DNA of 64,000 nucleotides. Source: an uncultured delta proteobacterium. Its GTDB lineage: Bacteria; Desulfobacterota; Binatia; UBA9968. Within the stretch, counting starts at the first letter, position 1, and each line of letters starts with the position of its first letter. The notes beneath the pieces are model-generated. The model did not search any database. It was not told the DNA's origin and worked only from the letters and a program-made list of their open reading frames with translations. The DNA is taken from positions 1 through 64,000 of the forward strand of contig CAWDPO010000043.1 of the NCBI GenBank assembly GCA_963804165.1, read 5' to 3'. The position numbers were made by a program, and so were the translations under genes. This document shows positions 1 through 64,000 of this stretch, in pieces.

Positions 1-1087
1 GGCCTTCGCGGTATAACTGCAGGGATCGCTTTGCAGCTTGAACTTTGGCCTGCGACTCCCCAACTTGCTTGACGGTCATGTTTCTCAGCGCCTCTCGGTT
101 TGCCCTTGCGCCGCGGATCTCGGCCAGACTTTCTTCGACTTCGTAGTTGCGTCTCCCAGCGGTCCACGGAGAAAAGGGGATAGTGATATTGACCATGGCT
201 CCGTATCGATCTTTCTTCATTTCCGTCGGCATCCGCATATAATCCCACCCCAGCATGAAGTCAGGGTATTTTCGGTTGCGGTCAGCCAATTCGTACATTA
301 TTTCCGCCCGCTCGATCTCTCGCTCCGCCCCTTGCAACTCCGCGCGGTTGGCTAACGCCAAATCATCAAGCGCCGGAACGGTGAGTGTGCTATCCGGCAA
401 TGTAAGATCGGCGGTGATCTGGACCGGCGTTCGCGGCGGGCGATACATGGCGGTGTTGAGCTTCACGGTAGCGACAGTGATTTCTTCTTCCGCGACAATC
501 AATTGATTCAAAACCTGGCTTTGCTCCAACTGCGCCTTGAAAACATCTTGTTGAGTTACTCGTCCGACCCGATAGCGCGCTTCGGTAGCTCCGATGACAG
601 TGCGCAATATCTCCAGCTGTTCGCGAAGAATTTCGATGGATCTTTCCGCCATGAAAAGATCGGCATAGGCCATCTTGACCATCGATATGATCTCTCTCTC
701 CTTGGCGCGAAGGTCTTGTTCGACGATGTTTACTTCCCGTTGGGCAATTTTCTCTTTGAGACCGAGCTTGCCGAAAAAGGGAACCATTTGGCGAATGCCG
801 ATCGAGTTCGTATCCGCCTGGTTGAGGCTGGTCAGGTTGGATAAAGGCACCCCACTTAGCTGGAGCGCAATTTGCGGATCTTCCAGATAGGGAGCTTGCT
901 TTGCTTTGGCGTCTGTGGCGCGCAGCCGGTGCTGGAGCTGTTGAACTTCGGGATTTCTATCGAGCGCATATTTGACGGCTTCCGCGAGAGTTAGCGGCGC
1001 GTCCGAGGCCACGGCAGGCGCGGCAAGCTGAAAAAACAACAGCGGTGGAACTAAGATTCTCCAGACAAATGAAAACTTACTCATCAT
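1..1087 (-). CDS. TolC-family outer-membrane efflux protein (CusC/CzcC-like), 3' end runs off the window
   Basis: Translated by hand because it is absent from the ORF track: MMSKFSFVWRILVPPLLFFQLAAPAVASDAPLTLAEAVKYALDRNPEVQQLQHRL...QMVPFFGKLGLKEKIA. Signal peptide, TolC-type 'LTLxEAVxxALxRNP' start, GGAGG RBS. Confidence 0.85.
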   Translation of the reverse strand, partial: MMSKFSFVWRILVPPLLFFQLAAPAVASDAPLTLAEAVKYALDRNPEVQQLQHRLRATDAKAKQAPYLEDPQIALQLSGVPLSNLTSLNQADTNSIGIRQMVPFFGKLGLKEKIAQREVNIVEQDLRAKEREIISMVKMAYADLFMAERSIEILREQLEILRTVIGATEARYRVGRVTQQDVFKAQLEQSQVLNQLIVAEEEITVATVKLNTAMYRPPRTPVQITADLTLPDSTLTVPALDDLALANRAELQGAEREIERAEIMYELADRNRKYPDFMLGWDYMRMPTEMKKDRYGAMVNITIPFSPWTAGRRNYEVEESLAEIRGARANREALRNMTVKQVGESQAKVQAAKRSLQLYREG

Positions 1088-1203
1088 TCCTCCATAGGTA
1101 GGGTGGCCTATCGGATAAGAATCGTCGCTATAAACATTGCCGCGGTTAACCTGCCAATGCGCAAACGTATGGCGAGACGCCGGTCCGGTATTGAATGAAG
1201 TCT

Positions 1204-1232
1204 AAAAAACGCCTGACAAGACCCGCCAGGCG
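1204..1232 (-). terminator. Intrinsic terminator-like hairpin between leader ORF 1 and tolC
   Basis: Minus strand reads CGCCTG-N11-CAGGCG followed by TTTTTT; the stem can be extended by G-U pairs. Confidence 0.65.
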
Positions 1233-1287
1233 CTTGCTAGACTCCGCCAGCCGCACCGAAGGGCGCGACTAAACGCGGTGCAATTTT

Positions 1288-1686
1288 CTAGATGCGCAAC
1301 TTGGTGCTCAGCACAGCTATGGGAGGATCGGCAGTAGAAAGGAGTCTTGTTCTTGATGAGAGCAGGAAATTTAAAGCAACCGAAACACTGTGAAGCGGGA
1401 GCACGAAAGCTTGTACGGTCAAAACGTGCACAAATTTTACCGTTGGAGAGGGTAGGTATTGAGAGGATAGAGCCTGACACTGATTGTCAGGCTCATGCTT
1501 GTTGCCTTTGTTGCAGTCGTGAGGCTCGCTCGCCGCGGCTGTTTGTAACGCAATCCGCGCTGGAAGAAATCGCTCCGGACAGACGCTACAAAGCGCATAG
1601 AGCGCTAAGAGCGTTAGCGGAACAACTTTATATCCACAAGTCATGTATCTTCGGCGCAGTCTAAAGCGGCGATTTCTGTGTGTCAA
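1288..1686 (-). CDS. Secreted His/Cys-rich protein ending PP..LRI, putative leader peptide 1 (DUF2946-like architecture)
   Basis: Hydrophobic N-region with CSVC, then HDC..H..C, C-terminus DPPIAVLSTKLRI*. Start could be 1644. Confidence 0.6.
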   Translation of the reverse strand: MTHRNRRFRLRRRYMTCGYKVVPLTLLALYALCSVCPERFLPARIALQTAAASEPHDCNKGNKHEPDNQCQALSSQYLPSPTVKFVHVLTVQAFVLPLHSVSVALNFLLSSRTRLLSTADPPIAVLSTKLRI

Positions 1687-1740
1687 CTCAGCCGATCCCG
1701 ATTACAGGAGAAAGTAATACTCGTTGCAACGTGTTCAGCT

Positions 1741-2091
1741 TTACTTCGCTTCCGCCGCCATTTTCCGATGCGACCCGGCCATATTCATGTTTTCCGCTGC
1801 GGCTTGCTCGTAGACGCGAATCAACCCTTGGCAATGGTTCATCAGATCTTGAGCGTGCTTGCCATAAAGATCCTTTTTCGCCTGATATTGGGCAAGCAAC
1901 TTTTTATGCTCCGCCGCCTTTGCCTGCATTTCTTTAGCGGCGTCTTCATAATGCTTTGCTAAGCTTTCGTGGTCGCTACGGGACTTGGCGCTTTGAACCG
2001 CTTGGGTCATGTCCATCGAGTGGGGGTTAATTGTGCAGGAACCCAATAGACCAAACATTGCTATAAGCGCGAGAGACATTATTGCCTTCAT
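1741..2091 (-). CDS. Helical lipoprotein of unknown function, paralog of 12443-12793
   Basis: Lipobox LLGSC; DHESLAKHYE..EHKK..HCQ; AGGAG RBS. Confidence 0.75.
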   Translation of the reverse strand: MKAIMSLALIAMFGLLGSCTINPHSMDMTQAVQSAKSRSDHESLAKHYEDAAKEMQAKAAEHKKLLAQYQAKKDLYGKHAQDLMNHCQGLIRVYEQAAAENMNMAGSHRKMAAEAK

Positions 2092-2190
2092 GATATTCTC
2101 CTTTATACATATTAAATTGGTTTCGAACCCTAAAACACGACGCTCAGTATTCGTCCACTATGTGCCTCACATGATCACCTGCCTCCTTTC

Positions 2191-2844
2191 TTACGCTTCC
2201 TGTCGCCGCCGCGGCGCCCTTAGCCGCGGCAAAAACGCCGGGGTAGAAAGCATGTAACGTTTATAGTTATCATCGAATTCAGCCAGCACCTCCCTTTCTT
2301 CGTGTTGCGCCAGCCGAACGTACATGAACACCAAAACGGGAAACATAATCAACGTGATCAGCGTCGGCCACTGCAATAGAAAGCCCAACATGATGAGAAT
2401 GAAACCGTCGTACTGTGGATGACGCACGTAAGCATACGGGCCCGTCGTCGCCAGCGTGTGCGTCTTCTGAGCTTCGTAAAGCACTTTCCATGCGGCCGAC
2501 AGAAGAATAAATCCTCCGAAGATCAGAACATTGCTCAGGATGTGAAGGGGATCAAAGTGAGGATTGATCTTCCAGCCGAGCAGCGTGTTCAACAGGTGTC
2601 CCGCGTCGTGTGAAAAAAAATCTACTCCCGGATACTTTCGGACCAGCCAACCGGAGAGCAAATAGATCGTTAGTGGAAAACCATACATTTCGACAAAGAG
2701 AGCGACTATGAACGCAGAGAAGGCGCTAAAGGAGCGCCAATCGCGTTTCGTTCGCGGTTTGGAAAAGCTGAAAGCGAAAATGATGAAAATCGCCGAGTTG
2801 ATAATGACCAGGGACCACAATCCGTAGGCCGGTGCTTCCTCCAT
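2191..2844 (-). CDS. Isoprenylcysteine carboxylmethyltransferase (ICMT/PEMT) family membrane protein
   Basis: AYGLWSLVIINSAIF start; LATTGPYAYVRHPQY motif; C-terminal EE..Y..Y...PAF. Commonly found in copper islands. Confidence 0.85.
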   Translation of the reverse strand: MEEAPAYGLWSLVIINSAIFIIFAFSFSKPRTKRDWRSFSAFSAFIVALFVEMYGFPLTIYLLSGWLVRKYPGVDFFSHDAGHLLNTLLGWKINPHFDPLHILSNVLIFGGFILLSAAWKVLYEAQKTHTLATTGPYAYVRHPQYDGFILIMLGFLLQWPTLITLIMFPVLVFMYVRLAQHEEREVLAEFDDNYKRYMLSTPAFLPRLRAPRRRQEA

Positions 2845-2866
2845 GACGTCATCCTCCGATAAAAAT

Positions 2867-3097
2867 TCAGTTATGGTTCTTATGTTCCGGCTTCTCTGAA
2901 CCGCCGTGATCTCCATGCCCACCGTGAAACAGATGCATGAGCGGACAAAGCAGAAATATGAGATAAGGCAGCGCGCCGAGCAGGTGCGCCCGATGCTCAG
3001 TCCAAAGAAAGAATGCCGCGACAGCGGCGAATCCAAGGAACGCCAAGCCACTCCGCGACTTTAACCAACCGATGAAACCCTTTTCCTCTGTTGCCAT
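2867..3097 (-). CDS. DUF2933 family small membrane protein
   Basis: EHRAHLLGALPYLIFLLCPLMHLFHGGHGDHGG signature. Confidence 0.85.
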   Translation of the reverse strand: MATEEKGFIGWLKSRSGLAFLGFAAVAAFFLWTEHRAHLLGALPYLIFLLCPLMHLFHGGHGDHGGSEKPEHKNHN

Positions 3098-3166
3098 TTT
3101 TCTACCTCCTGTTCTGCGACCGCGTTTTTCAAAAACATTCAGCCCTAATCGCACAAGTCCACACTT

Positions 3167-5367
3167 CTACGCTCCTTTTTGACAAGCTCTGAGCAACATC
3201 ATGGATTTTTCCATCATCGCTAACCTGGACCCCACATCAAAGCGGAACGGCTTTTCCGGTTCGTCTCCTCGTGCAGTGTCTACGAGCACCTCCCACAAAT
3301 TTCCCGGATGCGCGTCCGGGAGCACAAATTGAACTTTTTCCGTGCCGGCATTGAACAGAATCAACAGTGTGTCGTCGGTGATCAGTTCGCCCTTGTCGTT
3401 GAATTCGTCCATGGCTAACCCGCAGAGCCGGTAACCAAAAGCTTCGCGCGTCGTATCACGCCACTCACTATTGCTCATTTCCCCGCCGTCTGGTCGAAAC
3501 CATACGAGATCCTTCATGTTGGCATCGCACAGCGGACGCCCTTGAAAGAATTCGCGTCGGTGCAACTCCGGATGCTGCAGGCGTAATCGGATCAGCTTTC
3601 GGGTGAACTCGAGAAGGCATTGACGTTGTGGGTCGATATCCCAGTCGAACCAGGACAGTTCATTATCCTGACAGTACGGGTTGTTGTTACCTTGTTGCGT
3701 TCGACCAACCTCATCCCCCACGCAAAGCATGGGAACCCCTTCGGACACAAGCAAGGTCGTTAGAAAATTACGTGTCTGGCGTTCGCGCAGGGCCAGAACC
3801 GACGGATCATCCGTGGCGCCCTCCGCACCGCAATTCCAGGACAGATTGTCATCGGTCCCGTCGCGATTTTCCTCTCCGTTGGCTTCATTATGTTTACCGT
3901 TGTAGCTGACCAGATCCGCCAGCGTGAAACCATCGTGACAGGTGACAAAGTTGATACTGGCATAGGGCCGGCGGCCGTCGCTTTGATATAGATCGCTCGA
4001 TCCGGTGAGACGGTACGCGAACTGGGACACCTGACCGCGATCGCTTCTCCAGTACTTTCTTACCGTGTCGCGGTACTTTCCGTTCCATTCAGCCCAGCCC
4101 ACCGGAAAGTTCCCGACTTGATATCCACCTTCACCAAGATCCCAGGGTTCAGCGATGAGCTTCACTTGGGAGATCACGGGGTCCTGATGGATGATATCGA
4201 AAAAAGCTCCTAGCCGATCGACTTCATGAAACCCGCGCACCAGAGCCGCGGCAAGATCGAAACGAAAACCATCCACGTGCATCTCGATCACCCAGTAGCG
4301 AAGACTATCCATAATGAGTTGTAACGTGCGCGGATGAATCATGTTGAGCGTATTCCCGCAGCCCGTGTAGTCGACGTAATACCGTGAGTCGGAAGTGAGC
4401 CGATAGTACGCGATGTTATCGACACCGCGAAAACAGAGCGTCGGCCCTAAATGGCTCCCCTCAGCGGTATGGTTGTAAACCACATCAAGGATCACCTCGA
4501 TCCCAGCCCCATGCAGCGCCTTGACCATCTGCTTGAACTCCGTAACCTGCTGGCCAAGCGTCCCGCTGCTCGAATAGCGCGAGTCTGGAGCAAAAAATCC
4601 GATGGAGTTGTAGCCCCAATAGTTTGTCAGCCCGCGCTGCACCAAGTGTCGTTCCGGAACAGAGTGATGGACAGGCATGAGCTCAACCGCGGTGATTCCA
4701 ATCGACCTCAAATAGTCGAGCACAGCGGGAAACATCAACCCCGCAAAGGTTCCTCTAAGCTTTTCGGGTACTGCGGGATGGCGAGCGGTTAAGCCTTTGA
4801 CGTGCGCTTCATAAATAACGGTTTTGTGCCAGGGTGTTCGAGGTGGAGCATCTCCTTCCCAATCGAAGCGCGGATCAATGACAATGCTTTTAGGCATGAA
4901 CGGCGCGCTGTCTCTGCCATCCTTCGATAAATCTGCATCCGGATGCCCACCCTGTAACCATACAGAGCATCGTCCCACTGGATCGTCCCCGATATCGATT
5001 TTCCATAGGGGTCCAAGATGAGCTTGGCAGGATTGAAGCGGTGTCCCTTCTTCGGTTCGTAGGGCCCGTCGACTCGGTACCCATAAAGCTGCCCGTGTTT
5101 TAGGCCGGGTATATATACATGCCACACCAGATCGGTTCTCTCCTCGACGGGAATCCGGGCAATTTGGCGGCGCGTATCCTGATCGTCGAAGAGGCAGAGT
5201 TCCACTGCGCTGGCATGCTCGCTGAAAAACGCAAAGTTAACTCCGTTCCCATCCCAAGTTGCTCCCAATGGATAGGGCTGGCCGCGCCACGCGCGAAAGG
5301 AAAGGTTCTTCACCGCTGAGCCGGCCGCCTCTGGGATCGTCATGTACATTCGGTTCCAACCGCCCAT
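3167..5367 (-). CDS. glgX: Glycogen debranching enzyme GlgX (GH13), one frameshift near 4945
   Basis: [12 protein letters not shown] in the 4789-5367 ORF; [24 protein letters not shown] and LIAEPWD in the 3167-5125 ORF. The frames join at a G-run (GYRVG/HPDAD). Confidence 0.92.
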
Positions 5368-5498
5368 CCATTCTTTCTAGTTCGTCTTACTTCTTCCGAA
5401 CGTCGGGCCGGCTTAACCAGAACACCCGGCCGAGTACCATCGCCGTACCTAGCAAGCTAGACTTGCTTACCGACTCGCCGACCTTATTTTTACCTGCC

Positions 5499-6755
5499 TC
5501 AAAAACCCAGAACTTCCTTGATCAATTTCAATTCATCCCGAATGAGTCGGGGCAGTAAAAAATATGTGCGGACCTTTTCTTGCCCCGCTTTGCCAAACGC
5601 CTTTCTCTCTCCAGCATCCTCTAGAAGCTTCAATACTTGTTTGGCACAGCTTTCAACGTCCTGAACCAGATAATCTTGATACGCTTCAGGAAACTGCATG
5701 GGAATACCACCCGCACGTCCGGCGACAACCGGCTTTCCTTTCCACAGCGCTTCCGACACGACCAATCCAAATCCTTCTTTAAGCGACTTCTGAAGAATCA
5801 CGTCGGCACCTCTTTGAAAGGCGTTTACTTCCATATTTCCTACGCCGGTGAGATTCGTGAACACGTACATGTCTGTGTCTTTTGCTGATTCCGCATTAAT
5901 CGTTTCGAGCATCCGCCAGCCCTCGGGATCATCTCCCGCCATGGCGCCGACCAGCGCGAGTTGAACCTCCGGCCGCTTTTCTTTCACTAACCGATAGGCC
6001 TGGATTACTCCTAACGGGTCCTTCCAGGGATCAAAGCGGGAAACTTGAAGAAGCAGAGGACGATTAAGATCGACGCCGGAATTGGCGACCGCTCTTTTGC
6101 AAAGCTCCTCCGGAAGATCCATGTTTTTGGTGCTAAGAGGGTCGATCGCTGGTGGAATGAACACGGCATATGCGGCTTCGAGGTCCGGCGGACAAAACTC
6201 TTTCATAGTAAAAACGACCGCATCGTATTCTTCGATGAAAGGCTTCAAGAAGCTCCACACGTGACGGTTAGGCTCGGCGCTATCGATATGGCAGCGCCAG
6301 ATCCAGCGCGCGTTGTTTGCTCTGACGAAGTGTTTCAACGCTGCCGGCTGTGGGTCGTGGACAATATAAACGTCGTAAGCCCCTTCAACCATCTCCCCAC
6401 AGGCTCGATTGCGATCGAGGTAGGTTTGCCTGATCGTCTCTGTTAGATCCAGATCTGCGCCTTGCAGGGCGTTGTGAAAAGCCTTGGTCACTTCGAAAAA
6501 AGGCGGGTCACCGTGGATCAATCTCCAATCCGCATTAACTCCCATGGCCTGTAGAATAGGAATCTCTCCACCGAGAAGCTCAGCGACTCCCCCGCCCGCA
6601 GCGGTGGTGTTGATGTGGCAAATGCGAACACCTCTTAGCGAGCGAGCCAATTGCTGCATCTCATCGATCAGCGCATCACCAACCAGAGGCCGGTAATTGT
6701 CCGGATTGGTCGACTGCGCGCAGCAATGGCGCCCGACAACTACTTGGGGAAGCAT
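5499..6755 (-). CDS. treT: Trehalose synthase TreT-like glycosyltransferase (GT4)
   Basis: GGGVAE, HNALQG, VHDPQP, WRCHID, QVSRFDPWKDP and EGFGLVVSEALWK motifs. Confidence 0.85.
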   Translation of the reverse strand: MLPQVVVGRHCCAQSTNPDNYRPLVGDALIDEMQQLARSLRGVRICHINTTAAGGGVAELLGGEIPILQAMGVNADWRLIHGDPPFFEVTKAFHNALQGADLDLTETIRQTYLDRNRACGEMVEGAYDVYIVHDPQPAALKHFVRANNARWIWRCHIDSAEPNRHVWSFLKPFIEEYDAVVFTMKEFCPPDLEAAYAVFIPPAIDPLSTKNMDLPEELCKRAVANSGVDLNRPLLLQVSRFDPWKDPLGVIQAYRLVKEKRPEVQLALVGAMAGDDPEGWRMLETINAESAKDTDMYVFTNLTGVGNMEVNAFQRGADVILQKSLKEGFGLVVSEALWKGKPVVAGRAGGIPMQFPEAYQDYLVQDVESCAKQVLKLLEDAGERKAFGKAGQEKVRTYFLLPRLIRDELKLIKEVLGF

Positions 6756-6888
6756 GAAATCACCTTCTGCATGGACACGGCCTTCTTTCACGCTAACGTG
6801 GTGTTACTGACATCCGATCTCCCTTCAAGCCGTAATAACTTCGGTCCAGTACCGTTGCGGCAACGCATTTCCAAGAAATGCTTGCTAT

Positions 6889-7035
6889 TTAGTTTTGGGC
6901 GTACTTCTCCGGCTCTTTTTCGAACCTCGCCTTACAACTATTGGAACAGAAGTAATACGTCTTGCCTTTATGGGCAGCCGTCCCCGCTGCCGTCTTCTCA
7001 TCGACGTTCATCCCGCAAACCGGATCCTTTGCCAT
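6889..7035 (-). CDS. YHS domain protein (48 aa)
   Basis: Translated by hand: MAKDPVCGMNVDEKTAAGTAAHKGKTYYFCSNSCKARFEKEPEKYAQN*; GGAGG upstream. Confidence 0.9.
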   Translation of the reverse strand: MAKDPVCGMNVDEKTAAGTAAHKGKTYYFCSNSCKARFEKEPEKYAQN

Positions 7036-7103
7036 TTTCGTCCCCTCCGTTTTTGCACATCGTCATTTCAAACTCGGGCGAGAGGTTTAACGAATGTCCG
7101 CCG

Positions 7104-7427
7104 TTACGACGTTAAGTCTCTTTTCCTAGCCTCGAACTCTTCCTTGTTGATTTCTCCGCGTGCGTAACGCTGGCGCAAAATTTCAAGCGCCGAGTCCGCT
7201 CGACTTTCGCGCCCCTGGCCGAGCAGCCAGCGAATCGCAAGGACGATCCCGACAATGATAAGGCCCCAAAACAACAACATCATGAACATCATGCCGAGCC
7301 CCCAAACTCCCCACCACATCGGATGCATTTCCCAGCGCCACTCGTACATGCGCTCCTGGGCCAGGAGGACGGCCGGCTTGCCCAACACGAGCAAACTCGG
7401 CAACCAAGTTTCATAAAACATGATCAA
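7104..7427 (-). CDS. SHOCT-domain membrane protein
   Basis: Trp/Met/Gly-rich TM followed by ALEILRQRYARGEINKEEFE. Confidence 0.85.
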   Translation of the reverse strand: MIMFYETWLPSLLVLGKPAVLLAQERMYEWRWEMHPMWWGVWGLGMMFMMLLFWGLIIVGIVLAIRWLLGQGRESRADSALEILRQRYARGEINKEEFEARKRDLTS

Positions 7428-7440
7428 TCTCCTCTAAGCC

Positions 7441-7878
7441 CTAATTCGCTTTTTTCGCGCCCCTATTCATCCGCTCGGACATCTGCTTCATCATGCCGGA
7501 CATGTCACCCATCATCTTTGACATGTTCCCCATCTCTTCAGATGTCATCTTCCCGCTTCCCATCATCTCGCCCATATTCCCCATCATGCCCGACATGTCG
7601 CCCATCATACCGCCCATGCCTTTCATATCTTCGCTCTTCATCATCCCCTGCCCCTTCATCATCCCACCCATACCCTTTTTCATCTCCATCATTTTGCCGT
7701 GCATCTCCTTCATCTTACTCATGTCCATGCCGCCACCCTGCATCCCCTCCCCCTTCATGGGCATGTCTTTTTTCATCGGCATGCCTTCCTTCGCCGGCAT
7801 CTCCTTTTTCTCTTGAGCCATCAGGGGGAACACGCCGATAGCTCCGGACAATACGATTGCGGTAACTAACTTTTTCAT
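7441..7878 (-). CDS. Secreted extremely Met-rich protein (putative Cu(I)/Ag(I) binder)
   Basis: Signal peptide MKKLVTAIVL..LMA, then dense MxxM/MM repeats. Confidence 0.7.
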   Translation of the reverse strand: MKKLVTAIVLSGAIGVFPLMAQEKKEMPAKEGMPMKKDMPMKGEGMQGGGMDMSKMKEMHGKMMEMKKGMGGMMKGQGMMKSEDMKGMGGMMGDMSGMMGNMGEMMGSGKMTSEEMGNMSKMMGDMSGMMKQMSERMNRGAKKAN

Positions 7879-7912
7879 AACGATCTCCCTTCTTTTATTA
7901 AGTTGTTGATTC

Positions 7913-8170
7913 TCACTTGCCAATGCTCAGACTCGCATTGTGCATCCAGGCGATATACCACCCCGCGATTAGCGCAAAAACTCCAAGTAACACTGCACCC
8001 CATACCATGCTCAGCGGATTTCCCCAGGCAAACCACGGAAGAAGTTCAAACAGCGAGTCATGTAATTCTCTTGCTTTTCCAACAAGCAACGATCCGTAAG
8101 CGAGACACATCACGTAGAATGTTTCTATGCCCAACACACAAAGACCGGCATATTTTCTTTTAGACAACAT
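7913..8170 (-). CDS. Small two-TM membrane protein (DUF5676-like)
   Basis: YVMC..LH..FELLPWFAW..HN pattern. Confidence 0.6.
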   Translation of the reverse strand: MLSKRKYAGLCVLGIETFYVMCLAYGSLLVGKARELHDSLFELLPWFAWGNPLSMVWGAVLLGVFALIAGWYIAWMHNASLSIGK

Positions 8171-8226
8171 GATCCGTAACCTCCTGTCCTAAATGCTCCG
8201 ACAGCACCGAGCAGCTGTTTTCCCGA

Positions 8227-8631
8227 TTACCTATACCAACGAAACGTCCGCTCTTTTTCGCCGGCAACATCTTTGATGACGAGCTCCAGCCATTTTCGCC
8301 GCGTGGACGGTCGAGGGAACGTCAAAATAGCTTCCCGGTGATGGCCGCTGCCCTTGTTTTCGATGCCCGTCGGCTGCAGCAACATGCCGGTGTCATCACG
8401 GAGAATGCTGTTAGCCTTGAGGTCGTAAACGTCCAAATCCACAGAGTGAGTATCCAGGGCCACTAAGAAACGGGATTCATGTTCTGTCTGCGCCAGGTAC
8501 GTCACCTTCACGGTGACACCGCCTGCTGAAACCGTCTGCGTCGCATCGGTGGCTGCGGCACCGAAACTTTCCCCACCTCTTAGAAAACCACCTAAGATCA
8601 GCCCCATTATCAAGATTTTCAGTGTCCTCAT
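8227..8631 (-). CDS. Secreted hypothetical protein with THSVDL and GHHR motifs
   Basis: Signal peptide; His-containing motifs; metal-island context. Confidence 0.6.
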   Translation of the reverse strand: MRTLKILIMGLILGGFLRGGESFGAAATDATQTVSAGGVTVKVTYLAQTEHESRFLVALDTHSVDLDVYDLKANSILRDDTGMLLQPTGIENKGSGHHREAILTFPRPSTRRKWLELVIKDVAGEKERTFRWYR

Positions 8632-8742
8632 CTTCTTTCTCCCTTCGTCGGCCACTGCCCTGTTTAACGATCCCCGAACCCAACCACCAGACTATTTCAC
8701 TCCCAGAAACCAACGATGCCGAAAGATTCGATAGCAGTGATC

Positions 8743-9324
8743 CTATCCTTCGCCTCCGCCTTCACAGAAGCACGATGGTTTCCAAATGTGCTCGGTTCGA
8801 TAGTATTGGATAAGCCGCTCAACGAGCCTTTCCGGATCATTGTCGTAGAGGAGGCACGCTCCGGTGTCTTTGCCCGCGACACGAATAATTTCCTCCACGA
8901 TCTCCGTAATCCCTGCGGTTCCGGTAAGAATACCGATCAGGCGTCCTTCGTCGTAAGCAATTGCCAGTTCCCCAAGCGTACCAGTGCGGCCGCCCGCAAA
9001 CACGACGATGTCGCACGATCGGATATTTGTAATCTCACGTCCCATAAGACCGCTGCCCGTGTAAATTAGAACATCAAAACCGTCGGCCGGAGACCTATAC
9101 TTGCCCTGGTGTTCGTCAATGGAAAGTCCCGGCGAGATACCCACGACAAGTCCAGATTTAGCTTTCGCGCCGCGAACTGCCTCGTAAGGTAAACCCGGAC
9201 ACCCGCCGGTAATTAGTATTGCGTCGTGCTCGGCGATCGCTTCACCAAGTCGATACGCCTTCTCTCTCACTTCGGCGCTTAAGCCGCCGCCGCTTGATCC
9301 CATTACACCGATTGTAAGTTTCAT
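8743..9324 (-). CDS. LOG-family (TIGR00725-like) Rossmann-fold nucleotide-binding protein
   Basis: IGVMGS, ITGGCPG, VVGISPG, GGRTGTLGELAIAY. Confidence 0.85.
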   Translation of the reverse strand: MKLTIGVMGSSGGGLSAEVREKAYRLGEAIAEHDAILITGGCPGLPYEAVRGAKAKSGLVVGISPGLSIDEHQGKYRSPADGFDVLIYTGSGLMGREITNIRSCDIVVFAGGRTGTLGELAIAYDEGRLIGILTGTAGITEIVEEIIRVAGKDTGACLLYDNDPERLVERLIQYYRTEHIWKPSCFCEGGGEG

Positions 9325-9379
9325 TGGTGCTCACCCAAAAGTTCGGCACATGCTGCGTGCGCGAATCGATGATTTATTC

Positions 9380-10831
9380 TCACACTGCACAACCGACCTG
9401 AAACCGTTCCCGCCGGACGACAGCGAAGCGGGCAACCACTCCGTCGCGTTCGTCCGCACGGCTGATGCTGCACAGGTCATATTTGCCACCGAAGCGAGCA
9501 TCGCCTCCGACAAGCGCCCGCAACCTGCCGCCCTTCCAAATCTGAAATCCATCAAAGTGAGTCCATGACTCTTGTCGCCCCCAGCCCCGCGCTTCGGCAA
9601 GACGGCTGTACAGGTCGAAAGGGATACATGCCAGCCGGAATTCTTGCGGATCGAGGCCGAGTTCACTCTTTACAATCTGCGTCCCACGCTGAAGTAGCGC
9701 TTGATCGATTTCCATCCTGGAAAGCGCCGTCCGTCGTGGCAATCCTAACGCGGTGAGCAGTTCCGAGACTGAGGCATACTTCTCCTCCTCGGGAAAGTCT
9801 TCGACCAGAAGCAGCTCAGGAACAAAGCGAGGGAGATAGCGCACACCCGCGGAATTGATGAACGGGTGGAGCATCAAAAGATCCAATGTTTCCTTAAGTG
9901 GCTCCGAAATACTGGGGGGACAGGGATGGCCGCAGGTGCAACCTTCGAGACATTTTCCCCCCTCTGTCAGCGGCCGGTCCGGAATCTTAGCTCGCCATGC
10001 GCAACAACACTGAAGATACTCACCAAACTCACGAGACGATTCGACCTGCACCGGGGCTAATTGGAACCGGCGCGCGGCGTTAAGAGTTTTCTCCGAAAAG
10101 ACGAAGGACGGGTCCTCGTCATTCACCACCCTGCGGATGGTTGTCGGTTCAACAGTGGTTATCGGTTTAACCTGAACGGGAGGTTTCGGTCTGAGCATTT
10201 CCTCAGCTAAACGTTCCAGCGAGCTGATATCTCTGCTCTCCAGTGCCCACCTAACCAGTTTTTGGATCCGCGCCGGATCGATGTTTTCTTTTGCGTTGTC
10301 GAGTTTGTCGATTTTAAGGGGATCCAGTGTAAGGCCCTGAAAGTGGGCCCGCCGGCGCGCATAGAAGTCCCGCCAAACCGGGTCCTTTTCCTCGAGAGTG
10401 GTCAAGCTCACGACCACGCTATCCCGTAACCGCGCCGGCTCTTGCTTTGAGAAGGCCAATACTGCTTGGAGCCCTGGATCAAACGGGTTGAACGGGACGT
10501 CAATGGGTTCGTAGATTTTGCCTGCCAATTCCGCAAGACCGTGTTTTTCCTCGACCGCCTCGCGCAATAGCCGTATTCGACCGGTCAAGTCTTTCACCTT
10601 CACCCACTCCTGACGTTCCATGGCCGGGGCGACTTGCCGCAACAAATCATCAATATCCACCTTGCTATGCTTCAAGCGAAGATAATCCGAGTGCGGCAGC
10701 AACGCCCCCGTAAAAACGTGGGCGCGCTCCAGGTAAAGATCCCGGTAGAGTGTGTCGATGTTTCCTGCGTCCAGAAGGCGCGAAATCAGCGACGCATCTG
10801 CTGAAAATGTGCCTTTCGATTCCCTATCCAT
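9380..10831 (-). CDS. Hypothetical protein (~483 aa) with a Cys-rich internal segment
   Basis: Long ORF in the operon orientation; CCCAW..KCLEGCTCGHPCP; no family recognised. Confidence 0.6.
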   Translation of the reverse strand: MDRESKGTFSADASLISRLLDAGNIDTLYRDLYLERAHVFTGALLPHSDYLRLKHSKVDIDDLLRQVAPAMERQEWVKVKDLTGRIRLLREAVEEKHGLAELAGKIYEPIDVPFNPFDPGLQAVLAFSKQEPARLRDSVVVSLTTLEEKDPVWRDFYARRRAHFQGLTLDPLKIDKLDNAKENIDPARIQKLVRWALESRDISSLERLAEEMLRPKPPVQVKPITTVEPTTIRRVVNDEDPSFVFSEKTLNAARRFQLAPVQVESSREFGEYLQCCCAWRAKIPDRPLTEGGKCLEGCTCGHPCPPSISEPLKETLDLLMLHPFINSAGVRYLPRFVPELLLVEDFPEEEKYASVSELLTALGLPRRTALSRMEIDQALLQRGTQIVKSELGLDPQEFRLACIPFDLYSRLAEARGWGRQESWTHFDGFQIWKGGRLRALVGGDARFGGKYDLCSISRADERDGVVARFAVVRRERFQVGCAV

Positions 10832-10841
10832 AGCAACATAC

Positions 10842-11081
10842 CTAACTTTTTTTCCGCTGTTCAGGTTGGCTTTGCAGCTTGATCTCGGCCAAAACCAGTC
10901 GCTCCGCCTCGAGCCAGTCTTCCACATCGCGACCGTCGCAACAGCCCCGGCACTCGTAAAGCTCATGGGCTTTTCCAGCGATCCGCTGGTGCAATAGCTC
11001 GTCGTCGCTCACACTAAATTCGCTAACTTCCTTGACTGGAATTTCTCTGCTTCCAGCGTTACGAATTTTATTCTTAATCAT
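10842..11081 (-). CDS. DUF2934 domain protein
   Basis: RIAGKAHELYE.RG...GRDVEDWLEAE signature. Confidence 0.8.
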   Translation of the reverse strand: MIKNKIRNAGSREIPVKEVSEFSVSDDELLHQRIAGKAHELYECRGCCDGRDVEDWLEAERLVLAEIKLQSQPEQRKKS

Positions 11082-11164
11082 TGGAAAACTCCTCGTCTTA
11101 ATCGATTCTTATTTTTCTTTTGATAAACATTTCACGCTCCGGCACTTGTCAACTTTGGACTGGC

Positions 11165-11440
11165 TCAACTCGGGTGAACCTTAAGGGCACTTTCAAGCTT
11201 TCTGACGTCGACTTCTCGACCTGCCTTGAGTGCGTCTAATGCGTCTTCGATAGTTCTTTTATGCAATAGCATTTTGCCCTTGGGCGCACCCGTTAGGTTG
11301 CGAGTTTTCCAGTCGCAATCTCGTGCGGCATCCTCCAGATGGTTTATCAACTCGATTCCGGTCATTGGATCCCGGGCAAATCCAGAGGACGAAAATACAA
11401 AGACCAAAGCGATTGCTGGTAATATGTATTTGGATTTCAT
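11165..11440 (-). CDS. Small secreted hypothetical protein
   Basis: Signal peptide MKSKYILPAIALVFVFSSSGFA; AGGAGA RBS. Confidence 0.6.
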   Translation of the reverse strand: MKSKYILPAIALVFVFSSSGFARDPMTGIELINHLEDAARDCDWKTRNLTGAPKGKMLLHKRTIEDALDALKAGREVDVRKLESALKVHPS

Positions 11441-11556
11441 GATATTTCTCCTATTCCTTTTCACATGACTCTAAGAGTGTGCGCACTTGTGCCGCACGAT
11501 TTCGATTCCCTTGCTCGGCAAGAACAGAGATCGACTCGACAGAGATAGGAGAGGTA

Positions 11557-11945
11557 CTAGATGCGCAGAACCGAGGACAACTGGAGATTGACTACTTTGG
11601 CGGGAGAGAACCCATTACCTGGTGGTCGAAAAGCATTCAACCTCGCGATCAAAAGCGGTACTTCTTCACCAATCGCGATGTCCAGATGCAAAGTTTTGGC
11701 ACCAAGAATTGTGCCGATGGAAAAAGCCTGCAGGGAAACCACCTGTTTATGTAAGACCTTACAGAGTTCTTCATCCGTGTGATGATCTGGAGTTTCTAAG
11801 GGGACGCTCGCATGCGCGAAACTTTGCACAACAGACGAATCTAAATGCTTGCCGTCTGTATGGGAACACGACACTAGAACACTTAGATACGCTAGGGTGG
11901 CTATAATTGCGATGCTGATCGCATAACGCGTCCGGTAGCGCCCAT
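11557..11945 (-). CDS. Secreted His-rich protein ending RPP..SVLRI, putative leader peptide 2
   Basis: Hydrophobic N-region, CSH..H..H..HH..C..H, FRPP, C-terminus LQLSSVLRI*. Start uncertain: the ATG at 11945 is one base out of frame next to a G-run. Confidence 0.6.
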
Positions 11946-12442
11946 GCGCGCAATTACGGAAGCCCAGGCAGTCCGCCCTATGTTGTGACCAAACCGCCAC
12001 TGAACGTTCCCTCCATAATTTGAGCAGAACGCAAAGGAGAGACCACAAAGAGCTTCTATTCTCTGGCGCTGACTATTGGGCGTTGATCGTCTCTGCCCCA
12101 TTGATAACTGGAGGATAATTAAAGCCTAACCAAACGGCGGGGACACGCATTACGTGATTGAAATGTCCTTATCCCTTTTCATTCGCGCGAATTGCTTAAG
12201 ATCTTTTCTCATTTCTGCAAAAGAAAACTAGCGCTTTCGGAGTCTGACTAGCCGGATTTTCGCGAGTAACTGGGTTCCTATCATGCCGGATAATCTTCCG
12301 CACGCTCACGACCGAGTCGGGTCGTATCCTTCGGGTTTCGTATTTCTTCGAGAAGTTCTTTGAGTACGCTGCGCGTGTTCCTGAGTTTTTCGCAAACCCA
12401 GGGTGCACTCTTGCGGCCACGTGTTCCAGGTTCACTCTAGCA

Positions 12443-12793
12443 TTACTTTGCTTCGGCTGCCATTTCACGATGAGATTGAGCCATGGCGGTGTTCTCCTTT
12501 GACGCCTGTTCGTAGATGCGCACCAATCCTTGGCAATGGCTTATCAGACTTTGAGCTTGTTTGCCGTAAAGACTTTTTCTCGCCTCGTATTGGGCGAGTA
12601 GTTTTTTGTGTTCGTCCGCCTTTGTCTGCATTTCTTTGGCTGCACCTTCATAATGATTTGCCAATAACTCATGATCGCTACGGGTTTTCGCACTCTGAAC
12701 AGCCTGGGTCATATCCATGGGCATCGGGTTGATTGTGCAGGAAACCAATAGACCGAAGACAGCCACAATTGTGAGATATTTTATTGTTTTCAT
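12443..12793 (-). CDS. Helical lipoprotein, paralog of 1741-2091
   Basis: Lipobox LLVSC; same length and most residues shared (MDMTQAVQSAK.RSDHE.LA.HYE). Confidence 0.75.
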   Translation of the reverse strand: MKTIKYLTIVAVFGLLVSCTINPMPMDMTQAVQSAKTRSDHELLANHYEGAAKEMQTKADEHKKLLAQYEARKSLYGKQAQSLISHCQGLVRIYEQASKENTAMAQSHREMAAEAK

Positions 12794-12795
12794 AG

Positions 12796-14124
12796 CACAA
12801 GCGTCCGGGTATTAATGGAACAAATTTAGTTCATTAGGTGAAAGTGTTTGGATGTCCTCGGTGACGATTTTGTTAAGTAGCTGATCTAAAGGGATTCGTT
12901 CAAACATGGTTAGGCTCAAGATCTGTAATATTTCATACAAGCTGGCGGAAATGTTGAGTCGTTTTTTGACGATGGCGACGAGCACGTAAACCGAGACGGC
13001 GATCCAGATTTGAGTTTTGACCGCGTTCTCGGAGGTGCCGAAGAAGACTTTGATACGAAGATGCTGCTTGATCCATTTGAAAAACAATTCGACTTGCCAA
13101 CGGCAACGATAAAGCTTGGTGATAGTGAATGCTGGCAAGGTGAAATTGTTGGTGAGGAACACCAAGCCCTTGCCGGTTGCCGGGTCCTTGAATCGGACAC
13201 GACGCAGCGGCGTGTCGAAGTCTTGTTTGGAGTAAAAGCCGGTGAGTACGATGGTCTGATCGCAAATCAATCCGGTGCTTCGATCGACGGGATGGGAATA
13301 ACGGCGCTGGGCTTTGAGGTTGGACTTGGCACGGGTCACAAAGAAGCTTTTCGCCTCGTGCAGTTGATAAAGCCGATCGAAGTCGATGTAGCCTCGGTCC
13401 ATGATGTAGAAAGCACCGGGCTCGGGCAGCAGCAAGTCCAGGACGTTGACGTCGTGCAGTTTGCCGTCGCTGATGTGGAGAAACGAAGGGATATTGCCAC
13501 GCAAATCCAAGAGCGTGTGCAACTTGATGGCTGCCTTGGTCGAGCGAAACGGCGCCCACGGAAAGACCGACAGGCACAGGTCGATCGTACTGGCATCCAA
13601 AGCATAGACCGTGTCTTTCAAATCGATACCAAACGGTTCTGTGGTATAAAGACGGCGGGCGATGGCAATGAGCGACTGGGCAAAGTCGGCGTAGATGCGC
13701 CAGTCGCGACTCTCATTGGCATTCGGACAGAGTACTGCGGGACACCCGGCTCTTGATGCCCATGTGATAGAGCTTGCGCTGTTGCGCGCGCAGGCACGCT
13801 TCGATGTCGCGCAAGCTTTCTCGATAAGTCAGTTGAGCAAAAGCCATACAGAGGTATTGGTCGAGACAAGAAAAACTTTTGACCTTGTACGTACCGCCAT
13901 AGCGCGCCACGCAACGGCCAAACGTCGTGCGCGGCAAGTGCTCGGTGACTTGCGTGAACACCAGTTTGCCCAAATTCATCCAGACCTCCTGCGAGACAGT
14001 TCCTCGCAGGGTCGCAAATCGACGGCAAGTGTTTCAAATGGAGACCAAACATACTCAGGAGTTATTTAAATCAAATCCTACAGTTAACGCTCTGCCACTA
14101 CTGAAGCATCCAGGACGAACAATG
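12796..14124 (-). mobile_element. IS4-family insertion sequence
   Basis: Transposase gene inside; imperfect terminal inverted repeats CACAAGCGTCCGGGT (12796) and CATTGTTCGTCCTGGA (14124, minus). No clear long target-site duplication. Confidence 0.8.
12812..13979 (-). CDS. IS4-family DDE transposase (DUF4372 N-terminus), frameshift near 13730
   Basis: MAFAQLTYRESLRDIEACL; ALDASTIDL; MDRGY; YRCRWQVELFFKWIKQHL (IS4 YREK motif). Confidence 0.92.
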
Positions 14125-14274
14125 AGTATACTTCCATATTTGATTAGAAAGAAAAAAGATAGCGCGTATAGCCCGCCTGAGCGACGAGAATTTCACAAGC
14201 GAAGATAAAACATCTTGCGATCCTCCCAGGTTTTCGTGATTAAAGAACTCGCAGACAAAATCGTTGAAAACACG

Positions 14275-14290
14275 AGCAATTCAAATGCCA
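14275..14290 (-). promoter_or_regulatory. Putative sigma-54 -24/-12 promoter
   Basis: TGGCATTTGAATTGCT, i.e. GG-N10-GC, close to TGGCAC-N5-TTGCW; intergenic. Confidence 0.55.
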
Positions 14291-14474
14291 GTTCGGTATG
14301 AAGCAACACCACTCCAGATTCACAATAAAATTACACACTTTTCGGTAGAAAAAACGTTTACATGCCTCGCGCATGATCAATATATAGGCGGACGGATGAC
14401 TATTTATTGGGCAGACGCTTTCCAAAGTTGCAGTTTACGCGCGGCGCTTAAGTCATGCGAGAACTCCCCTTTGG

Positions 14475-15812
14475 TCAATCGATCAAAGTTCCCTTTGTAC
14501 GTGCCAACCAGTCGTCAGTCGGAGGAAGTTCGCGGGAGACTAATCCCTTACGTAAAGCCTCCGAGTAGCTCACTTGTAGAAACCGGTTGAGGGTGAGCCA
14601 GCTAAAGATCAACCCCATACAGATAAAATGAACGTAGGCGATGTATTTCTCTGCTGAGAAAAGACTAAATAATAGAATGATGAATCCAGCGCTGGCATCG
14701 CCGGCTCTTTCGACGACGACATCGAGAAAGGTCTTAATGGATTTCTTTACGCCTGCAGGTACGGCCATATAGATGATCTCCATGCTACTGCGGTGAATGC
14801 TGTTACGAAGCGCGGCATCGGCTATTCGAGTCAGCGCGGCTGCAAGAAGGCCGGGCCAAATCATGATGGCCCCAGTGCCGGTGAGAAGCACTCCCGGAGT
14901 GAGATAGAGGCTTGGGTAGAGGCCTAATGTGCTCAATGTTTTTCCCGTCAGGACGACCTGAGTAAAAAAGGTTGCGACGCTAAGCCAGCCATAATAGGAG
15001 CTGAAAAAAACAGCGAGAGTCGATTTGGACGGGTAAATTGCTTTTGCCGCAGTCTTAAGCTGGAAGTCGATTAGAGTCGAAACTATGACTGACAGGAGGA
15101 TCACTGCGGCGATCGTTTTGAGATACCGTGAATCTGCTAGACGCGCGAATACATTTTCAGCGGTTCTCGGTTCGATCTCATTCAGGGAGACTACGACCTT
15201 GTCAGGAGAGGTTTCGCCTAAGCGTCGCTGAGTCACGAGGAGTAGTAGGGACGCCGTTAGATAGATGCCTCCGACAACCCAGAGGATGTGGTTGCCGTCA
15301 ACCGAAAGGTGAATGGTCCACTTGGCCCCGAAACCAGCAGCGACTCCGCCGAGTGTTCCGCCAGCGGCAAGAAGTCCGAACAATCGCTTGCCTTCATCCG
15401 GACTAAATATTTCGTTGATCAGGGTCCACAACTGGGCCACGGCGATAACCGTCGCCATCGCCGACCAGATGTAAAAGGCGTAGTGGCTCCAGCCAGGATC
15501 GTAATAAGTTAAAAGAAACCAAAACAAGATTATATTCGAGAAAATGATCGCGTTCGTTGCTAGGATGAGCCCGATGACGGAGACGTTTGCTGTATATTTT
15601 GTGTAGGTCGCGATGATAATGCCGGCAATCAGAGCGACCGAAATATAGAGGTACGGCAGCTCGGACGCTGAATGGTGGCCGAGAAATATACTATCGCGGA
15701 GGATTTTGATGAGATTATTGGCCGCGATCAAAAAGAAAAGGAGAGAGGCCATGACGCCGACGCGGTAAATCTCCGTGGATTTAATATCAAAAAATCGTCG
15801 TAAACGTCGCAT
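14475..15812 (-). CDS. Npt1/Npt2 (TLC ATP/ADP translocase-like) MFS transporter, no HEAT tail
   Basis: IKILRDSIFL, EGKRLFGLLAAGGTLG, STLIDFQLK, KTFLDVVVERAGD; paralog of 30155-33009. Confidence 0.8.
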   Translation of the reverse strand: MRRLRRFFDIKSTEIYRVGVMASLLFFLIAANNLIKILRDSIFLGHHSASELPYLYISVALIAGIIIATYTKYTANVSVIGLILATNAIIFSNIILFWFLLTYYDPGWSHYAFYIWSAMATVIAVAQLWTLINEIFSPDEGKRLFGLLAAGGTLGGVAAGFGAKWTIHLSVDGNHILWVVGGIYLTASLLLLVTQRRLGETSPDKVVVSLNEIEPRTAENVFARLADSRYLKTIAAVILLSVIVSTLIDFQLKTAAKAIYPSKSTLAVFFSSYYGWLSVATFFTQVVLTGKTLSTLGLYPSLYLTPGVLLTGTGAIMIWPGLLAAALTRIADAALRNSIHRSSMEIIYMAVPAGVKKSIKTFLDVVVERAGDASAGFIILLFSLFSAEKYIAYVHFICMGLIFSWLTLNRFLQVSYSEALRKGLVSRELPPTDDWLARTKGTLID

Positions 15813-15922
15813 AATCTCTATTGTGCCTCGGCCAATTGACTTATATTGCGAACTTCTGGGACACCACACTTGAGCCCTTTCATTGAACGCTCCCAGTAAT
15901 TTTTATGCAAAAACACCCAGCA

Positions 15923-16447
15923 CTAAGGGAAGATCGTCAGATTCCGATGATGGAAAAAGAAATAGCCAGCCATTCCAGCCGCGGCCAGCAGATTTCCCGC
16001 GAGAACCGCGGGCCATGCTAAAAGACCCAAAATGGGCTCGGCCAATAGGAATGCCATACCGACGAAGGCGAACTCAAAAAACACGAACAAAAGTAGAACC
16101 GCGAACCCGAAATTGGCGTCGCTCTCGGCATAATGTAAAAGCCAAGATACGACACCCCCGACACCTACAAAAACCAGTAGATGAACCCACGTGTACATAA
16201 GGGTCATCTCCACCGAAACAGCAATGGTATTGAGCTCCCAAGCCGCGTGATTGGAACGAAACAGGGCGAAGCCCAAAAGGGTAGGCGTGTAGAGGGGTTG
16301 ATTCTTGAGAGTATCGAGGATCAGAAACCAGACTGCGAGAATTCCCGCTCCAATCACTCCGGCGATAATGCCTTCAATATATATGGCGCTGGTGTTTTCT
16401 TGCACTATGTTTGATCGAACTACTTGAATCCGATTTTCTTCTAGCAT
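15923..16447 (-). CDS. Four-TM hypothetical membrane protein
   Basis: EGIIAG..WFL..D...QPLYTPTLLG; YTWVH; GNLLAA. Confidence 0.6.
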   Translation of the reverse strand: MLEENRIQVVRSNIVQENTSAIYIEGIIAGVIGAGILAVWFLILDTLKNQPLYTPTLLGFALFRSNHAAWELNTIAVSVEMTLMYTWVHLLVFVGVGGVVSWLLHYAESDANFGFAVLLLFVFFEFAFVGMAFLLAEPILGLLAWPAVLAGNLLAAAGMAGYFFFHHRNLTIFP

Positions 16448-16672
16448 TGGTGTTCCTCCAACGACTGAAATGCTTACCAGACGTAAGCGTTGCTTTCTGT
16501 CTCGCTCGCTTCTGACCATATCGTTTCCCCGAAGCTGACTCGCCTGAGTTTAATGACCCGAACCGGAATAACCGTCCTCTTTCTTTGCAGGCGAGGAACC
16601 ATTACCCGACTGTACCGTGAGGTTATCATCATGATCGTTGCCAACGCCCCACCAGTGACGTTGTTCTGTCAC

Positions 16673-18138
16673 TCATGATAGATCATGATAGCAACCGGCA
16701 GGGTGTTCATCATGCTCGTTAGTACCCGCTGCAACAGTAACCTTGATCCCGTCACGGGCTAGATCCGCGTCGCTCGCCTTCAGCGCAACGGTCCCGGCAG
16801 GATGTTTGTACCAGCCGGGATCTTCATCGTAGCTGCGAAGTTGATCCCGCACCTTAACCACCGTAAAGAGTCCGCCCATCGAGATATAATCACCGAACTG
16901 CCCGGTGGCGCCCTTCATGGCGATCGTGTTTTTCGGATAAGGCATGACCTCGGCCATTCTGCCCATATCCATGCCCGTGTGACCCATCGACATATAGGCC
17001 GGCAGGAGCGGCCGAACTTGCTCTTCCACGCCCTCGATTTTCGTCCCGACCATATTTGGGAACTGATGGCCCATCTGATTCATCACGTGGTGAGTCATGT
17101 GGCAGTGAAAGGCCCAGTCGCCCGGCGCGTCGGTAATCAATTCGATGTTGCGTGTCTGTCCGACCGCAACCAGAGCCGTGGTTTCCGGCCACTGCGCCGA
17201 GAGAGGGATATCCTCCCCGTCGGTTGCGGTGATTCGGAAATGATATCCATGGATGTGCATCGGATGATGATCCATCGCGCCCAGGTTACCTAGGCGAAGG
17301 CGGACTTTATTTCCGGTCTTGCAAACTAAAGACGCGGTAGAGGGAAAAACTTTTCCATTGATGGTGAGAATATTGAAGTCGTTCATCACCAACGTATTCG
17401 GACGGGCGGTTCCAGCTTCGATCGCCCATTCGCTGATCATGAGTGAAAAGTCGCGATCGACGTGATATTCGGTGGACGGATTCCTAGGATGAACGACAAA
17501 CATGCCGATCAGTCCCATGCCCATCTGTGTCATCTCGTCGTGATGGGCATGGAACATGAAGCTTCCGTACTGTCTGAGTGTCCATTCGTACTTTACCGTC
17601 TCGCCGGCTTTGATATATGGCTGGGTCAAACCGCCCACCCCGTCCATCCCGTTGGGGAGATAGAAACCATGCCAATGGACCGAGGTCGATACCGGCAACT
17701 TGTTGGTCACGTAAATTCGAATACGCTCGCCTTCGACAGCTTCGATGACCGTGCTATTCACCCGGCCGTTGTAGCCCCAACATTTAGCGCGCAACCCCGA
17801 GTCAAAGGCGTGATCGACTTCCTCGGCGATGAGATGAAAGACCTTGACGCCGTCAACCACTTTAAAGGGAAGCGCGCCCCCGTTTGGAACCACGACGGGT
17901 TTATAACCCTTGCCGGGTAAAACCGCTGGCAACGCTTTGACGTCGATCGGCCCGCCGCTGTAACTCTTCTCCCAATAGGCCCGGTTAGCGGACTTCGGTT
18001 GTCCCGCTGACGGTTGATACTGCGATGAGCCCCCCCGTGAGTTTTCGCCTGCCCCTCTTTTCCCAACAGCGCGACGCCGCCGGCGATCGTCGCAGCGCCG
18101 AGACCCAAAATTTCCCGCCTGGATATTTTCTTGGCCAT
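16673..18138 (-). CDS. Tat-exported two-domain multicopper oxidase, frameshift near 17940
   Basis: SRREILG Tat motif in the upstream frame; HWHG, FHAHH, HPMHIHG, HCHMTHHVMNQM. A T1 Cys is present only in domain 2. Confidence 0.88.
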
Positions 18139-18154
18139 TTTCACTCCTTAGAAA

Positions 18155-19588
18155 TTAATGCCCTTCTATATTACGCCCTTGTGTGCGAGCGCCCCTCATT
18201 GCTGCAGCTGCCTCGCCCGCTCGCGCACCGTCGCCTCCCGGCAATCGGCCGCTCAAGAGCTGTGCTAGCTCCGCCCGAGCCAACCAATAGTCACGCAGCG
18301 CCGCGACATAGGCAGCGCCGGTCTCGATCTGCTGCTCGCGCGCGCGCAGCAATTGAATGGGTCCAAGTTGCATCGCGTTGTATTGCAACTGCGCTTCGTT
18401 AACGATGCGCTCATGAAGCGGGAGCATGATGTCCCGATAGTATAAAGCGTGATCCCGCGCTCCCTCCATGCGATCACGGACGGCCCGTGACATGGAACGG
18501 ATTCGAATCGCCAGAGAGTAATATTCCTGCTGCGCACGCCTGAGCTCTGCGGCGGCACGGCCGGTGCGTGCCTGTCCCTGATCAAACAGCGGAATGGGAA
18601 ACTCCAAAACCGGCCCGACTTCCCACTCTCCATCGGTCCGCTCTCCCAACGCGCCCATGTGCGATTCGGGAATCAGAGCTGTTGCTCTGTTCAGTCCTAG
18701 CTGCTCACCCGCAGACACTAGACGTTGCCGGGCGTTCAAAAGATCCACACTGCGGCTGAGCGCGACACGTTCGATATCCTCCGTCTGGATTGGCTGCTGC
18801 GGTATTTCGGGTAATCGTTCGTCGGTTTGCCACTCGGTCTGTTTTCCCCACAGGCCCATTAAAGTGTTTAGCTCTTCCCGGCTCTGCCGGACCGCGACCT
18901 CGGCGGACCTGAGCGCCAATTTACCGGTCTCCAGAAGCGCCCTCTCCCGAGCAAATTCGAGGTCCGTGATATTTCCCGCGTCAAGGAGCCGTCGCGTGAC
19001 CTCAAACGACACGGTGAGCGCCTGGACTATCGTCTGGCGGAGATCGAGCATTTGCTCATTTGCCTGATGCAATAAAAAGGCGGCTCGAACTCGTGCCGCA
19101 AAGTCCAAGACCATCCCGCTTACCCGAGTTTTCGCCTCCTCGAAGCGGGCGGCCGCCACTCGCTTGCGTAGCGGCAAATAAATGATATCGAGAAAATTCA
19201 TAACCACGGCGAGTTCCAGTTCCGGCTTGCCTCCGCCGGATGTCGGCCACTTTACGGCCCCGTCGAAGATCGGATTGCTGAGCAGGCCGGCTTGCACCAG
19301 GTCTGCCTGTGCAACACCAAGATCCGAATAAACCGCCTGCAGCTCGCGATTGTTGAGCAAGGCGATCTGGACGGCATCATCGACGGTTAGCTTGTCTTTA
19401 AGTAGCGAACCTAACTTCTCCGCGGCTTCTTTATCCAGATCAGTGCCGTTATTCCAATAAATTTTAATCGCGGCGCGCTCTTCCACCGTAGCTTGCACTT
19501 GATCGAAGCCAGCGTTGAGGGCGACCGAAGCGCAGCCGTTAAGAAAAACAATAGAAAGCAGCCATCCTGTATTTCGTACCGACAACAT
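18155..19588 (-). CDS. TolC-family outer-membrane lipoprotein associated with the copper oxidase
   Basis: Lipobox LNGC; LTVDDAVQIALLNNRELQA; QAGLLSNP; PIPLFDQGQ. Confidence 0.88.
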   Translation of the reverse strand: MLSVRNTGWLLSIVFLNGCASVALNAGFDQVQATVEERAAIKIYWNNGTDLDKEAAEKLGSLLKDKLTVDDAVQIALLNNRELQAVYSDLGVAQADLVQAGLLSNPIFDGAVKWPTSGGGKPELELAVVMNFLDIIYLPLRKRVAAARFEEAKTRVSGMVLDFAARVRAAFLLHQANEQMLDLRQTIVQALTVSFEVTRRLLDAGNITDLEFARERALLETGKLALRSAEVAVRQSREELNTLMGLWGKQTEWQTDERLPEIPQQPIQTEDIERVALSRSVDLLNARQRLVSAGEQLGLNRATALIPESHMGALGERTDGEWEVGPVLEFPIPLFDQGQARTGRAAAELRRAQQEYYSLAIRIRSMSRAVRDRMEGARDHALYYRDIMLPLHERIVNEAQLQYNAMQLGPIQLLRAREQQIETGAAYVAALRDYWLARAELAQLLSGRLPGGDGARAGEAAAAMRGARTQGRNIEGH

Positions 19589-19611
19589 TCGCGCTGACCT
19601 CCTTCACCCAG

Positions 19612-20352
19612 CTATTTCATTTTTTCGATCTTGACGATGGCTTTTTTCGGAACGTCGATGGTAAAGCGGACCTTGTCGCCGAATTTCAGTCCTTCCAAAA
19701 GCGACGGCGGATCCACCCGATAGCCCATCGTCATCGCTTCCATGAAACCTTTGATCTCCCCATGCTCGACCACGATCTGGCTCGCACCGGGCACGGTCGC
19801 AACGACTTTTCCTTCTCCCACGACAGTCTTTTGCGGGCCCGCCTCTGCTGCAGGTCCCTGCGCTTGTTGCGGGCTCGTCGTCGCCGCCAACATTGCCCCT
19901 TTTTCGATCTTCACGATCGCTTTCTTCGGAACATCGATGGTGAAGCGAACCTTGTCGCCCGATTTCAGTCCTTCGAGCAGAGAAGGCGGCTCGACGCGAT
20001 AGCCCATCGTCATCGCATCCATGAACCCCTTGATCTCTTCGTGATCGACAACGATCTGACTGGCGTTGGGTACCGTTGCGACGACTTTTCCCTCTCCCAC
20101 CACAGTCTGCGTTCCGCTTTGTGCTGTTTGCTTAGCCTCTTCACCTTGAGGCGCTGCCACAGACAGAACAGGTTGTGTCGAAGGGATATCCGCTCGGCTG
20201 TACGCGAGTGTCTTAGAAACCGTCCGGACCGGACCGGCCGTTGCCTCAGGATTTGCCGGATGGTTCATGCTCAACGGTTGCAATTCGTAGGCAGCGCACC
20301 CCGTAAGAGCCAACACAAGAAAACCCAATGTGTTTTTGTGTGCGAATGTCAT
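19612..20352 (-). CDS. Lipoprotein with two tandem CusF-type copper-binding domains
   Basis: Lipobox LTGC; two copies of H.EIKGFM.AMTMGY..LK.GDKVRF. Confidence 0.82.
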   Translation of the reverse strand: MTFAHKNTLGFLVLALTGCAAYELQPLSMNHPANPEATAGPVRTVSKTLAYSRADIPSTQPVLSVAAPQGEEAKQTAQSGTQTVVGEGKVVATVPNASQIVVDHEEIKGFMDAMTMGYRVEPPSLLEGLKSGDKVRFTIDVPKKAIVKIEKGAMLAATTSPQQAQGPAAEAGPQKTVVGEGKVVATVPGASQIVVEHGEIKGFMEAMTMGYRVDPPSLLEGLKFGDKVRFTIDVPKKAIVKIEKMK

Positions 20353-20373
20353 ATCGGAGGTCCTTTCGCTCGA

Positions 20374-21093
20374 TCAGTTTTTTAGCTTCTCGATTTTCGT
20401 GATGGCGCGTTTGTTAGTATCGATCGTGAACCGAACTTTGTCTCCGGCTTTAACCGTCTTGAGCATCGAGGATGGATTGACCTTGTAGCCCATCGTCATC
20501 GCATCCATGAAACCCTTGATCTCTCCATGCTCGATAACGACTTCCTGGGTTTGCGGAACCACCGCCAGAATTGTTCCCTCTCCCATCACGGTACTCGGTA
20601 CATCTTTGGGTCTGAGAACGGCCAGATAGGTGGACACATCGATTAGCTCTTGAACGGTCATGCGCTCATTGTAGTCCGGCATCATCGACTTACCGTCGGG
20701 ACCTCGATGCTTCTTTGCCGCCAAAGCACTCGGATTGATCACCGACTCGGTGAAATACTCCAACGGATGCAAAGGGCCCATCTGGCTGAGCTCCGGACCC
20801 GATTTGCTACCGGGAGGGAATTGCTCGCCCCTCACCTCGTGACAGACGAAGCACGCATATTTCTCGAAGACCGCCCGGCCCTTCTCAGAATCACCTTTGG
20901 GCATGGTGAACTGCCAGCCCTTTGGGTGGTGCATCTCAGGCGCTTGGGCGCTTTTCTCGGCGGCGCCAATGGCCAGCGCCGACGTTATAGTGACAATGAG
21001 CGTGATGAGGAACCATGCTTGTTTGTTTTGCATAATCGATAATCTTTTGTCGGCTCGCCGAGTTTGTGACATCAAAACTTGTTTCCTCCACAT
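20374..21093 (-). CDS. Monoheme cytochrome c fused to a CusF domain (copy 1)
   Basis: CFVCH, GPELSQMG, SMMPDY, then EHGEIKGFMDAMTMGY. Start uncertain (21033-21093). Confidence 0.8.
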   Translation of the reverse strand: MWRKQVLMSQTRRADKRLSIMQNKQAWFLITLIVTITSALAIGAAEKSAQAPEMHHPKGWQFTMPKGDSEKGRAVFEKYACFVCHEVRGEQFPPGSKSGPELSQMGPLHPLEYFTESVINPSALAAKKHRGPDGKSMMPDYNERMTVQELIDVSTYLAVLRPKDVPSTVMGEGTILAVVPQTQEVVIEHGEIKGFMDAMTMGYKVNPSSMLKTVKAGDKVRFTIDTNKRAITKIEKLKN

Positions 21094-21273
21094 TTGTGCG
21101 CAAACTTGACCCCGTCCGGTACGTCAAGTTCTTAAATCCATTCGCCCTATCGAAATGATCAATTCAGGGGGGCAGTGAATTACCCGCTAACACTGAGATC
21201 ACTCCAAAAAAGCGATCGAGTCCGTCGCCCGATAAACGATCAGGGAAGGACCCAGATAAGGATGAGAGAGGAG

Positions 21274-21681
21274 CTAAATCTGCAGAACTGAAAACAGGAG
21301 ATAGCGACCGGCGTCGCCGGCTTGGGAGAAAGCGAGAATAGGTCTAAAAACAGCGTCCAACCAACGGCCATTACCCAATCTCGGCTGCGCCGGCTCGTAA
21401 AACCAAGTCGCGTGATTTGTTGCGACCCTCTGCGCGTCTTTCAAATGGGCTGAACCGCTTTGCGCTGCCGGACCGATGCGCAGCTCGGCTGTCGGACAGT
21501 GAATAACCGGCGAGAAGGATTCATGCGAATCGCTTAGAATGGTCAAGTCGTGTGGATGGGAATTGGATTCCTCCAACGAATGCTCATGGCCATCGTCATG
21601 GCTTAGACATCGCCCCAAAGCCCACGCGACGCCCCCGTAAATAAGCACGACTGAAAACAGAATTACCGCGAGTCGCTTCAT
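21274..21681 (-). CDS. Secreted His-rich protein ending SVLQI, putative leader peptide 3
   Basis: Signal peptide, CLSHDDGHEH..HPH..H..IHC, C-terminus RYLLFSVLQI*. Confidence 0.65.
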   Translation of the reverse strand: MKRLAVILFSVVLIYGGVAWALGRCLSHDDGHEHSLEESNSHPHDLTILSDSHESFSPVIHCPTAELRIGPAAQSGSAHLKDAQRVATNHATWFYEPAQPRLGNGRWLDAVFRPILAFSQAGDAGRYLLFSVLQI

Positions 21682-21777
21682 AGCCGTAGATGTTTTCTAG
21701 CGTTGCTATCTCGGTATTTCAAGAGATCTCCCGAGTGCTACCAAAAGTCAAAAGCATTAAAGCATCATGCGCTTTCA

Positions 21778-22452
21778 TCAATTTTTCAATTTTTCAATTT
21801 TCGTGATCGCGCGTTTATCCGTATCGATAGTGAAACGAATTTTTTCTCCCGCTTTGACAGTTTTGAGGAGAGACGTCGGATTCACTTTGTATCCCATCGT
21901 CATGGCATCCATAAAGCCCTTGATCTCTTCGTGATCGACAACGATCTCCTGGGTCTCGGGAACCAAAGCAATGACTTTACCGACGCCGCTGACGCTTTTG
22001 GCCACACCTTTGGGTCTGAGCGCCGACAGATAGGCTGATAAATCAACCAGCTCCTGAACCGTCATATCGGCGTTAAATGACGGCATCTTGGACCTACCGT
22101 CCGGACCGCGGTATTTTTTTGCGCCGACGGCATCCGGGTTTATCGTCGACTCTGTAAAGTATTCCAGCGGATGCATGGGACCCATCTGGCTCAATTCCGG
22201 TCCGACTGCTTGGTTCTTGTCCAGTGGCGGGAATTTTTCTCCGCGGATTTCATGACATGAATAACAACTGAATTTGTCATAGACGGCACGACCTTTTACC
22301 GGATCGCCTTTGGGCATCGTGAATTGCCAACCCTTGGGGTGATGCATTTCAGCCTCACCCGCCCGAGCTGGGCCAACCCGTTGCGTCGCTCCGACAAGCA
22401 AAAACGCCGACGAAACGACAAAGAAACAGAACTTGTTCAGTTCCATACACAC
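21778..22452 (-). CDS. Monoheme cytochrome c fused to a CusF domain (copy 2)
   Basis: CYSCH, GPELSQMG, KMPSF, then DHEEIKGFMDAMTMGY; likely ATG at 22446. Confidence 0.8.
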   Translation of the reverse strand: MCMELNKFCFFVVSSAFLLVGATQRVGPARAGEAEMHHPKGWQFTMPKGDPVKGRAVYDKFSCYSCHEIRGEKFPPLDKNQAVGPELSQMGPMHPLEYFTESTINPDAVGAKKYRGPDGRSKMPSFNADMTVQELVDLSAYLSALRPKGVAKSVSGVGKVIALVPETQEIVVDHEEIKGFMDAMTMGYKVNPTSLLKTVKAGEKIRFTIDTDKRAITKIEKLKN

Positions 22453-22530
22453 ACTCCTTGCAAAAATGACGAAGATTATCGGTCAAAAGACGCTGTCCCG
22501 AGGAAGACAGCGGAGCGTGGTTTGGACGGA

Positions 22531-22935
22531 TTAAATTCTTAAAACGGACAGAACAAGATAAACCGGGTCGTGGAATTGAGGCGATGTCGACGCAAGCAGA
22601 AATCCCTTTGGCGGAGCGGCGCTTTGCTCGATGAGCGCATGAGCAGACGAATCAAGCCATGCAAAGTACAAAAGTTTTGCAGCGTGCCGTTTCGATAAAG
22701 TCTCCGGGCTGGATTGAACCATGGGGCCGAATTGCAGGTGCCGATCGGCACAATGGATGCTTCCCGGCTCGTCATGTTCCGCGTTAGACTGATTGGCCGA
22801 TTCGCCGATGGGAAGCTTATGCATCGCTTCATGCGCGCCGCCAACAGGCTCAAAACAATCTGACAATGCATGCGCAATGCCCGCCTGCAAAAAAAAGCTC
22901 ATCACAACGATGGCAATCAAGTGTTTCACAAACAC
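22531..22935 (-). CDS. Secreted His/Cys protein ending PP..SVLRI, putative leader peptide 4
   Basis: Signal peptide, DC..H..H..H..IHC..H, AAPP, C-terminus PVYLVLSVLRI*. Confidence 0.65.
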   Translation of the reverse strand: MFVKHLIAIVVMSFFLQAGIAHALSDCFEPVGGAHEAMHKLPIGESANQSNAEHDEPGSIHCADRHLQFGPMVQSSPETLSKRHAAKLLYFAWLDSSAHALIEQSAAPPKGFLLASTSPQFHDPVYLVLSVLRI

Positions 22936-22956
22936 GTCTCTAGGGGTCGGATCACG

Positions 22957-23078
22957 TTAACGATTCACTACGCCTTTTTCAAGCGAACTACTGGTTCCCC
23001 GCGTGGCGAGCAGAAATAGGCCCAAAGCGATCAGAGCTACGCTAAACCACTGGGCTTCGGTCAACCCCAGTAAAACCG
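22957..23078 (-). pseudogene. Possible 3' remnant of a prolipoprotein diacylglyceryl transferase (Lgt-like) gene
   Basis: Reads VLLGLTEAQWFSVALIALGLFLL..*, resembling the Lgt C-terminal GLTxAQxxS helix; no upstream gene body. Confidence 0.4.
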
Positions 23079-23250
23079 TAAAATGGAAGTACTTCGACCC
23101 ATCCACTCGAATCACTTGCCATTCAACTGTTACAGCTCACTAGAATTTGCAGCTTTGCGAAATCAAGGTAGTTCCATAGACGAAGCAAGACTGAAAAAGC
23201 CAAGCCACTTTGGTTCAACTTTCGATCTGAAATACCACCGACGCGTTTGT

Positions 23251-24900
23251 TCAGGGCACAAGCCCTGCGGCCTTCAGTGCTTTATAGGTCGTATAGCCTC
23301 CAGACAGATTCCGCGATCGATACCCGTGCTGCATCAGAAAACGCGTAGCGAAGTACGCGCGCTGTCCGACCGCACAGCACACCCAGATATCGCGATCGTT
23401 CGGCAGCTCGCCGTAACGGGAGCGCAGCTGTGAGAGCGGCAAGTTGATCGCCTTCGGGGATGTGCCCGCGCATGAACTCGTCGGCCTCGCGCACGTCGAG
23501 CAACAAAGCGTCGGTCTGCTCGAGCTCCGACCAATCGGCCACGGGCATGTCACCGTTCAAAACGTTTTCGGCAAGCATGCCGGCAAGATTGACCGGGTCT
23601 TTTGCGGCGCCAAACTGCGGCGCGTAGCACAGCTCGGCCTCGGCGAGATCATGAACCTTGCCATTGAACTGAATAGCGGTCGCGATGACATCGATGCGCT
23701 TCTCCACGCCTTCGAACCCCACGGCTTGCGCGCCGAGAATGCGGCCGTCGGGGACCGAGAACACGAGTTTCAGATGAATCTCGCGTGCACCGGGATAGTA
23801 GCCGGCGTGATGACCCGGGTGAAGATAGACTTTCTGAAAGCCCGTGACGCCGGCGCGCCGTAGCCCTTTTTCACTCGCGCCGGTCGAAGCTACGGTCAGA
23901 CCCAACACACCCACCACAGCTGTCGCTTGCACGCCGCGGAAACGCGGCGCGCGCCCGGCGATCGATTCAGCCGCGATTCGTCCCTGGCGGTTCGCTGGTC
24001 CCGCGAGCGGTAGCACCGTTTCTTGACCCGTAAGTACGTCCTGCACTTCGACGACATCGCCCACGGCCCAGATGTTCGGATCGCAAGTGCGCATCTGGGC
24101 ATCGACGACAATGCCGCCACGCGGGCCGATCTCCAGGCCGGCATCTTTGGCCAACATGGTTTCGGGCCGCACACCGATGGCAAGGATAACTAAATCAGCG
24201 GGCAAACGCGCGCCACTCTCCGCCACGACGACCAAACCACCGCCCTCGCGCTCCTCGATACGTGCTAGCCCATCACCCAAATGGAGCCGCACACCCTTGG
24301 CGGCAAGGTGTTCCATGAGCGGCACCGCCATCTCGGGATCCAGCGGAGGCATCACCTGGGGCAGTTTCTCTAAAATTGCCACCGACAACTCGCGATGGAT
24401 TAAGTTCTCGACCATCTCCAATCCGATGAATCCGCCGCCCACGACAACCGCAGTCTTGGCGTTATGGTCCGTAATCCAGGAACGAATGCGGCGCGAGTCG
24501 GGAATCGTGCGTACCGCGAAGACCCCGGGCAGGTCCACGCCCGGCAGCGCGGGCGGATCGGCGCCGCGCCTGGCGATAGGACAAGCACATCGTAGCGTTC
24601 CGCGCGGGTGTTGCCGGTGTGCACGTCGCGCATCGTGATCGTCCACGCGCTGCGGTCGATGCCGGTGACTTCAGTGTCGGTTTGCACATCGATATTAAAC
24701 CGCTCGTGAAACATCTCCCGCGATGCCACCAGCAGCTTGCGTTCATCGGAAATCACGTTGCCGACGTAGTACGGCAGCCCGCAGTTCGCGAACGAGACGT
24801 ATGGACCGCGATCGATCATGAGGATCTCCACGGTTTCATCAAGCCGCCGCAGTCGCGCGGCGCAGGAGGCGCCGCCTGCGACGCCGCCGACAATGAGCAC
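23251..24900 (-). CDS. CoA-disulfide/persulfide reductase with C-terminal rhodanese domain, two frameshifts
   Basis: IVGGVAGGASCAARLRR, SFANCGLPY, VVGGGFIGLE, YAPQFGAAKDPVN, rhodanese CAVGQRA. Confidence 0.88.
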
Positions 24901-25032
24901 GCGGCGGGCGCCCCTGCTGGGTGAATCAGTTGTTCGCGACTCAATTTGGTCGCTTCATATTAGCCTCCAATACACGACAGTATCCGTTTGGCTTAGAAAC
25001 CGAGCCGCGATGAACCCGCTTGTTAGCCATGG

Positions 25033-26390
25033 CTACAAACCGAAATGATAGCGAATGCGCAATTCAATTCGATAGTCGTTTTGCTTTTCGCCGTACTCCG
25101 TACCTTTTTTTCCAAGCAATACCGGCGTACGGAAGCGCAACTCAAGGTTGGTCATCGGGCTGTAGGCGAGTTCGGGGATAACCGTTAAGCTGGCGTCGGT
25201 CAAGTTCATAATGGATGTGATTGCGGGAGTGAAATAGAGGATATCGAAAGGCTCCTTTTGGCTGGCGCGAAAATATAAATAGTGGCGCGCCGGATTGGGC
25301 TGGCCATAGGGCCCGTCGAGCAGTGTCGCCGCGCGCGTGAGTCCGCTGTCGTTGCCGGTATTGACAAGGTCGGATAACTATTATCGACAAAAGTGATGAA
25401 GTCTTTTATTTGCGTCCGGCTAAAGCCACCGCCGTTGTGATAATATTCGAGAAAATAAGTCGTCTCTTTCTCGCTCAAGTAACGCAACCCGATCAGCTGA
25501 CTGGTCGCGTCCGCTTGCGTCTTGGTCGTCTGACCGTTTGCGTTGATGGCCATCGTATCAAGGTTATTGACCACGGCGAACTCGCCGTGCATCTCTAAAT
25601 TGGTCGTGAGGTTCTTGGAAAAATCAAAACCGTAACGAGTGGTGCGGCTCTGTCCGGTAAACACCATGAAGTCGATATCCGTGTCGTAGAGCAGTAGATA
25701 GAGTTTCGATGCGAAATTGGTCCGGTGCAGCTCGCCGAATTGCGCGTTGACGTATTGTACACGGGGATCAGCGCCGTCGTCAGAGTCAGCGTTTTCAGCG
25801 GCCCATCGAAACTATGAATATAAGTCCGCGGTCGCGACGGTGGTTCCTTCCAAGGCTTCTTCGGGATCTTCGGGATTTTTCGGCGATCGATGAAGCTCAC
25901 CGGATTCCAGGCGTAGCCCTTGCCCCATTTCATCACCTTCTTTCCCGCCTCAAAAATCAAATTGGCATTGGTTTTGGCCGACGCGTACGCTTCAAAGAGT
26001 TTGGTGTTTTCGTCCCATCCCTGAAAATCGTTGCGCACGAGGGTGTCGGTCTTGAAAAACATCGAGAACCAATCTTTCTTGTAGCTCCCTTCCAGGCGCA
26101 GGCGAAAATTGTATTGATCGAACAAAGGACCCTGCGGATTCCTATAAAACCGAACAAGGGACACTGCCGAGTCGCGATCGATTCCCAACAACGTCGGTTG
26201 AAACTCAGCAAAACCACCCAAGCTGTAGGGCTTGGTGGCGAGTTTGTCGATCTTCTTTCTGGAACTCTGAAAGATCGACCTCGAACTTAGGCTTGTCCAG
26301 CGATTGTTCCTGTGAAGGAAGCTTGGCCGTTGGGGATAAAACCGCTAACAAGACCAGCAATCTTAAAACTCGCCCTCGAAAGTCAGCGAA
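25033..26390 (-). CDS. Outer-membrane beta-barrel-like protein of the ABC/LolA-like locus, several frameshifts
   Basis: Fragments GKKVMKWGKGYAWNPVSF, YGFDFSKNL, LEYYHNGGG and terminal EYGEKQNDYRIELRIRYHF in three frames. Confidence 0.6.
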
Positions 26391-27124
26391 TGGTCTCAAT
26401 TTTGGCGAGAAATTCCAGCGTGAAAACTTCATCGGCAACAATTTTCTTTTTGACGTTCGCATACGCCAGTATGGACTGATAGCCCTTATAAAGCGGGCTG
26501 TCGGTCTCGATGATCGATGGCCGCAGAACCCCTTCGAACGATTTTCTCTCCTTGAAGTAAAGGGTCTTGATCAACAGCCCGGTCGCCGCATAGCACTCGA
26601 CCTTGGTAGGAACGATCGTCTTCTTGTCCACCCACATCTTCAGCTTGTCGTAAGCGACCGCGGCGGTCTTCGCCTTCAGATCGAGAACATACTCGCTCTT
26701 GTCATCCTCAATGTTTTGCACGTCGTATTCCACGTTGTAGTCCAGGCGCATAATATCCGCATTGTTAAAAACGCCGCCGACAACGGACTGGAGACTGGTG
26801 ATCCGCACCGGTTTGCCCACGTTGGGAATGTACAGCCACATGTTGTCTCCCAGCCTAAGCGTGGCTCTGCCTTTTTCGCTTGCCGGCGAAAGAAACAGCG
26901 AAACAATCTTGTCGTTGCCCTTCTTCAATGTGTAGAGGAGAAATTCCCGTCTTGGCGCCGTTCGGCTCGATGTTGATGAGCTTGCGGTAAGACTCGAATG
27001 ACTCCGGCTGGAGGTTAGCATCCACTTTCTTGAGAATCGCAGTCCCATCCAAAGAGAACGCGGGGGCTGCAAAGAGCAGCGTGAGACTAAGAGCGAACAA
27101 CAGTTTGATGAAATGTTCTTTCAT
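26383..27124 (-). CDS. Outer-membrane lipoprotein-sorting (LolA-like) protein, frameshift near 26950
   Basis: Signal peptide; FLSPASEKGRATLRLGDNMWLYIP; VAYDKLKMWVDK. Confidence 0.8.
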
Positions 27125-28369
27125 ACATGCCTCAGCGCATCGATGGGCTCCATTCTAGAGGCCTTGTACGCCGGCTGTAGGCTCGCGAGCACGGAAACGA
27201 TGATCACCATCAGCGAAGCTGTGACAACTTCCATCGGCGCGATCGTGGGGGCGAGAATGAGACCCGTGGCCTGGCCGAAGTTAAAGGTAATTTTTGAAAG
27301 GTTTAACTCCGAAGATGATTCCCAAGCCGAAAACAACACCCACGATGGCGCCGGTCAGTCCCAGGCAAAAGCCTTCGACTAGAAACAGAGAAAGGATCTT
27401 GCGCGGCAGCGTCCCGATCGCTGCGATGGTGCCGATCTCTCTCACGCGCTCATAGACTGCCATGATCATGACGTTGAGAATGCTGATCAACACGATGGCG
27501 ATAAGCATCAGCTTGATGAAGAACGTCATCACGTCGATCATATTGGCGATGTTGGCGAAGGGCGAGAGTTGCGACCACGTATGGACTTCGATGCCGCCAC
27601 CCTTTTGCTTTTTCTCTCCAAACCCAAGCCCCCCTCGTATGCTCTGAGCGACCCCTTCCACCTGCGGCAAAGATTTTACTCGGACTGCGATCTCGCTCAC
27701 CTCGTTGCCGGACATCCGTAGGATTTCTCTGGCGTCATCAAAATGGATGTAACCGTCACGCCCTCCCGGTCCGGTAGCGCTTTCCAAAATGCCACTTACG
27801 AGAAAGGTCTTGCCGTTGACCGATCCATCTTTGTTGGTTGCGACTACCACGACGGTGTCGCCAACTTTAGCGCCAAACCCCTGGGCCAGGAGTTTCGGCA
27901 CCAGGATTTTGCCCCTTTCCAACGAGCCGAAGCTCTTTTCACCGTCAGAAATCCGCGAGAGCATCTGCGGCAAGGCAGCAAACTCTTTTTCCGGATACAC
28001 TCCGTTGATTCGGATATTGGTGGTCTCGGTAAAATTGCTGAACAGCGCGCCGAACTTTATCCGTTCCGAGTACGCTTCGATTTCTTTGATACCCGCCAAA
28101 GTTTTCTCGATCTGCGACACTGCGGCGGGGGCGAGATTCAGATTCAAAGGAAGGCTTTCAATGGAAGCCACATAGCCGCCGCGATGGATCTGCAGAGCGC
28201 CCAGATAAGAGTCGGTAATCTGTGCGATCATGAAATCCTTGATCGAAGCGGTCACGGCGACGAAAACTAAAACGAAGACGACTCCGAAGGCGATCAACGA
28301 GACGGTGAGGAGGCTTCGTCGCTTATACCGCCGTAAGTTTCGCGCCGCGATTTTCAGCAGATTGAACAT
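27121..28369 (-). CDS. ABC transporter permease (FtsX/MacB/LolE-like), frameshift near 27310
   Basis: IAARNLRRYKRRSLLT; ERVREIGTIAAIG; PAYKASRMEPIDALRHV. Confidence 0.88.
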
Positions 28370-29063
28370 TAACTTTGCCCCTCTCTTCCCGTCGAAGAAG
28401 TAAACCGTCTTCCAATGTGTAAATGATTTCCGCCTCACCGATGATTCTCGTGTCGTGAGTCGAAAAGATGAAAGTGATGCCGAGATTATCTCTCATCTGT
28501 TTCATCAATCGGAGAATCATATACGCCGTCTCATGATCCAGGTTTGCCGTGGGTTCGTCGGCAAGCACCAACTTTGGCTGGGTGACCAGCGCGCGAGCGA
28601 TCGCAACGCGTTGTTTCTGACCACCGGAAAGCTGCTCCGGCATTTGATTTTTTTGCTCTAACATTCCCACAGCTTTTAAAGCTTTGAGCACCCGGTCGCG
28701 CCGCTCTGCGGGACGCAGTTCTTGCACCATCACCAGCGGGTATTCGACGTTCTCAAAAGCGGTCAAAACCGCAATTAGGTTGAAGCTCTGAAAAATAAAG
28801 CCGATGTTTTGCCCACGAAACTCTGCTGCTTGCCGTCGCGCCAAATTGAGAACATCCACCCCTGCTACCTGCAAGCTTCCGCTCGTCGGTTTGTCCAAGC
28901 ATCCAATGAGATTGAGCAACGTGGTCTTTCCGCTGCCCGAGGGACCGACGAAAGCGAGGAAGGAGCCGGCCTCGATGTCGAAGCTGACTCCTTGCAGAGC
29001 TTTTACTTCGATAGCTTCAGTCCGGTAGGTTTTCACCAAATTGTTTGCGGCAATGAGGCTCAT
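28323..29063 (-). CDS. ABC transporter ATP-binding protein (LolD/MacB-like)
   Basis: GPSGSGKTT, LSGGQKQRVAIARAL, LADEPTANLD. Confidence 0.92.
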   Translation of the reverse strand: MSLIAANNLVKTYRTEAIEVKALQGVSFDIEAGSFLAFVGPSGSGKTTLLNLIGCLDKPTSGSLQVAGVDVLNLARRQAAEFRGQNIGFIFQSFNLIAVLTAFENVEYPLVMVQELRPAERRDRVLKALKAVGMLEQKNQMPEQLSGGQKQRVAIARALVTQPKLVLADEPTANLDHETAYMILRLMKQMRDNLGITFIFSTHDTRIIGEAEIIYTLEDGLLLRREERGKVNVQSAENRGAKLTAV

Positions 29064-29140
29064 GACTGCATCCTCAGGTCTCGTGCTCGTCTTCACGGCT
29101 CGTTGGGTACGGCACGCTGGGTTGCACTGTATCTGCAGCT

Positions 29141-29551
29141 TCACATCTCCCATAAGCTTTTCGGAACGGCATTCCCATTCCAGCCTGGCAAGGCGCGTAT
29201 AATAATCGGGAATACTCTCAAGATGATCCATCGCCAATTCAAGAGCCAGCAAGTTATCGCGTGGTATGCTGCCGCTCCCATTTTATCCCTTCGAGCAGCT
29301 GTCCTAAATCGTAGTTGGTGATGGCTTTTCCGTCCGCCAAACCTCCCGTTAGTTCTATCTTTGAAGTTCTTAATATCGACCTGATGGCTTTCTTTTATAG
29401 CCGTTCTGTACTCCTCAAATTTTCTCTCCACGCTCTGACGAATCTGAGGCTGCTGAGCTTGCGCCCACGTACGATCCGACTTGACAAAGAGCATAAAGGC
29501 GAAGCCCATTATCACGATCGGCGCGATTTGCAGAAAAATATTTTTTTTCAT
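29141..29551 (-). CDS. Exported protein with DUF5661-like domain, frameshifted
   Basis: Reassembled across frames: signal peptide..GGLADGKAITNYDLGQLLEGIKWERQHT..LALELAMDHLESIPDYYTRL. 3' end uncertain. Confidence 0.55.
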   Translation of the reverse strand: MKKNIFLQIAPIVIMGFAFMLFVKSDRTWAQAQQPQIRQSVERKFEEYRTAIKESHQVDIKNFKDRTNGRFGGRKSHHQLRFRTAARRDKMGAAAYHAITCWLLNWRWIILRVFPIIIRALPGWNGNAVPKSLWEM

Positions 29552-29785
29552 TTCATGTTCTCCCTGTTCGAAAAAATTGCAAATGGTCGTGATTCTCCCT
29601 GTTCGCTTTCAAGATGAGCAAGACTCAGCGCCACGGGATATGGCCTAAATTTATTAAATGAACAGAACTGATCTTCTCAGGATTGAGAAGAAACCGGGTG
29701 AGAATGGCAAAAATGAGAAGAACCGGGGCGGTGCGGGAAACTATTTTGAAAGCTGGCGAGTGCTATGAAACGGGACCCTCGATGG

Positions 29786-30210
29786 TCACTGAGCCGCGCG
29801 GATCATCTGGCAGAGAGCTTGAATGACTCCTTCAACCAATTCGAAGTCCTGCGAAAGAAGATCATGTAAGTCTCGGGCATCGAGCTTAAGCGCATGGACG
29901 TAGTCCACGGCCTTGACGGTATGAAGAGCCGGGTTGAGATCGAGAGCTGCCACGGTCCCGAAAGCATTACCTTCACTGATCTCTCTGACCTTCTGTCCGT
30001 TTTTTTCCAGCGCTACCCGGCCCTTTAACAGAAGATAGATCGCGTCTATGGGGTCGCCTTCATGAAAGATCGCCTCGTTAGGCTCGAAACGGACCTCTTC
30101 CGTCAATGCAGCGATCCGACCAAGTTGCTCGACCGTGAGCGTGAGCAAAGATATCTACGGATTTAAGGAATAATGACCTTCTCGATGGTCGCAAGTTTTT
30201 TGTTGTTCAC
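29786..30210 (-). CDS. Stand-alone cyclic-nucleotide-binding domain protein, frameshift near the 5' end
   Basis: TIEKVIILKSVDIF; IFHEGDPIDAIYLLLKGRV; FGTVA. Confidence 0.75.
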
Positions 30211-33009
30211 CGCCAATTCGAATCCTCTGACTGACAAGTTCTGCTGCTTCACGCAGAATGAGATGCTCGGACCCAACAAACCTCGCGATGTTAACATGAA
30301 ACCCGCCGAATCCTCTACGACCAATCTCCCAGACGGTTGCCGCTGTCAGCCAGATATCCTCTTGTTCGAGAAGCATGCGCACAGCGGTATTAGCATCGAG
30401 ACTACCCCAACCAAGAAATCCCAGAGCGACGCTGAAGCGCGCGGGTTCAAGGGCATCACCGTAAAGAGGGAAACTGTATCGCTTGACGTCCCCAGTCAGC
30501 AAATTATCAAGCAGCTCGACGGCATGAGCTTGCTTGGTCGGATTGCCAGAATTCAGAGCGCCCCATACGCCTCGAATATCTTTGGCAGGATAGATAAGGG
30601 AAAGCAGCCAGATCACCCGCTCTCTTACCCGTTCCATACTCTCTAGCAGAGCTTGGCGCAGGAGCGATCCCCGATCAGCTTCCGGTTCATCCCCATTAGC
30701 AAACAAAATGTAAAAAAATGCGAACCTCTCGAGAATAGAGCATCACGTCCGAGACAATCGCGCTCTCCACTATCTCTCGGTCCAACTTCAGATCGGAGAA
30801 GCGGCGAGCCATTTGTTCAAAAGCGAGAATAGCCTGGAAGCGGATCGAGCGATCTTCCTCCAGCAGCCCACCGAGAAGCGCATTCATCGCTGCCTGCGAG
30901 TGAATTTTGCTTAGAGTCCGTGGAATATTAAGCCGGATGTCACGGGAAACACGGGAATCGAACAGAGCGCTTCTTAATTCCTTGACCGCAATCTCACCAT
31001 ATCGGATCAAGGCTTCACGAGCTGCGGCCTTGGTCGCGTTAGAACCGAGGCGCAAGATAATATCTGCCACAACTCCAGAATATTTACCCTTACCTGCTGC
31101 AGCCATCGCTTCATGAATCACTCGGCTTGACGGGTCTTCCACGATCAATTTGCTGAGGTGACCTGCGAACGTCGAGTCATTGATCTCACCCATAAGACGC
31201 GCGGCCTCGACACGACTTTCCTCTCCGTCACTGGTGCTGCCATCAAGCATTTCACGGAATCTGTTATATGCCGTTTCGCGCATCGCCTCATCCCCGTGGC
31301 GGAGAAGACACTCTACGGCTCTTCTCTTGACGGTCAGAGCCGGACTTTCAAGATATGGGCGCACGACTGATACCGCGCCGGCTTTGAAAATGGCACAAGC
31401 CGCGCTGATCGCCTCTGCTTGGACTTCTTTCTTTTCGTCCTGCAACATCTGGTTTATCTCTTTCATGGTAGTCGAATCAGGACGTGTTGCAAAAAATTTT
31501 ATGGCTTGAGCTCTGACCTCAGGAGAGGAATGACGGAGCAGACCGCGGGGCAACCGCGCCACAATATCGTTTGGGTCCAATTTTCCTATGAGGTCTAGGC
31601 TGAAAAGGACGGACCGCTCGTCTTTGTCTTCTAAGGTCTTCAATACAGCTTCAAGCGTTCCCTTATCGGCATAGTCGATCCGTACTTCCTCGAAGGATAT
31701 TTCACGGTATGCCAAACTCCTGCGCAAGGCCTCCATGTAGCCTCGTTGCACAACGAAGACAACGGCAGCCCAGATAAAAATAAGACCGATGGAAAAATAA
31801 CTCAGGAGCGTCACCTCGGACCCTCCAAGAAAGAGTATGTAGAAAAGAATGATAAAAGCGGCCATGCCGTCTCCCAGCCGCTCAACGGTCACATCCAGAA
31901 AGACTTTGACCTTCTTCCTTATGAAATCAGGGATTGGAAGATAGAGAATTTCCACCCCTGTGTGATTAACACTCGTGCGCAGAGACGCTTCAGCCAGTCG
32001 GGTGGCTGTTGCCGAAAACAGTCCGGGCCAGATCAAGAAGCTGATAGAACCCGCGAAAAGCGTAAAGGGGAGCAGAAGAAGACTTGGCGTTAGGCCTAGA
32101 CCCATAAAAAGCCTTCGGGTTAACCACACCTGGGCAAGGAGCGTGACGACACTTAGCCAGGCGTAGTAAGAACCAAAGAAAGCCGCCAACACATCTTTTG
32201 ACGGATAAGCTTCCTTTGCCGCGGCCTTGAACTGATAGTCGATCAAAGTCGAAACTATGACCGATACAAAAATAAGCGCTGCGATCGCCTGCAAATAGAG
32301 GGAGCCGCGCAGAGTCCCGATGATCCCATTCGCATCGCGGGCCTGCATTTCCCCGGGTGGCACCTCTTCTCGATGGGTTGCTGCGAAGACTCTTTGTCCC
32401 TCTCTAACGGCGAACCAGGCCACGCCAAAAGCGCCGGCGAAAAGAACCGCGATCAGCCATAGAAGTTGGTTTGTGCCGAAGAAGAACAGTAACCGCTAAA
32501 TTAGCCCCTAATCCGCCGGTCATTGCGCCCAGCGTTCCAGCCGCTGTGAGGATGCCAAAAAGACGTTTGCCCTCGCGTGGATTGAACATGTCATTCACTA
32601 AGGTCCAGAACTGCGCAACAGCAACAAGGCCCACGATAGCTGACCACATGTAAAAGCCGTAGATAATCCAAGCAAAATCGTAAAAAGTGATAAGGAGCCA
32701 AAAAATAATAACGTTAGAGACAATGACCGCGTGTGAGCCAAGGATGACCTGTGAAAGCGAAAGCCTCGAGGTGTAACGAGAATAGATGCCGATGACCACG
32801 CCCGCGAGGAGCGCCGCCAAGAGATAAACATAGGGAAGCTGAGTTATCGGAAAGCGGCTGAGAAAAAGGGAATCCCTGACAATTTTGATAACGTTGTTGG
32901 CAGCGAGCAAGAAAAAGAGAAATGCTGCCATCAATCCAATTCGCGCTGCTTCACCGGGACGAACGTCAAAGAAGCGCGAAAAATTGGTCGTTAAAAAGCG
33001 AAGGGTCAC
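30155..33009 (-). CDS. Npt1/Npt2-family nucleotide transporter fused to HEAT repeats, two frameshifts
   Basis: VIKIVRDSLFL, REGKRLFG, STLIDYQFK, KVFLDVTVERLGD, then helical repeats (LLRHSSPEVRAQA; AHAVELLDNLL). Confidence 0.8.
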
Positions 33010-33270
33010 GGTTCATCCATTTTGTTGACACAACGAGGAGAGAATTCCGCCCTCGAATGTATAGCCGTGAGAACGACAAGTCTAACGGTGTCAGATCTTC
33101 GCAACGTGGTAGGCCTCGCAATCAAGATTCACCACACTGTTCTGACAAAACTGCGCTGTAACTCCGCTGGCGGGTCGAGAGCCATTTCCCGGGCATGATG
33201 CCTGGTTAAAAATATTGGACACAACCCGTAGGTTGTCACGCAACGACAAGCGACGAACGGAGACCCTGCT

Positions 33271-33453
33271 TCAGGCGCGTTTCGCCTCGACGCGGTAGTT
33301 GCGCATCATTCCCAGATCTTCATGCTCGAGGATGTGGCAGTGATACAGATAAAGCCCAGTGTGGTCCTCGAACTTCATGAGAACTTTGACGCGCTGGCCG
33401 GGCAGAACCAGCACCACATCTAGCCCCTCGTCGGTAAATCCCGCGATCAGGCC
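33271..33453 (-). pseudogene. 3' remnant of a three-domain multicopper oxidase (CueO/laccase-like)
   Basis: Translated by hand: FTDEGLDVVLVLPGQRVKVLMKFEDHTGLYLYHCHILEHEDLGMMRNYRVE*; nothing upstream. Confidence 0.8.
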
Positions 33454-33474
33454 GGATGGGATTTAAGCGTGTCT

Positions 33475-33996
33475 CTAATGATGTGTAGCGTGGTCTCCGT
33501 GGTCGGAGAGCTGTGCTGAAAACCATTGATGGAGCGCCGTGACTAGCTTGGGGTCCTTTGCTTGGTAGCGAATCTGAGCGCCATCCGGCAAAGCTGAATA
33601 GCGAACATCGATTTTTTTCGCTCCTGACTTCAAATCGGCCAGGCCTGGCATATCCTCGCCATGAATTTTTGCCGGGTCAGAAAAATCTCCCTTACGAAAC
33701 TTATCTGACTCTTCTTTTAGGTGGGACTGTATTAATGCAATCTGTTTTTTATTCGAAGGGTCTTTAACGACTACCTTCTGCAGGCCGCCGTCTTCAAGCT
33801 TCTGAAATACATGGGTCGTTTGTTCGAGATCGAACGGCATCACCTTCGCGCCTTTTACAGCGACTTCCTTCTGGCGAGTTTGGGCGGGTAAGATCGCCGT
33901 GGCGAAAAGAACCACAAGCGCTGCGGTCGAAATAATCAGCGCGCCGCCGGTGATAAACGTGTGTGTTTGCTTGGAACAACTCTCGTTGATTTTCAT
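33475..33996 (-). CDS. Secreted conserved hypothetical protein
   Basis: Signal peptide; VMPFDL..TTHVF..GG; GDFSDPAKIHGEDMPGL; His-rich tail HGDHATHH. Confidence 0.7.
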   Translation of the reverse strand: MKINESCSKQTHTFITGGALIISTAALVVLFATAILPAQTRQKEVAVKGAKVMPFDLEQTTHVFQKLEDGGLQKVVVKDPSNKKQIALIQSHLKEESDKFRKGDFSDPAKIHGEDMPGLADLKSGAKKIDVRYSALPDGAQIRYQAKDPKLVTALHQWFSAQLSDHGDHATHH

Positions 33997-34160
33997 GGGA
34001 CTATAACTCTTTCTGCATCTTGCATTTTGAATCGCGCAAGGGACCCCCGTGGCTTAGGCACCGGGGGTCGTTAGCTCTGCGCGACGACGTTATTAGCTAA
34101 GTCCCACAGGACCGCCAAACGGCGTCAAATTAAATAATGGTGACGAAAGCCGCTCGGCCC

Positions 34161-34442
34161 TTATTCATGGCCTGCTTTGCCTGCGTGATCTTTCATCGCA
34201 TCCCCTGCCTTGCCGTGGCTCTTCATGTCATGCCCAGCCTTGGCCATGTGATTCTTCATCATCTCATGATGCCCTGCCTTGCTCATGTGATTCTTCATCA
34301 TTTCATGATGGCCTGCCTTCATCGCGTGCCCGTCAGCTCCGTGCGTGTCATGCTCCGAACCGTGATCCAACTGGGCAACTGCCACGCCGGATAGAATCGT
34401 GAATGCACCCACTGCGAGACTCACGCCTAGAAATTTTCTCAC
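34161..34442 (-). CDS. Small secreted His/Met-rich repeat protein
   Basis: Signal peptide; KAGHHEMMKNHM twice (39-nt tandem repeat) plus three degenerate KAG units. Confidence 0.75.
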   Translation of the reverse strand: MRKFLGVSLAVGAFTILSGVAVAQLDHGSEHDTHGADGHAMKAGHHEMMKNHMSKAGHHEMMKNHMAKAGHDMKSHGKAGDAMKDHAGKAGHE

Positions 34443-35031
34443 AGCTTCTCACCTCCCTTCTATAAGAGATCTCAACCGCTGATTAGACCACGCTCGATGC
34501 CAAATAGTTCTCTGAGGGAACTAAAAACCGTTGTGTTGACGCACTTCGAAAAAGGCGCGTAGCAGGTCTGTTCAATCATAGACGTAAGATGTGATCAAAA
34601 GGTTTACGCGATTACAATCGAATAAAGTTCTCAAATTGCTTTAGTGTGAAGGAAGTCTGACGGGAAGATCTCTAGCTCTTCGCGGAGCGGTAGAGCTTGG
34701 CTTTGTGGTGATCGGCAGCAAGAAAATTGAAGCGCCCGACGCGAAGAAGCGCGGACGCAAGGTGAAAACGGCAGAAGCGGCGGCATAACCCTCTGCTCCG
34801 CTACCTGCTTTTAGACATTTGCCGATTGCTTGCTGGCGTCGTCAGGGAGTTCGGAAGCTTTGCCTTTTCCGAGCCGAACCAGCTCGTCGGTTGCGCTTGC
34901 TCAGGGTCAGCCACCTTTCATAAGCTTCGGCAACTTAAGCTTGAAAATCGCGGAGACGATGCCAGACGCTACACCTAGAGTGCCGGCAAGCACCACGGCA
35001 AGAGGACCGTATTGTTTCCTTTGGGTGCTCA

Positions 35032-35262
35032 TTACGCCGCCCGTTGTTTCTTTACTTGCTCACGCAACTCTTCCAACTCGCGGCGAAGCCGATCTATCTC
35101 ATCGCTATCGCGGTGATGTGGCCCCATGCATATGAAACGACCGCCACTAGCTATAGTGCGCAGCACGACGACCACAACTAAAAAGCAGATCAGTAGCCCG
35201 ATTACAGGGAAGATCCACCAGAAACCCCACATCGGTCCCATCCATGGTCCAGGTCCCCACAT
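35032..35262 (-). CDS. Small single-TM protein with Trp/Met/Gly-rich N-terminus
   Basis: MWGPGPWMGPMWGFWW, TM, CMGPHH, coiled tail; AGGAGG RBS. Confidence 0.65.
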   Translation of the reverse strand: MWGPGPWMGPMWGFWWIFPVIGLLICFLVVVVVLRTIASGGRFICMGPHHRDSDEIDRLRRELEELREQVKKQRAA

Positions 35263-35288
35263 GACAGTTTCCTCCTGATAAAATACTG

Positions 35289-35304
35289 AGCAAATGTGGT
35301 GCCC
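35289..35304 (-). promoter_or_regulatory. Putative sigma-54 promoter
   Basis: GGGCACCACATTTGCT (GG-N10-GC) just upstream of the RBS of the gene starting at 35262. Confidence 0.45.
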
Positions 35305-35448
35305 GGCGAAGCTATTTGTTTATGGGGCACTTCGCGGACTCCGTTCCGCAAATCTGCGAAATCACTAGTGTAAAATTCTCAGCAATAGAAACATGAGTCC
35401 TATGAAAAATTCTTCTGACAGTAACCAGCCGGATTTCTGGACCGGCCG

Positions 35449-35649
35449 CTATTCAACGATGAAGCTCACCCACTTCTCGCCGTTGCGGTCGAAGGAGGTA
35501 ATACAATCGCAGTGCAGCGAAGAAGTATCGGCGCCGGTATCGAGCCTCGCCTCAACAAGGAGATTGCCCGGATGGATCTGAACCTTTTCCACCCATCCAA
35601 CCGTCGTTTTTTCACCGCCATCGACAGATGAAATCAAAGCAAAAGCCAT
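35449..35649 (-). pseudogene. Truncated RimK/LysX-associated retropepsin-like aspartic protease
   Basis: VGWVEKV..ARLDTGADTSSLH; stops before the C-terminal half. Confidence 0.65.
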
Positions 35650-35704
35650 CTGTGCGCTCCCAAGCGGTCGTTCCTGCCCGCTGCGTTGCGCTACTGCCTA
35701 TCTT

Positions 35705-36259
35705 TCACAAACCTTTCTTCTCCAACCAAAAAAGTACGGCACCGAAAACTAAAACAACGGGCACAATCACTGGCCAGGGGTCCGTCCCGATCAAGGAAGG
35801 AATGGTCAGCTTGCCGTAATCGCCGAGCTTAAGAAGGTTATTTTGAATAAACGGATAGACTTCCGAGTAGAGACCGGCACCGATCAAAATACCGAGAACA
35901 CCGCGAAACAAACCGTCTAAGCGACCTTCGCCGAAGGCCGCGGCACAGGTGCCGGGTCAGAAGCCCAAGAGCAACATGCCGACGCCGAAGATCAGACCGC
36001 CGAGAATATTCGCGCCGAGCAGCGTCGGTTTGATGTGGAGATTGACCAAACCAAGATCGTGCAACGCGTAGACGCCGACCATGCCGACCAGGATCGCCGC
36101 GAACATGACTTTTTGCACCGTCAGATCGGTCCAACGGAAAAAGGACACGATCTTCTGATACTTGGTTACTTGTGCTTTTTGCAAAATAAAGCCAAACAGA
36201 ATTCCCGTGACGAGCCCGAGTACGAGGCGCGCCGGACCGGTAATTTCCAGTGGACCCAT
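35705..36259 (-). CDS. YeeE/YedE sulfur-transport family protein B, probable selenoprotein (UGA at 35957-35959)
   Basis: One continuous 184-aa frame if the UGA is read: GGLIFGVGMLLLGF-U-PGTCAAAFGEGRLDG; the family motif is G(Y/F)CPGT. Confidence 0.85.
35921..35941 (-). promoter_or_regulatory. Bacterial SECIS-like hairpin for YeeE-B
   Basis: GCGGCCUUC-GGC-GAAGGUCGC; 9-bp stem starting 15 nt after the UGA; G first in the loop. Confidence 0.65.
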
Positions 36260-36261
36260 AA

Positions 36262-36783
36262 CTACACCCTCCGAAAGATCAGCCGCGCCATGATTGTTCC
36301 TGAAATCATCATTGCGATCAGAAAAATCCAACTGCTCACCGCCAATTGAAGCCCTCCACTGAGGGCGTGGCCGCTCGTTCAGCCATCGGCCAGTCGCGCG
36401 CCGAAACCGACGAAAATGCCACCGAGAATCCCGAGGACCCAACGCTGCGTGTTGCTTGTGCCGAACCGGCTCACCCACATGTCGGGAAGCGAGCCGCTAA
36501 ACGCAACGGCTTTTTGACTTAACCGCGCGGCCAGGTAGGCGCCGATGGGAATGCCGAGCACGAGCATAAATTGCCAGTCGACAATCGGCTTGACGTTATG
36601 CCAGTAAGCGTTCGCCGCCACATGATCCGGCGCGACCAGTCCAACCAGCATGCCAGCGGAGCGTGAGAAAGTAGTCGAAACCGACAGGTAGTAATTCGCG
36701 GTGTAGAACACAGCGATGTTAAGCAGGCCCAGCAGTAAACCTGCTTGCCACCACGACCATTCTTCTTTTTTGAGCCAGTTCAT
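36262..36783 (-). CDS. YeeE/YedE sulfur-transport family protein A, probable selenoprotein (UGA at 36379-36381)
   Basis: One continuous 173-aa frame: GFGARLADG-U-TSGHALSGGLQLAVSSW; the family motif is GARLAxGCTSGH. Confidence 0.85.
36351..36366 (-). promoter_or_regulatory. Bacterial SECIS-like hairpin for YeeE-A
   Basis: GCCCUC-AGUG-GAGGGC, starting 12 nt after the UGA; GU in the loop. Confidence 0.65.
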
Positions 36784-36875
36784 AGAAGATTCTCCGTCGA
36801 ACCATCCGCGGCGGCGAAAACCGTATGCGATTCGGAATTCGCCGCCGTGCTCCCCACTTACTTTTCCGTCCCGCG

Positions 36876-37340
36876 CTACCGCCGCCGCCAGCCGCTCCAC
36901 ACTGGGAAGCCGCTGTCATCGCGCAGCTTCAAGACTTCATCTCCCTTCTTCACCTCCGCCGCGATGATCGCCGGTTTGCCCGCAAAAGTCGTTCTGGTGC
37001 CTTTCACCTCGACTTTGTCTTTCGGTTCGATCTTTACGTCTTGATTCTCGAGGTACCAACTCGGCCCAAGGTGCACAGAGACCGTTTCTTTATCGGTCTT
37101 CACGTTCATGTGAATTCCCGCTGCCATCCCTTTGTTCGGCGTGATCCGATCGATGCCGTCACTTCTCCGGAGATCGTTTCCGCCGCCTTTGGATCGTACA
37201 TTTTATTGTACTGTGTTCCCGGTCCCCAACCACCACTCCCTCGCCACATCATCCCCCCTCTTGGCTGCGCGAAGGACGACAAAGCCGCGAGCGAAATCGC
37301 GATTGCTCCGGCGCACAAAATTAAACCAAGTCTTCTTCAT
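36876..37340 (-). CDS. Secreted OB-fold protein, frameshift near 37150
   Basis: Signal peptide; YNKMYDPKAAETISGEV; VHLGPSWYL; GDEVLKLRDDSGFPVWSGWRRR. Confidence 0.7.
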
Positions 37341-37393
37341 TTTTTTCACCTCCTTTCTGCTTCATGCGTTTGATGGTAGGCAATGAGTCGTAG

Positions 37394-37409
37394 AGCAACG
37401 GATATGCCA
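37394..37409 (-). promoter_or_regulatory. Putative sigma-54 promoter for the OB-fold/yeeE operon
   Basis: TGGCATATCCGTTGCT (GG-N10-GC), about 55 nt upstream of the start codon. Confidence 0.55.
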
Positions 37410-37441
37410 CGATAAAGCTACTGCGTTTTGGGGAGGTTCGC

Positions 37442-38074
37442 TCAATACGTTTTTCGAAATTGCGAAAAGCGGAACCCTACAATTTGCGAACCTAGCGAAA
37501 AACGAAGCGCCCACCAGCGATCGGCAGCCGTCGGAAAGAGAACTCTGGCGCTTAAGAGCTTAGAGGATTCGCTCGGGGGTAAAGGCGCGTCCCCCAGCGG
37601 GCAGGGCGAAGCTGGTGTCTGCCGATGAAAAATTTCGGGCTCAATTTTGATGACGCTTTTGATCGAGTTGGAGACGAAACAATTCTCTTTGGCTTTTTCC
37701 AAGATTCGCGGCATGCGCGCAAGATCGTTGGCCGAAGCCAAGACGACTCGGGGCTTCACGACGATCTCGGTGATCTGAAAACCGCCTCCCTGGACCTTTT
37801 CTAATTTTCCCTTTGCCGTCGAAGACACACTCACCAGCGCGATTTTGGAAAACTCCGCGATGGCGAGCAAGGTGAGCGTGTAGCAGGTGTTCAGCGAGGC
37901 GACGAAGAGATGTTCCGGCGACCAATTGCTCTCCTTGCCTTTAAATTCTGGCGGCGCACCGGCGTCGATAGCCGGCAGCTTACCGCTTGTAACCCGTAAG
38001 TCCTTTTCACCTTTCCACTCGATCTCTGTCTCGTAAAAATAATTCGACTCGCTCATTTTACCGTCCTCTGCCAA
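37442..38074 (-). CDS. OsmC-family protein
   Basis: APPEFKG..WSPEHLFVASLNTC; KAKENCFVSNS. The last ~40 aa may be an indel artefact. Confidence 0.85.
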   Translation of the reverse strand: MAEDGKMSESNYFYETEIEWKGEKDLRVTSGKLPAIDAGAPPEFKGKESNWSPEHLFVASLNTCYTLTLLAIAEFSKIALVSVSSTAKGKLEKVQGGGFQITEIVVKPRVVLASANDLARMPRILEKAKENCFVSNSIKSVIKIEPEIFHRQTPASPCPLGDAPLPPSESSKLLSARVLFPTAADRWWALRFSLGSQIVGFRFSQFRKTY

Positions 38075-38105
38075 CAGCGGGTTTTGACCGCCGTCTTTGC
38101 CGGAC

Positions 38106-38297
38106 TCAGTTCAACCACTCCGACACCTTTCCCGCCATTATGACATCGAGAATCTCTTTACAGTCCTCGATCGCGTTATCGACAACTTTCGAGTCGTTCG
38201 AGTGCGATAAGCCCTGTTTAACGGCACCGTGCAGGGCGTGTACAACCTCCTGCAGATGCTCATCGAGTTTTTCAATATTCGGTGCTGCTTGCGGCAT
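38106..38297 (-). CDS. Small hypothetical protein (63 aa)
   Basis: GGAGG RBS; tightly packed between the paaA-like gene and osmC. Confidence 0.55.
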   Translation of the reverse strand: MPQAAPNIEKLDEHLQEVVHALHGAVKQGLSHSNDSKVVDNAIEDCKEILDVIMAGKVSEWLN

Positions 38298-38314
38298 ATG
38301 ACCTCCGTTCCATT

Positions 38315-39031
38315 TTAGATATAGCGACGACCTTTGAGCGGGTCAGGAATTTTGAGCCCCATGCTTTCCAAAATCGGATTGACCTCTTTGATGTAATCCT
38401 CTCGCGCTTGTTCGTTGGAGCGTCGTTTGAGACCCCAATAGCGATAGCGCTCGGCCCGTTGTGAACCGCTCCGACCGAACATATCGAGGGCTCGCACATA
38501 CCAATAATCGATCGCTTTCTGCACCCGCTCCTTTTGCTGGTCGCCTTTCGACAACAGCTCCAGCGTTTTGTTATAGCCATATTCGATATGGCCTAGCTCC
38601 TCGGCCACGATATCCGGCAGAATGCGCTGCAATGGCAGATAACTGCAGTCGTAAAATTCTTCCAACTGGTATCGTCCGATTCGATCGATCAAGAAACCGA
38701 AGACGGCATTGTCCTCCCAGGTCGTGATCAGACCGCGAAACGCATCGACGAAACGCTTTTCATTGGGTTGGCTCAGCACGAAGGTAACGTCCGTACCCAT
38801 ATCGCCGGCCAAGCGCGCTACTTTGCGAAAATGGTCGATCTCCTCGGCGGCCGTGCGTGCGACGATGAGTTGATCCAGCTTTGTCGGCGCAGCCGGCAGC
38901 ATCTTCTCTATGTAAAGATGGGGTCCGCCGATCTCGCAGTCCGCCTGAATCGTTAACACGCGGCCTAGGAGATCTTTGTATTCCGGATCCATCTTGTCAA
39001 AATCCTTGAGCTCGATCTTATCGGTAAACAT
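38315..39031 (-). CDS. PaaA/PaaC-like ferritin-fold diiron protein
   Basis: QADCEIGG, APT, AEEIDH, AEELGH (two ExxH), YWGLKRRSNEQAR. Confidence 0.75.
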   Translation of the reverse strand: MFTDKIELKDFDKMDPEYKDLLGRVLTIQADCEIGGPHLYIEKMLPAAPTKLDQLIVARTAAEEIDHFRKVARLAGDMGTDVTFVLSQPNEKRFVDAFRGLITTWEDNAVFGFLIDRIGRYQLEEFYDCSYLPLQRILPDIVAEELGHIEYGYNKTLELLSKGDQQKERVQKAIDYWYVRALDMFGRSGSQRAERYRYWGLKRRSNEQAREDYIKEVNPILESMGLKIPDPLKGRRYI

Positions 39032-39342
39032 TTCTCGTCTCCCCCTTTTTTAGGCGTGGCTTGGTCCTCCGTATGAGCAGTGAAAGGAGCAAGACAGGTG
39101 CCAGTGATCTAACGCATTTCTACAAGAGAAATCATCAAAGGCATTTGTTATTTTCTCATTAGTCGGAGATTTGGCGATTTGCATTCTCATGATTAGGAAG
39201 GTTTTCTTGGCGCCGCTAATTGTGATTTGATGCTGACACTTCCTTTGCCGGGAGCTCTCAAGAAGATTCATGTCCACTGCATCGGAGGATGCCAAAACAG
39301 TTCAAGCTCTTCCGCAGATGGAGATTTGCGCCTAAATATTGA

Positions 39343-40305
39343 CTACAGCTCGTCGCGTCCCACGAATTCGCGCAAGATATCCGTGTAGGTAATCATGCCG
39401 ATCACTTTGTCGTGTTCGTCCACTACCGGTAACCCGCCCACATGCCATCGCAACATCAACGCGGCCGCCTCTTTGAGCGTGGTCTCAGGCTTTACACTGA
39501 CGGGATCGAACACGGCCGCTTGCTGCACCGCGATCGACCAGAGCTGCACCGCGGCCTCCTCCTTGCTGACGAAGGCTAGGGACGGACGAATCAGGCGGAT
39601 ATCGCGGTCGGTCAGCATGCCGAGCAACTTCGCTTCGTCGTCCACTACCGGTAAATGGCGGTAGTGACCGTGTTCCATCTTCCAGATCGCGTCCTTGAGC
39701 GCGTCGCCCGGCTTGACGGTGGCCGGGTTCCTCGACATCCGCTCCTTCACCTTGGCCGCTTTCTTATCGCGGCGTCCTGACGCGGCCGACGGCATGACAA
39801 ACGGCATATGCTTGAGATATTCGCGTTCGAGATTTTCGTACTCCACCAGCTGGACGCGGCCCGAGGTGAGTATATCCTCGACCTCTCGTGATGCCGCCAC
39901 GCCCTGTTCGATCCAAAAAGTTGAAACACCGCGGTCGACCGCCGCGCGCGCCAGCTCGACGAAATCGATGCCCTCATTCGGATAGACTTGAACGATATCG
40001 ATCTTACCGGGAATATCGCGCAGCGTGCGGTAACAACGGAGTCCAAGAAAACTTTCTCGATCCGGAAAGACCGGGATGATTTCCAGGCTCAGCCCTAGAA
40101 GCCTTTCGACGGCGACAAAACTCGCGCTCTCCGGATCCACACTGGCGCCGATCACGGCAATCCGACGGCAATTTTCCAGGATCGCTTTTCGCTGGCGCCG
40201 TAGCAGATAAACTCTTCTGCTCAAATCTCCGGCCCAATACTGGTCGATTTGGTGATGGCGCATTTGGTCCGGGGTAATTTCGTTCTGAGTTTCAATTAGA
40301 GACAT
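39343..40305 (-). CDS. CoA-binding (YccU-like) domain fused to a CBS pair
   Basis: IAVIGASVDP..IPGKIDIVQVY..FWIEQG; RHLPVVD..GMLTDRD; GLPVVD..GMITYTD. Confidence 0.8.
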   Translation of the reverse strand: MSLIETQNEITPDQMRHHQIDQYWAGDLSRRVYLLRRQRKAILENCRRIAVIGASVDPESASFVAVERLLGLSLEIIPVFPDRESFLGLRCYRTLRDIPGKIDIVQVYPNEGIDFVELARAAVDRGVSTFWIEQGVAASREVEDILTSGRVQLVEYENLEREYLKHMPFVMPSAASGRRDKKAAKVKERMSRNPATVKPGDALKDAIWKMEHGHYRHLPVVDDEAKLLGMLTDRDIRLIRPSLAFVSKEEAAVQLWSIAVQQAAVFDPVSVKPETTLKEAAALMLRWHVGGLPVVDEHDKVIGMITYTDILREFVGRDEL

Positions 40306-40606
40306 AAGTTGCTCCCTTCGTTACTTGCAGCGAGTCCGCTCCGCTGTGAAGCTGGCATCGCTGATCGTAAAGAGAGCAAGAGACATACCAGCAAAAAGCG
40401 TAAGTTTTTGAGAGCGTAACCTTTGGTCGTTAGCAACTGTGATAAAATACAGTTTCTCTTTTGCAGTACTGCGAAGGCGCGACGATAATCGGAACACCTT
40501 CTAAATATAGCCAGTTTCGTCCGCTGAATAGCCGTCGATGCCATCGAGGGCGTCAGCGAATTCAGGAATTCTAAGCGTTGAACGGCCGTAGTTGAGAAGT
40601 GAATCT

Positions 40607-40765
40607 TCATGTTACCGGGTCTTCGTCTTTATCAGGACTCTTACGCCGAGACTCGACGTTACACGTGCCGGACATTCACGTCGGCACTCCGAAACGCGGT
40701 AACACCCAACGCATGAGCACCACATAGCCGATCAGAAAAACAATAAACCAAAACCAATCAGGCAT
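40607..40765 (-). CDS. Small single-TM peptide: 29 aa, or 52 aa as a candidate selenoprotein (UGA at 40676-40678)
   Basis: MPDWFWFIVFLIGYVVLMRWVLPRFGVPT-U-MSGTCNVESRRKSPDKDEDPVT*; AGGAAG RBS right after the glgP stop; hairpin at 40643-40659. Confidence 0.6.
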
Positions 40766-40777
40766 GGAGTCTTCCTT

Positions 40778-42475
40778 TCAAATATACGCCTTCAGTACAT
40801 ATTGCTGCAGCATGCGGTGCGTATTGAAGAACGAACCATTCAACGCGATCGCGTGCCGCATGACATCCAAAAAGCCATCGCGATCGTCGTAGTAGAGCGG
40901 CAAGACGATTTGCTCTAGTTTTTCATAAAGCGAAGCAGCATCGTTGCTGTGATTGGCCGCTGCAGACGCCGGCCCGTCCGACGGGCCCATCGACCAGCCA
41001 GTCACGCCTTCGATGCAACCTTCAATCCACCAGCCATCGAGCACGCTAAAGCTCGGCACGCCGTTCACCGCGGCTTTCATGCCGCTCGTGCCCGAAGCCT
41101 CCATCGGCGGCAGCGGCGTGTTGAGCCAGACATCGACGCCGGCGGCCATCATCTTGCCGATTTCCATGCTGTAGTTTGTCAGATAAGCGATCTTGATCTT
41201 GTCGCGCAGCACATCGCGCGCGTGAAATACCCGTTGAATTTGTTCCTTTCCGGCTTGGTCTTGAGGATGGGCTTTGCCGGCGTAAATAATCTGCAGACCG
41301 CCGCGCTGGCTGGCGATCGTCTTGAGCCGCGCTGGATCGGTGAACAACAAGTCGGTGCGTTTGTAGGTGGTGGCGCGTCGCGCAAAACCGATCGTGAGCA
41401 CGTCGGAGTCCATCCCGGCGTTGCTTTCGAGATTGACGTGGTGGAGCAACTGCTTCTTGGCATTCGCGTGCGCCCGCCAAATTTCCTGCGTCGGAATGCT
41501 TAACGCATACCGCAGGCTGCAGTTGTCCTGGCGCCAGCCGGGAACATAGCGATCGTAAAGCTGTGCGAATGAGTCGGCCGCCCAGGTCGCGGCGTGAATG
41601 CCATTGGTGATCGCATCGATGGTGTAGCCGGCGAACATGAGTCTCGATACTTCACCATGTTTTTTGGCGACGCCGTTTACGTAGTGGCTCAGATTGAGCG
41701 CCAGATAGGTCATGTTCAAAAGATCGCCGCAACAAAACACGTCGCGCATTTCGTAAACGTCGCGCCGTCCGAGAACGCGATTGACTAGATCCATCGGAAA
41801 CTGATCCTGCCCGGCTGGCACCGGCGTATGCGTCGTAAAGACGCATTTTTTTCTTACCGCCTCAACATCATCGTGAGTTATAGCCGCCCTACCAGCCGAC
41901 TGCGCCACCTCATCCAAGAGTTCCAGCGCGAGCAGGCTTGAATGTCCTTCGTTCAGATGAAAGCGCTCCAGCTCGTTGAAACCCAATGCTCGCAGCATTC
42001 GCACGCCGCCGATCCCAAGAATGACTTCCTGGCACAGCCGATAATGCTGATCACCGCCGTAAAGGTAGTGCGTCAACGTGCGATCCCACTCGGAATTTTC
42101 CGGCACGTCGGCATCGAGGAAGTAAACCGGTACGGTGAAATCGCCGGGGCCTGCTACGTCGTATTTCCATGCCCGTAGAATCACCGTGCGCCCTTCAATG
42201 ATCACCGACACTCGCTGTGGCAGCTCAGTGAGAAAATCATCCACCGCCCAATCCACCGGCTCTTCGATCTGCCGGCCACTGTTATCCAGGCGCTGGTAAA
42301 AGTAGCCCTTTCGATGGAGTAACGTCACCGCCACCATTGGAACTTTGAGATCGGCGGCGGCGCGAACGGTATCGCCCGCCAGCACGCCAAGCCCGCCGCT
42401 ATAAGTCGGCATATCGGACACGATGCCGATCTCCATCGAAAAATAGGCGATTGTGCGCCGGTCAGCTTGTGCCAT
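40778..42475 (-). CDS. glgP: Alpha-glucan (glycogen/maltodextrin) phosphorylase
   Basis: [18 protein letters not shown]; HLNEGH; [10 protein letters not shown]; [11 protein letters not shown] (PLP lysine). Confidence 0.93.
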
Positions 42476-42486
42476 CGTCAAATCTT

Positions 42487-42834
42487 TCATGTCGCGGCTC
42501 GCGCCCGGCTTGCGCTTGACGCCTCATGGTTTGCCGGACTGTCATGCCGATGTACGCTGGCGAGATATTTCATACAGCCGGAAAGCCCGCGCCAATCGAC
42601 GACCAAATGCGCGATAGTCATCGCGATTGCGATAAAGCTAAACCAGCCGTGCAGCTCGCCCCACTCGCGTTTGGGGAGTTCGAAGAGCAGCAATCGAAAC
42701 CCTGAACGCGGTCCGTGAGGAACTAGCCAAAGCAAAAACCCGGAGATTGTGACGAGTCCCCAGACCACCATCATGGCTAGAGCGATAACGGCTCGAGCGT
42801 AGGTTCGGAAATTCAATGAAGCTGATTTTCCCAT
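42487..42834 (-). CDS. DUF4405-family membrane protein
   Basis: SGFLLW..P; WGELHGW..HLVVDW. Confidence 0.7.
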
Positions 42835-42856
42835 GAGCTATCCTCTATCGAAAATT

Positions 42857-42872
42857 CGCACAGCCCGTGCCA
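42857..42872 (-). promoter_or_regulatory. Putative sigma-54 promoter upstream of DUF4405-glgP
   Basis: TGGCACGGGCTGTGCG (GG-N10-GC). Confidence 0.45.
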
Positions 42873-43102
42873 GTGGCACGAATAGAGGATTTTTCAGAAA
42901 TTGTGGCGGCTTTGCGAAATTTCCTCTAATGGATTCGCGGCAATGAGAAGATAAGGCTGCTGCTGGAAGAAAACACACAGCTTGCCGCAAAAACCCACGC
43001 CGATCTCGAAGCATTTCACCCACAAAGTTAGGGGCATATATATTGCTCATTTCAATGATGAGATTCAGTCAACGAGTTCTCACAGCAATCAGGGAGTCAA
43101 TC

Positions 43103-44487
43103 GTGGCGCAACTGGATCATGGGAACAGTCTGAAGTCTAAGCGCGAACGCGTGCTGATTCTCGGCGCGGCCGGGAGAGACTTTCACACGTTCAACGTTTG
43201 TTTTCGCAACGATCCGAACGTCGAGGTCGTCGCATTCACGGCCGCGCAAATTCCTGGGATCGAGAGCCGCCGATATCCCTCGTCATTAAGTGGCCCGCTT
43301 TATCCGGACGGCATCCCGATCTATCCGGAAGAAGATTTGGAAAAGCTCATCCGCGAGCAGCATGTTCATCAAGTGATCCTTGCCTACAGCGATCTTTCCC
43401 ATGTCGCCGTCATGCATCTCGCTTCGCGGGCCTTGGCCTGCGGCGCGGATTTTCGCCTCATCGGCCCGGATCGTAGCTCTCTTTCTTCAATCCGACCGGT
43501 AATCTCGGTTTGCGCCGTGCGCACTGGCTCCGGCAAAGACTCCGTGATCCGGCGAATCGCCGCGCTTTTGCGCGGGCGCAATCTACGCCCCGTTGTAGTG
43601 CGCCATCCGATGCCCTACGGCGATCTGGCTCTACAAGCCGTGCAGCGTTTTGCCACGGTTGAAGACTGTGACCGTCACCACTGCACGATTGAAGAACGCG
43701 AGGAGTACGAGCAACATATCAATGAAGGCGTCGTGCGTTTATGCCGGCGTCGATTACGCGCGCATCCTCGCGGCAGCCGAACAAGAAGCCGACGTCATTC
43801 TTTGGGACGGCGGCAATAATGATTGGTCATTTTTCAAATCGGATCTGGAGATTGTTCTGCTCGATCCGCATCGCGCCGGTCATGAGTTGCTCTATCATCC
43901 CGGCGAAACCAATTTTCGCCGGGCGCAAGTATTGATCGTCAACAAGATGGATTCGGCGCCGGTCGACGGCGTCGAGCAAGTCATGGCCAACGTAGCGGCG
44001 GTAAATCCGTCAGGCCACCGTGATTAAAGCGCGCTCAAATATTACGGTCGATAAGCCAGAGATCATCAGGGGCAAAAGAGTCCTGGTGATCGAGGATGGC
44101 CCGACCTTGACCCACGGCGAAATGGCCTACGGTTCCGGAACGATCGCGGCGCAACAGCATGGCGTCGCTGAAATCGTCGACCCCAAACCCCATGCCAAGG
44201 GAAGCTTGGTCGAGACCTTCAAAAAATTTCCTTGGGTCGGCAGAGCGCTCCCGGCCATGGGTTACTCCCCGGGGCAGCTCGAAGATCTCGCCGCGACCAT
44301 CCGTGCCACGCCGTGCGACAGCATCGTCGTGGCGAGCCCGGTCGATTTGGCCCGGCTCATTTCGCTGCCGAAGCCTTCCTGCCACGTATGCTACGATCTT
44401 GAAGAAATCAGCCGGCCGAATTTGTCCGGAGTTATGGAGGTCTTCTTGCGTCTCCAAGCACACCCGCTGCAAAGATCGAAGCGATGA
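43103..44487 (+). CDS. Cyclic 2,3-diphosphoglycerate synthase-like P-loop protein, two frameshifts
   Basis: GAAGRDFHTFN, AVRTGSGK, RHPMPYGDL, TIEEREEYE, WDGGNND, EDGPTLTHG. Confidence 0.8.
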
Positions 44488-47030
44488 TCTCGGCAGCCAA
44501 TTTCGAAGCCACAAGCGGCCGTGGGCTCAGCAGTGAAGAAGCGCGGCAGAAGCTCGTCCGAGATGGCTACAATGAATTGCCCTCAGCAGCCCGGCACAGG
44601 ACACTCGTTATCGCGCTCAGGGTCGCGCGCGAGCCGATGTTTTTGCTGCTCATCTTCAGCACGCTGATCTATCTCATCCTCGGCGATGTGCGCGAGGCGT
44701 CGATTCTATCTCTCTCGTTAATCGTCATTTTCACCATCACCATTTTCCAAGAACGAAAAACCGAGCGCGCTCTGGAAGCCCTGCGCGACTTGTCGAGCCC
44801 GCGTGCCCTAGTGATCCGTGACGGCGAAGAAAAACGTATCGCGGGGAGGGAAGTCGTCTCCGATGACACGGTCATTCTCACCGAAGGCGACCGCGTTCCG
44901 GCCGATGCGGTGATCCTCTCCTGCAACGATCTCATGGTAGATGAGTCGCTGCTGACCGGCGAATCCATGCCGGTTCGCAAGATCGCGTGGGAGGGCGTTC
45001 AGCAGGTCACTCGGCCGGGAGGTGACGATCTGCCGTTTGTTTATTCCGGCACGATGCTTATCCAGGGTCGCGGCGTCGTGCGCGTCACCGCGACCGGAAC
45101 GCGAACCGAACTCGGCAAGATCGGCAAAGCGCTCCAATCCGTCGAAACCGACGAAACCTTCCTGCAAAAGAAATCCACCGTCATGATCCGCAACTTTGCC
45201 GCCGTCGGCCTGGCGCTGTGCGCGCTGGCTGTAGTGCTTTACGGCTTGAGCCGTGGCAATTGGCTCCAGGGCTTTTTGGTCGGTATCGCGCTGGCGATGT
45301 CGCTGCTTCCTGAAGAAATTCCGGTGGTGTTGACGGTCTTTCTCGCCATCGGCGCCTGGCGCATGTCACAAAAAAACGTCTTGACCCGGCGCATGCCGGC
45401 CATCGAAGCCCTCGGAGCCGCCACGGTGCTCTGCGTCGACAAAACAGGTACCCTGACACTCAACCGAATGTCCGTGAGCCGACTCTTCGCCGACGGTGAG
45501 TTTTACGAAGTCGATGAAGCTGAACCCCGCGCGCTGCCAGGGCGATTCCACGAGCTGGTGCGCTTTGCGGTGTTGGCCAGTGAAACCGAGCCCTTCGATC
45601 CCATGGAGAAAGCATTCATAGCGTTGGGCGATCGCTATCTCGATCCACGGGGAATAACGAGAAATGGACGCTAGTTCACGAGTATTCCATCAAACCGGAG
45701 TTGCTCGCGCTATCCCATGTCTGGAAGGCACCAAGACGCGACGAATACGTGATCGCCGCCAAAGGAGCGCCCGAGGCGGTCGCCGATCTCTGTCACTTCA
45801 GCGACGAGCTGATGACCGCACTGTCGGGACATGTCGATGCGATGGCCGGTAACGGCTTGCGTGTCCTCGCGGTGGCCAAGACGAGTTTCGCCGGTGAGCG
45901 CTGGCCAAAGAGTCAGCACGATTTTGATTTCGAATTTTTGGGTCTCATTGGCTTGGCCGACCCGCTTCGTCCCGAAGTTCCGAGCGCGATCAAAGAATGC
46001 CACGAAGCCGGCGTGAACGTCGTCATGATCACAGGGGATTATCCCGCCACCGCGCGGGCGATCGGTCGCAAGATCGATCTGCCGCTCGAACGGGAGCTTA
46101 TGATCGGCACCGACATTGACCGGCTATCTCAGGGGGAACTGCGCCGGCGCATCGCCGGAGCATCGATTTTTGCGCGCGTCCTGCCTGAACAAAAACTCGC
46201 CTTGGTGGAAGCCTTCAAAGCCAATGGTCAGGTCGTGGCGATGACCGGCGACGGAGTGAATGACGCGCCGGCGCTCAAAGCCGCCCATATCGGCATCGCC
46301 ATGGGCGGGCGCGGCACCGACGTGGCGCGTGAAGCCGCTTCGTTGGTGCTGCTCGACGACAATTTCGCCACTATCGTCGAAGCCATTCGGTCTGGCCGAC
46401 GGATTTTCGATAACATTCAAAAGGCGATGGGCTTTATTTTTTCCATTCATGTGCCGATCGCGGGCCTGGCGTTGCTGCCGTTGCTCCTCGATTGGCCTCT
46501 CATACTCACTCCGGTGCACATCGTGTTTCTTGAGTTAATCATCGATCCGGCTTGTTCCATCGCTTTCGAAGCCGAGCCCGCGGAGGTTAACGTGATGGAA
46601 CGCCCGCCGCGCAATCCAAACGCGCCACTTTTTGGCATGGGCCAGATCGTTTTTAGTCTATTCGAAGGATTCATCAGCTTGCTCGCCATACTTTTGGTGT
46701 TCGGCTTTTCTCTTTACCGCGGTTACGGCGAAGCCGAGGTGCGTATACTCACATTCGCGACCTTGGTGATCACAATGCTAGGACTCATCCTCGTCAATCG
46801 CTCACACTCGCAAAACCTGTGGAGCGCTCTGCGCTTGCCGAATCGCGCTGTGTGGTGGGTTGTCGGGGGAGCGTTAAGCTTTTCTCGCCGCAGTCATTTA
46901 CATTCCGCAAGCCCGCGAGATATTCCGCTTCGCCCCATTGCCGTGGACTGATTTGATGATTCCGATTGGCGCGGCTGGCCTCGCCGTTTTCTGTCTGGAG
47001 ATTGCCAAATTCTTGCGGCGCGAAGGATAA
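44484..47030 (+). CDS. Cation-translocating P-type ATPase (type II-like), frameshifts near 45660 and 46880
   Basis: LTGES, PEEIP, DKTGTLT, KGAPE, MITGD, TGDGVNDAPALK. Confidence 0.9.
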
Positions 47031-47337
47031 CTTTCAGACACAGTCGGGACTGACCTTGCCCTCAAACAGTTTGCAGGCGACTCTAAATATCGCCGTTTTC
47101 TGTTGCAGGCTTGCCGAAGGCTATGTTTATATAACCGAGCGCAAATTACCCGTTGAGGCGCCCCGGGGTTTATAAACTCGACGGCATCTGAATTATTAAA
47201 CAATTTGTAAATTCGCTGGTGGGTATCGAGATTTTACGGATTGTCCTGCTGTGATTCACAGACTTCACTAGCCCATTTGTAAAGTAGTTCTAAAGATCGG
47301 GCACTGACACAGTTCATTAAAACGGAGGTGTCAAGTC

Positions 47338-49728
47338 ATGGCGCGAGAACCTATGCCAATTTCGTCTCTTTGGTTCCAAGGAGCGATGTTGACTTATATC
47401 CTCGGATTTACCGTTCTCGGCCTGCTCGCCTATCTGGTCTACCGCGACCAACCGCCGATGCCCGCAAGAGTCGTGGCGGGTGAAAAGATCGTGTTTGTTC
47501 GCGGCGATATTCTCGGCGGCATGAATGTCTTCCAGCGCTACGGATTGATGGAGTATGGCTCCGTGTACGGTCATGGGGCTTATCTGGGGCCTGATTTTAC
47601 CGCCGAGTACCTTCACAAGAGCGCCGAGTTTCTTGTCGCGGCTTATGCCGGCGTGCTGACAGGCGGCCTTTCGGCGCGCGAGCGGGTTGCGGCAGAGCTG
47701 CACAAAAATACCTACGATCCGAATGAAGATTCGCTCGTCTGGACTGCGCAAAGAGCAGCGGCACACAAAATGATGGAGGATTACTACCGCTCGATTTTTT
47801 CTGCAAAACAAACACGGGGCGGCGCACAAGCCGAATGGATTACGAATCCGGAAGATATTCGCAAACTCACCGCGTTCTTTGCTTGGACTGCTTGGACCGC
47901 GGCAGCCAATCGTCCGGGACACTCCTACTCATACACCAATAATTGGCCCCCGGAGCCGCTGGCGGGTAATTTTATTACCGCCGATGCCATTACCTGGAGC
48001 GTGATTTCCATCATCGGACTGTTGGGAGGGACCGGGCTCATCCTGTATTTTTTCGGCCGTTACGATTGGCTCGGCTGGAGTGAAACAGGGAGTAAACCGG
48101 TGCAATTCCGTTCCATCGATCAAGTGGCGGTTACGCCGGCACAGAGAGCCATTGTATGGTTCCTCTTCGTGTCTTCATTGCTGTTCGTCTTGCAAACTTT
48201 GACCGGTGGACTAATCGCGCACTATCGCGCCGAGCCGGAAGGATTTTTCGGCATCGATTTTTCAGCGATTCTGCCTTTTAACATCGCTCGCACCTGGCAC
48301 GTCCAGCTGGCAATTTTTTGGGTCTCGGCCTCCTACCTTGCAACCGGAATTTTCATCGTGCCCCTGATCGCGGGGCGCGAGCGTTCCGGCCAAGCGGCGC
48401 TTACAATCCTGCTTCTCATCGCTGTTGCGATTGTGGTCTTCGGCAGTCTCGCGGGCGAGTATGTCGGCGCACGCGGTTGGTTAGGCGAGGGATTGTGGTT
48501 TTGGCTGGGTCATCAGGGCTGGGAATATCTCGACCTCGGCAGGCTCTGGCAGATCCTGCTCGTCGTAGGTCTTTTCCTTTGGGTCTTTATATTGTTTCGC
48601 GGTCTGCGTGGGACGCTGCGCGAGCAACACTTCGGCAACATGCCCTGGTTGCTCTTCTACGCCGCCCTCGCGATTCCCGCCTTCTACGCCGTAGGTTTGC
48701 TTGCAAGCCCTCGTGAAGGGTTCGTAGTCAATGATTTCTGGCGCTTTTGGGTAGTGCATCTCTGGGTCGAAGATTTTCTCGAGCTATTTACGACAGTGGT
48801 CGTCGCTTACATGTTCGTGTTACTCGGAGTCGTGCGCCAAGCGACTGCCCTGCGCGTGATCTATTTAGATATTATTCTCTACTCTCTCGGCGGCGTCATC
48901 GGCACCATGCATCATCTGTATTTCAGCGGCACACCGGTGGCGCATCTCGCTCTCGGCGCGACTTTCTCTGCTATGGAGGTGATCCCGTTGCTGCTCCTGT
49001 CCCTCGAGGCCTGGTCATTTATAAAATCCGGGGAACAGAAGACCACCGAACGCTATCATCTCCACCGCTGGGCCGTCTGGTTTCTGGTGTCGGTGGGTGT
49101 GTGGAATTTTCTCGGCGCCGGGGTGTTTGGATTCCTAATCAATCTGCCGGTGGTAAGTTACTATGAAATCGGCACCGCGCTCACGGCCAATCACGGCCAC
49201 ACCGCGATGATGGGAGTTTATGGCATGCTGGCCGCCGGGCTATTGCTCTTCTGCTTGCGTTACTTGACCCGTCCCGAAAGGTGGAGCGATCGCGCGGCTA
49301 AAATATCTTTTTGGTCTTTGAATATCGGCTTGGCATGGATGGCATTTGTGAATCTTTTTCCGCTCGGCATTGTCCAGCTCTATTACGCCGTGGATATTGG
49401 CTACTGGTACGCGCGGAGTTTGGCGTTTATCAATTTGCCCTGGGTTAATGTTCTCGAATGGGCGCGCCTGCCCGGCGACGCTCTCTTTATAATCGGCGGG
49501 GCTTTGCCACTGGTATGGCTCTGCTGGCAGGCGCTGCGTTATCCGAACCCGCGTCGAATTGAAGCGGAGACCGAGTTGCCGCGGAGCTCTATACTTTCGA
49601 GTCCGACCGCGAGCAAGTTTAACCCAGCGAATCGCACGTTTCATCGGAGAGCAACGGCCGCTCTGGTACTGGGATGGCTACCCTTCGATGCGCGATTGTC
49701 CAGAGAGAACTTAATGCGGCAATCTTAA
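47338..49728 (+). CDS. norB: Quinol-dependent nitric oxide reductase (qNor); true stop probably near 49622
   Basis: GHGAYLGPDFTA, YTNNWP, RTWHVQL, EYLDLGR, VHLWVE, GTMHHLY, HGHTAMMGVYG. Confidence 0.93.
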   Translation: MAREPMPISSLWFQGAMLTYILGFTVLGLLAYLVYRDQPPMPARVVAGEKIVFVRGDILGGMNVFQRYGLMEYGSVYGHGAYLGPDFTAEYLHKSAEFLVAAYAGVLTGGLSARERVAAELHKNTYDPNEDSLVWTAQRAAAHKMMEDYYRSIFSAKQTRGGAQAEWITNPEDIRKLTAFFAWTAWTAAANRPGHSYSYTNNWPPEPLAGNFITADAITWSVISIIGLLGGTGLILYFFGRYDWLGWSETGSKPVQFRSIDQVAVTPAQRAIVWFLFVSSLLFVLQTLTGGLIAHYRAEPEGFFGIDFSAILPFNIARTWHVQLAIFWVSASYLATGIFIVPLIAGRERSGQAALTILLLIAVAIVVFGSLAGEYVGARGWLGEGLWFWLGHQGWEYLDLGRLWQILLVVGLFLWVFILFRGLRGTLREQHFGNMPWLLFYAALAIPAFYAVGLLASPREGFVVNDFWRFWVVHLWVEDFLELFTTVVVAYMFVLLGVVRQATALRVIYLDIILYSLGGVIGTMHHLYFSGTPVAHLALGATFSAMEVIPLLLLSLEAWSFIKSGEQKTTERYHLHRWAVWFLVSVGVWNFLGAGVFGFLINLPVVSYYEIGTALTANHGHTAMMGVYGMLAAGLLLFCLRYLTRPERWSDRAAKISFWSLNIGLAWMAFVNLFPLGIVQLYYAVDIGYWYARSLAFINLPWVNVLEWARLPGDALFIIGGALPLVWLCWQALRYPNPRRIEAETELPRSSILSSPTASKFNPANRTFHRRATAALVLGWLPFDARLSRENLMRQS

Positions 49729-50160
49729 TCGAAGAAATTCGCCGATGACGATGGCGGCGGGATAAAGGACTTCTTCTTCAGTCTGCGCATGCAGCATTAA
49801 CTTCTCCCCAAACCGCGCGTGCTCCGGCAGTTTTTCCCTCTTGGCCGCAGCGATTAACTTCTTCAACGCCGCCACTACGGCTCGATGCTCCCGAAGCATA
49901 TCGGGTAGCTCCGCCTTTAGCCGATCCGTCATGATCAGAACGGAGCGCATTCGTCGATCGACTTTGCCGCGCGCCAGCCGCGCTAATAGACCGATTGGCG
50001 GCAAGGCAAATTCTTCTTCCTTGAGAAAATGATTATGGAGAATTTTGGCCACGGCTTTCGCCGCCTCGCCCGTCTTACCTCCAGCTTTTGTCGCATGGAC
50101 AAGTTCCGCGTGCAGTTCTTGGTGTTCGATTCTCAGCGGTTCAGGGATAGCAAGTTTCAT
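49711..50160 (-). CDS. Hemerythrin/HHE-domain protein
   Basis: EH..LH, HFLKEEE, EH, HAQTEEEVLYP. Confidence 0.8.
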   Translation of the reverse strand: MKLAIPEPLRIEHQELHAELVHATKAGGKTGEAAKAVAKILHNHFLKEEEFALPPIGLLARLARGKVDRRMRSVLIMTDRLKAELPDMLREHRAVVAALKKLIAAAKREKLPEHARFGEKLMLHAQTEEEVLYPAAIVIGEFLRLRLPH

Positions 50161-50172
50161 TTCTATAACCTC

Positions 50173-50661
50173 CTAGATCGTAGCCGGCTTTTGCCGATGT
50201 GCGGCGAGTCGCTTCGATGATATGCGGGCCATCGACGTTTGGCACAACTCTTACGTCGGGAGCCTCGCGCAACTGGCGCAAAATCTGCTCGGCATTGGCT
50301 CCCGCCAATTCTTCGCATTGATCGTACATACCACCCGGATCTTCCTCGAGCGGATTATGGCGCTCAAGAATTGCCAGAATCGCACTGACCATCTGCACGG
50401 TCGGCGAAGGCACGAGCAAGACGGCCAACGCACCGTGATCAAGGCGCAGTTGGCCGCGACAGGAAGCGGTTCGCCGCCGCGCAGCTTTTGCGCCGCTGGA
50501 AGAAGCACCTTTTCCTCCATACCGATGTGCTTGAGTAAACCCGCGCGGAATTGGGCGTAAGCCGAAGCATCAATATTTTCCGAGTCGGACATGGCGCGCT
50601 CGAGCAGGGCATCGAGACGCCGGTGATCGCCGGTGAGATAGCGGTAGATTTTCCCAGGCAT
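50173..50661 (-). CDS. Hemerythrin-domain protein, copy A (frameshifted)
   Basis: DHRRLD, KHIGMEEKVL, HNPLEE. Confidence 0.75.
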
Positions 50662-50839
50662 GCTCCTTTGCATCAGGCCGATCTTGGCATCTGCATCGAA
50701 GCCGGCATCATGAGCTTTCTTTTGATTGAGCTGCTGAAGCTGAAACAAACATAATTCGTACAGCGGCATCACTCGTGATTACCGAACCGCTTAGCCAACT
50801 CCACGGCGCAGGCGTCGGCTGCGCAACGAAGGCGCTCCG

Positions 50840-51170
50840 TTACTTTGCCAGCGATCGGAGTAACTCAGCCTGCCTTTTGCTCGTCTTTGCTCAGTTCTTG
50901 TCGCCGGCATTTTGCCGGACCCTCAGCGATGACCTTCAAAATGCTGGTCGTCCGATTTCTGCGTCGTTTCTTTGCCGACGATGTTCAGCCCTTTTTCCCC
51001 AAGGCTTTGACCATGGCCGGATTGCCTTTTCCGTCCGCCCCATGACAACCGGCGCAGTTCTTCTCATAGCGCCTTGCCGGCATCGCGCGTCGGCTGCCAG
51101 AGCCCTGGCTGATCGGCCATGCTAGAGTAAGGATAACGGCGGTGGTCGTTAGCGATTGTGTTAATTTCAC
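50840..51170 (-). CDS. Class I monoheme cytochrome c, copy A (frameshifted)
   Basis: YEKNCAGCHGADGKGNP; GKMP; RSLAK*. Confidence 0.75.
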
Positions 51171-51461
51171 GGAGGTCCTCCTGATTGGCTTTTCTGTTAC
51201 CCTTGAGGATTTACAATCTAGGCAAGTGACTGTCAACGATCTCTGTCGCGATCTTTAGACGCCGAGGCACACGGCGATCTATCACTCGTCTTATGAGAAA
51301 CCTGCAGCCTGAGCATAGACCATCGATTCCGAAGGATACTGGCCGAATAGCCCATGAATCACTTTTTACTGGATAATTTGCCGACCATTCGGTATACGCT
51401 AGGAATCATCGACAAACGATGGAGCCGCTGTGCTCCGATATCGACCGGAAGGAAATAATCT

Positions 51462-52074
51462 TTGGCAAACTACGCAGTCGCTACCGTCATCGTTTTGAGT
51501 ATTATTCTGATCGGCCTATTGCTGATTCGGCCTTCGATCACGGCAGCGCAAGGAGGCAAGATTGTCGCCTTTATTGCGTTCTTTATCCTGCCGATCGTCG
51601 CGACGGTCTTGGGCGCTTCGATTCATTTAGAGAACTCTACGTCGACGCAGTTTTGCTTGTCTTGCCACGTCATGGAAGCCCACGGAAAGAGCCTTTACAT
51701 CGACGATCCCACCTATCTTCCCGCCGCCCATTTTCAAAACAACCGTATCCCGAAGGACCAAGCCTGCTTTACCTGTCACACCGATTACACCATGTTCGGC
51801 GACGTCAACAGCCAAGATGCGCGGCCTCAAACACATCTACGTTTATTACTTAAAAACTCCGCCGGCGAAACTCGCACTCTATGAACCTTTCAAAAACCGC
51901 GAATGCTTACATTGCCATGCCAACGCGCGATCCTATGAAGAAACAACACCGCACAAGGAAATGAAGGAACAGCTAGCCAGCCAACGACATGTCGTGCTTG
52001 ACATGCCACAGCTAAGATTCACGATGTGGCGAACATCGATAAGACAAAAAAGTGGAAAGGGCCCGGGAACATGA
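51462..52074 (+). CDS. NapC/NirT-family tetraheme cytochrome c, copy A (frameshifted)
   Basis: CLSCH, CFTCH, CLHCH, CLTCH across frames. Confidence 0.8.
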
Positions 52075-52264
52075 CAGAGCAACGCGTCGCGCTTGCAGCG
52101 CAAACTGAAGACGGCAGCTTACTTGTTGACTCGCCGGCCTAGCCGTTGAAGGGATTACTCTCCACTGGGCCCATCCGACAAGCTTTCTGCTTTTCATCAG
52201 TCTCGGCGGCATTCTCGTCTTGGCTGGTATAGCCATTTATCTGATTGCTATTGTCACCGGCTTG
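52071..52264 (+). CDS. Small two-TM protein, copy A (frameshifted)
   Basis: Matches 61731-61922 (VEGITLHWAHPTSFLLF). Confidence 0.6.
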
Positions 52265-52355
52265 ACCGGCGTCTGTTCTCAGATTGGATGCGATCCTTAC
52301 TGATCTCTGACCTATTGCATCTTTAGAGGCACGATCTGAAAGTTCACCCGCTGCG

Positions 52356-52691
52356 CTACTTCGCCAGGGATCGCGCATAGCCCAAAGCCTGTTTTTGCTC
52401 CTCTTTGGTCAGCTTGGAAGCCGGCATTTTCCCGGCACCTTCGGCGATGAGTTTCAGTGAATTGCTCGTCAGACTTCTTTTTGGTTTCGGCCCCGACGAT
52501 ATTGAAGGCCCTTATCGAATCCTGAGTAATTTCGCCATTTTCTCGTTACCTTTGCCATCGGCACCGTGACAGCCGGCGCAAGATTTTTCGTAAAGCGCTT
52601 TGCCGCTGTCGGCATCGGCGGCGATCGCAGCCGAAGTTGTCCCCATCCAAATCAATAATCCAGCTATCGTTATGCTGATTTTGTGCCCCAT
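52356..52691 (-). CDS. Class I monoheme cytochrome c, third paralog (frameshifted)
   Basis: MGHKISITIAGLL..ADADSGKALYE..CAGCHGADGKGN..EGAGKMPA..RSLAK*. Confidence 0.7.
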
Positions 52692-52978
52692 GATCGGTCT
52701 CTCCTTTAGTGCTTGGTGTTCTGCCTTCGGATTTTTAACTACTGTGTTTTGTCAGACGCTGACCTGGCTTATGGCCCGGAGTCTTGCCGCGCCGCACACG
52801 GTTGTAGGGCTCGACGCGCTGGCTACTTTTTCCTACAGGTGAAGCATTCTCCGTATTAGACGCGACTAACCATCGGATGATTCAGTGTCGCTGCGCGCTA
52901 CCTGGTGCTAGCATAAATGACCATGGCAACGGTTGCAGGCAATTCCGTTTTTTCCCAAGTTTGCGAAACTGCACAGGC

Positions 52979-54076
52979 TCATTTTGTCGGACTCATGGTG
53001 TATCCCAAATACGTCAGAACGATGGAATAGACGATCAGCCAAAGCCGAAAGCCGCTGGCCAACGGCTCCACCTTCCTAATGCGGCGCGACGGTCGAAGAA
53101 ACGGCATCAAAATCAACACCAGCCCCACCAATCCGAACCCGAGCACACCCAGCAGCTCGCCCTCAATGCCGAAAATATGGCTCGGCAGAAATTTCAGCGT
53201 CTGAAACATCGCCATGAAATACCATTCAGGCTTGATGCCGATGGGTGCCGGCTGGAATGGATCCGCCTTCTTGCCCAACTCCGCCGGATAGTAGGCAGCC
53301 AGGGCCGCGAGCAATCCGAGGGCGCAGAGCCAGCCGACCAAGTCACGCAGAAAAAAATTCGGAAAAAACGGCATCGCTTTTTTTTCGTCGCTGCTTTTTT
53401 TCTCGCTCGGCGGACGGCTCATGCCATGTTTTTGCACCATAAAAAGATGAAGTCCGAGAATGACGGTGACGAGCGCCGGCAAGATGGCCACGTGGATCCC
53501 GTAAAAGCGCGTGAGCGTCGCGCCGGTGACGTCGTTCCCGCCGCGTAACAACCGGCGCACGAACGGTCCTATCAACGGCAGAACACCCGGAATCTCGGTG
53601 CCGACGCGAGTGGCAAAGAACGCCAGCTCGTTCCACGGTAACAGGTAGCCGGTAAATCCAAACGCCAGGCTCAAGCCCAGCAGTCCGCCGCCGGAAAGCC
53701 AGGTCAATTCGCGCGGGCGGCGATAGGCATGGAGAAACAAGGCGCTGAATAGATGAATGAACATCGCAAAGATCATGAGATTGGCCGACCATGAGTGAAT
53801 CGATCTAACCAGCCAGCCAAACTGCACCTCGGTCATGAGAAACTGGATCGATTCGAAGGCCTCGCCTGCGCTCGGCCGGTAATAGAGTAACAGAAGAATG
53901 CCGGTGACGACCTGGATCATGAACAGAAACAAAGTCATGCCGCCGAAGTAATACCAAAACGTGTGACGGTGCAGCGGCACCTCTTTTTTCTTCGCGAGCT
54001 TGGCAAAGTCGCTCAGTCCGATTCTTTCATCGAGCCAGAGCCAGAGCTTGCCGTGCCTGGAGCCTTGGTATTCCAT
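52979..54076 (-). CDS. Cytochrome b of a Rieske/cytochrome b complex (b6 and subunit IV fused)
   Basis: [40 protein letters not shown]. Confidence 0.9.
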
Positions 54077-54083
54077 CTTTGAT

Positions 54084-54545
54084 CTAGCCTCTCTTGCTCA
54101 CGACGATTTGCTCGCCCCTCACGTTCACCGCGTACTCTTCCAGAGGCTTCGGCGGCGGTCCCTCGATATTTTTGCCGTTCAAATCAAAGTGGCCGTTGTG
54201 GCAGGCGCACCAGATGTGGCTGATGTCCGATCGGTATTGCACGATGCAGGCAAGATGGGTGCAGGCGGCAGTGAAGGCTTTGAGCTCATCGTTCGGGGTT
54301 CTGATCAGGATCGCCGCCTGACTGCCAAAACGGAAAATTTGCCCGCTGTTTTGTTTTACTTCTTGCGGTTTAAGCGCAAGCGTCACGGTGTGCGCCGTCG
54401 ATTCTTCCGCTTCCGGCGGGATGAGATACTTGCTCAACGGGTAGGTCACTGCGATGAAGAACGCGCCTGCGGCGGTACCCAAGAACCAGTTGAGGAAATT
54501 TCGCCGTCCACTATCGAGCGGCACGGATGCTTCGTCATTGGCCAT
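54084..54545 (-). CDS. Rieske [2Fe-2S] protein
   Basis: Tat motif GRRNFL; CTHLAC; CACHNGHF; GPPPKPL. Confidence 0.92.
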
Positions 54546-54566
54546 AGTAAAAAATTCCTCGCAGGC

Positions 54567-55847
54567 TTACTTTGATTTTCTTTCCATTTGCCGGATTTTC
54601 AAAATCAAGCCCACTACTAGGGCGAAGATGATCAACGCGGAGATCGCCAAACCCTTGCGCCTGTACTGCAACTCATCGAGCGCTTTCAAGCCGCGCGCAT
54701 AGGCCTTCTCACTGCTTTTGAGTCCGGGCTCAACTTCTTTGTCCAGAATAGCCTGATCGAACCCGTGGATCGCGGCGCGCGCTTTAATCAGCGCGGTCTT
54801 GGCTTCGTTGAGCTCGAATAACGGTTGGCTGACCTCCATGCCGGCGTGTTCGGCATTTTTGAGCACGGCGAGAGATCGTTCGTAACCTGTCTTCAGCCGC
54901 TCAATGGACTTGAGCATACCCATCGCCAGCACTCCACCCGACGAGGCTGGCGGATGACAACCGGCGCACGCCGATTTATCGCCCGCGCTCAACATCGCAT
55001 CGCTAGTCTCGCTAATTGCGTGATTGCTATGACAAGTTGCGCAACCTGGAACACCCATTTGCGCAAAGATTTTGCCGTGCGGGCTCTTATTGAACAGGTC
55101 GGAATTCACCGCATGGCACTGGCCACAAACGTTCACAACCGAAGACACACCAGGCGGCGCCGCGCCGTGATTGCCGTGGCAATCGTTGCATGTCGGCGCC
55201 GAGAGATCGCTCTTTTGGGCGATCATCTTCCAATGCACGCTCTGTTTGTATTTCTCGACTTGGTCGGTCGGAATCTTGTAGGACGCCATGTAGGCTTTAT
55301 TGGCATGACATGAACCGCACGTATCGGCGACGCGCAATGGATGGACCGACGACCGAGAATCGTTGGGCGGCCTGATCGAATGGGGGACGTGGCAACTCGC
55401 GCAGGTCGCTACTTTCAGATCCTTTTGTTCCTTGAGTCTCTTGCCGTGAACCGATGTGTGATACTCGGCGACTTGGTCAACGCGCAACGACGGATTATAG
55501 CGCCGCATGAAATTGGCGTCCGAGTGGCACTTTCCGCAGACTTCGACAATTTGCACCGGGCTGGGCTTGCCGATGTAGCCCTTCTTCCGGTCCATCGCCT
55601 CCAAGCCCATGATGGCGCTATCGCCACCATGACAGTTCGCGCAGGTGAACCCTTTAGCGGCGTGGATATCAGATTTGTAATCTTCGGCCGGTTTGGTGAG
55701 ATTGGCAATGCCGAGGGCTAAATGGCAGGTCGCGCAGTTATCTTCGGGAGTCTTAATTTCCACGGCGAGCGCCGTTCCTGACATGGAAACGAAGATGATT
55801 AGGGCACAAGCCAGCACCGACGGCAATTTCGTAGCCCCCTCCATCAA
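54567..55847 (-). CDS. Nonaheme cytochrome c with C-terminal coiled coil and TM anchor
   Basis: Signal peptide; 9 CxxCH motifs counted; C-terminal GLAISALIIFALVVGLIL. Confidence 0.85.
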   Translation of the reverse strand: MMEGATKLPSVLACALIIFVSMSGTALAVEIKTPEDNCATCHLALGIANLTKPAEDYKSDIHAAKGFTCANCHGGDSAIMGLEAMDRKKGYIGKPSPVQIVEVCGKCHSDANFMRRYNPSLRVDQVAEYHTSVHGKRLKEQKDLKVATCASCHVPHSIRPPNDSRSSVHPLRVADTCGSCHANKAYMASYKIPTDQVEKYKQSVHWKMIAQKSDLSAPTCNDCHGNHGAAPPGVSSVVNVCGQCHAVNSDLFNKSPHGKIFAQMGVPGCATCHSNHAISETSDAMLSAGDKSACAGCHPPASSGGVLAMGMLKSIERLKTGYERSLAVLKNAEHAGMEVSQPLFELNEAKTALIKARAAIHGFDQAILDKEVEPGLKSSEKAYARGLKALDELQYRRKGLAISALIIFALVVGLILKIRQMERKSK

Positions 55848-56080
55848 AATCGCCCGGAAGACGTCATAATAAAAACTAACTGACGAAACTGCTATCCGGT
55901 TGTTCGAGCTTGATCACAAGTAAGTGAAAGATTCTGCCGTGGTAATTCATGAGCGGCCGATTGTGCTGGAAAAGTTACCCGCGAGAGCGTGAAACGGATT
56001 CTCATCAGCGGGCCTTGACGCGTTAAGCGCTGACTAAAAGCCGTTGTTAGTTACCCACGCTGACGCAATCAAGATGAGCC

Positions 56081-58378
56081 TCAGAACTTGAGGCGTACCC
56101 CGAGGAAACCGATATGCGCTTGGTAGGAACCTTTGCCCCGGTCGCCGAGAAAAAACGATCGGCCGATGGAGTTATTGAAATTGGGACCTCCCCCCGGTGT
56201 TTCGACGTCGCCCATCCAGAGCCTCATGATGTCCACGCCGGCGTCCTTGCTGCTGTAGCTATTGAAATAGTAACCGAGCTTGAGCGCGACGTTCTTGTGA
56301 ATCATATATTCGGCGCGCGCCAAGAATTCATGCCAGCGATTGACGATCGTCGGATAATCGGTAGCTGGCACCACGCCGGAGTCACCCGATGCGGGGCTGT
56401 TGCCGCTCGAGTGCACCGCGCTGCTGCCGAACGAGAAGCCGTACTGCAGGCGCACATTAAGCAGATTCTTGATCACCTGCATGTCGGTACCGACCTTGAC
56501 GGTGTGAATCTCGTCGTTGCCCCGGCTGCGCCAAGTCGCCGCCGGACAATTTTCCGCGGTTCGAGCATCCAAATCAGGACACCCTCCCGCGCCGGTGTTA
56601 CGCGCAATCGCTTGAATTCTCCAATCAAAACGCTCCCAGTTGTAGTCGCCAAAAACTGTCGCCCACTCCAGGGGCGCATATACGAAGCCGATGGATGGCG
56701 CGTAGTCGATGTCCTTTTGAACGCCGATCACACTCCGAGGATAACGGTCATTGGTAAAATCAAAACCGCCGTGAAGCGTCAAGGTCTGCGTCGCCGAAAA
56801 CTGCGCAAAAGTTGTTAATCTGTCCCGCTGCCGGGCTGCCTCGTCAAATTTGCGCAATTCCTCCAGGCGGGCCAGTCGAACATCGTCCGGTGTTTCGCCA
56901 ATTTCCACTGCGGCATTACGCCCGGCGTCGTAGTTATGGGCGTCACGGAGGCCGCGCCTGTAACTGACCCGAAAAAGCGTCCATGTCGTCGGCCGAATAT
57001 CGAAAGTCGGCCCGAAGCTGTGTTCGTTTGAGTTCAACAGCTCACGGGCATACTCCCGGTGCATGCGTTCCCAGCCGTAGCCGAGCTTGGCAGTTAGCCA
57101 GCGCGTAAGCTTATAGGACGCATCGAAACCAATATTCTGTTTCGCATAAGAATACGGAAATGAATAATACTCGTTGCCGCTCGCCGATTCTTGATCGTTG
57201 ACGATTATGCCGTTCGGCAAAAGCACCCGTTTGCTGCGGTTGTCGAAGTCATAGTAACGATAGGAGGCCTTGAGCCCCACGTCCTTAAAGAAATCATTGA
57301 CCAAGGTGGCGTTGATCATCGTCGGCCGCACGTCGCCGTCAAGACTGCTCCGGCTGATTGTGGGCTGGGTCACCGCGGTGTTCACCGTAAAAGGTATGAA
57401 CTTATCGTTCTGCAATCTCCAACCGTAAGAAAATGCGCTCATGAAGTTGGTCTTGAACGGCAGGTTCGCGGTGCCGGTCATGGTGAACATATGCGCCTGA
57501 TTGCTCGGGTATAGGTCAAAACGGCCGCGGCACGGCCCCGTTCCCGGTGCGTACGTGGCCGAGTCCACACATCCGGAGCCAACCCCGGTGGTATTGAGCG
57601 GATTGTCCCAGGTCAGAGTACTGGTGTTGTTGTGGAAAAGCGACGCGTTGTATTTAAGTCCCAAAGTCCAGCCGTTCCCGGCGTACTCACCGCCGAGCTC
57701 GACGTTGTGGGTCTGGTAATCGATCGGTTCGACTAGCTCGGTAATATTGTAGTTGCCCGGACTCGGGCCGAAGTAGGCCCCGAAGGCACGGCCGCCAGCG
57801 GTATTTTGCGAACCGTAGCTGCCGGTGAAAGTCCAACCCGGGGTCGGCGTGTAGCGTAAGTTGAATTTAGCCAATCCATTATAGAGCTTAAGATCGACCG
57901 GCTGCGCGTTGGCGTTGACCCAGTCGCGCATGTTAGCGCCCGTCGTCCCGACGGGTTTCGACGACAGTGTATAGGTTCCTCCGTTCATGCTGAACGGCGT
58001 GCGCGCGTTATCGACGTTAAACAGATGGGGAATTTGGTCCCAAACAAACTCGAGATCCAAGAGGCCGTACCGGCCCGCGCGCAAGCGGTAGCTCTGATCG
58101 TCGCGGCCGGTTTTCAGCGACTCCAACTCCAGGTAGAAATCTTTTTTCTTGCTGTCGAGAAACAACTCGATCTGCGGCACGACGATTGTCTCAGGCAAGT
58201 CGCGGTATTCTTCAAGCTTGGTATCGCTGCCGCTTCTGTGGCTAGGCATGCCGCCCACTTCAGCGGAACCGCTAATTGTAAAGTCGCCCAAATCCACTTG
58301 GGCCGGGCTGGGCCCCACTAGAAATAAGAGCGTCGTCGCGCTCAAACTCAAAAGCAACACCGCTTTATTTCGTTTCAC
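56081..58378 (-). CDS. mtrB: MtrB/PioB-family outer-membrane beta-barrel
   Basis: EEYRDL, EPIDYQT, TLTWDNP, PSNQAH, LRKFDEA.R.R, terminal F; directly downstream of the decaheme gene. Confidence 0.85.
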   Translation of the reverse strand: MKRNKAVLLLSLSATTLLFLVGPSPAQVDLGDFTISGSAEVGGMPSHRSGSDTKLEEYRDLPETIVVPQIELFLDSKKKDFYLELESLKTGRDDQSYRLRAGRYGLLDLEFVWDQIPHLFNVDNARTPFSMNGGTYTLSSKPVGTTGANMRDWVNANAQPVDLKLYNGLAKFNLRYTPTPGWTFTGSYGSQNTAGGRAFGAYFGPSPGNYNITELVEPIDYQTHNVELGGEYAGNGWTLGLKYNASLFHNNTSTLTWDNPLNTTGVGSGCVDSATYAPGTGPCRGRFDLYPSNQAHMFTMTGTANLPFKTNFMSAFSYGWRLQNDKFIPFTVNTAVTQPTISRSSLDGDVRPTMINATLVNDFFKDVGLKASYRYYDFDNRSKRVLLPNGIIVNDQESASGNEYYSFPYSYAKQNIGFDASYKLTRWLTAKLGYGWERMHREYARELLNSNEHSFGPTFDIRPTTWTLFRVSYRRGLRDAHNYDAGRNAAVEIGETPDDVRLARLEELRKFDEAARQRDRLTTFAQFSATQTLTLHGGFDFTNDRYPRSVIGVQKDIDYAPSIGFVYAPLEWATVFGDYNWERFDWRIQAIARNTGAGGCPDLDARTAENCPAATWRSRGNDEIHTVKVGTDMQVIKNLLNVRLQYGFSFGSSAVHSSGNSPASGDSGVVPATDYPTIVNRWHEFLARAEYMIHKNVALKLGYYFNSYSSKDAGVDIMRLWMGDVETPGGGPNFNNSIGRSFFLGDRGKGSYQAHIGFLGVRLKF

Positions 58379-58393
58379 AGCCGGCCTCCTTTC

Positions 58394-59365
58394 CTAGCGC
58401 GTATAGAACTTACCCGATGGATGATTGCTGCCATGAACCTGACTGTGACAGTTCGTACAGCTCCTATTGAAGGCAAAAACCGATGGCCCCACCGTCGGCG
58501 ATAGCGGGCGCAACGGCCGCGGCGTGGCTGGATGACGCGTAGCTATATGGCACTGCGTGCATAACCGCGGATCGGTCACTTTAAGTAACCGATCGTTGAC
58601 CGATCCGTGCGGTTCATGACAGTTCGTGCACCCTTCCATGACCGGCGGATGCTCCCATAGGAAGGGACCCCGTCTCTCGGCGTGGCAAGCGTAGCAATTA
58701 TCGTTGACGCTGGTTTGCTTAAGTTGCGCCGGATTGGGACTGCCATGCGGATTGTGGCAGTCGGAGCAGACGATCTTTCCTTCCCGCATGGGCATATGCG
58801 AGGAACGCATGAGCTGCGCCTTGCGCTGCAAATGGCACTGGCCGCACACTTCGATTTCCGCCCGGTTGACCCCGAACGGCGTTACGTCTGTCATCTTCGC
58901 CATCTGCTTGCCGCTGGTCTTCTCCATCAATGTATGGCAATTGACGCAGGCCAAACCGCGGTTGGCATGGGCGCTCGCTTTCCAATAGGTCTGGACACCG
59001 CGTTGATGGCAAGTTAGACACGGCTGGTTTTGCGCTTCCGCGGACTCGCCCGAGCCCTTGCGAAACGTGATCAACCCGCCCACGCCTTTGCCCCCTCCGG
59101 CAGCGACGTGGTTGCTGCCGGGCCCGTGACAATTCTCGCAAGCCCTTTTTTCCATCTCGTTACGCGGGTTGTGCAAGAACATTTTTCCCATGAGGGTGGT
59201 GGAAAATTTTTCGAACTGGGGCACGTGGCAAGCTTGACAGACTTCGTTGCCAACGTAGGTGGCAGGCTCTGGTTTTTTCGGCGCTTCCGGGGTTGCAGAC
59301 TGGGCTAAATACTCATGCGCCGTCAATGCGGCGATGAAAAGAATAGCGACAACCGACCGCTTCAT
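58394..59365 (-). CDS. mtrA: DmsE/MtrA/MtoA-family decaheme cytochrome c
   Basis: 10 CxxCH motifs; RGPFLWEHPPV; HGSNHPSG. Confidence 0.92.
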   Translation of the reverse strand: MKRSVVAILFIAALTAHEYLAQSATPEAPKKPEPATYVGNEVCQACHVPQFEKFSTTLMGKMFLHNPRNEMEKRACENCHGPGSNHVAAGGGKGVGGLITFRKGSGESAEAQNQPCLTCHQRGVQTYWKASAHANRGLACVNCHTLMEKTSGKQMAKMTDVTPFGVNRAEIEVCGQCHLQRKAQLMRSSHMPMREGKIVCSDCHNPHGSPNPAQLKQTSVNDNCYACHAERRGPFLWEHPPVMEGCTNCHEPHGSVNDRLLKVTDPRLCTQCHIATRHPATPRPLRPLSPTVGPSVFAFNRSCTNCHSQVHGSNHPSGKFYTR

Positions 59366-59819
59366 GATGCCTCCGGATAAGAACTTACGACCGGCGAGGG
59401 GTCACAGACGGGCTTATAGCACCTAGCCGAAAACTTTGTCCAGAAAAATTCGCTCGATTGCCTATCATCGAATTTTTTTGCGCGCTGAAATTTCTTTTTG
59501 TACTTTTGCGAAACCAAAAAGCAAATATTTTTGCAGGATTGAGAAAACCGCGCGCAACGAGTCCGAAATTGGTTCGCCGCCAACGAGGAAGCAACCGCCG
59601 ATCGGAAGTCGGTACGACAACACATCCGGACACCGGAGTTCTTGCCGGTAACCGTCGATCGAGTCAGTAGATAGAGAGATAAGAAAAGATGACTGCGCAG
59701 CGTGAAAAATTTTTGGGCTACATATTCACTTCCCACATCTTCGCCCCGCAAGAAATCTGGTTTGCTGGCTTTGGCGCGGGATTGTCAGGTGAAATCGGTG
59801 CGCAGCACCGAGTCGCGTG

Positions 59820-60316
59820 CTACACTTCCAGCTCGTAGCCGGCTCTGGCTATGGCCCGGCGCGTCGCTTCCATAACAAACGCCGTGTCGACATGCGGCAA
59901 CACTTTCACTTCAGGGTAATTCCGTAGCTCGCGTAAAATCCGATCGGCTTCGGCTCCCGCCAGTTCTCGCATTGATCGTACATACCCCCGGGGTCCTCTT
60001 CGATGGGGTTATGGGCCTCGAGAATCGCGCGAATGGCCGCGACAATCGGCGCGGTGGGCGACGGCACGAGCAGCGCGACCAAGGCGCCGTGATCGAGCCG
60101 CAGCCTGGGCGCAACGGGAAGCGGATCGCCGCCGCGTCGCTTTTGCGCCGCTGGAAGAAGCACCTTTTCCTCCATACCGATGTGCTTGAGTAAACCCGCG
60201 CGGAATTGGGCGTAAGCCGAAGCATCAATATTTTCCGAGTCGGACATGGCGAGCTCGAGCAGGGCATCGAGACGCCGGTGATCGCGGGTGAGATAGCGGT
60301 AGATTTTCCCAGGCAT
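59820..60316 (-). CDS. Hemerythrin-domain protein, copy B (frameshift near 59965)
   Basis: DHRRLD, KHIGMEEKVL, DHGAL, HNPIEE. Confidence 0.78.
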
Positions 60317-60506
60317 GCTCCTTTGCATCAGGCCGATCTTGGCATCTGCTCGAAGCCGGCATCATGAACTTTCTCTTGAGTGATCTGCTGAAGCTTAAGC
60401 GAACATAATTCTAACAGCGGCAGCCGTCGTTATCACTACGAACCGCGTGCCAGCTCCACGGCGCAACCGTTGGCTGCGCAACGAAGGTGGTCCTTGAATG
60501 AAACCG

Positions 60507-60842
60507 TTACTTTGCCAGCGAACGGCTGTACTGGAGCACGGCTTTTTGCTCATCCTTGGTAAGCTTCTTGCTCGCCGGCATCTTGCCCGCGCCTTCAGCG
60601 ATGACCTTCAATAATACTTCGTCCGATTTCTGCTTCGTTTCTTTGCCGACGATGTTGAGTTCTTTTTCGCCCAACGTCTTAGCCAGCGCCGGGTTACCTT
60701 TTCCGTCCGCGCCGTGGCAACTGGCGCAGTTCTTATCGTAGACCGCTTTGCCGCCATCGGCGTCGGCTGCCAACCCCTGTGCGATCGGCCATGATAGAGT
60801 CAGGATAATGGCAGTTGTAGTTACAGTTGCTTTCAGTTTCAC
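60507..60842 (-). CDS. Class I monoheme cytochrome c, copy B
   Basis: Signal peptide; CASCHGADGKG; GKMPA. Confidence 0.88.
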   Translation of the reverse strand: MKLKATVTTTAIILTLSWPIAQGLAADADGGKAVYDKNCASCHGADGKGNPALAKTLGEKELNIVGKETKQKSDEVLLKVIAEGAGKMPASKKLTKDEQKAVLQYSRSLAK

Positions 60843-61125
60843 GGGAATCCTCCTGGTTCGGGATTTCTATTGTTTCTCCGGGCTTACAATCAAGCCAGTC
60901 GCCTGTCAACAGTTTGGGCGCACCTTAGACGCTGGGTGAATCAGCGATTATTCAACACTCCACTGGACCCTTTGGCGTAAGATAAGAGATTCGGCTCCTC
61001 TTCATCATGGCTAAAGGGCTCTGGCCATTTTTTTCTGGATAATCGGTAATGATTCGGTATATCCTTGCATCCGAGACGAACCGATGGAGCCATGCGCTCC
61101 GGCATCGACCGGAAGGAAATAGTCT

Positions 61126-61734
61126 TTGGCAAACTACGCAGGCGCTACCATCATCGTTTTGAGTATCATTTTGATCGGCCTGCTGCTGATTCGGCCTTCG
61201 ATTACGGCAGCACAGGGAGGCAAGATCGTTGCCTTCATCGCTTTCTTTATCCTGCCGATTGTCGCGACGGTCTTGGGCGCTTCGATTCATTTAGAGAACT
61301 CCAAGTCGACGCAGTTCTGCTTGTCGTGCCACGTCATGGAGCCCTACGGAAAGAGCCTTGGCATCGACAATTCCACCTATCTTCCCGCCGCCCATTTTCA
61401 AAATAACCGTATCCCGAAGGAGCAAGCCTGTTTTACCTGCCATACCAATTACACTATGTTCGGCGACGTCAACAGCAAGATGCGCGGCCTCAAACACATC
61501 TACGTCTATTACTTAAAAACTCCGCCGGCGAAACTCGCACTCTATGAACCTTTTAAAAACCGCGAATGCTTACATTGCCATGCCAACGCGCGATCCTATG
61601 AAGAGACCACACCGCACAAGGAAATGAAGGAACCGCTAGCCGCCAACGATATGTCGTGTTTGACATGCCACAATAAAATTCACGATGTGGCAAATCTCGC
61701 TAAGACAAAAACGTGGAAAGGGCCAGGTAAATGA
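61126..61734 (+). CDS. NapC/NirT-family tetraheme cytochrome c, copy B
   Basis: Two N-terminal TMs; 4 CxxCH motifs; CLSCHVM first heme. Confidence 0.88.
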   Translation: MANYAGATIIVLSIILIGLLLIRPSITAAQGGKIVAFIAFFILPIVATVLGASIHLENSKSTQFCLSCHVMEPYGKSLGIDNSTYLPAAHFQNNRIPKEQACFTCHTNYTMFGDVNSKMRGLKHIYVYYLKTPPAKLALYEPFKNRECLHCHANARSYEETTPHKEMKEPLAANDMSCLTCHNKIHDVANLAKTKTWKGPGK

Positions 61735-61922
61735 CAGACTACGCGTCAAGCTTGCAGCGCAAAGTGAAGATGGCAGCTTACTTGTTGATCGCCGGTCTGG
61801 CCGTCGAGGGGATCACTCTCCACTGGGCCCATCCAACGAGCTTTCTGCTTTTCATGGGTGTCGGCGGCATTCTCGTCTTGGCTGGCATAGCCATTTATTT
61901 GAAAGCCATTGTCACCACTTGA
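61731..61922 (+). CDS. Small two-TM protein coupled to the NapC-like gene
   Basis: Start overlaps the upstream stop region; conserved in both repeat copies. Confidence 0.7.
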   Translation: MTDYASSLQRKVKMAAYLLIAGLAVEGITLHWAHPTSFLLFMGVGGILVLAGIAIYLKAIVTT

Positions 61923-62034
61923 CGCGAGCATTTTTCCCTTCCCTTCGGCAACTGTTTAAGAGAACCGACACTCAGCTCAGGGGCTCTCCATCAATGCCAA
62001 CTGAAAAAAGGTCCCTGGCGCGACTCTGTGCGCC

Positions 62035-63393
62035 TCACGGCCCGACTTTTACCGCCGTCACATCCCCTTTGACGCCAAGCCCTAACGTCATCGGTAGCGT
62101 CACATAGTGCCGCCTATTGGAAACTGTGTCGTCGAAGATACCAAATCCAATGGGATAGGCAGTTCCCGGTTTCAGAACTTTGTCGTCTGCTTGCCCCGTG
62201 TTCAATTTACGTCGGAGTTCTACGATCCAGTGTCCGTCGACATACCGTCCGAATGCCTGGACGTCGGCAGCACTGCCCTCGGGCTCACGTAGTAGATACT
62301 GCGGCAGAAGGTCTCCGACATTGAATTTGGCGTTCGGGTCAAGCGCCACCGCGTTCTTTTTCTCGATCAGCGCCGCTTGTCCCATACGAGCTTGGAGTTG
62401 CGATTCGGGAATGGCTTGGAAGCCAGTCATCTTTTCATCGTACATGAACTGGGGTTTAGGCGGGTTAAAAAACGGCGAGCGGCCGGCGTCGCCATTGCGG
62501 TACTCGAGCACCCAATCGTCGCTCGCATAGCCGGCAGCGTTGGAGCGAGCGGCGCGCCACTGCCAGAACTCCAGAAATTTTCCTGCTGTCTTGAGTTTGT
62601 TTAGCTCAGTCGCCGGCTTCACCTTATCCCATGCGCCGGAGTTGTCTTGTGCCGTGCGCGTAATCAACAAATATTTTCGGATGTCGCCGACCCGCCGACC
62701 CTTCTCGCCCCAGTATGGGTGCGGATCAATCGCTTTGCGCGGGACGTCGTTGGGCATGGCGCGCATGCTATTGTGGCAAGTCATCCAACAGCCGACTTGC
62801 GAGAACGTTGCGCCTGAACCGTCGTAGGCGGTCACGTTATTAGGATCATCCAGTATAATCGCCAGCCGGTCCTCGTAGCTGGGCAGTATTCCCTTCTTGG
62901 TCGCTTCGGGTTTTTCTCCGCCCCACGCGACCCACTGCTTGCCGTCATAGCGCCAAAGCGTGTGCATCGCGTGGGGTACTTTACTCGCCCAGCGGAACTG
63001 CAAGTAGATGAACTCTGCATCGTAAGCGGCGCGAACGGTGAGATCGACCGAAGGAATCTTCCCGGCGATGGGATCGTTTTCGCGCGGACCAGCTTGAACC
63101 AACTTGGCGCCGAGTGCTTTCTCTTGGCCCGTGTGACAGGTGGCGCAGCCAGCATCTATAGCCTGGGCGCCTGGGTGAGCCGCGCTGGTCAAGTATTGCC
63201 AAGAGGTTTGACCGGGGTAGAACAACGTGACGGTCTTAGCCGGGATCTTTTCCCAATCGCCGGGGAAATTAAACAGCTTCGGGCCTGTTATCTCCGAAGG
63301 CGCAACGCCAAGCACGGCGCAGCTCCCCGCTATCGCGGCAAATGTCAACACGACTAGCGCAGAGACCATCCAGCCAGGCTTATTCTTCATCAT
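62035..63393 (-). CDS. Lipoprotein with ethylbenzene-dehydrogenase-gamma-like (EB_dh/DOMON) heme domain plus c-heme motifs
   Basis: Lipobox AGSC; CATCH and CWMTCH; YEDRLA, FWQWRAARS, W.VELRRKLNTG, RRHYVT. Confidence 0.7.
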   Translation of the reverse strand: MMKNKPGWMVSALVVLTFAAIAGSCAVLGVAPSEITGPKLFNFPGDWEKIPAKTVTLFYPGQTSWQYLTSAAHPGAQAIDAGCATCHTGQEKALGAKLVQAGPRENDPIAGKIPSVDLTVRAAYDAEFIYLQFRWASKVPHAMHTLWRYDGKQWVAWGGEKPEATKKGILPSYEDRLAIILDDPNNVTAYDGSGATFSQVGCWMTCHNSMRAMPNDVPRKAIDPHPYWGEKGRRVGDIRKYLLITRTAQDNSGAWDKVKPATELNKLKTAGKFLEFWQWRAARSNAAGYASDDWVLEYRNGDAGRSPFFNPPKPQFMYDEKMTGFQAIPESQLQARMGQAALIEKKNAVALDPNAKFNVGDLLPQYLLREPEGSAADVQAFGRYVDGHWIVELRRKLNTGQADDKVLKPGTAYPIGFGIFDDTVSNRRHYVTLPMTLGLGVKGDVTAVKVGP

Positions 63394-63765
63394 TTTCGCT
63401 CCTCTATTTTTATTAACTTTGCCGACTAGCCCGAAAGACCACTCTCACAGGCGATGTTTCTCAACATCGTTCCTAGCGTTGACGAGAACGATCTCGCCCA
63501 TCCGCGTCTGGGAGATTCCCTCAAGGCTGGCGCAGGGCTGCGCGAGAATTTTATTGCGGACATGAATTCCTTGCAACGACGCCTACTTTTACGCCGTCAA
63601 TGCGGGTTGGGCGAAGCCGGACAACGAGGATTAAGCCGCAAAAAAACCTTTTACGTGTTCCAGTCTCAAAAACTTAAATGCGAACTTACCTCAGGATTCT
63701 CATCGTCTTGTAGCACTAAGGTTCCGCGCGCGTCTATGGGTCAATCGGCCCACGTTAACGGCTCC

Positions 63766-64000
63766 TTAGTCTCCGCCCTGCATTGTCCGAAAAACACAGC
63801 CGGAACTCGAACCGTGCGGGCAACCTTGGAGCATCAGACCACGGATCGCGGCTTCGACGCGATTGCGCAGCCCGAACTTTCTGAGGATTTTTTCCATATG
63901 CCGTTTAACAGTGGCAGGACTAATGCTTAGGTCCAACGCGATCTCTTTGTTGGTCCTGGCCCGTGCGACAAGAGCGAGCACCCGCTGTTCGGCGGCGGTG
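63766..64000 (-). CDS. LuxR-type HTH regulator, C-terminal part (5' end outside the window)
   Basis: TAAEQRVLALVA..TNKEIA.DL.IS..TVKRHMEKILRKFG..NR. Confidence 0.75.
   Translation of the reverse strand, partial: TAAEQRVLALVARARTNKEIALDLSISPATVKRHMEKILRKFGLRNRVEAAIRGLMLQGCPHGSSSGCVFRTMQGGD

Follow-up and report, generated by a model that had tools for sequence, protein, structure and literature searches.

The locus studied here raises the question of whether short, exported, His/Cys-rich peptides with a common C-terminal ending control the genes that follow them. Four such ORFs had been recognized within the window, which is the whole 64,000-nt stretch of DNA that was analysed. Their coordinates and C-termini were upheld with one exception, and the endings STKLRI, SSVLRI, FSVLQI and LSVLRI were confirmed. 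All four ORFs lie on the minus strand, and the plus-strand translation of the same regions is riddled with stops. The exception is the span 11557-11945 given for ORF2, which is wrong because it does not hold a whole number of codons and has no ATG, GTG or TTG there. The GTG at 12000 has GGAGG 9 nt 5' of it, and an alternative TTG at 12048 would give 163 aa (11557-12048). Likewise, ORF1 has an alternative TTG start at 1686, giving 132 aa (1288-1686).

The preliminary description was right that the four ORFs have little similarity to one another. In a phmmer comparison covering all 48,513 ORFs of the genome, the sole mutual match was between ORF3 and ORF4 (E 0.05). Their common LRI-type ending is beyond chance; when ORFs of at least 50 aa from the 7.5-Mb genome were scanned, the pattern [STA][VKI][LF][RQK]I-stop fitted seven of 48,513, and four of these seven are the window ORFs, within 22 kb. 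A PP, described earlier as usual, occurs in ORF1, ORF2 and ORF4 and is missing from ORF3, which belongs to a 'WLDAVFR' subgroup. The Cys of the HC motif is followed by 74, 67, 73 and 72 residues in ORF1 to ORF4, with His counts of 4, 9, 9 and 10, respectively.

Table 1 Features of the window around the four small ORFs
Feature	Position	Strand	Details
ORF1, 118 aa from ATG 1644	1288..1644	-	HDC; DPP 10 residues before end; ...LSTKLRI then TAG-A
ORF2, 147 aa from GTG 12000	11557..12000	-	Cys80; RPPG 20 residues before end; ...LSSVLRI then TAG-T
ORF3, 135 aa	21274..21681	-	Signal peptide, Cys25, His-rich stretch, IHC; ...RYLLFSVLQI then TAG-C
ORF4, 134 aa	22531..22935	-	Signal peptide, Cys27, His-rich stretch, IHC 60-62, APPK; ...VYLVLSVLRI then TAA-T
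TolC-like outer membrane efflux gene, runs off window	2..1087	-	OEP 4.2e-38; 200 nt after ORF1
Small signal-peptide protein, 91-99 aa, no Pfam match	11165..11464	-	Next after ORF2
Multicopper oxidase	16673-18144		Behind TolC-like gene (18155-19588)
TolC-like gene	18155-19588		Behind double-CusF lipoprotein
Double-CusF lipoprotein	19612-20352		Behind second cytochrome c-CusF fusion
Second cytochrome c-CusF fusion	20374..21093	-	Next after ORF3, gap 180 nt
Cytochrome c-CusF fusion (signal peptide, HHPKGWQFTMPKGD)	21778..22452	-	CusF_Ec 5.3e-13, Cytochrom_C 7.5e-8
Strong terminator-like hairpin, ORF1/TolC-like gap	1204..1233	-	10 pairs + TTTTT; -15.6 kcal/mol
Pyrimidine-rich tract, ORF2 stop	11520..11619	-	C/G 1.50, pyrimidines 65%
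Weaker terminator-like hairpin + T-run	21205..21233	-	40 nt past ORF3 stop; -7.6 kcal/mol
Pyrimidine-rich, G-poor tract, ORF3 stop	21237..21336	-	C/G 1.89, pyrimidines 70%
Terminator-like hairpin, 9 pairs, tail TCTTTTG	22484..22512	-	-12.3 kcal/mol
Pyrimidine-rich, G-poor tract, ORF4 stop (-60 to +40)	22494..22593	-	C/G 1.83, G 18%, pyrimidines 63%

The candidate family of four was only partly recovered. A profile built without the window rows found ORF3 at E 2.8e-30 and ORF4 at E 2.6e-18, and a homologue with 88% identity to ORF4 exists. The same profile missed ORF2 (E 0.9 with all filters off) and ORF1 (E 150). Judged by these searches, ORF3 and ORF4 are members of a real family, and ORF1 and ORF2 are divergent look-alikes, with the same design but no detectable homology. 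An orthologue of ORF1 in another genome ends in GPPIASFKPNLRI-stop, with TolC-like and HlyD-like genes behind it. A profile search of 1.84 billion proteins returned 202 cluster representatives at E ≤ 0.001, of which 70 reach E ≤ 1e-10; the match runs from end to end in nearly all, and within that collection the family occurs in a single, non-proteobacterial bacterial family. Every named member is annotated as hypothetical, no Pfam domain was found in the named members, and none of 154 proteins tested matched DUF2946 (PF11162) above the Pfam threshold. The ORF3/ORF4 family is previously unannotated and consists of exported, unstructured Cys/His peptides.

From the N-terminus, the family members have a signal peptide, a Cys, a His-rich stretch, an invariant HC, a linker, often an HGPP-type motif, and a tail with the consensus (H/Y)L(L/F)(L/F)SV(L/F)(R/Q)I-stop. 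The design first attributed to the four ORFs (export signal, His/Cys site, variable linker and conserved C-terminus) stands at family level, with ORF3 and ORF4 as the only detectable members in the window. The LRI-stop ending, which had been singled out as the conserved C-terminus, is the most conserved element of the family: 143 of the 150 representatives listed end in an SVLRI-like pentapeptide, and the commonest endings among these 150 are SVLRI (57), SVFRI (16) and SVLQI (11). Conservation is 90% or more at C25, H63, C64, S130 and I134, with a mean column identity of 21%. The HC motif, found in 139 of 143 members, is followed by 62 to 77 residues after its Cys, with peaks at 66-68 (65 proteins) and 73-74 (43 proteins), and the distance from the first Cys to the HC Cys is 36-40 residues (Cys to Cys) in 105 of 136. 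The linker is fixed in length and poorly conserved in sequence. In 72 of 143 members a PP is placed 17-20 residues before the C-terminus (HGPP in 27 of the 72), and half of the family is without a PP-type motif. The dN/dS ratio is 0.18-0.41 across all four parts of the ORF, with 0.41 in the linker, indicating that the ORFs are translated and under selection. AlphaFold2 modelling with 114 sequences predicted no confident fold (pLDDT 65.7, pTM 0.32), confidence being confined to a helix at residues 2-33.

The expectation that homologues precede metal genes was supported. Among 58 non-redundant members, the next co-oriented gene encodes a cytochrome c-CusF fusion in 21 and an OEP in 12 (33 of 58), and a multihaem cytochrome c in two. 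Some members precede genes without an evident metal link, namely those for FtsH, an M48 peptidase, NfeD and an enoyl-CoA hydratase fragment. In the window, each ORF is placed before a co-oriented gene for an exported protein, as had been reported, with measured gaps of 78-200 nt rather than 85-200 nt. The shortest gap, 78-84 nt, separates ORF4 from the cytochrome c-CusF fusion gene; for ORF2 the gap is 92 nt to a GTG and 116 nt to the ATG at 11440, which is the likely start of the following gene and has GGAG before it. The four ORFs sit in a copper-resistance island. Paralogues of the family cluster in metal islands of several genomes.

A second layer of constraint was found in the RNA around the stop codon. 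The stop lies in a 100-nt pyrimidine tract that extends ~40 nt into the non-coding sequence past it. From -60 to +40, 52 of 58 members have a C/G of 1.5 or more versus 4% of long-ORF stop regions, and pyrimidines reach 65% in 50 of 58 versus 0.3%. In ORF3, CTCCTCTCTCATCC is found directly 3' of the stop. It should be noted that the C/U richness is owed in part to Leu, Ser, Phe and Pro codons, and that a composition of this kind is no proof of a Rho loading (rut) site. The genome does carry a gene for Rho. Synonymous change is suppressed at the end of the ORF, where dS is 0.54 over the last 22 codons versus 0.97-1.41 elsewhere. Relative to the expectation given the amino acids, G is used at 0.88-0.97 in the five bins further upstream, four of which are at 0.94-0.97, at 0.80 in codons -20 to -11 and at 0.69 in the final 10 codons. 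The Ser at -5 is encoded by TCN in 52 of 52 members and by AGY in none, AGY making up 37% of the Ser codons of the genome. The stop codons of the 58 members are TAG (32), TAA (18) and TGA (8), compared with 28%, 30% and 41% in genome ORFs of at least 300 aa, and the base after the stop is C in 29 of 58 versus 26%; both biases are just suggestive, because the members are related.

Of 58 members, 17 have a terminator-like hairpin with a T-run no more than 110 nt away, compared with 123 of 2000 random windows, and eight of the 17 begin at -2 to +1 relative to the stop. Nine members from the genus share a hairpin of 6 pairs immediately 3' of the stop, which covaries, with compensatory changes at three pairs; this hairpin of one clade carries a U-run. 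In the window, the hairpin behind ORF4 begins 18 nt past the stop, before the cytochrome c-CusF gene, and the strong hairpin behind ORF1 is absent from the list of the consensus terminator scan. Together, these RNA features point to control of transcription termination and not to unmasking of a Shine-Dalgarno (SD) sequence.

We propose that the family comprises cis-acting, co-translationally exported, metal-sensing leader peptides, similar to CutF and CruR and with a TnaC-like, stop-proximal read-out, a proposal that we hold with evenly divided confidence. They would most likely turn on the metal-export genes that follow them. The signal peptide would bring the nascent chain to the Sec translocon. 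With the ribosome at the end of the ORF, the last ~30 residues, including xGPP if present and the (H/Y)LLLSVLRI tail, would occupy the exit tunnel, and the invariant HC, which precedes the C-terminus by 65-68 or 73-74 residues, would be newly out on the periplasmic side, where the Cys after the signal peptide and the His-rich stretch would adjoin it. Metal binding at the HC site, probably of Cu(I), would alter the force on the chain and change the dwell of the ribosome on the last codons or the stop codon. The dwelling ribosome would sit mid-way in the C/U-rich, G-poor tract resembling a Rho loading site and, in one clade, would also cover the 5' arm of the stop-abutting hairpin-plus-U-run; its occupancy would therefore set transcription read-through into the cytochrome c-CusF, CusF, TolC or RND genes. 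Stalling, metal sensing, Rho involvement and the sign of the response are what we infer here. We know of no published arrest motif that resembles LSVLRI-stop, and it counts against the leader reading that a terminator-like site is present in just 17 of 58 members. Purifying selection on the linker and the fixed spacing from the first Cys to the HC would also be expected of a mature protein with its own function.

Such a protein would act in trans. After cleavage, the disordered His/Cys-rich peptide could be a metal sponge, a chaperone or an efflux regulator of the SilE, PcoE or CzcI kind, and the conserved tail could dock onto a partner such as CusF, TolC or a sensor. The signal peptide with its AxA-type site would suit this role, as would the two conserved Cys and the many His behind it, the purifying selection over the whole ORF, linker included, and the fixed length of both inter-motif stretches. 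CzcI-type proteins, which lack the proline motif and may act differently, precede czcCBA (PMC9973294). However, no confident fold was predicted despite the 114-sequence alignment, and the linker is poorly conserved compared with the near-invariant last residue and stop position. A trans-acting protein also leaves unexplained the suppressed synonymous change, the G avoidance, the stop-codon bias, the C/U tract running past the stop, the stop-abutting hairpin and the constant position directly upstream of the neighbour gene, and we consider it unlikely. The ending might otherwise be a tag recognized by a protease. A hydrophobic-x-hydrophobic C-terminus is a PDZ motif class, and ...(L/F)(R/Q)I-COOH, if its exposure depended on metal, could engage a PDZ protease of the periplasm, such as one of the DegS, Prc or CtpA type, and trigger proteolytic signalling or rapid turnover. 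The motif is indeed strictly at the free C-terminus, protease genes (FtsH, M48) lie behind a few members, and at two loci (L009 and L015) a second co-oriented downstream ORF, behind the cytochrome c-CusF gene, resembles an ECF sigma factor by eye at its N-terminus. However, PDZ ligands usually need less than the 9-10 conserved residues seen here plus an xGPP further back, genes for PDZ proteases are not among the conserved neighbours at the 58 loci, and the RNA-level constraints at the stop codon are unaccounted for, so that a PDZ tag appears quite improbable.

The remaining alternative accepts stalling and differs in the read-out: by stalling at the end of the ORF, the ribosome would melt the stem-loop that hides the SD of the next gene in the manner of SecM and CutF, as demonstrated for CutF (PMC9973294). 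In the minimum-energy fold of the RNA behind ORF2, CCTCTCCTATC directly past the stop is paired with the GGAG region of the gene that follows. Placing a ribosome at the stop opens the SD by >0.15 in 6 of 50 members, versus 2 of 50 with a control footprint. Over these 50 members, the mean unpaired probability of the SD-to-start region was 0.375 with the ribosome at the stop, 0.368 with the control footprint and 0.347 in the free RNA, and the intergenic gaps are mostly 75-130 nt. SD unmasking found no support as a general read-out, since SD openness was about that of the control footprint, and we give it very little credence for the family.

The leader-peptide reading can be compared with several known systems. 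Its proposed read-out is that of TnaC of Escherichia coli, in which a ribosome held at its own stop codon masks the adjacent Rho loading site, resulting in operon read-through. Unlike the family, TnaC, a 24-residue cytoplasmic peptide sensing free tryptophan inside the ribosome, has no export signal or metal site. CruR (Bp2923) of Bordetella pertussis, the DUF2946/PF11162 prototype, shares with the family a small upstream ORF with an export signal, heading metal-homeostasis genes (PMC9426467). Stalling in CruR governs Rho access (PMC9426467). The family likewise has a long intergenic region, and transcription termination is proposed as its read-out, with terminator or Rho access under the control of a stalled ribosome. 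The Cys-based metal site of CruR lies 45 residues, give or take 1-2, before the xxPP (PMC9426467), and in the PP subgroup 61 of 71 members have a Cys-to-xGPP gap of 43-46 residues. The family had been regarded as merely analogous to DUF2946, with a different motif. The motif is different, but in view of this spacing and of the sub-threshold DUF2946 matches in 5 of 150 representatives, the family may be more than an analogue. In place of the CXXC of CruR it has a single HC and a Cys ~37 residues upstream, its HGPP-type motif is 17-20 residues from the end whereas the RAPP of CruR is three residues from the end, and the near-invariant ...LSVLRI-stop tail is extra. Since the following genes encode efflux and detoxification functions, the sign of the response would be expected to be opposite to that of CruR.

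CutF of Rhodobacter capsulatus has a length below 150 aa, a Sec signal peptide and a periplasm-exposed Cys/His site in common with the family, as well as a C-terminal stalling element (putative in the family) and a co-oriented downstream gene of the OEP/CusF type, and for both, periplasmic copper sensing during co-translational export is proposed (PMC9973294; bioRxiv 10.1101/2025.02.05.636593). However, lists of CutF-like proteins demand a PP within the last 15 residues (PMC9973294), where most family members have none; the consulted text of these two sources makes no mention of the ...LSVLRI tail; and the CutF read-out, melting of a stem-loop that shields the SD (PMC9973294), was unsupported in 50 family members. 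A parallel to the tail comes from secreted leaders described in 2024 that arrest the ribosome while the stop codon occupies its A site (PMC10987492). By the criteria used there, an arrest-peptide candidate is a small upstream ORF without annotation that has an export signal at its N-terminus, a C-terminus that is conserved and more than 30 aa of spacer. The family design has all of these, and HGPP and RGPP are listed among RAPP-like arrest motifs (PMC10987492). Those leaders monitor secretion, lie before secA or secDF and have motifs unrelated to LSVLRI, and their arrest is experimentally demonstrated, whereas that of the family is proposed. Like the family, they are secreted small upstream ORFs with a conserved extreme C-terminus, and one of their endings, DGMK-stop, demonstrates that an ending without proline can arrest the ribosome, as we propose for LSVLRI-stop (PMC10987492).

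All four small genes that the preliminary description had singled out as candidate exported Cys/His leader peptides (ORF1 to ORF4) were confirmed as open reading frames, and all of them lie on the minus strand. A plus-strand reading of their coordinates was rejected, since the translations were full of stops. The start proposed for ORF2 at position 11945 did not stand, being out of frame and without a start codon; its start candidates are GTG at 12000, with GGAGG 9 nt upstream, or TTG at 12048. The four proteins indeed show little mutual similarity, with phmmer linking only ORF3 and ORF4 (E 0.05), and searches of Pfam and NCBIfam gave no match to any of them at E <= 1. Their common C-terminal ending was nevertheless found to be non-random, as had been claimed: a loose pattern for it occurred in 7 of the 48,513 ORFs of the 7.5-Mb genome, four of which were ORF1 to ORF4, all within 22 kb. 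A PP, described as usual, is present in ORF1, ORF2, and ORF4 (followed by 10, 20, and 25 residues, respectively) but absent from ORF3. Behind each ORF we found a co-oriented gene for an exported protein, in agreement with the preliminary description. The genes around them make up a copper island, in which a double-CusF lipoprotein, another TolC-like gene, and a multicopper oxidase are encoded.

Positions of the leader-like ORFs, terminator-like hairpins, and other genes in the window
Feature	Position	Strand	Details
ORF1	1288-1686	-	ends ...LSTKLRI; next gene TolC-like, gap 200 nt
ORF2	11557-12048	-	ends ...LSSVLRI; next gene small signal-peptide protein, gap 92-116 nt
ORF3	21274-21681	-	ends ...FSVLQI; next gene cytochrome c-CusF fusion, gap 180 nt
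ORF4	22531-22935	-	ends ...LSVLRI; next gene cytochrome c-CusF fusion, gap 78-84 nt
ORF1 terminator-like hairpin	1204-1233	-	10 pairs + TTTTT
ORF3 terminator-like hairpin	40 nt past stop	-	weaker
ORF4 terminator-like hairpin	18 nt past stop	-	9 pairs + TCTTTTG
Lipoprotein-like gene, 116 aa	1741-2091	-	54 nt upstream of ORF1
Lipoprotein-like gene, 116 aa	12443-12793	-	~390-440 nt upstream of ORF2
Split GlgX-like debranching enzyme gene	3167-5367	-	two overlapping frames
SHOCT-domain membrane protein	7104-7427	-	adjoins the Met/Gly/Lys-repeat gene
Met/Gly/Lys-repeat protein, 160 aa	7441-7923	-	signal peptide
Secreted protein, 142 aa	8227-8655	-	no leader in front
IS-type transposase ORF, 269 aa	12812-13621	-	between the second lipoprotein gene and the remaining island
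Split multicopper oxidase gene	16673-18144	-	Tat signal 17758-18144, enzyme 16673-17932, in different frames
Split CoA-disulfide-reductase-like gene	23282-24900	-	two overlapping frames

The family evolves too rapidly for word-index searching, and a single-sequence search with ORF4 therefore returned only one homologue (88% identity). With the first alignment, full-length matches were found in 17 of 31 genomes of the genus (16/30 without the unpublished genome G005). These matches begin with MKRxxxIxxCLSxLYAGAVWAxxGC and a His-rich stretch; K(I/V)HCPN comes next and is separated by a variable stretch from GPPG, which stands about 10 residues before the tail (R)HLLLSV(I/L)R(I/V)-stop. Against 1.84 billion cluster representatives, a 15-sequence profile gave 202 matches at E <= 0.001, 70 at <= 1e-10, and 8 at <= 1e-30, nearly all of them end to end. 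Among the matches listed, 143 of 150 end with an SVLRI-like pentapeptide (SVLRI 57, SVFRI 16, SVLQI 11, SVIRI 6). The proteins are mostly 125-140 aa long. Column identity averages 21% across an alignment of 114 rows, with C25, H63, C64, S130, and I134 conserved at >= 90%. All 46 indexed relatives are called "hypothetical protein" or unnamed, none has a precomputed Pfam domain, and one is labelled "Candidatus Binatia bacterium" by NCBI.

The preliminary description had placed all four ORFs in one candidate family, which holds for ORF3 (E 2.8e-30) and ORF4 (E 2.6e-18) but not for ORF1 and ORF2 when the profile contains no window rows. Searched against the 48,513 ORFs of the genome, this window-free profile gave nothing besides ORF3 and ORF4 below E 0.4, and with all filters off ORF2 scored E 0.9 and ORF1 E 150. 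Apparent detection of ORF1 and ORF2 came from profiles that included both as rows, and those E-values were discarded. The resemblance of ORF1 and ORF2 to the family is therefore one of design: each has a hydrophobic N-terminal segment, a Cys followed by 74 and 67 residues, respectively (73 in ORF3 and 72 in ORF4), a PP, and LRI-stop, and each lies upstream of a gene for an exported protein. The two are probably paralogues that have diverged very far. In another genome, an orthologue of ORF1 (E 2e-22) stands before TolC-like and HlyD-like genes and has the ending GPPIASFKPNLRI-stop; LRI-stop is thus the part kept in that lineage.

Order-wide, 49 of 123 genomes matched the family (46/120 without the unpublished G005, G482, and G485, all three of which match), and all of these belong to the window's own bacterial family. 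Counted per family, matches were found in 48/89 genomes of this family versus 0/5 and 0/28 in two others. No match turned up among 400 further genomes sampled evenly across the phylum, with only 10 candidates scored in each. The family is new and lineage-restricted. Several genomes carry two to three copies a few kb apart on a single contig, as in the window. It should be noted that two members (L011 on G003:C32 and L013 on G018:C19) are broken by in-frame TAG/TGA or split into two ORFs, consistent with a rapid turnover of family genes.

The N-terminus is hydrophobic with an AxA-like site and is predicted to form a helix (residues 2-33), which was the only part modelled confidently by AlphaFold2 from the 114-row alignment; the rest is coil (pLDDT 52-65; pTM 0.32). 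Spacings within the protein are tightly kept. The His-Cys motif (HC) was found in 139 of 143 full-length representatives among the matches listed. Its Cys is followed by 62 to 77 residues, most often by 66-68 (65 proteins) or 73-74 (43). The first Cys precedes the HC Cys by 36-40 residues (Cys to Cys) in 105/136. Among the matches listed, 72/143 have a PP 17-20 residues from the end, most often within HGPP (27/72) and then, by frequency, HDPP, DGPP, LGPP, NGPP, and RGPP, and 55/143 have none in the last 35 residues. The PP subgroup has 65-68 residues after the HC Cys, and the PP-less subgroup ("LWLEAVFKR..." type, including ORF3) has 73-74.

The genes behind family members were tabulated for 58 non-redundant full-length members with DNA, leaving out loci from G005, G482, and G485; one locus had only 127 nt downstream, and the neighbour of ORF3 was read from the window. 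As anticipated in the preliminary description, metal genes predominate, the next gene being a cytochrome c-CusF fusion or an OEP (TolC-like) gene in 33/58. Cytochrome c-CusF fusions account for 21 and OEP genes for 12, followed by a small secreted protein of the "GGGVTVK" type without a Pfam match (~8), a multihaem cytochrome c (2), a small membrane protein and then FtsH (2), and an M48 peptidase, NfeD, and an enoyl-CoA hydratase fragment (1 each); the next gene of the remainder is unknown. The usual order in the genus is lgt, leader, 75-100 nt, cytochrome c-CusF gene, CusF lipoprotein gene, and TolC-like gene. In other genomes, a subgroup ending ...YLS(L/F)SILRI (L056 at 17589-18020 (+), L057, and L050) stands before a small membrane protein (MLRKNWKI...) and then FtsH instead of a metal gene; leaders of this type may have an additional role ahead of genes for membrane quality control.

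Several neighbouring genes in the window deserve mention. The 142-aa secreted protein (...SAGGVTVKVTYL...GHHREA...), which has no Pfam match, is of the "GGGVTVK" type whose members lie directly behind leaders in other genomes. The two 116-aa lipoprotein-like genes (MK..LLGSCTINP...) are paralogous and without a Pfam match, and the pair of lipoprotein and leader look-alike seems to have been duplicated in the window. The 160-aa signal-peptide protein consists mostly of Met/Gly/Lys repeats (MMGDMSGMM...), with no Pfam match, and resembles a protein that binds Cu(I)/Ag(I) in the periplasm; in another genome, a similar Met-rich gene lies behind one family member. Each of the three genes that appear to span two overlapping frames is either a frameshifted pseudogene or the product of an assembly indel error. 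The transposase ORF is consistent with a mosaic island.

Beyond what the preliminary description had observed, we found an RNA layer at the ORF end. From -60 to +40 around the stop, the mean of the 58 members shows 10-23% G and 57-81% pyrimidines, and this pyrimidine-rich, G-poor tract extends ~40 nt into the non-coding sequence past the stop. A C/G ratio of at least 1.5 over this region was found in 52/58 members, versus 4% of 1,899 long-ORF stop regions and 7% of 20,000 random windows; for pyrimidines of at least 65%, the corresponding values were 50/58, 0.3%, and 0.7%. In the window, the tract is present in ORF2, ORF3, and ORF4 and weak in ORF1. The tract is more than a by-product of amino-acid composition. 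The last 10 codons contain 0.69 of the G expected from the amino acids and codons -20 to -11 contain 0.80, compared with 0.88-0.97 in five upstream bins (0.94-0.97 in four of them). Codon choice in the tail is skewed: Ser at -5 is encoded by TCN in all 52 of 52 and by AGY in none, CTY encodes Leu at -8 and -6 in 80-90% of members, and Val at -4 is GTT in 62% versus 18% genome-wide. In 29 non-independent pairs of 45-92% identity, dS was 0.54 in the last 22 codons versus 0.97-1.41 elsewhere, where it is near saturation. In these pairs dN/dS was below 1 throughout, at 0.18 in the signal peptide, 0.27 from the first Cys to HC, 0.41 in the linker, and 0.33 in the tail. Peptide-level selection is also clear: Arg at -2 (n = 39) is encoded by CGN in 33 (among them CGC 24, CGG 5, CGT 3) and by AGA in 6, and the stop always comes directly after the Ile. 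The stop codons of the 58 members are TAG in 32, TAA in 18, and TGA in 8, versus 28%, 30%, and 41% in the genome's long ORFs, and the following base is C in 29/58 versus 26%; these biases are suggestive only, because the members are related.

Some members also have terminator-like sites around or past the stop. A hairpin with a T-run within 110 nt was found in 17/58 members versus 123/2000 random windows, and 8 of these 17 sites start -2 to +1 from the stop codon. RNAalifold on nine genus members gave one conserved element, a 6-pair hairpin abutting the stop and followed by T-rich sequence, with compensatory changes in three pairs. Three window ORFs have a terminator-like hairpin, and none was found for ORF2. 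A SecM- or CutF-style read-out predicts that a ribosome footprint at the stop codon opens the Shine-Dalgarno sequence (SD) of the next gene. An SD and a start could be recognised in 50 members. Over these, the SD-to-start region was unpaired with a mean probability of 0.347 when free and 0.375 with a ribosome at the stop, compared with 0.368 when a control footprint was placed 45 nt upstream, and opening of more than 0.15 occurred in 6/50 and 2/50 for the stop and control footprints, respectively. SD unmasking found no general support.

The family has the four characters of arrest candidates set out in Fujiwara et al. 2024 (PMC10987492), namely a small unannotated upstream ORF, an N-terminal localisation signal, a conserved C-terminus, and a spacer, here ~100 aa against the required > 30 aa. 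It is on account of these characters, together with a CutF/CruR-like anatomy, that we read the family as putative cis-acting leaders, in which ribosome dwell at the ORF end would control transcription read-through; we give this reading an even chance. The leader-peptide interpretation of the preliminary description is partly supported; homology of ORF1 and ORF2 was not detected. The nascent tail in the tunnel, together with metal bound to the just-exported part of the peptide, would determine how long the ribosome dwells on the last codons or the stop codon. The distance from HC to the peptidyl transferase centre, ~67-74 residues, is about the span of the exit tunnel plus translocon. The dwelling ribosome would cover the tract, which resembles a Rho-loading site, and thereby control read-through; in one clade, the 5' arm of an intrinsic terminator would be covered as well. 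The window's genome has a Rho gene. The main rival is that the product acts in trans as a periplasmic metal-binding peptide, which would explain why the linker is under selection and why the lengths are fixed. However, such a peptide leaves the RNA layer and the stop-codon anatomy unexplained, and the absence of a fold beyond the N-terminal helix as well.

Within the reading as cis-acting leaders, ...LSVLRI-stop is a candidate for a new arrest motif, located at the leader's own stop codon, with a putative termination-type read-out. If the tail does arrest ribosomes, it would be a new non-proline termination-arrest motif and a second wiring of periplasmic metal sensing to expression, through termination control at the leader's stop. 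We also considered a two-stage "inverter" built on a CruR-type sensor, which we regard as speculative and rather improbable. It would retain an ancestral Cys-45 residues-xGPP arrest module and add a tail of 18-19 codons whose mRNA would itself be the Rho loading site. A ribosome stalled at HGPP would leave the tract bare, Rho would terminate, and the efflux genes would be off; upon metal-dependent release, the ribosome would translate across the tract, and a second, non-proline arrest at ...LSVLRI-stop would mask the tract and the stop-abutting hairpin, turning the efflux genes on. The PP-less subgroup would depend on the new motif alone. If true, a copper-repressed switch for uptake genes would have become a copper-induced switch for efflux genes. 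PP-containing and PP-less leaders offer a natural comparison that could separate polyproline stalling from the role of the tail. The family has neither annotation nor a Pfam model; it serves as a marker of copper and efflux islands in a lineage that is uncultured and whose annotation would be improved by a model of it.

We compared the family with DUF2946 (PF11162) and the copper-sensing leaders of that kind. None of the four window ORFs (no match at E <= 1) and none of the 150 listed family representatives reached the PF11162 gathering score of 23.7 bits; five of the 150 gave sub-threshold matches (best 20.0 bits, E 0.0012), with alignments stopping at the PP. Above the cut-off, PF11162 was found nowhere in the window's genome and four times in 251 genomes of the phylum. 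An hhalign comparison of the 114-row family with three canonical RAPP-ending proteins of the same phylum gave a probability of 4.5%, over the signal peptide only; this partner had three rows only, as the homologue search from one canonical RAPP protein gave just two matches, and the comparison is accordingly of low power. By the tests run, the family does not appear to be a DUF2946 member. A full-text search found the ...LSVLRI tail motif in no relevant paper, the supplementary cluster logos of PMC9973294 lying outside that search.

The likenesses and differences to known leaders can be set side by side. CutF-like proteins (PMC9973294) are < 150 aa and combine a Sec signal with a Cys/His site and a C-terminal PP; the genes behind them are most often those for OEP, CusA, CusB, or CusF. 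The family likewise has an export signal, a length < 150 aa, and a co-oriented CusF-type or OEP gene in 33/58. CruR, according to PMC9426467, has a CXXC, 45 residues, and RAPP, and its stalled ribosome governs Rho-dependent termination in a 162-nt intergenic region. The family has neither the CXXC of CruR nor the CxxxC of CutF: its conserved residues are a Cys after the signal peptide and the HC 36-40 residues later, and no column corresponds to CXXC. The CutF-like lists have the proline motif within 15 residues of the C-terminus and CruR has its RAPP a few residues from it, whereas in the family the PP is mostly 17-20 residues from the end or missing, and no RAPP occurs near the end. Stalling with a stop codon in the A site has been shown for secreted leaders, including the non-proline DGMK-stop (PMC10987492); the leaders of that study precede sec/yidC genes and the family precedes metal genes. 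In TnaC-type control, the stalled ribosome hides a Rho loading site at the stop codon; the TnaC-type features of the family, a C-rich, G-poor tract at and after the stop and a Rho gene in the genome, are a likeness of composition alone. The preliminary description proposed a system analogous to DUF2946 but with a different motif. The CXXC and the terminal RAPP are missing, but the system may be more than analogous, a spacing of ~45 residues between Cys and PP being common to both: it is 45 +/- 1-2 in CruR (PMC9426467) and 43-46 intervening residues between HC Cys and xGPP in 61 of the 71 members with both motifs. In the protein atlas, whose neighbours (scores 0.93-0.94) serve as leads only, the family lies among small secreted families of unknown function, with DUF6769 clusters making up 20 and DUF2946 clusters 2 of 30. 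The retained spacing and these leads suggest that the PP subgroup may be a very distant relative of DUF2946 with an added tail of 18-19 residues.

Follow-up and report, generated by a model that had tools for sequence, protein, structure and literature searches.

A stop-adjacent anti-Shine-Dalgarno helix, conserved between the genes of two small envelope proteins, may couple their translation across a long spacer

The 64,000-nt stretch of DNA analysed here (the window) carries on its minus strand two small genes whose 116-nt spacer (stop to AUG) is closed by its own ends: an anti-Shine-Dalgarno (anti-SD) segment just past the stop of the first gene is the exact complement of the segment that contains the Shine-Dalgarno (SD) of the second. 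Our best reading, to which we assign a probability of about 0.55, is translational coupling of the downstream 91-aa gene to the upstream gene, ORF147, by RNA unfolding. In silico, we show that the helix forms, that it is conserved with covarying arms, that it keeps one position relative to the stop, and that loci without the upstream gene lack it. That translation of ORF147 actually opens the helix, and that both genes lie on one transcript, we infer. The site is laid out as follows.

11557..12000, minus strand: upstream gene ORF147, 147 aa, basic N-terminus (ORF list; GTG 12000 start)
11557..11559, minus strand: TAG stop of the upstream gene, 5' neighbour of UACC (sequence)
11556-11553, minus strand: UACC between the TAG stop and UCUCCUAU (sequence)
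11545..11552, minus strand: 5' arm, the anti-SD UCUCCUAU, its first nucleotide 5 nt past the stop (sequence and MFE)
11502..11534, minus strand: interior hairpin 1 of the spacer (MFE of 11430-11570)
11468..11497, minus strand: interior hairpins 2 and 3 of the spacer (MFE of 11430-11570)
11447..11454, minus strand: 3' arm AUAGGAGA, containing the Shine-Dalgarno AGGAGA, 6 nt 5' of the AUG (sequence and MFE)
11440-11438, minus strand: AUG start of the downstream gene, preceded by AAUAUC (sequence)
11165..11440, minus strand: downstream gene, 91-aa protein with an N-terminal signal-like segment (ORF list and homologs)

The two arms lie 90 nt apart, AUAGGAGA downstream of UCUCCUAU, and the word has just these two copies in the window. 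An earlier note on this DNA had reported a perfect anti-SD just past the stop, complementary to the ribosome-binding site of the next gene; its coordinates and the exact complementarity are correct. The fold of 11430-11570 that it proposed as a check forms the pairing in silico, the 8-bp helix being present in both the MFE and the centroid of this 141-nt segment and of a longer one (11400-11640, 241 nt). In the window MFE the 5' arm extends, with interruptions, as far as 11538 on the minus strand. An in-frame GTG at 11464 (minus strand), 24 nt 5' of the AUG, would add 8 residues to the downstream protein and is not conserved in relatives. We also considered an AUG-UGA start-stop at 11463-11468 (minus strand) in the spacer and discarded it as not conserved (GUG-UGA in locus L023, ACG-UGA in L025). 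Origin of the spacer as a repeat, MITE or mobile palindrome was ruled out, since the 1-kb region matches only itself in the genome; the spacer is single-copy and therefore not a repeat, and it is conserved between genera at this same junction.

Taken alone, the single 8-mer match in the window is explicable by chance. When the window was shuffled 100 times, 27 of the shuffled sequences held at least two matches of the 8-mer word. A crude genome-wide scan (7.5-Mb assembly), in which the 24 nt after each stop were compared with the 24 nt before a start 60-150 nt away, returned at least 8 contiguous Watson-Crick pairs for 22 of 2938 stop/start pairs (~0.7%). The stability of the whole fold did not exceed that of shuffled sequences in either the 141-nt or the 241-nt context (z -0.86 and -0.15, respectively). 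With the window match by itself this near to chance, the case for the helix rests on its conservation in relatives.

Of 90 family genomes, 13 carry the 91-aa gene, and 17 metagenome stretches also gave a match, one of these spurious. A phylum-wide search yielded matches in 4 of 401 genomes, with marginal E-values for two of these, and a scan of genome contigs returned 6 loci, five already known and one (L022) spurious. The conservation set consisted of the 21 distinct loci in which a 147-aa family gene stands directly before the 91-aa gene; no analysis used L049 or L050, which come from two unpublished genomes (G076 and G062). Across the 21 loci the spacer measures 87-124 nt, and in 20 of them the SD region is paired in the MFE with the 24 nt directly past the stop (19/19 loci of the main set plus L045, the exception being L055). 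Folding from the stop to AUG+12 paired 6-12 of the 13 SD-region positions with the post-stop 24 nt. The highest pairing probability was 0.93-1.00 in the 19 main-set loci and 0.48 in L055. Despite the variation in spacer length, the helix starts -2 to +6 nt relative to the stop in 19/19 loci; across these loci it comprises 6-20 pairs, and its far end falls anywhere from 9 nt short of the start codon region to 6 nt inside it.

The two arms change together between clades. In the closest genus-mate (G021), UCUCCUUUC/GAAAGGAGA replaces the window's UCUCCUAU/AUAGGAGA, with both sides changed, and other clades carry the arm pairs CUCACUCC/GGAGUGAG, CAUCCUCUCC/GGAGAGGAUG, GUCCUCCUU/AAGGAGGAC and CUUUUUCUCCU/AGGAGAAAAAG. 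Among 11 clade representatives, true arm pairs gave a Watson-Crick stem of 8.6 nt and a pairing energy of -19.2 kcal/mol, compared with 5.7 nt and -14.0 kcal/mol for mismatched arms. When partners were permuted, the observed energy sum was reached in 9 of 100000 permutations (p 9e-5) and the observed stem length in 0 of 100000. Over 300 nt upstream plus the spacer, the 24-nt segment that best matched the SD region was the post-stop arm in 10/11 representatives; the exception, L008, has a helix rich in G-U pairs.

RNAalifold run on a plain MAFFT alignment of 19 spacers returned 0 pairs, since it does not bring the arms of different clades into register, and the alignment-free arm test above was therefore used together with a covariance-model-fitted alignment of the 21 sequences. 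In the latter, which is biased towards the structure it is given and was therefore weighted less than the alignment-free test, 72.8% of cells pair (67.7% in shuffles), 26 cells are changed on both sides (15.3 in shuffles) and the covariation score is 0.311 (0.235 shuffled, 0.11-0.25 with slid partners), with 0/500 shuffles reaching the observed value in each of the three comparisons with shuffles. Covariation among orthologs, the second check put forward in the earlier note, was thus found: the helix is conserved, with compensatory changes on both arms. The interior hairpins are present in relatives too, but their sequence is unrelated between clades. In L008, L012, L013, L034, L037 and L045, hairpin 1 is itself an anti-SD/SD-like pair, for example UUCUCCCC...GGGGAGAA, and its anti-SD-like arm is a second possible partner for the true SD in those spacers.

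Loci with other gene neighbours provided natural controls. Behind a different gene, the 91-aa gene is preceded by a spacer of 15-39 nt that folds weakly (MFE -2.9 to -9.6 kcal/mol, six loci); this control drew on 8 loci (L011, L015, L016, L027, L028, L030, L032 and L033), 2 of them without a qualifying upstream ORF. In the genus-mate locus L016 (G019), which has no 147-aa gene directly upstream, the 91-aa match contains one TGA and one TAG, and this copy is probably a pseudogene. The 147-aa family is broader than the 91-aa gene, being present in 30/90 family genomes, including two unpublished genomes left unanalysed. In 14 loci the 147-aa family gene lies directly before an outer-membrane efflux gene (OEP, PF02321), with a spacer of 106-200 nt, and at 8 of these 14 direct junctions the MFE pairs the efflux-gene SD with the segment just past the stop. 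The arrangement is therefore a feature of the 3' end of the 147-aa gene, strictest at the 147-aa/91-aa junction. That the helix appears in the MFE at just 8 of the 14 efflux-gene junctions also counts against coupling. Loci L048, L053, L064, L066-L069 and L072 have no 91-aa gene, and in them the OEP gene follows the 147-aa family gene at 106-200 nt.

A scan of the spacer revealed neither a promoter-like site, as judged by the sigma-70 consensus, nor a terminator-like site. A 303-nt metatranscriptome contig, 96% like the window, spans 11751 to 11448 and thus runs from within ORF147 through the stop and the 5' arm and across the spacer as far as the SD; the loss of 1 nt at 11554 brings its arm one base nearer the stop. 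The RNA came from two metatranscriptome runs of one study (8-10% of sampled words), whose contigs cover 11448-12000 only. A bridging contig of this kind hints no more than weakly at co-transcription, and it may stem from DNA carry-over.

The frame upstream of the spacer, taken in the earlier note for a leader peptide ("leader 2"), proved to be the 3' end of a conserved 147-aa gene with a GTG start, an SD and homologs. Its best start is GTG 12000, with GGAGG 9 nt 5' of the GTG. The protein collection contains an identical 147-aa gene call and 74 homologs, all unnamed or "hypothetical", and searches of Pfam and NCBIfam gave no family for the protein. The window protein has a predicted membrane segment, whose last residues are ...LSVLVSC, and conserved cysteines; its C-terminus, ...SSVLRI, is conserved as well. 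In a 49-sequence alignment, family members are 127-161 aa long and share three conserved blocks: a hydrophobic N-terminal stretch with VVYAC at its end, the motif PC...C..VRDRMLS.Q in the periplasmic part and a C-terminal AFHxVFKLxLPLSxxVLR[ILV]. AlphaFold2 (AF2) was confident only for a helix at residues 21-45 (mean pLDDT 49.2). The SD of ORF147 (GGAGG) itself sits in a predicted local hairpin with an upstream pyrimidine stretch (12005-12045, minus strand), a fold no better than shuffles (z 0.07).

The 91-aa protein has 134 homologs, all named hypothetical, and again no family was found in Pfam or NCBIfam. From its signal-like N-terminus we read the product as a putative secreted protein. Complex prediction for the periplasmic part of ORF147 with the mature 91-aa protein gave a score of 0.00, which says nothing either way.

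If translation is coupled by RNA unfolding, the 116-nt spacer would fold as a closed domain whose closing helix joins the post-stop anti-SD to the downstream SD region, and on an untranslated message this helix would hide the downstream ribosome-binding site. A ribosome at the ORF147 stop would keep the first nucleotide or nucleotides of the 5' arm single-stranded and abut the remainder of the arm. The weakened helix would then let a 30S load on the SD, which the fold would keep nearby. Since a ribosome at the stop would weaken the helix, the 91-aa protein would be made mainly from messages on which ORF147 is being translated.

We modelled the terminating ribosome by keeping the stop codon and the next 6 or 9 nt out of any pairing, and calculated the cost of freeing SD positions -15..-4. 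In the window this cost falls from 7.6 kcal/mol to 3.6 (stop+6) and 0.9 kcal/mol (stop+9). The median over the 21 loci falls from 12.0 to 7.1 and 5.3 kcal/mol, respectively, with a median drop of 4.9 (stop+6) or 6.7 kcal/mol (stop+9). Even with stop+9 freed, the cost remains above 5 kcal/mol in 13/21 loci, and in L008 and L045 it stays near 12 kcal/mol owing to the second anti-SD-like arm within hairpin 1. The mRNA channel of the bacterial ribosome takes up 11 nt beyond the first P-site nucleotide (PMC7282821); when a stop occupies the A site, the 5-6 nt that follow it should therefore be single-stranded, with the remaining helix at the channel entrance. The proposal of the earlier note that a ribosome at the stop frees the ribosome-binding site is supported by the modelled drop in opening cost. 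Counting against coupling, a reach of 5-6 nt would directly open just 1-2 of the 8 core pairs in the window.

Coupling by RNA unfolding is an established model, described in PMC12548453, with rpmI-rplT, at +52 nt, as the textbook distant pair. The same review describes coupling efficiency as generally dropping with intergenic distance, and in a synthetic operon more structure immediately past the stop went with weaker coupling (PMC12548453; bioRxiv 10.1101/2020.02.10.941153); both points count against coupling here. As in rpmI-rplT (L35-L20, E. coli), the downstream SD here is paired with sequence of, or adjoining, the upstream cistron, and the distance (+52 there, +116 here) would let an upstream ribosome open the structure while leaving the downstream site clear, as that source describes for the known pair. 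Unlike in rpmI-rplT, where the partner arm is inside the upstream ORF, the arm here lies just outside it (-2 to +6 nt from the stop), and the spacer is about twice as long and forms a closed multi-hairpin domain. The products are unknown envelope proteins rather than ribosomal proteins, and no feedback repressor is known here. The proposed mechanism, structure-mediated translational coupling, is a known one; the gene pair is new and its spacer unusually long and closed. If coupled as we propose, the pair would be a natural example of long-distance (~100 nt) coupling with evolutionary support. With the anti-SD exactly at the channel edge of the terminating ribosome, it would therefore be a useful case for the question of how unfolding of the RNA, as opposed to scanning by ribosomes, couples distant cistrons. 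A further outcome is the definition of two envelope protein families, so far uncharacterised, that occur together and are linked to metal-efflux operons of uncultured lineages.

It is unlikely that the helix works independently of upstream translation, either as a fixed damper or insulator or by silencing the long transcript only. As a damper it would keep the 91-aa protein low and block re-initiation past the stop; in the isoform variant, a shorter transcript arising inside the spacer would lack the 5' arm and be freely translated. Stable structures right after a stop are described as insulators of re-initiation in bioRxiv 10.1101/2020.02.10.941153, isoform-dependent translation is listed in PMC8208050, and the opening costs above, still high in 13/21 loci when a terminating ribosome is modelled, would suit such a role. 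However, a damper needs neither a long-range partner nor a fixed place, a local hairpin being enough, and the placement of the 5' arm no more than 6 nt from the stop in all 19 loci is left unexplained by both variants. The lack of a promoter-like site in the spacer, as far as a sigma-70-type consensus detects one, and the lack of conservation of its interior sequence between clades also argue against them. A ribosome termination structure (RTS, Chemla et al.) resembles the present one in being a stable structure right after a stop within an operon; an RTS is described as insulating against re-initiation, whereas the structure here includes the next SD. Since it both contains and co-varies with the next SD, it points to a link between the cistrons rather than to plain insulation.

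Regulated arrest, in which the conserved C-terminal peptide of ORF147 would stall the ribosome at or just before the stop in the manner of SecM, MifM and VemP, appears quite unlikely. Relief would come from membrane insertion of the nascent chain, or from a periplasmic or metal cue, and the length of the pause would set how long the SD stays open. TnaC is another example of arrest at or near a stop codon. The SecM/MifM geometry suggested in the earlier note was recovered insofar as the SD is held in a stop-adjacent stem, but no sec/yidC gene lies downstream. For the pause at the stop that the note invoked we found no sign, and ordinary termination gives the same geometry.

Five criteria for a search of monitoring substrates, among them a length of 80-200 aa and a downstream sec/yidC gene, are set out in PMC7897499. 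ORF147 agrees with four of these (size, N-terminal membrane segment, hydrophilic stretch of >40 aa, conserved C-terminus); on the fifth it departs, the downstream gene encoding the putatively secreted 91-aa protein or an OEP (PF02321). The family ends in V-L-R-[ILV], and the Arg at -2 is found in 36/36 loci, encoded by all four CGN codons; selection therefore acts on the peptide. Stops in these 36 loci (the window and 35 related) are TAG in 22, TAA in 14 and TGA in 0, compared with TGA at 42% of long ORFs in this genome, and at least 8 TAG/TAA switches are placed on the family tree; the kinship of the loci on this tree inflates the count, so that the absence of TGA is only suggestive. Also in line with arrest, the AF2 model is mostly of low confidence past the membrane helix, and the RNA helix lies exactly at the mRNA-channel entrance of a ribosome with the stop in its A site.

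Against arrest, the periplasmic part of ORF147 carries a conserved motif of its own (PC..., C..VRDRMLS.Q), which points to a working mature protein rather than a disposable sensor peptide. At the 6/14 efflux junctions without the helix, conservation of the C-terminal motif is no weaker, and VLRI is unlike the arrest motifs it was compared with (RAPP-like motifs, the SecM motif). With SecM-secA, MifM-yidC2, VemP-secDF2, ApcA, ApdA and ApdP, ORF147 shares small size, an N-terminal topogenic segment and a conserved C-terminus. A further likeness to the SecM/MifM/VemP class is a downstream SD in a stem that a ribosome near the end of the ORF would disturb (PMC7897499). It differs from that class in that the downstream gene is not a Sec/YidC component and the middle of the protein is conserved. 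Unlike in the SecM/MifM class, the 5' arm here lies past the stop, so simple termination suffices.

We are equally doubtful that ORF147 is a new class of regulatory nascent chain outside the Sec/YidC system, with VLR[ILV] at UAG/UAA slowing termination and holding the anti-SD open. Termination would then be slow except when membrane insertion tugs on the chain or metal reaches its cysteine-rich periplasmic part. If true, envelope or copper status would be passed on to synthesis of the periplasmic partner and, in relatives, of the outer-membrane efflux duct. We flag the 147-aa family as a candidate arrest peptide.

Very improbable is a closed spacer that acts as a switch run by a ligand, protein, small RNA or temperature, such as a metal response, in which a trans factor would stabilise or open the closing helix (P1): its outline is riboswitch-like (SD in the closing helix, two or three interior hairpins, spacer of fairly constant length at 87-124 nt) and the neighbourhood concerns metal resistance, but an Rfam 15 scan of 11300-11700 gave no family match (best E 0.92, hits 0.92-8.5, far below gathering scores), the interior hairpins of different clades have neither a sequence nor a junction in common, unlike those of known riboswitches, and the whole fold does not exceed shuffles in stability.

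The neighbourhood of the pair is a copper-resistance island; on the ORF147 side it contains the following genes.

12443-12793: 116-aa lipoprotein-like gene, on the gene pair's side of the IS transposase
12812-14052, minus strand: IS transposase (DDE_Tnp_1), two overlapping ORFs, 12812-13621 and 13618-14052
16673-17932: multicopper oxidase, copper cluster
18155-19588: OEP, copper cluster
19612-20352, 20374-21093 and 21778-22452: three CusF-domain genes, copper cluster

The IS transposase separates the gene pair and the lipoprotein-like gene from the copper cluster. On the other side, the pair is followed in the window by a DUF2934 gene, a 482-aa unknown and a SLOG-domain gene; in most relatives it is followed by the outer-membrane efflux gene (OEP, PF02321; E 3e-47 in L017). 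The DUF2934 gene (10842-11081, minus strand) comes after the 91-aa gene both in the window and in L006/G021, and in more distant relatives an OEP gene occupies its position.
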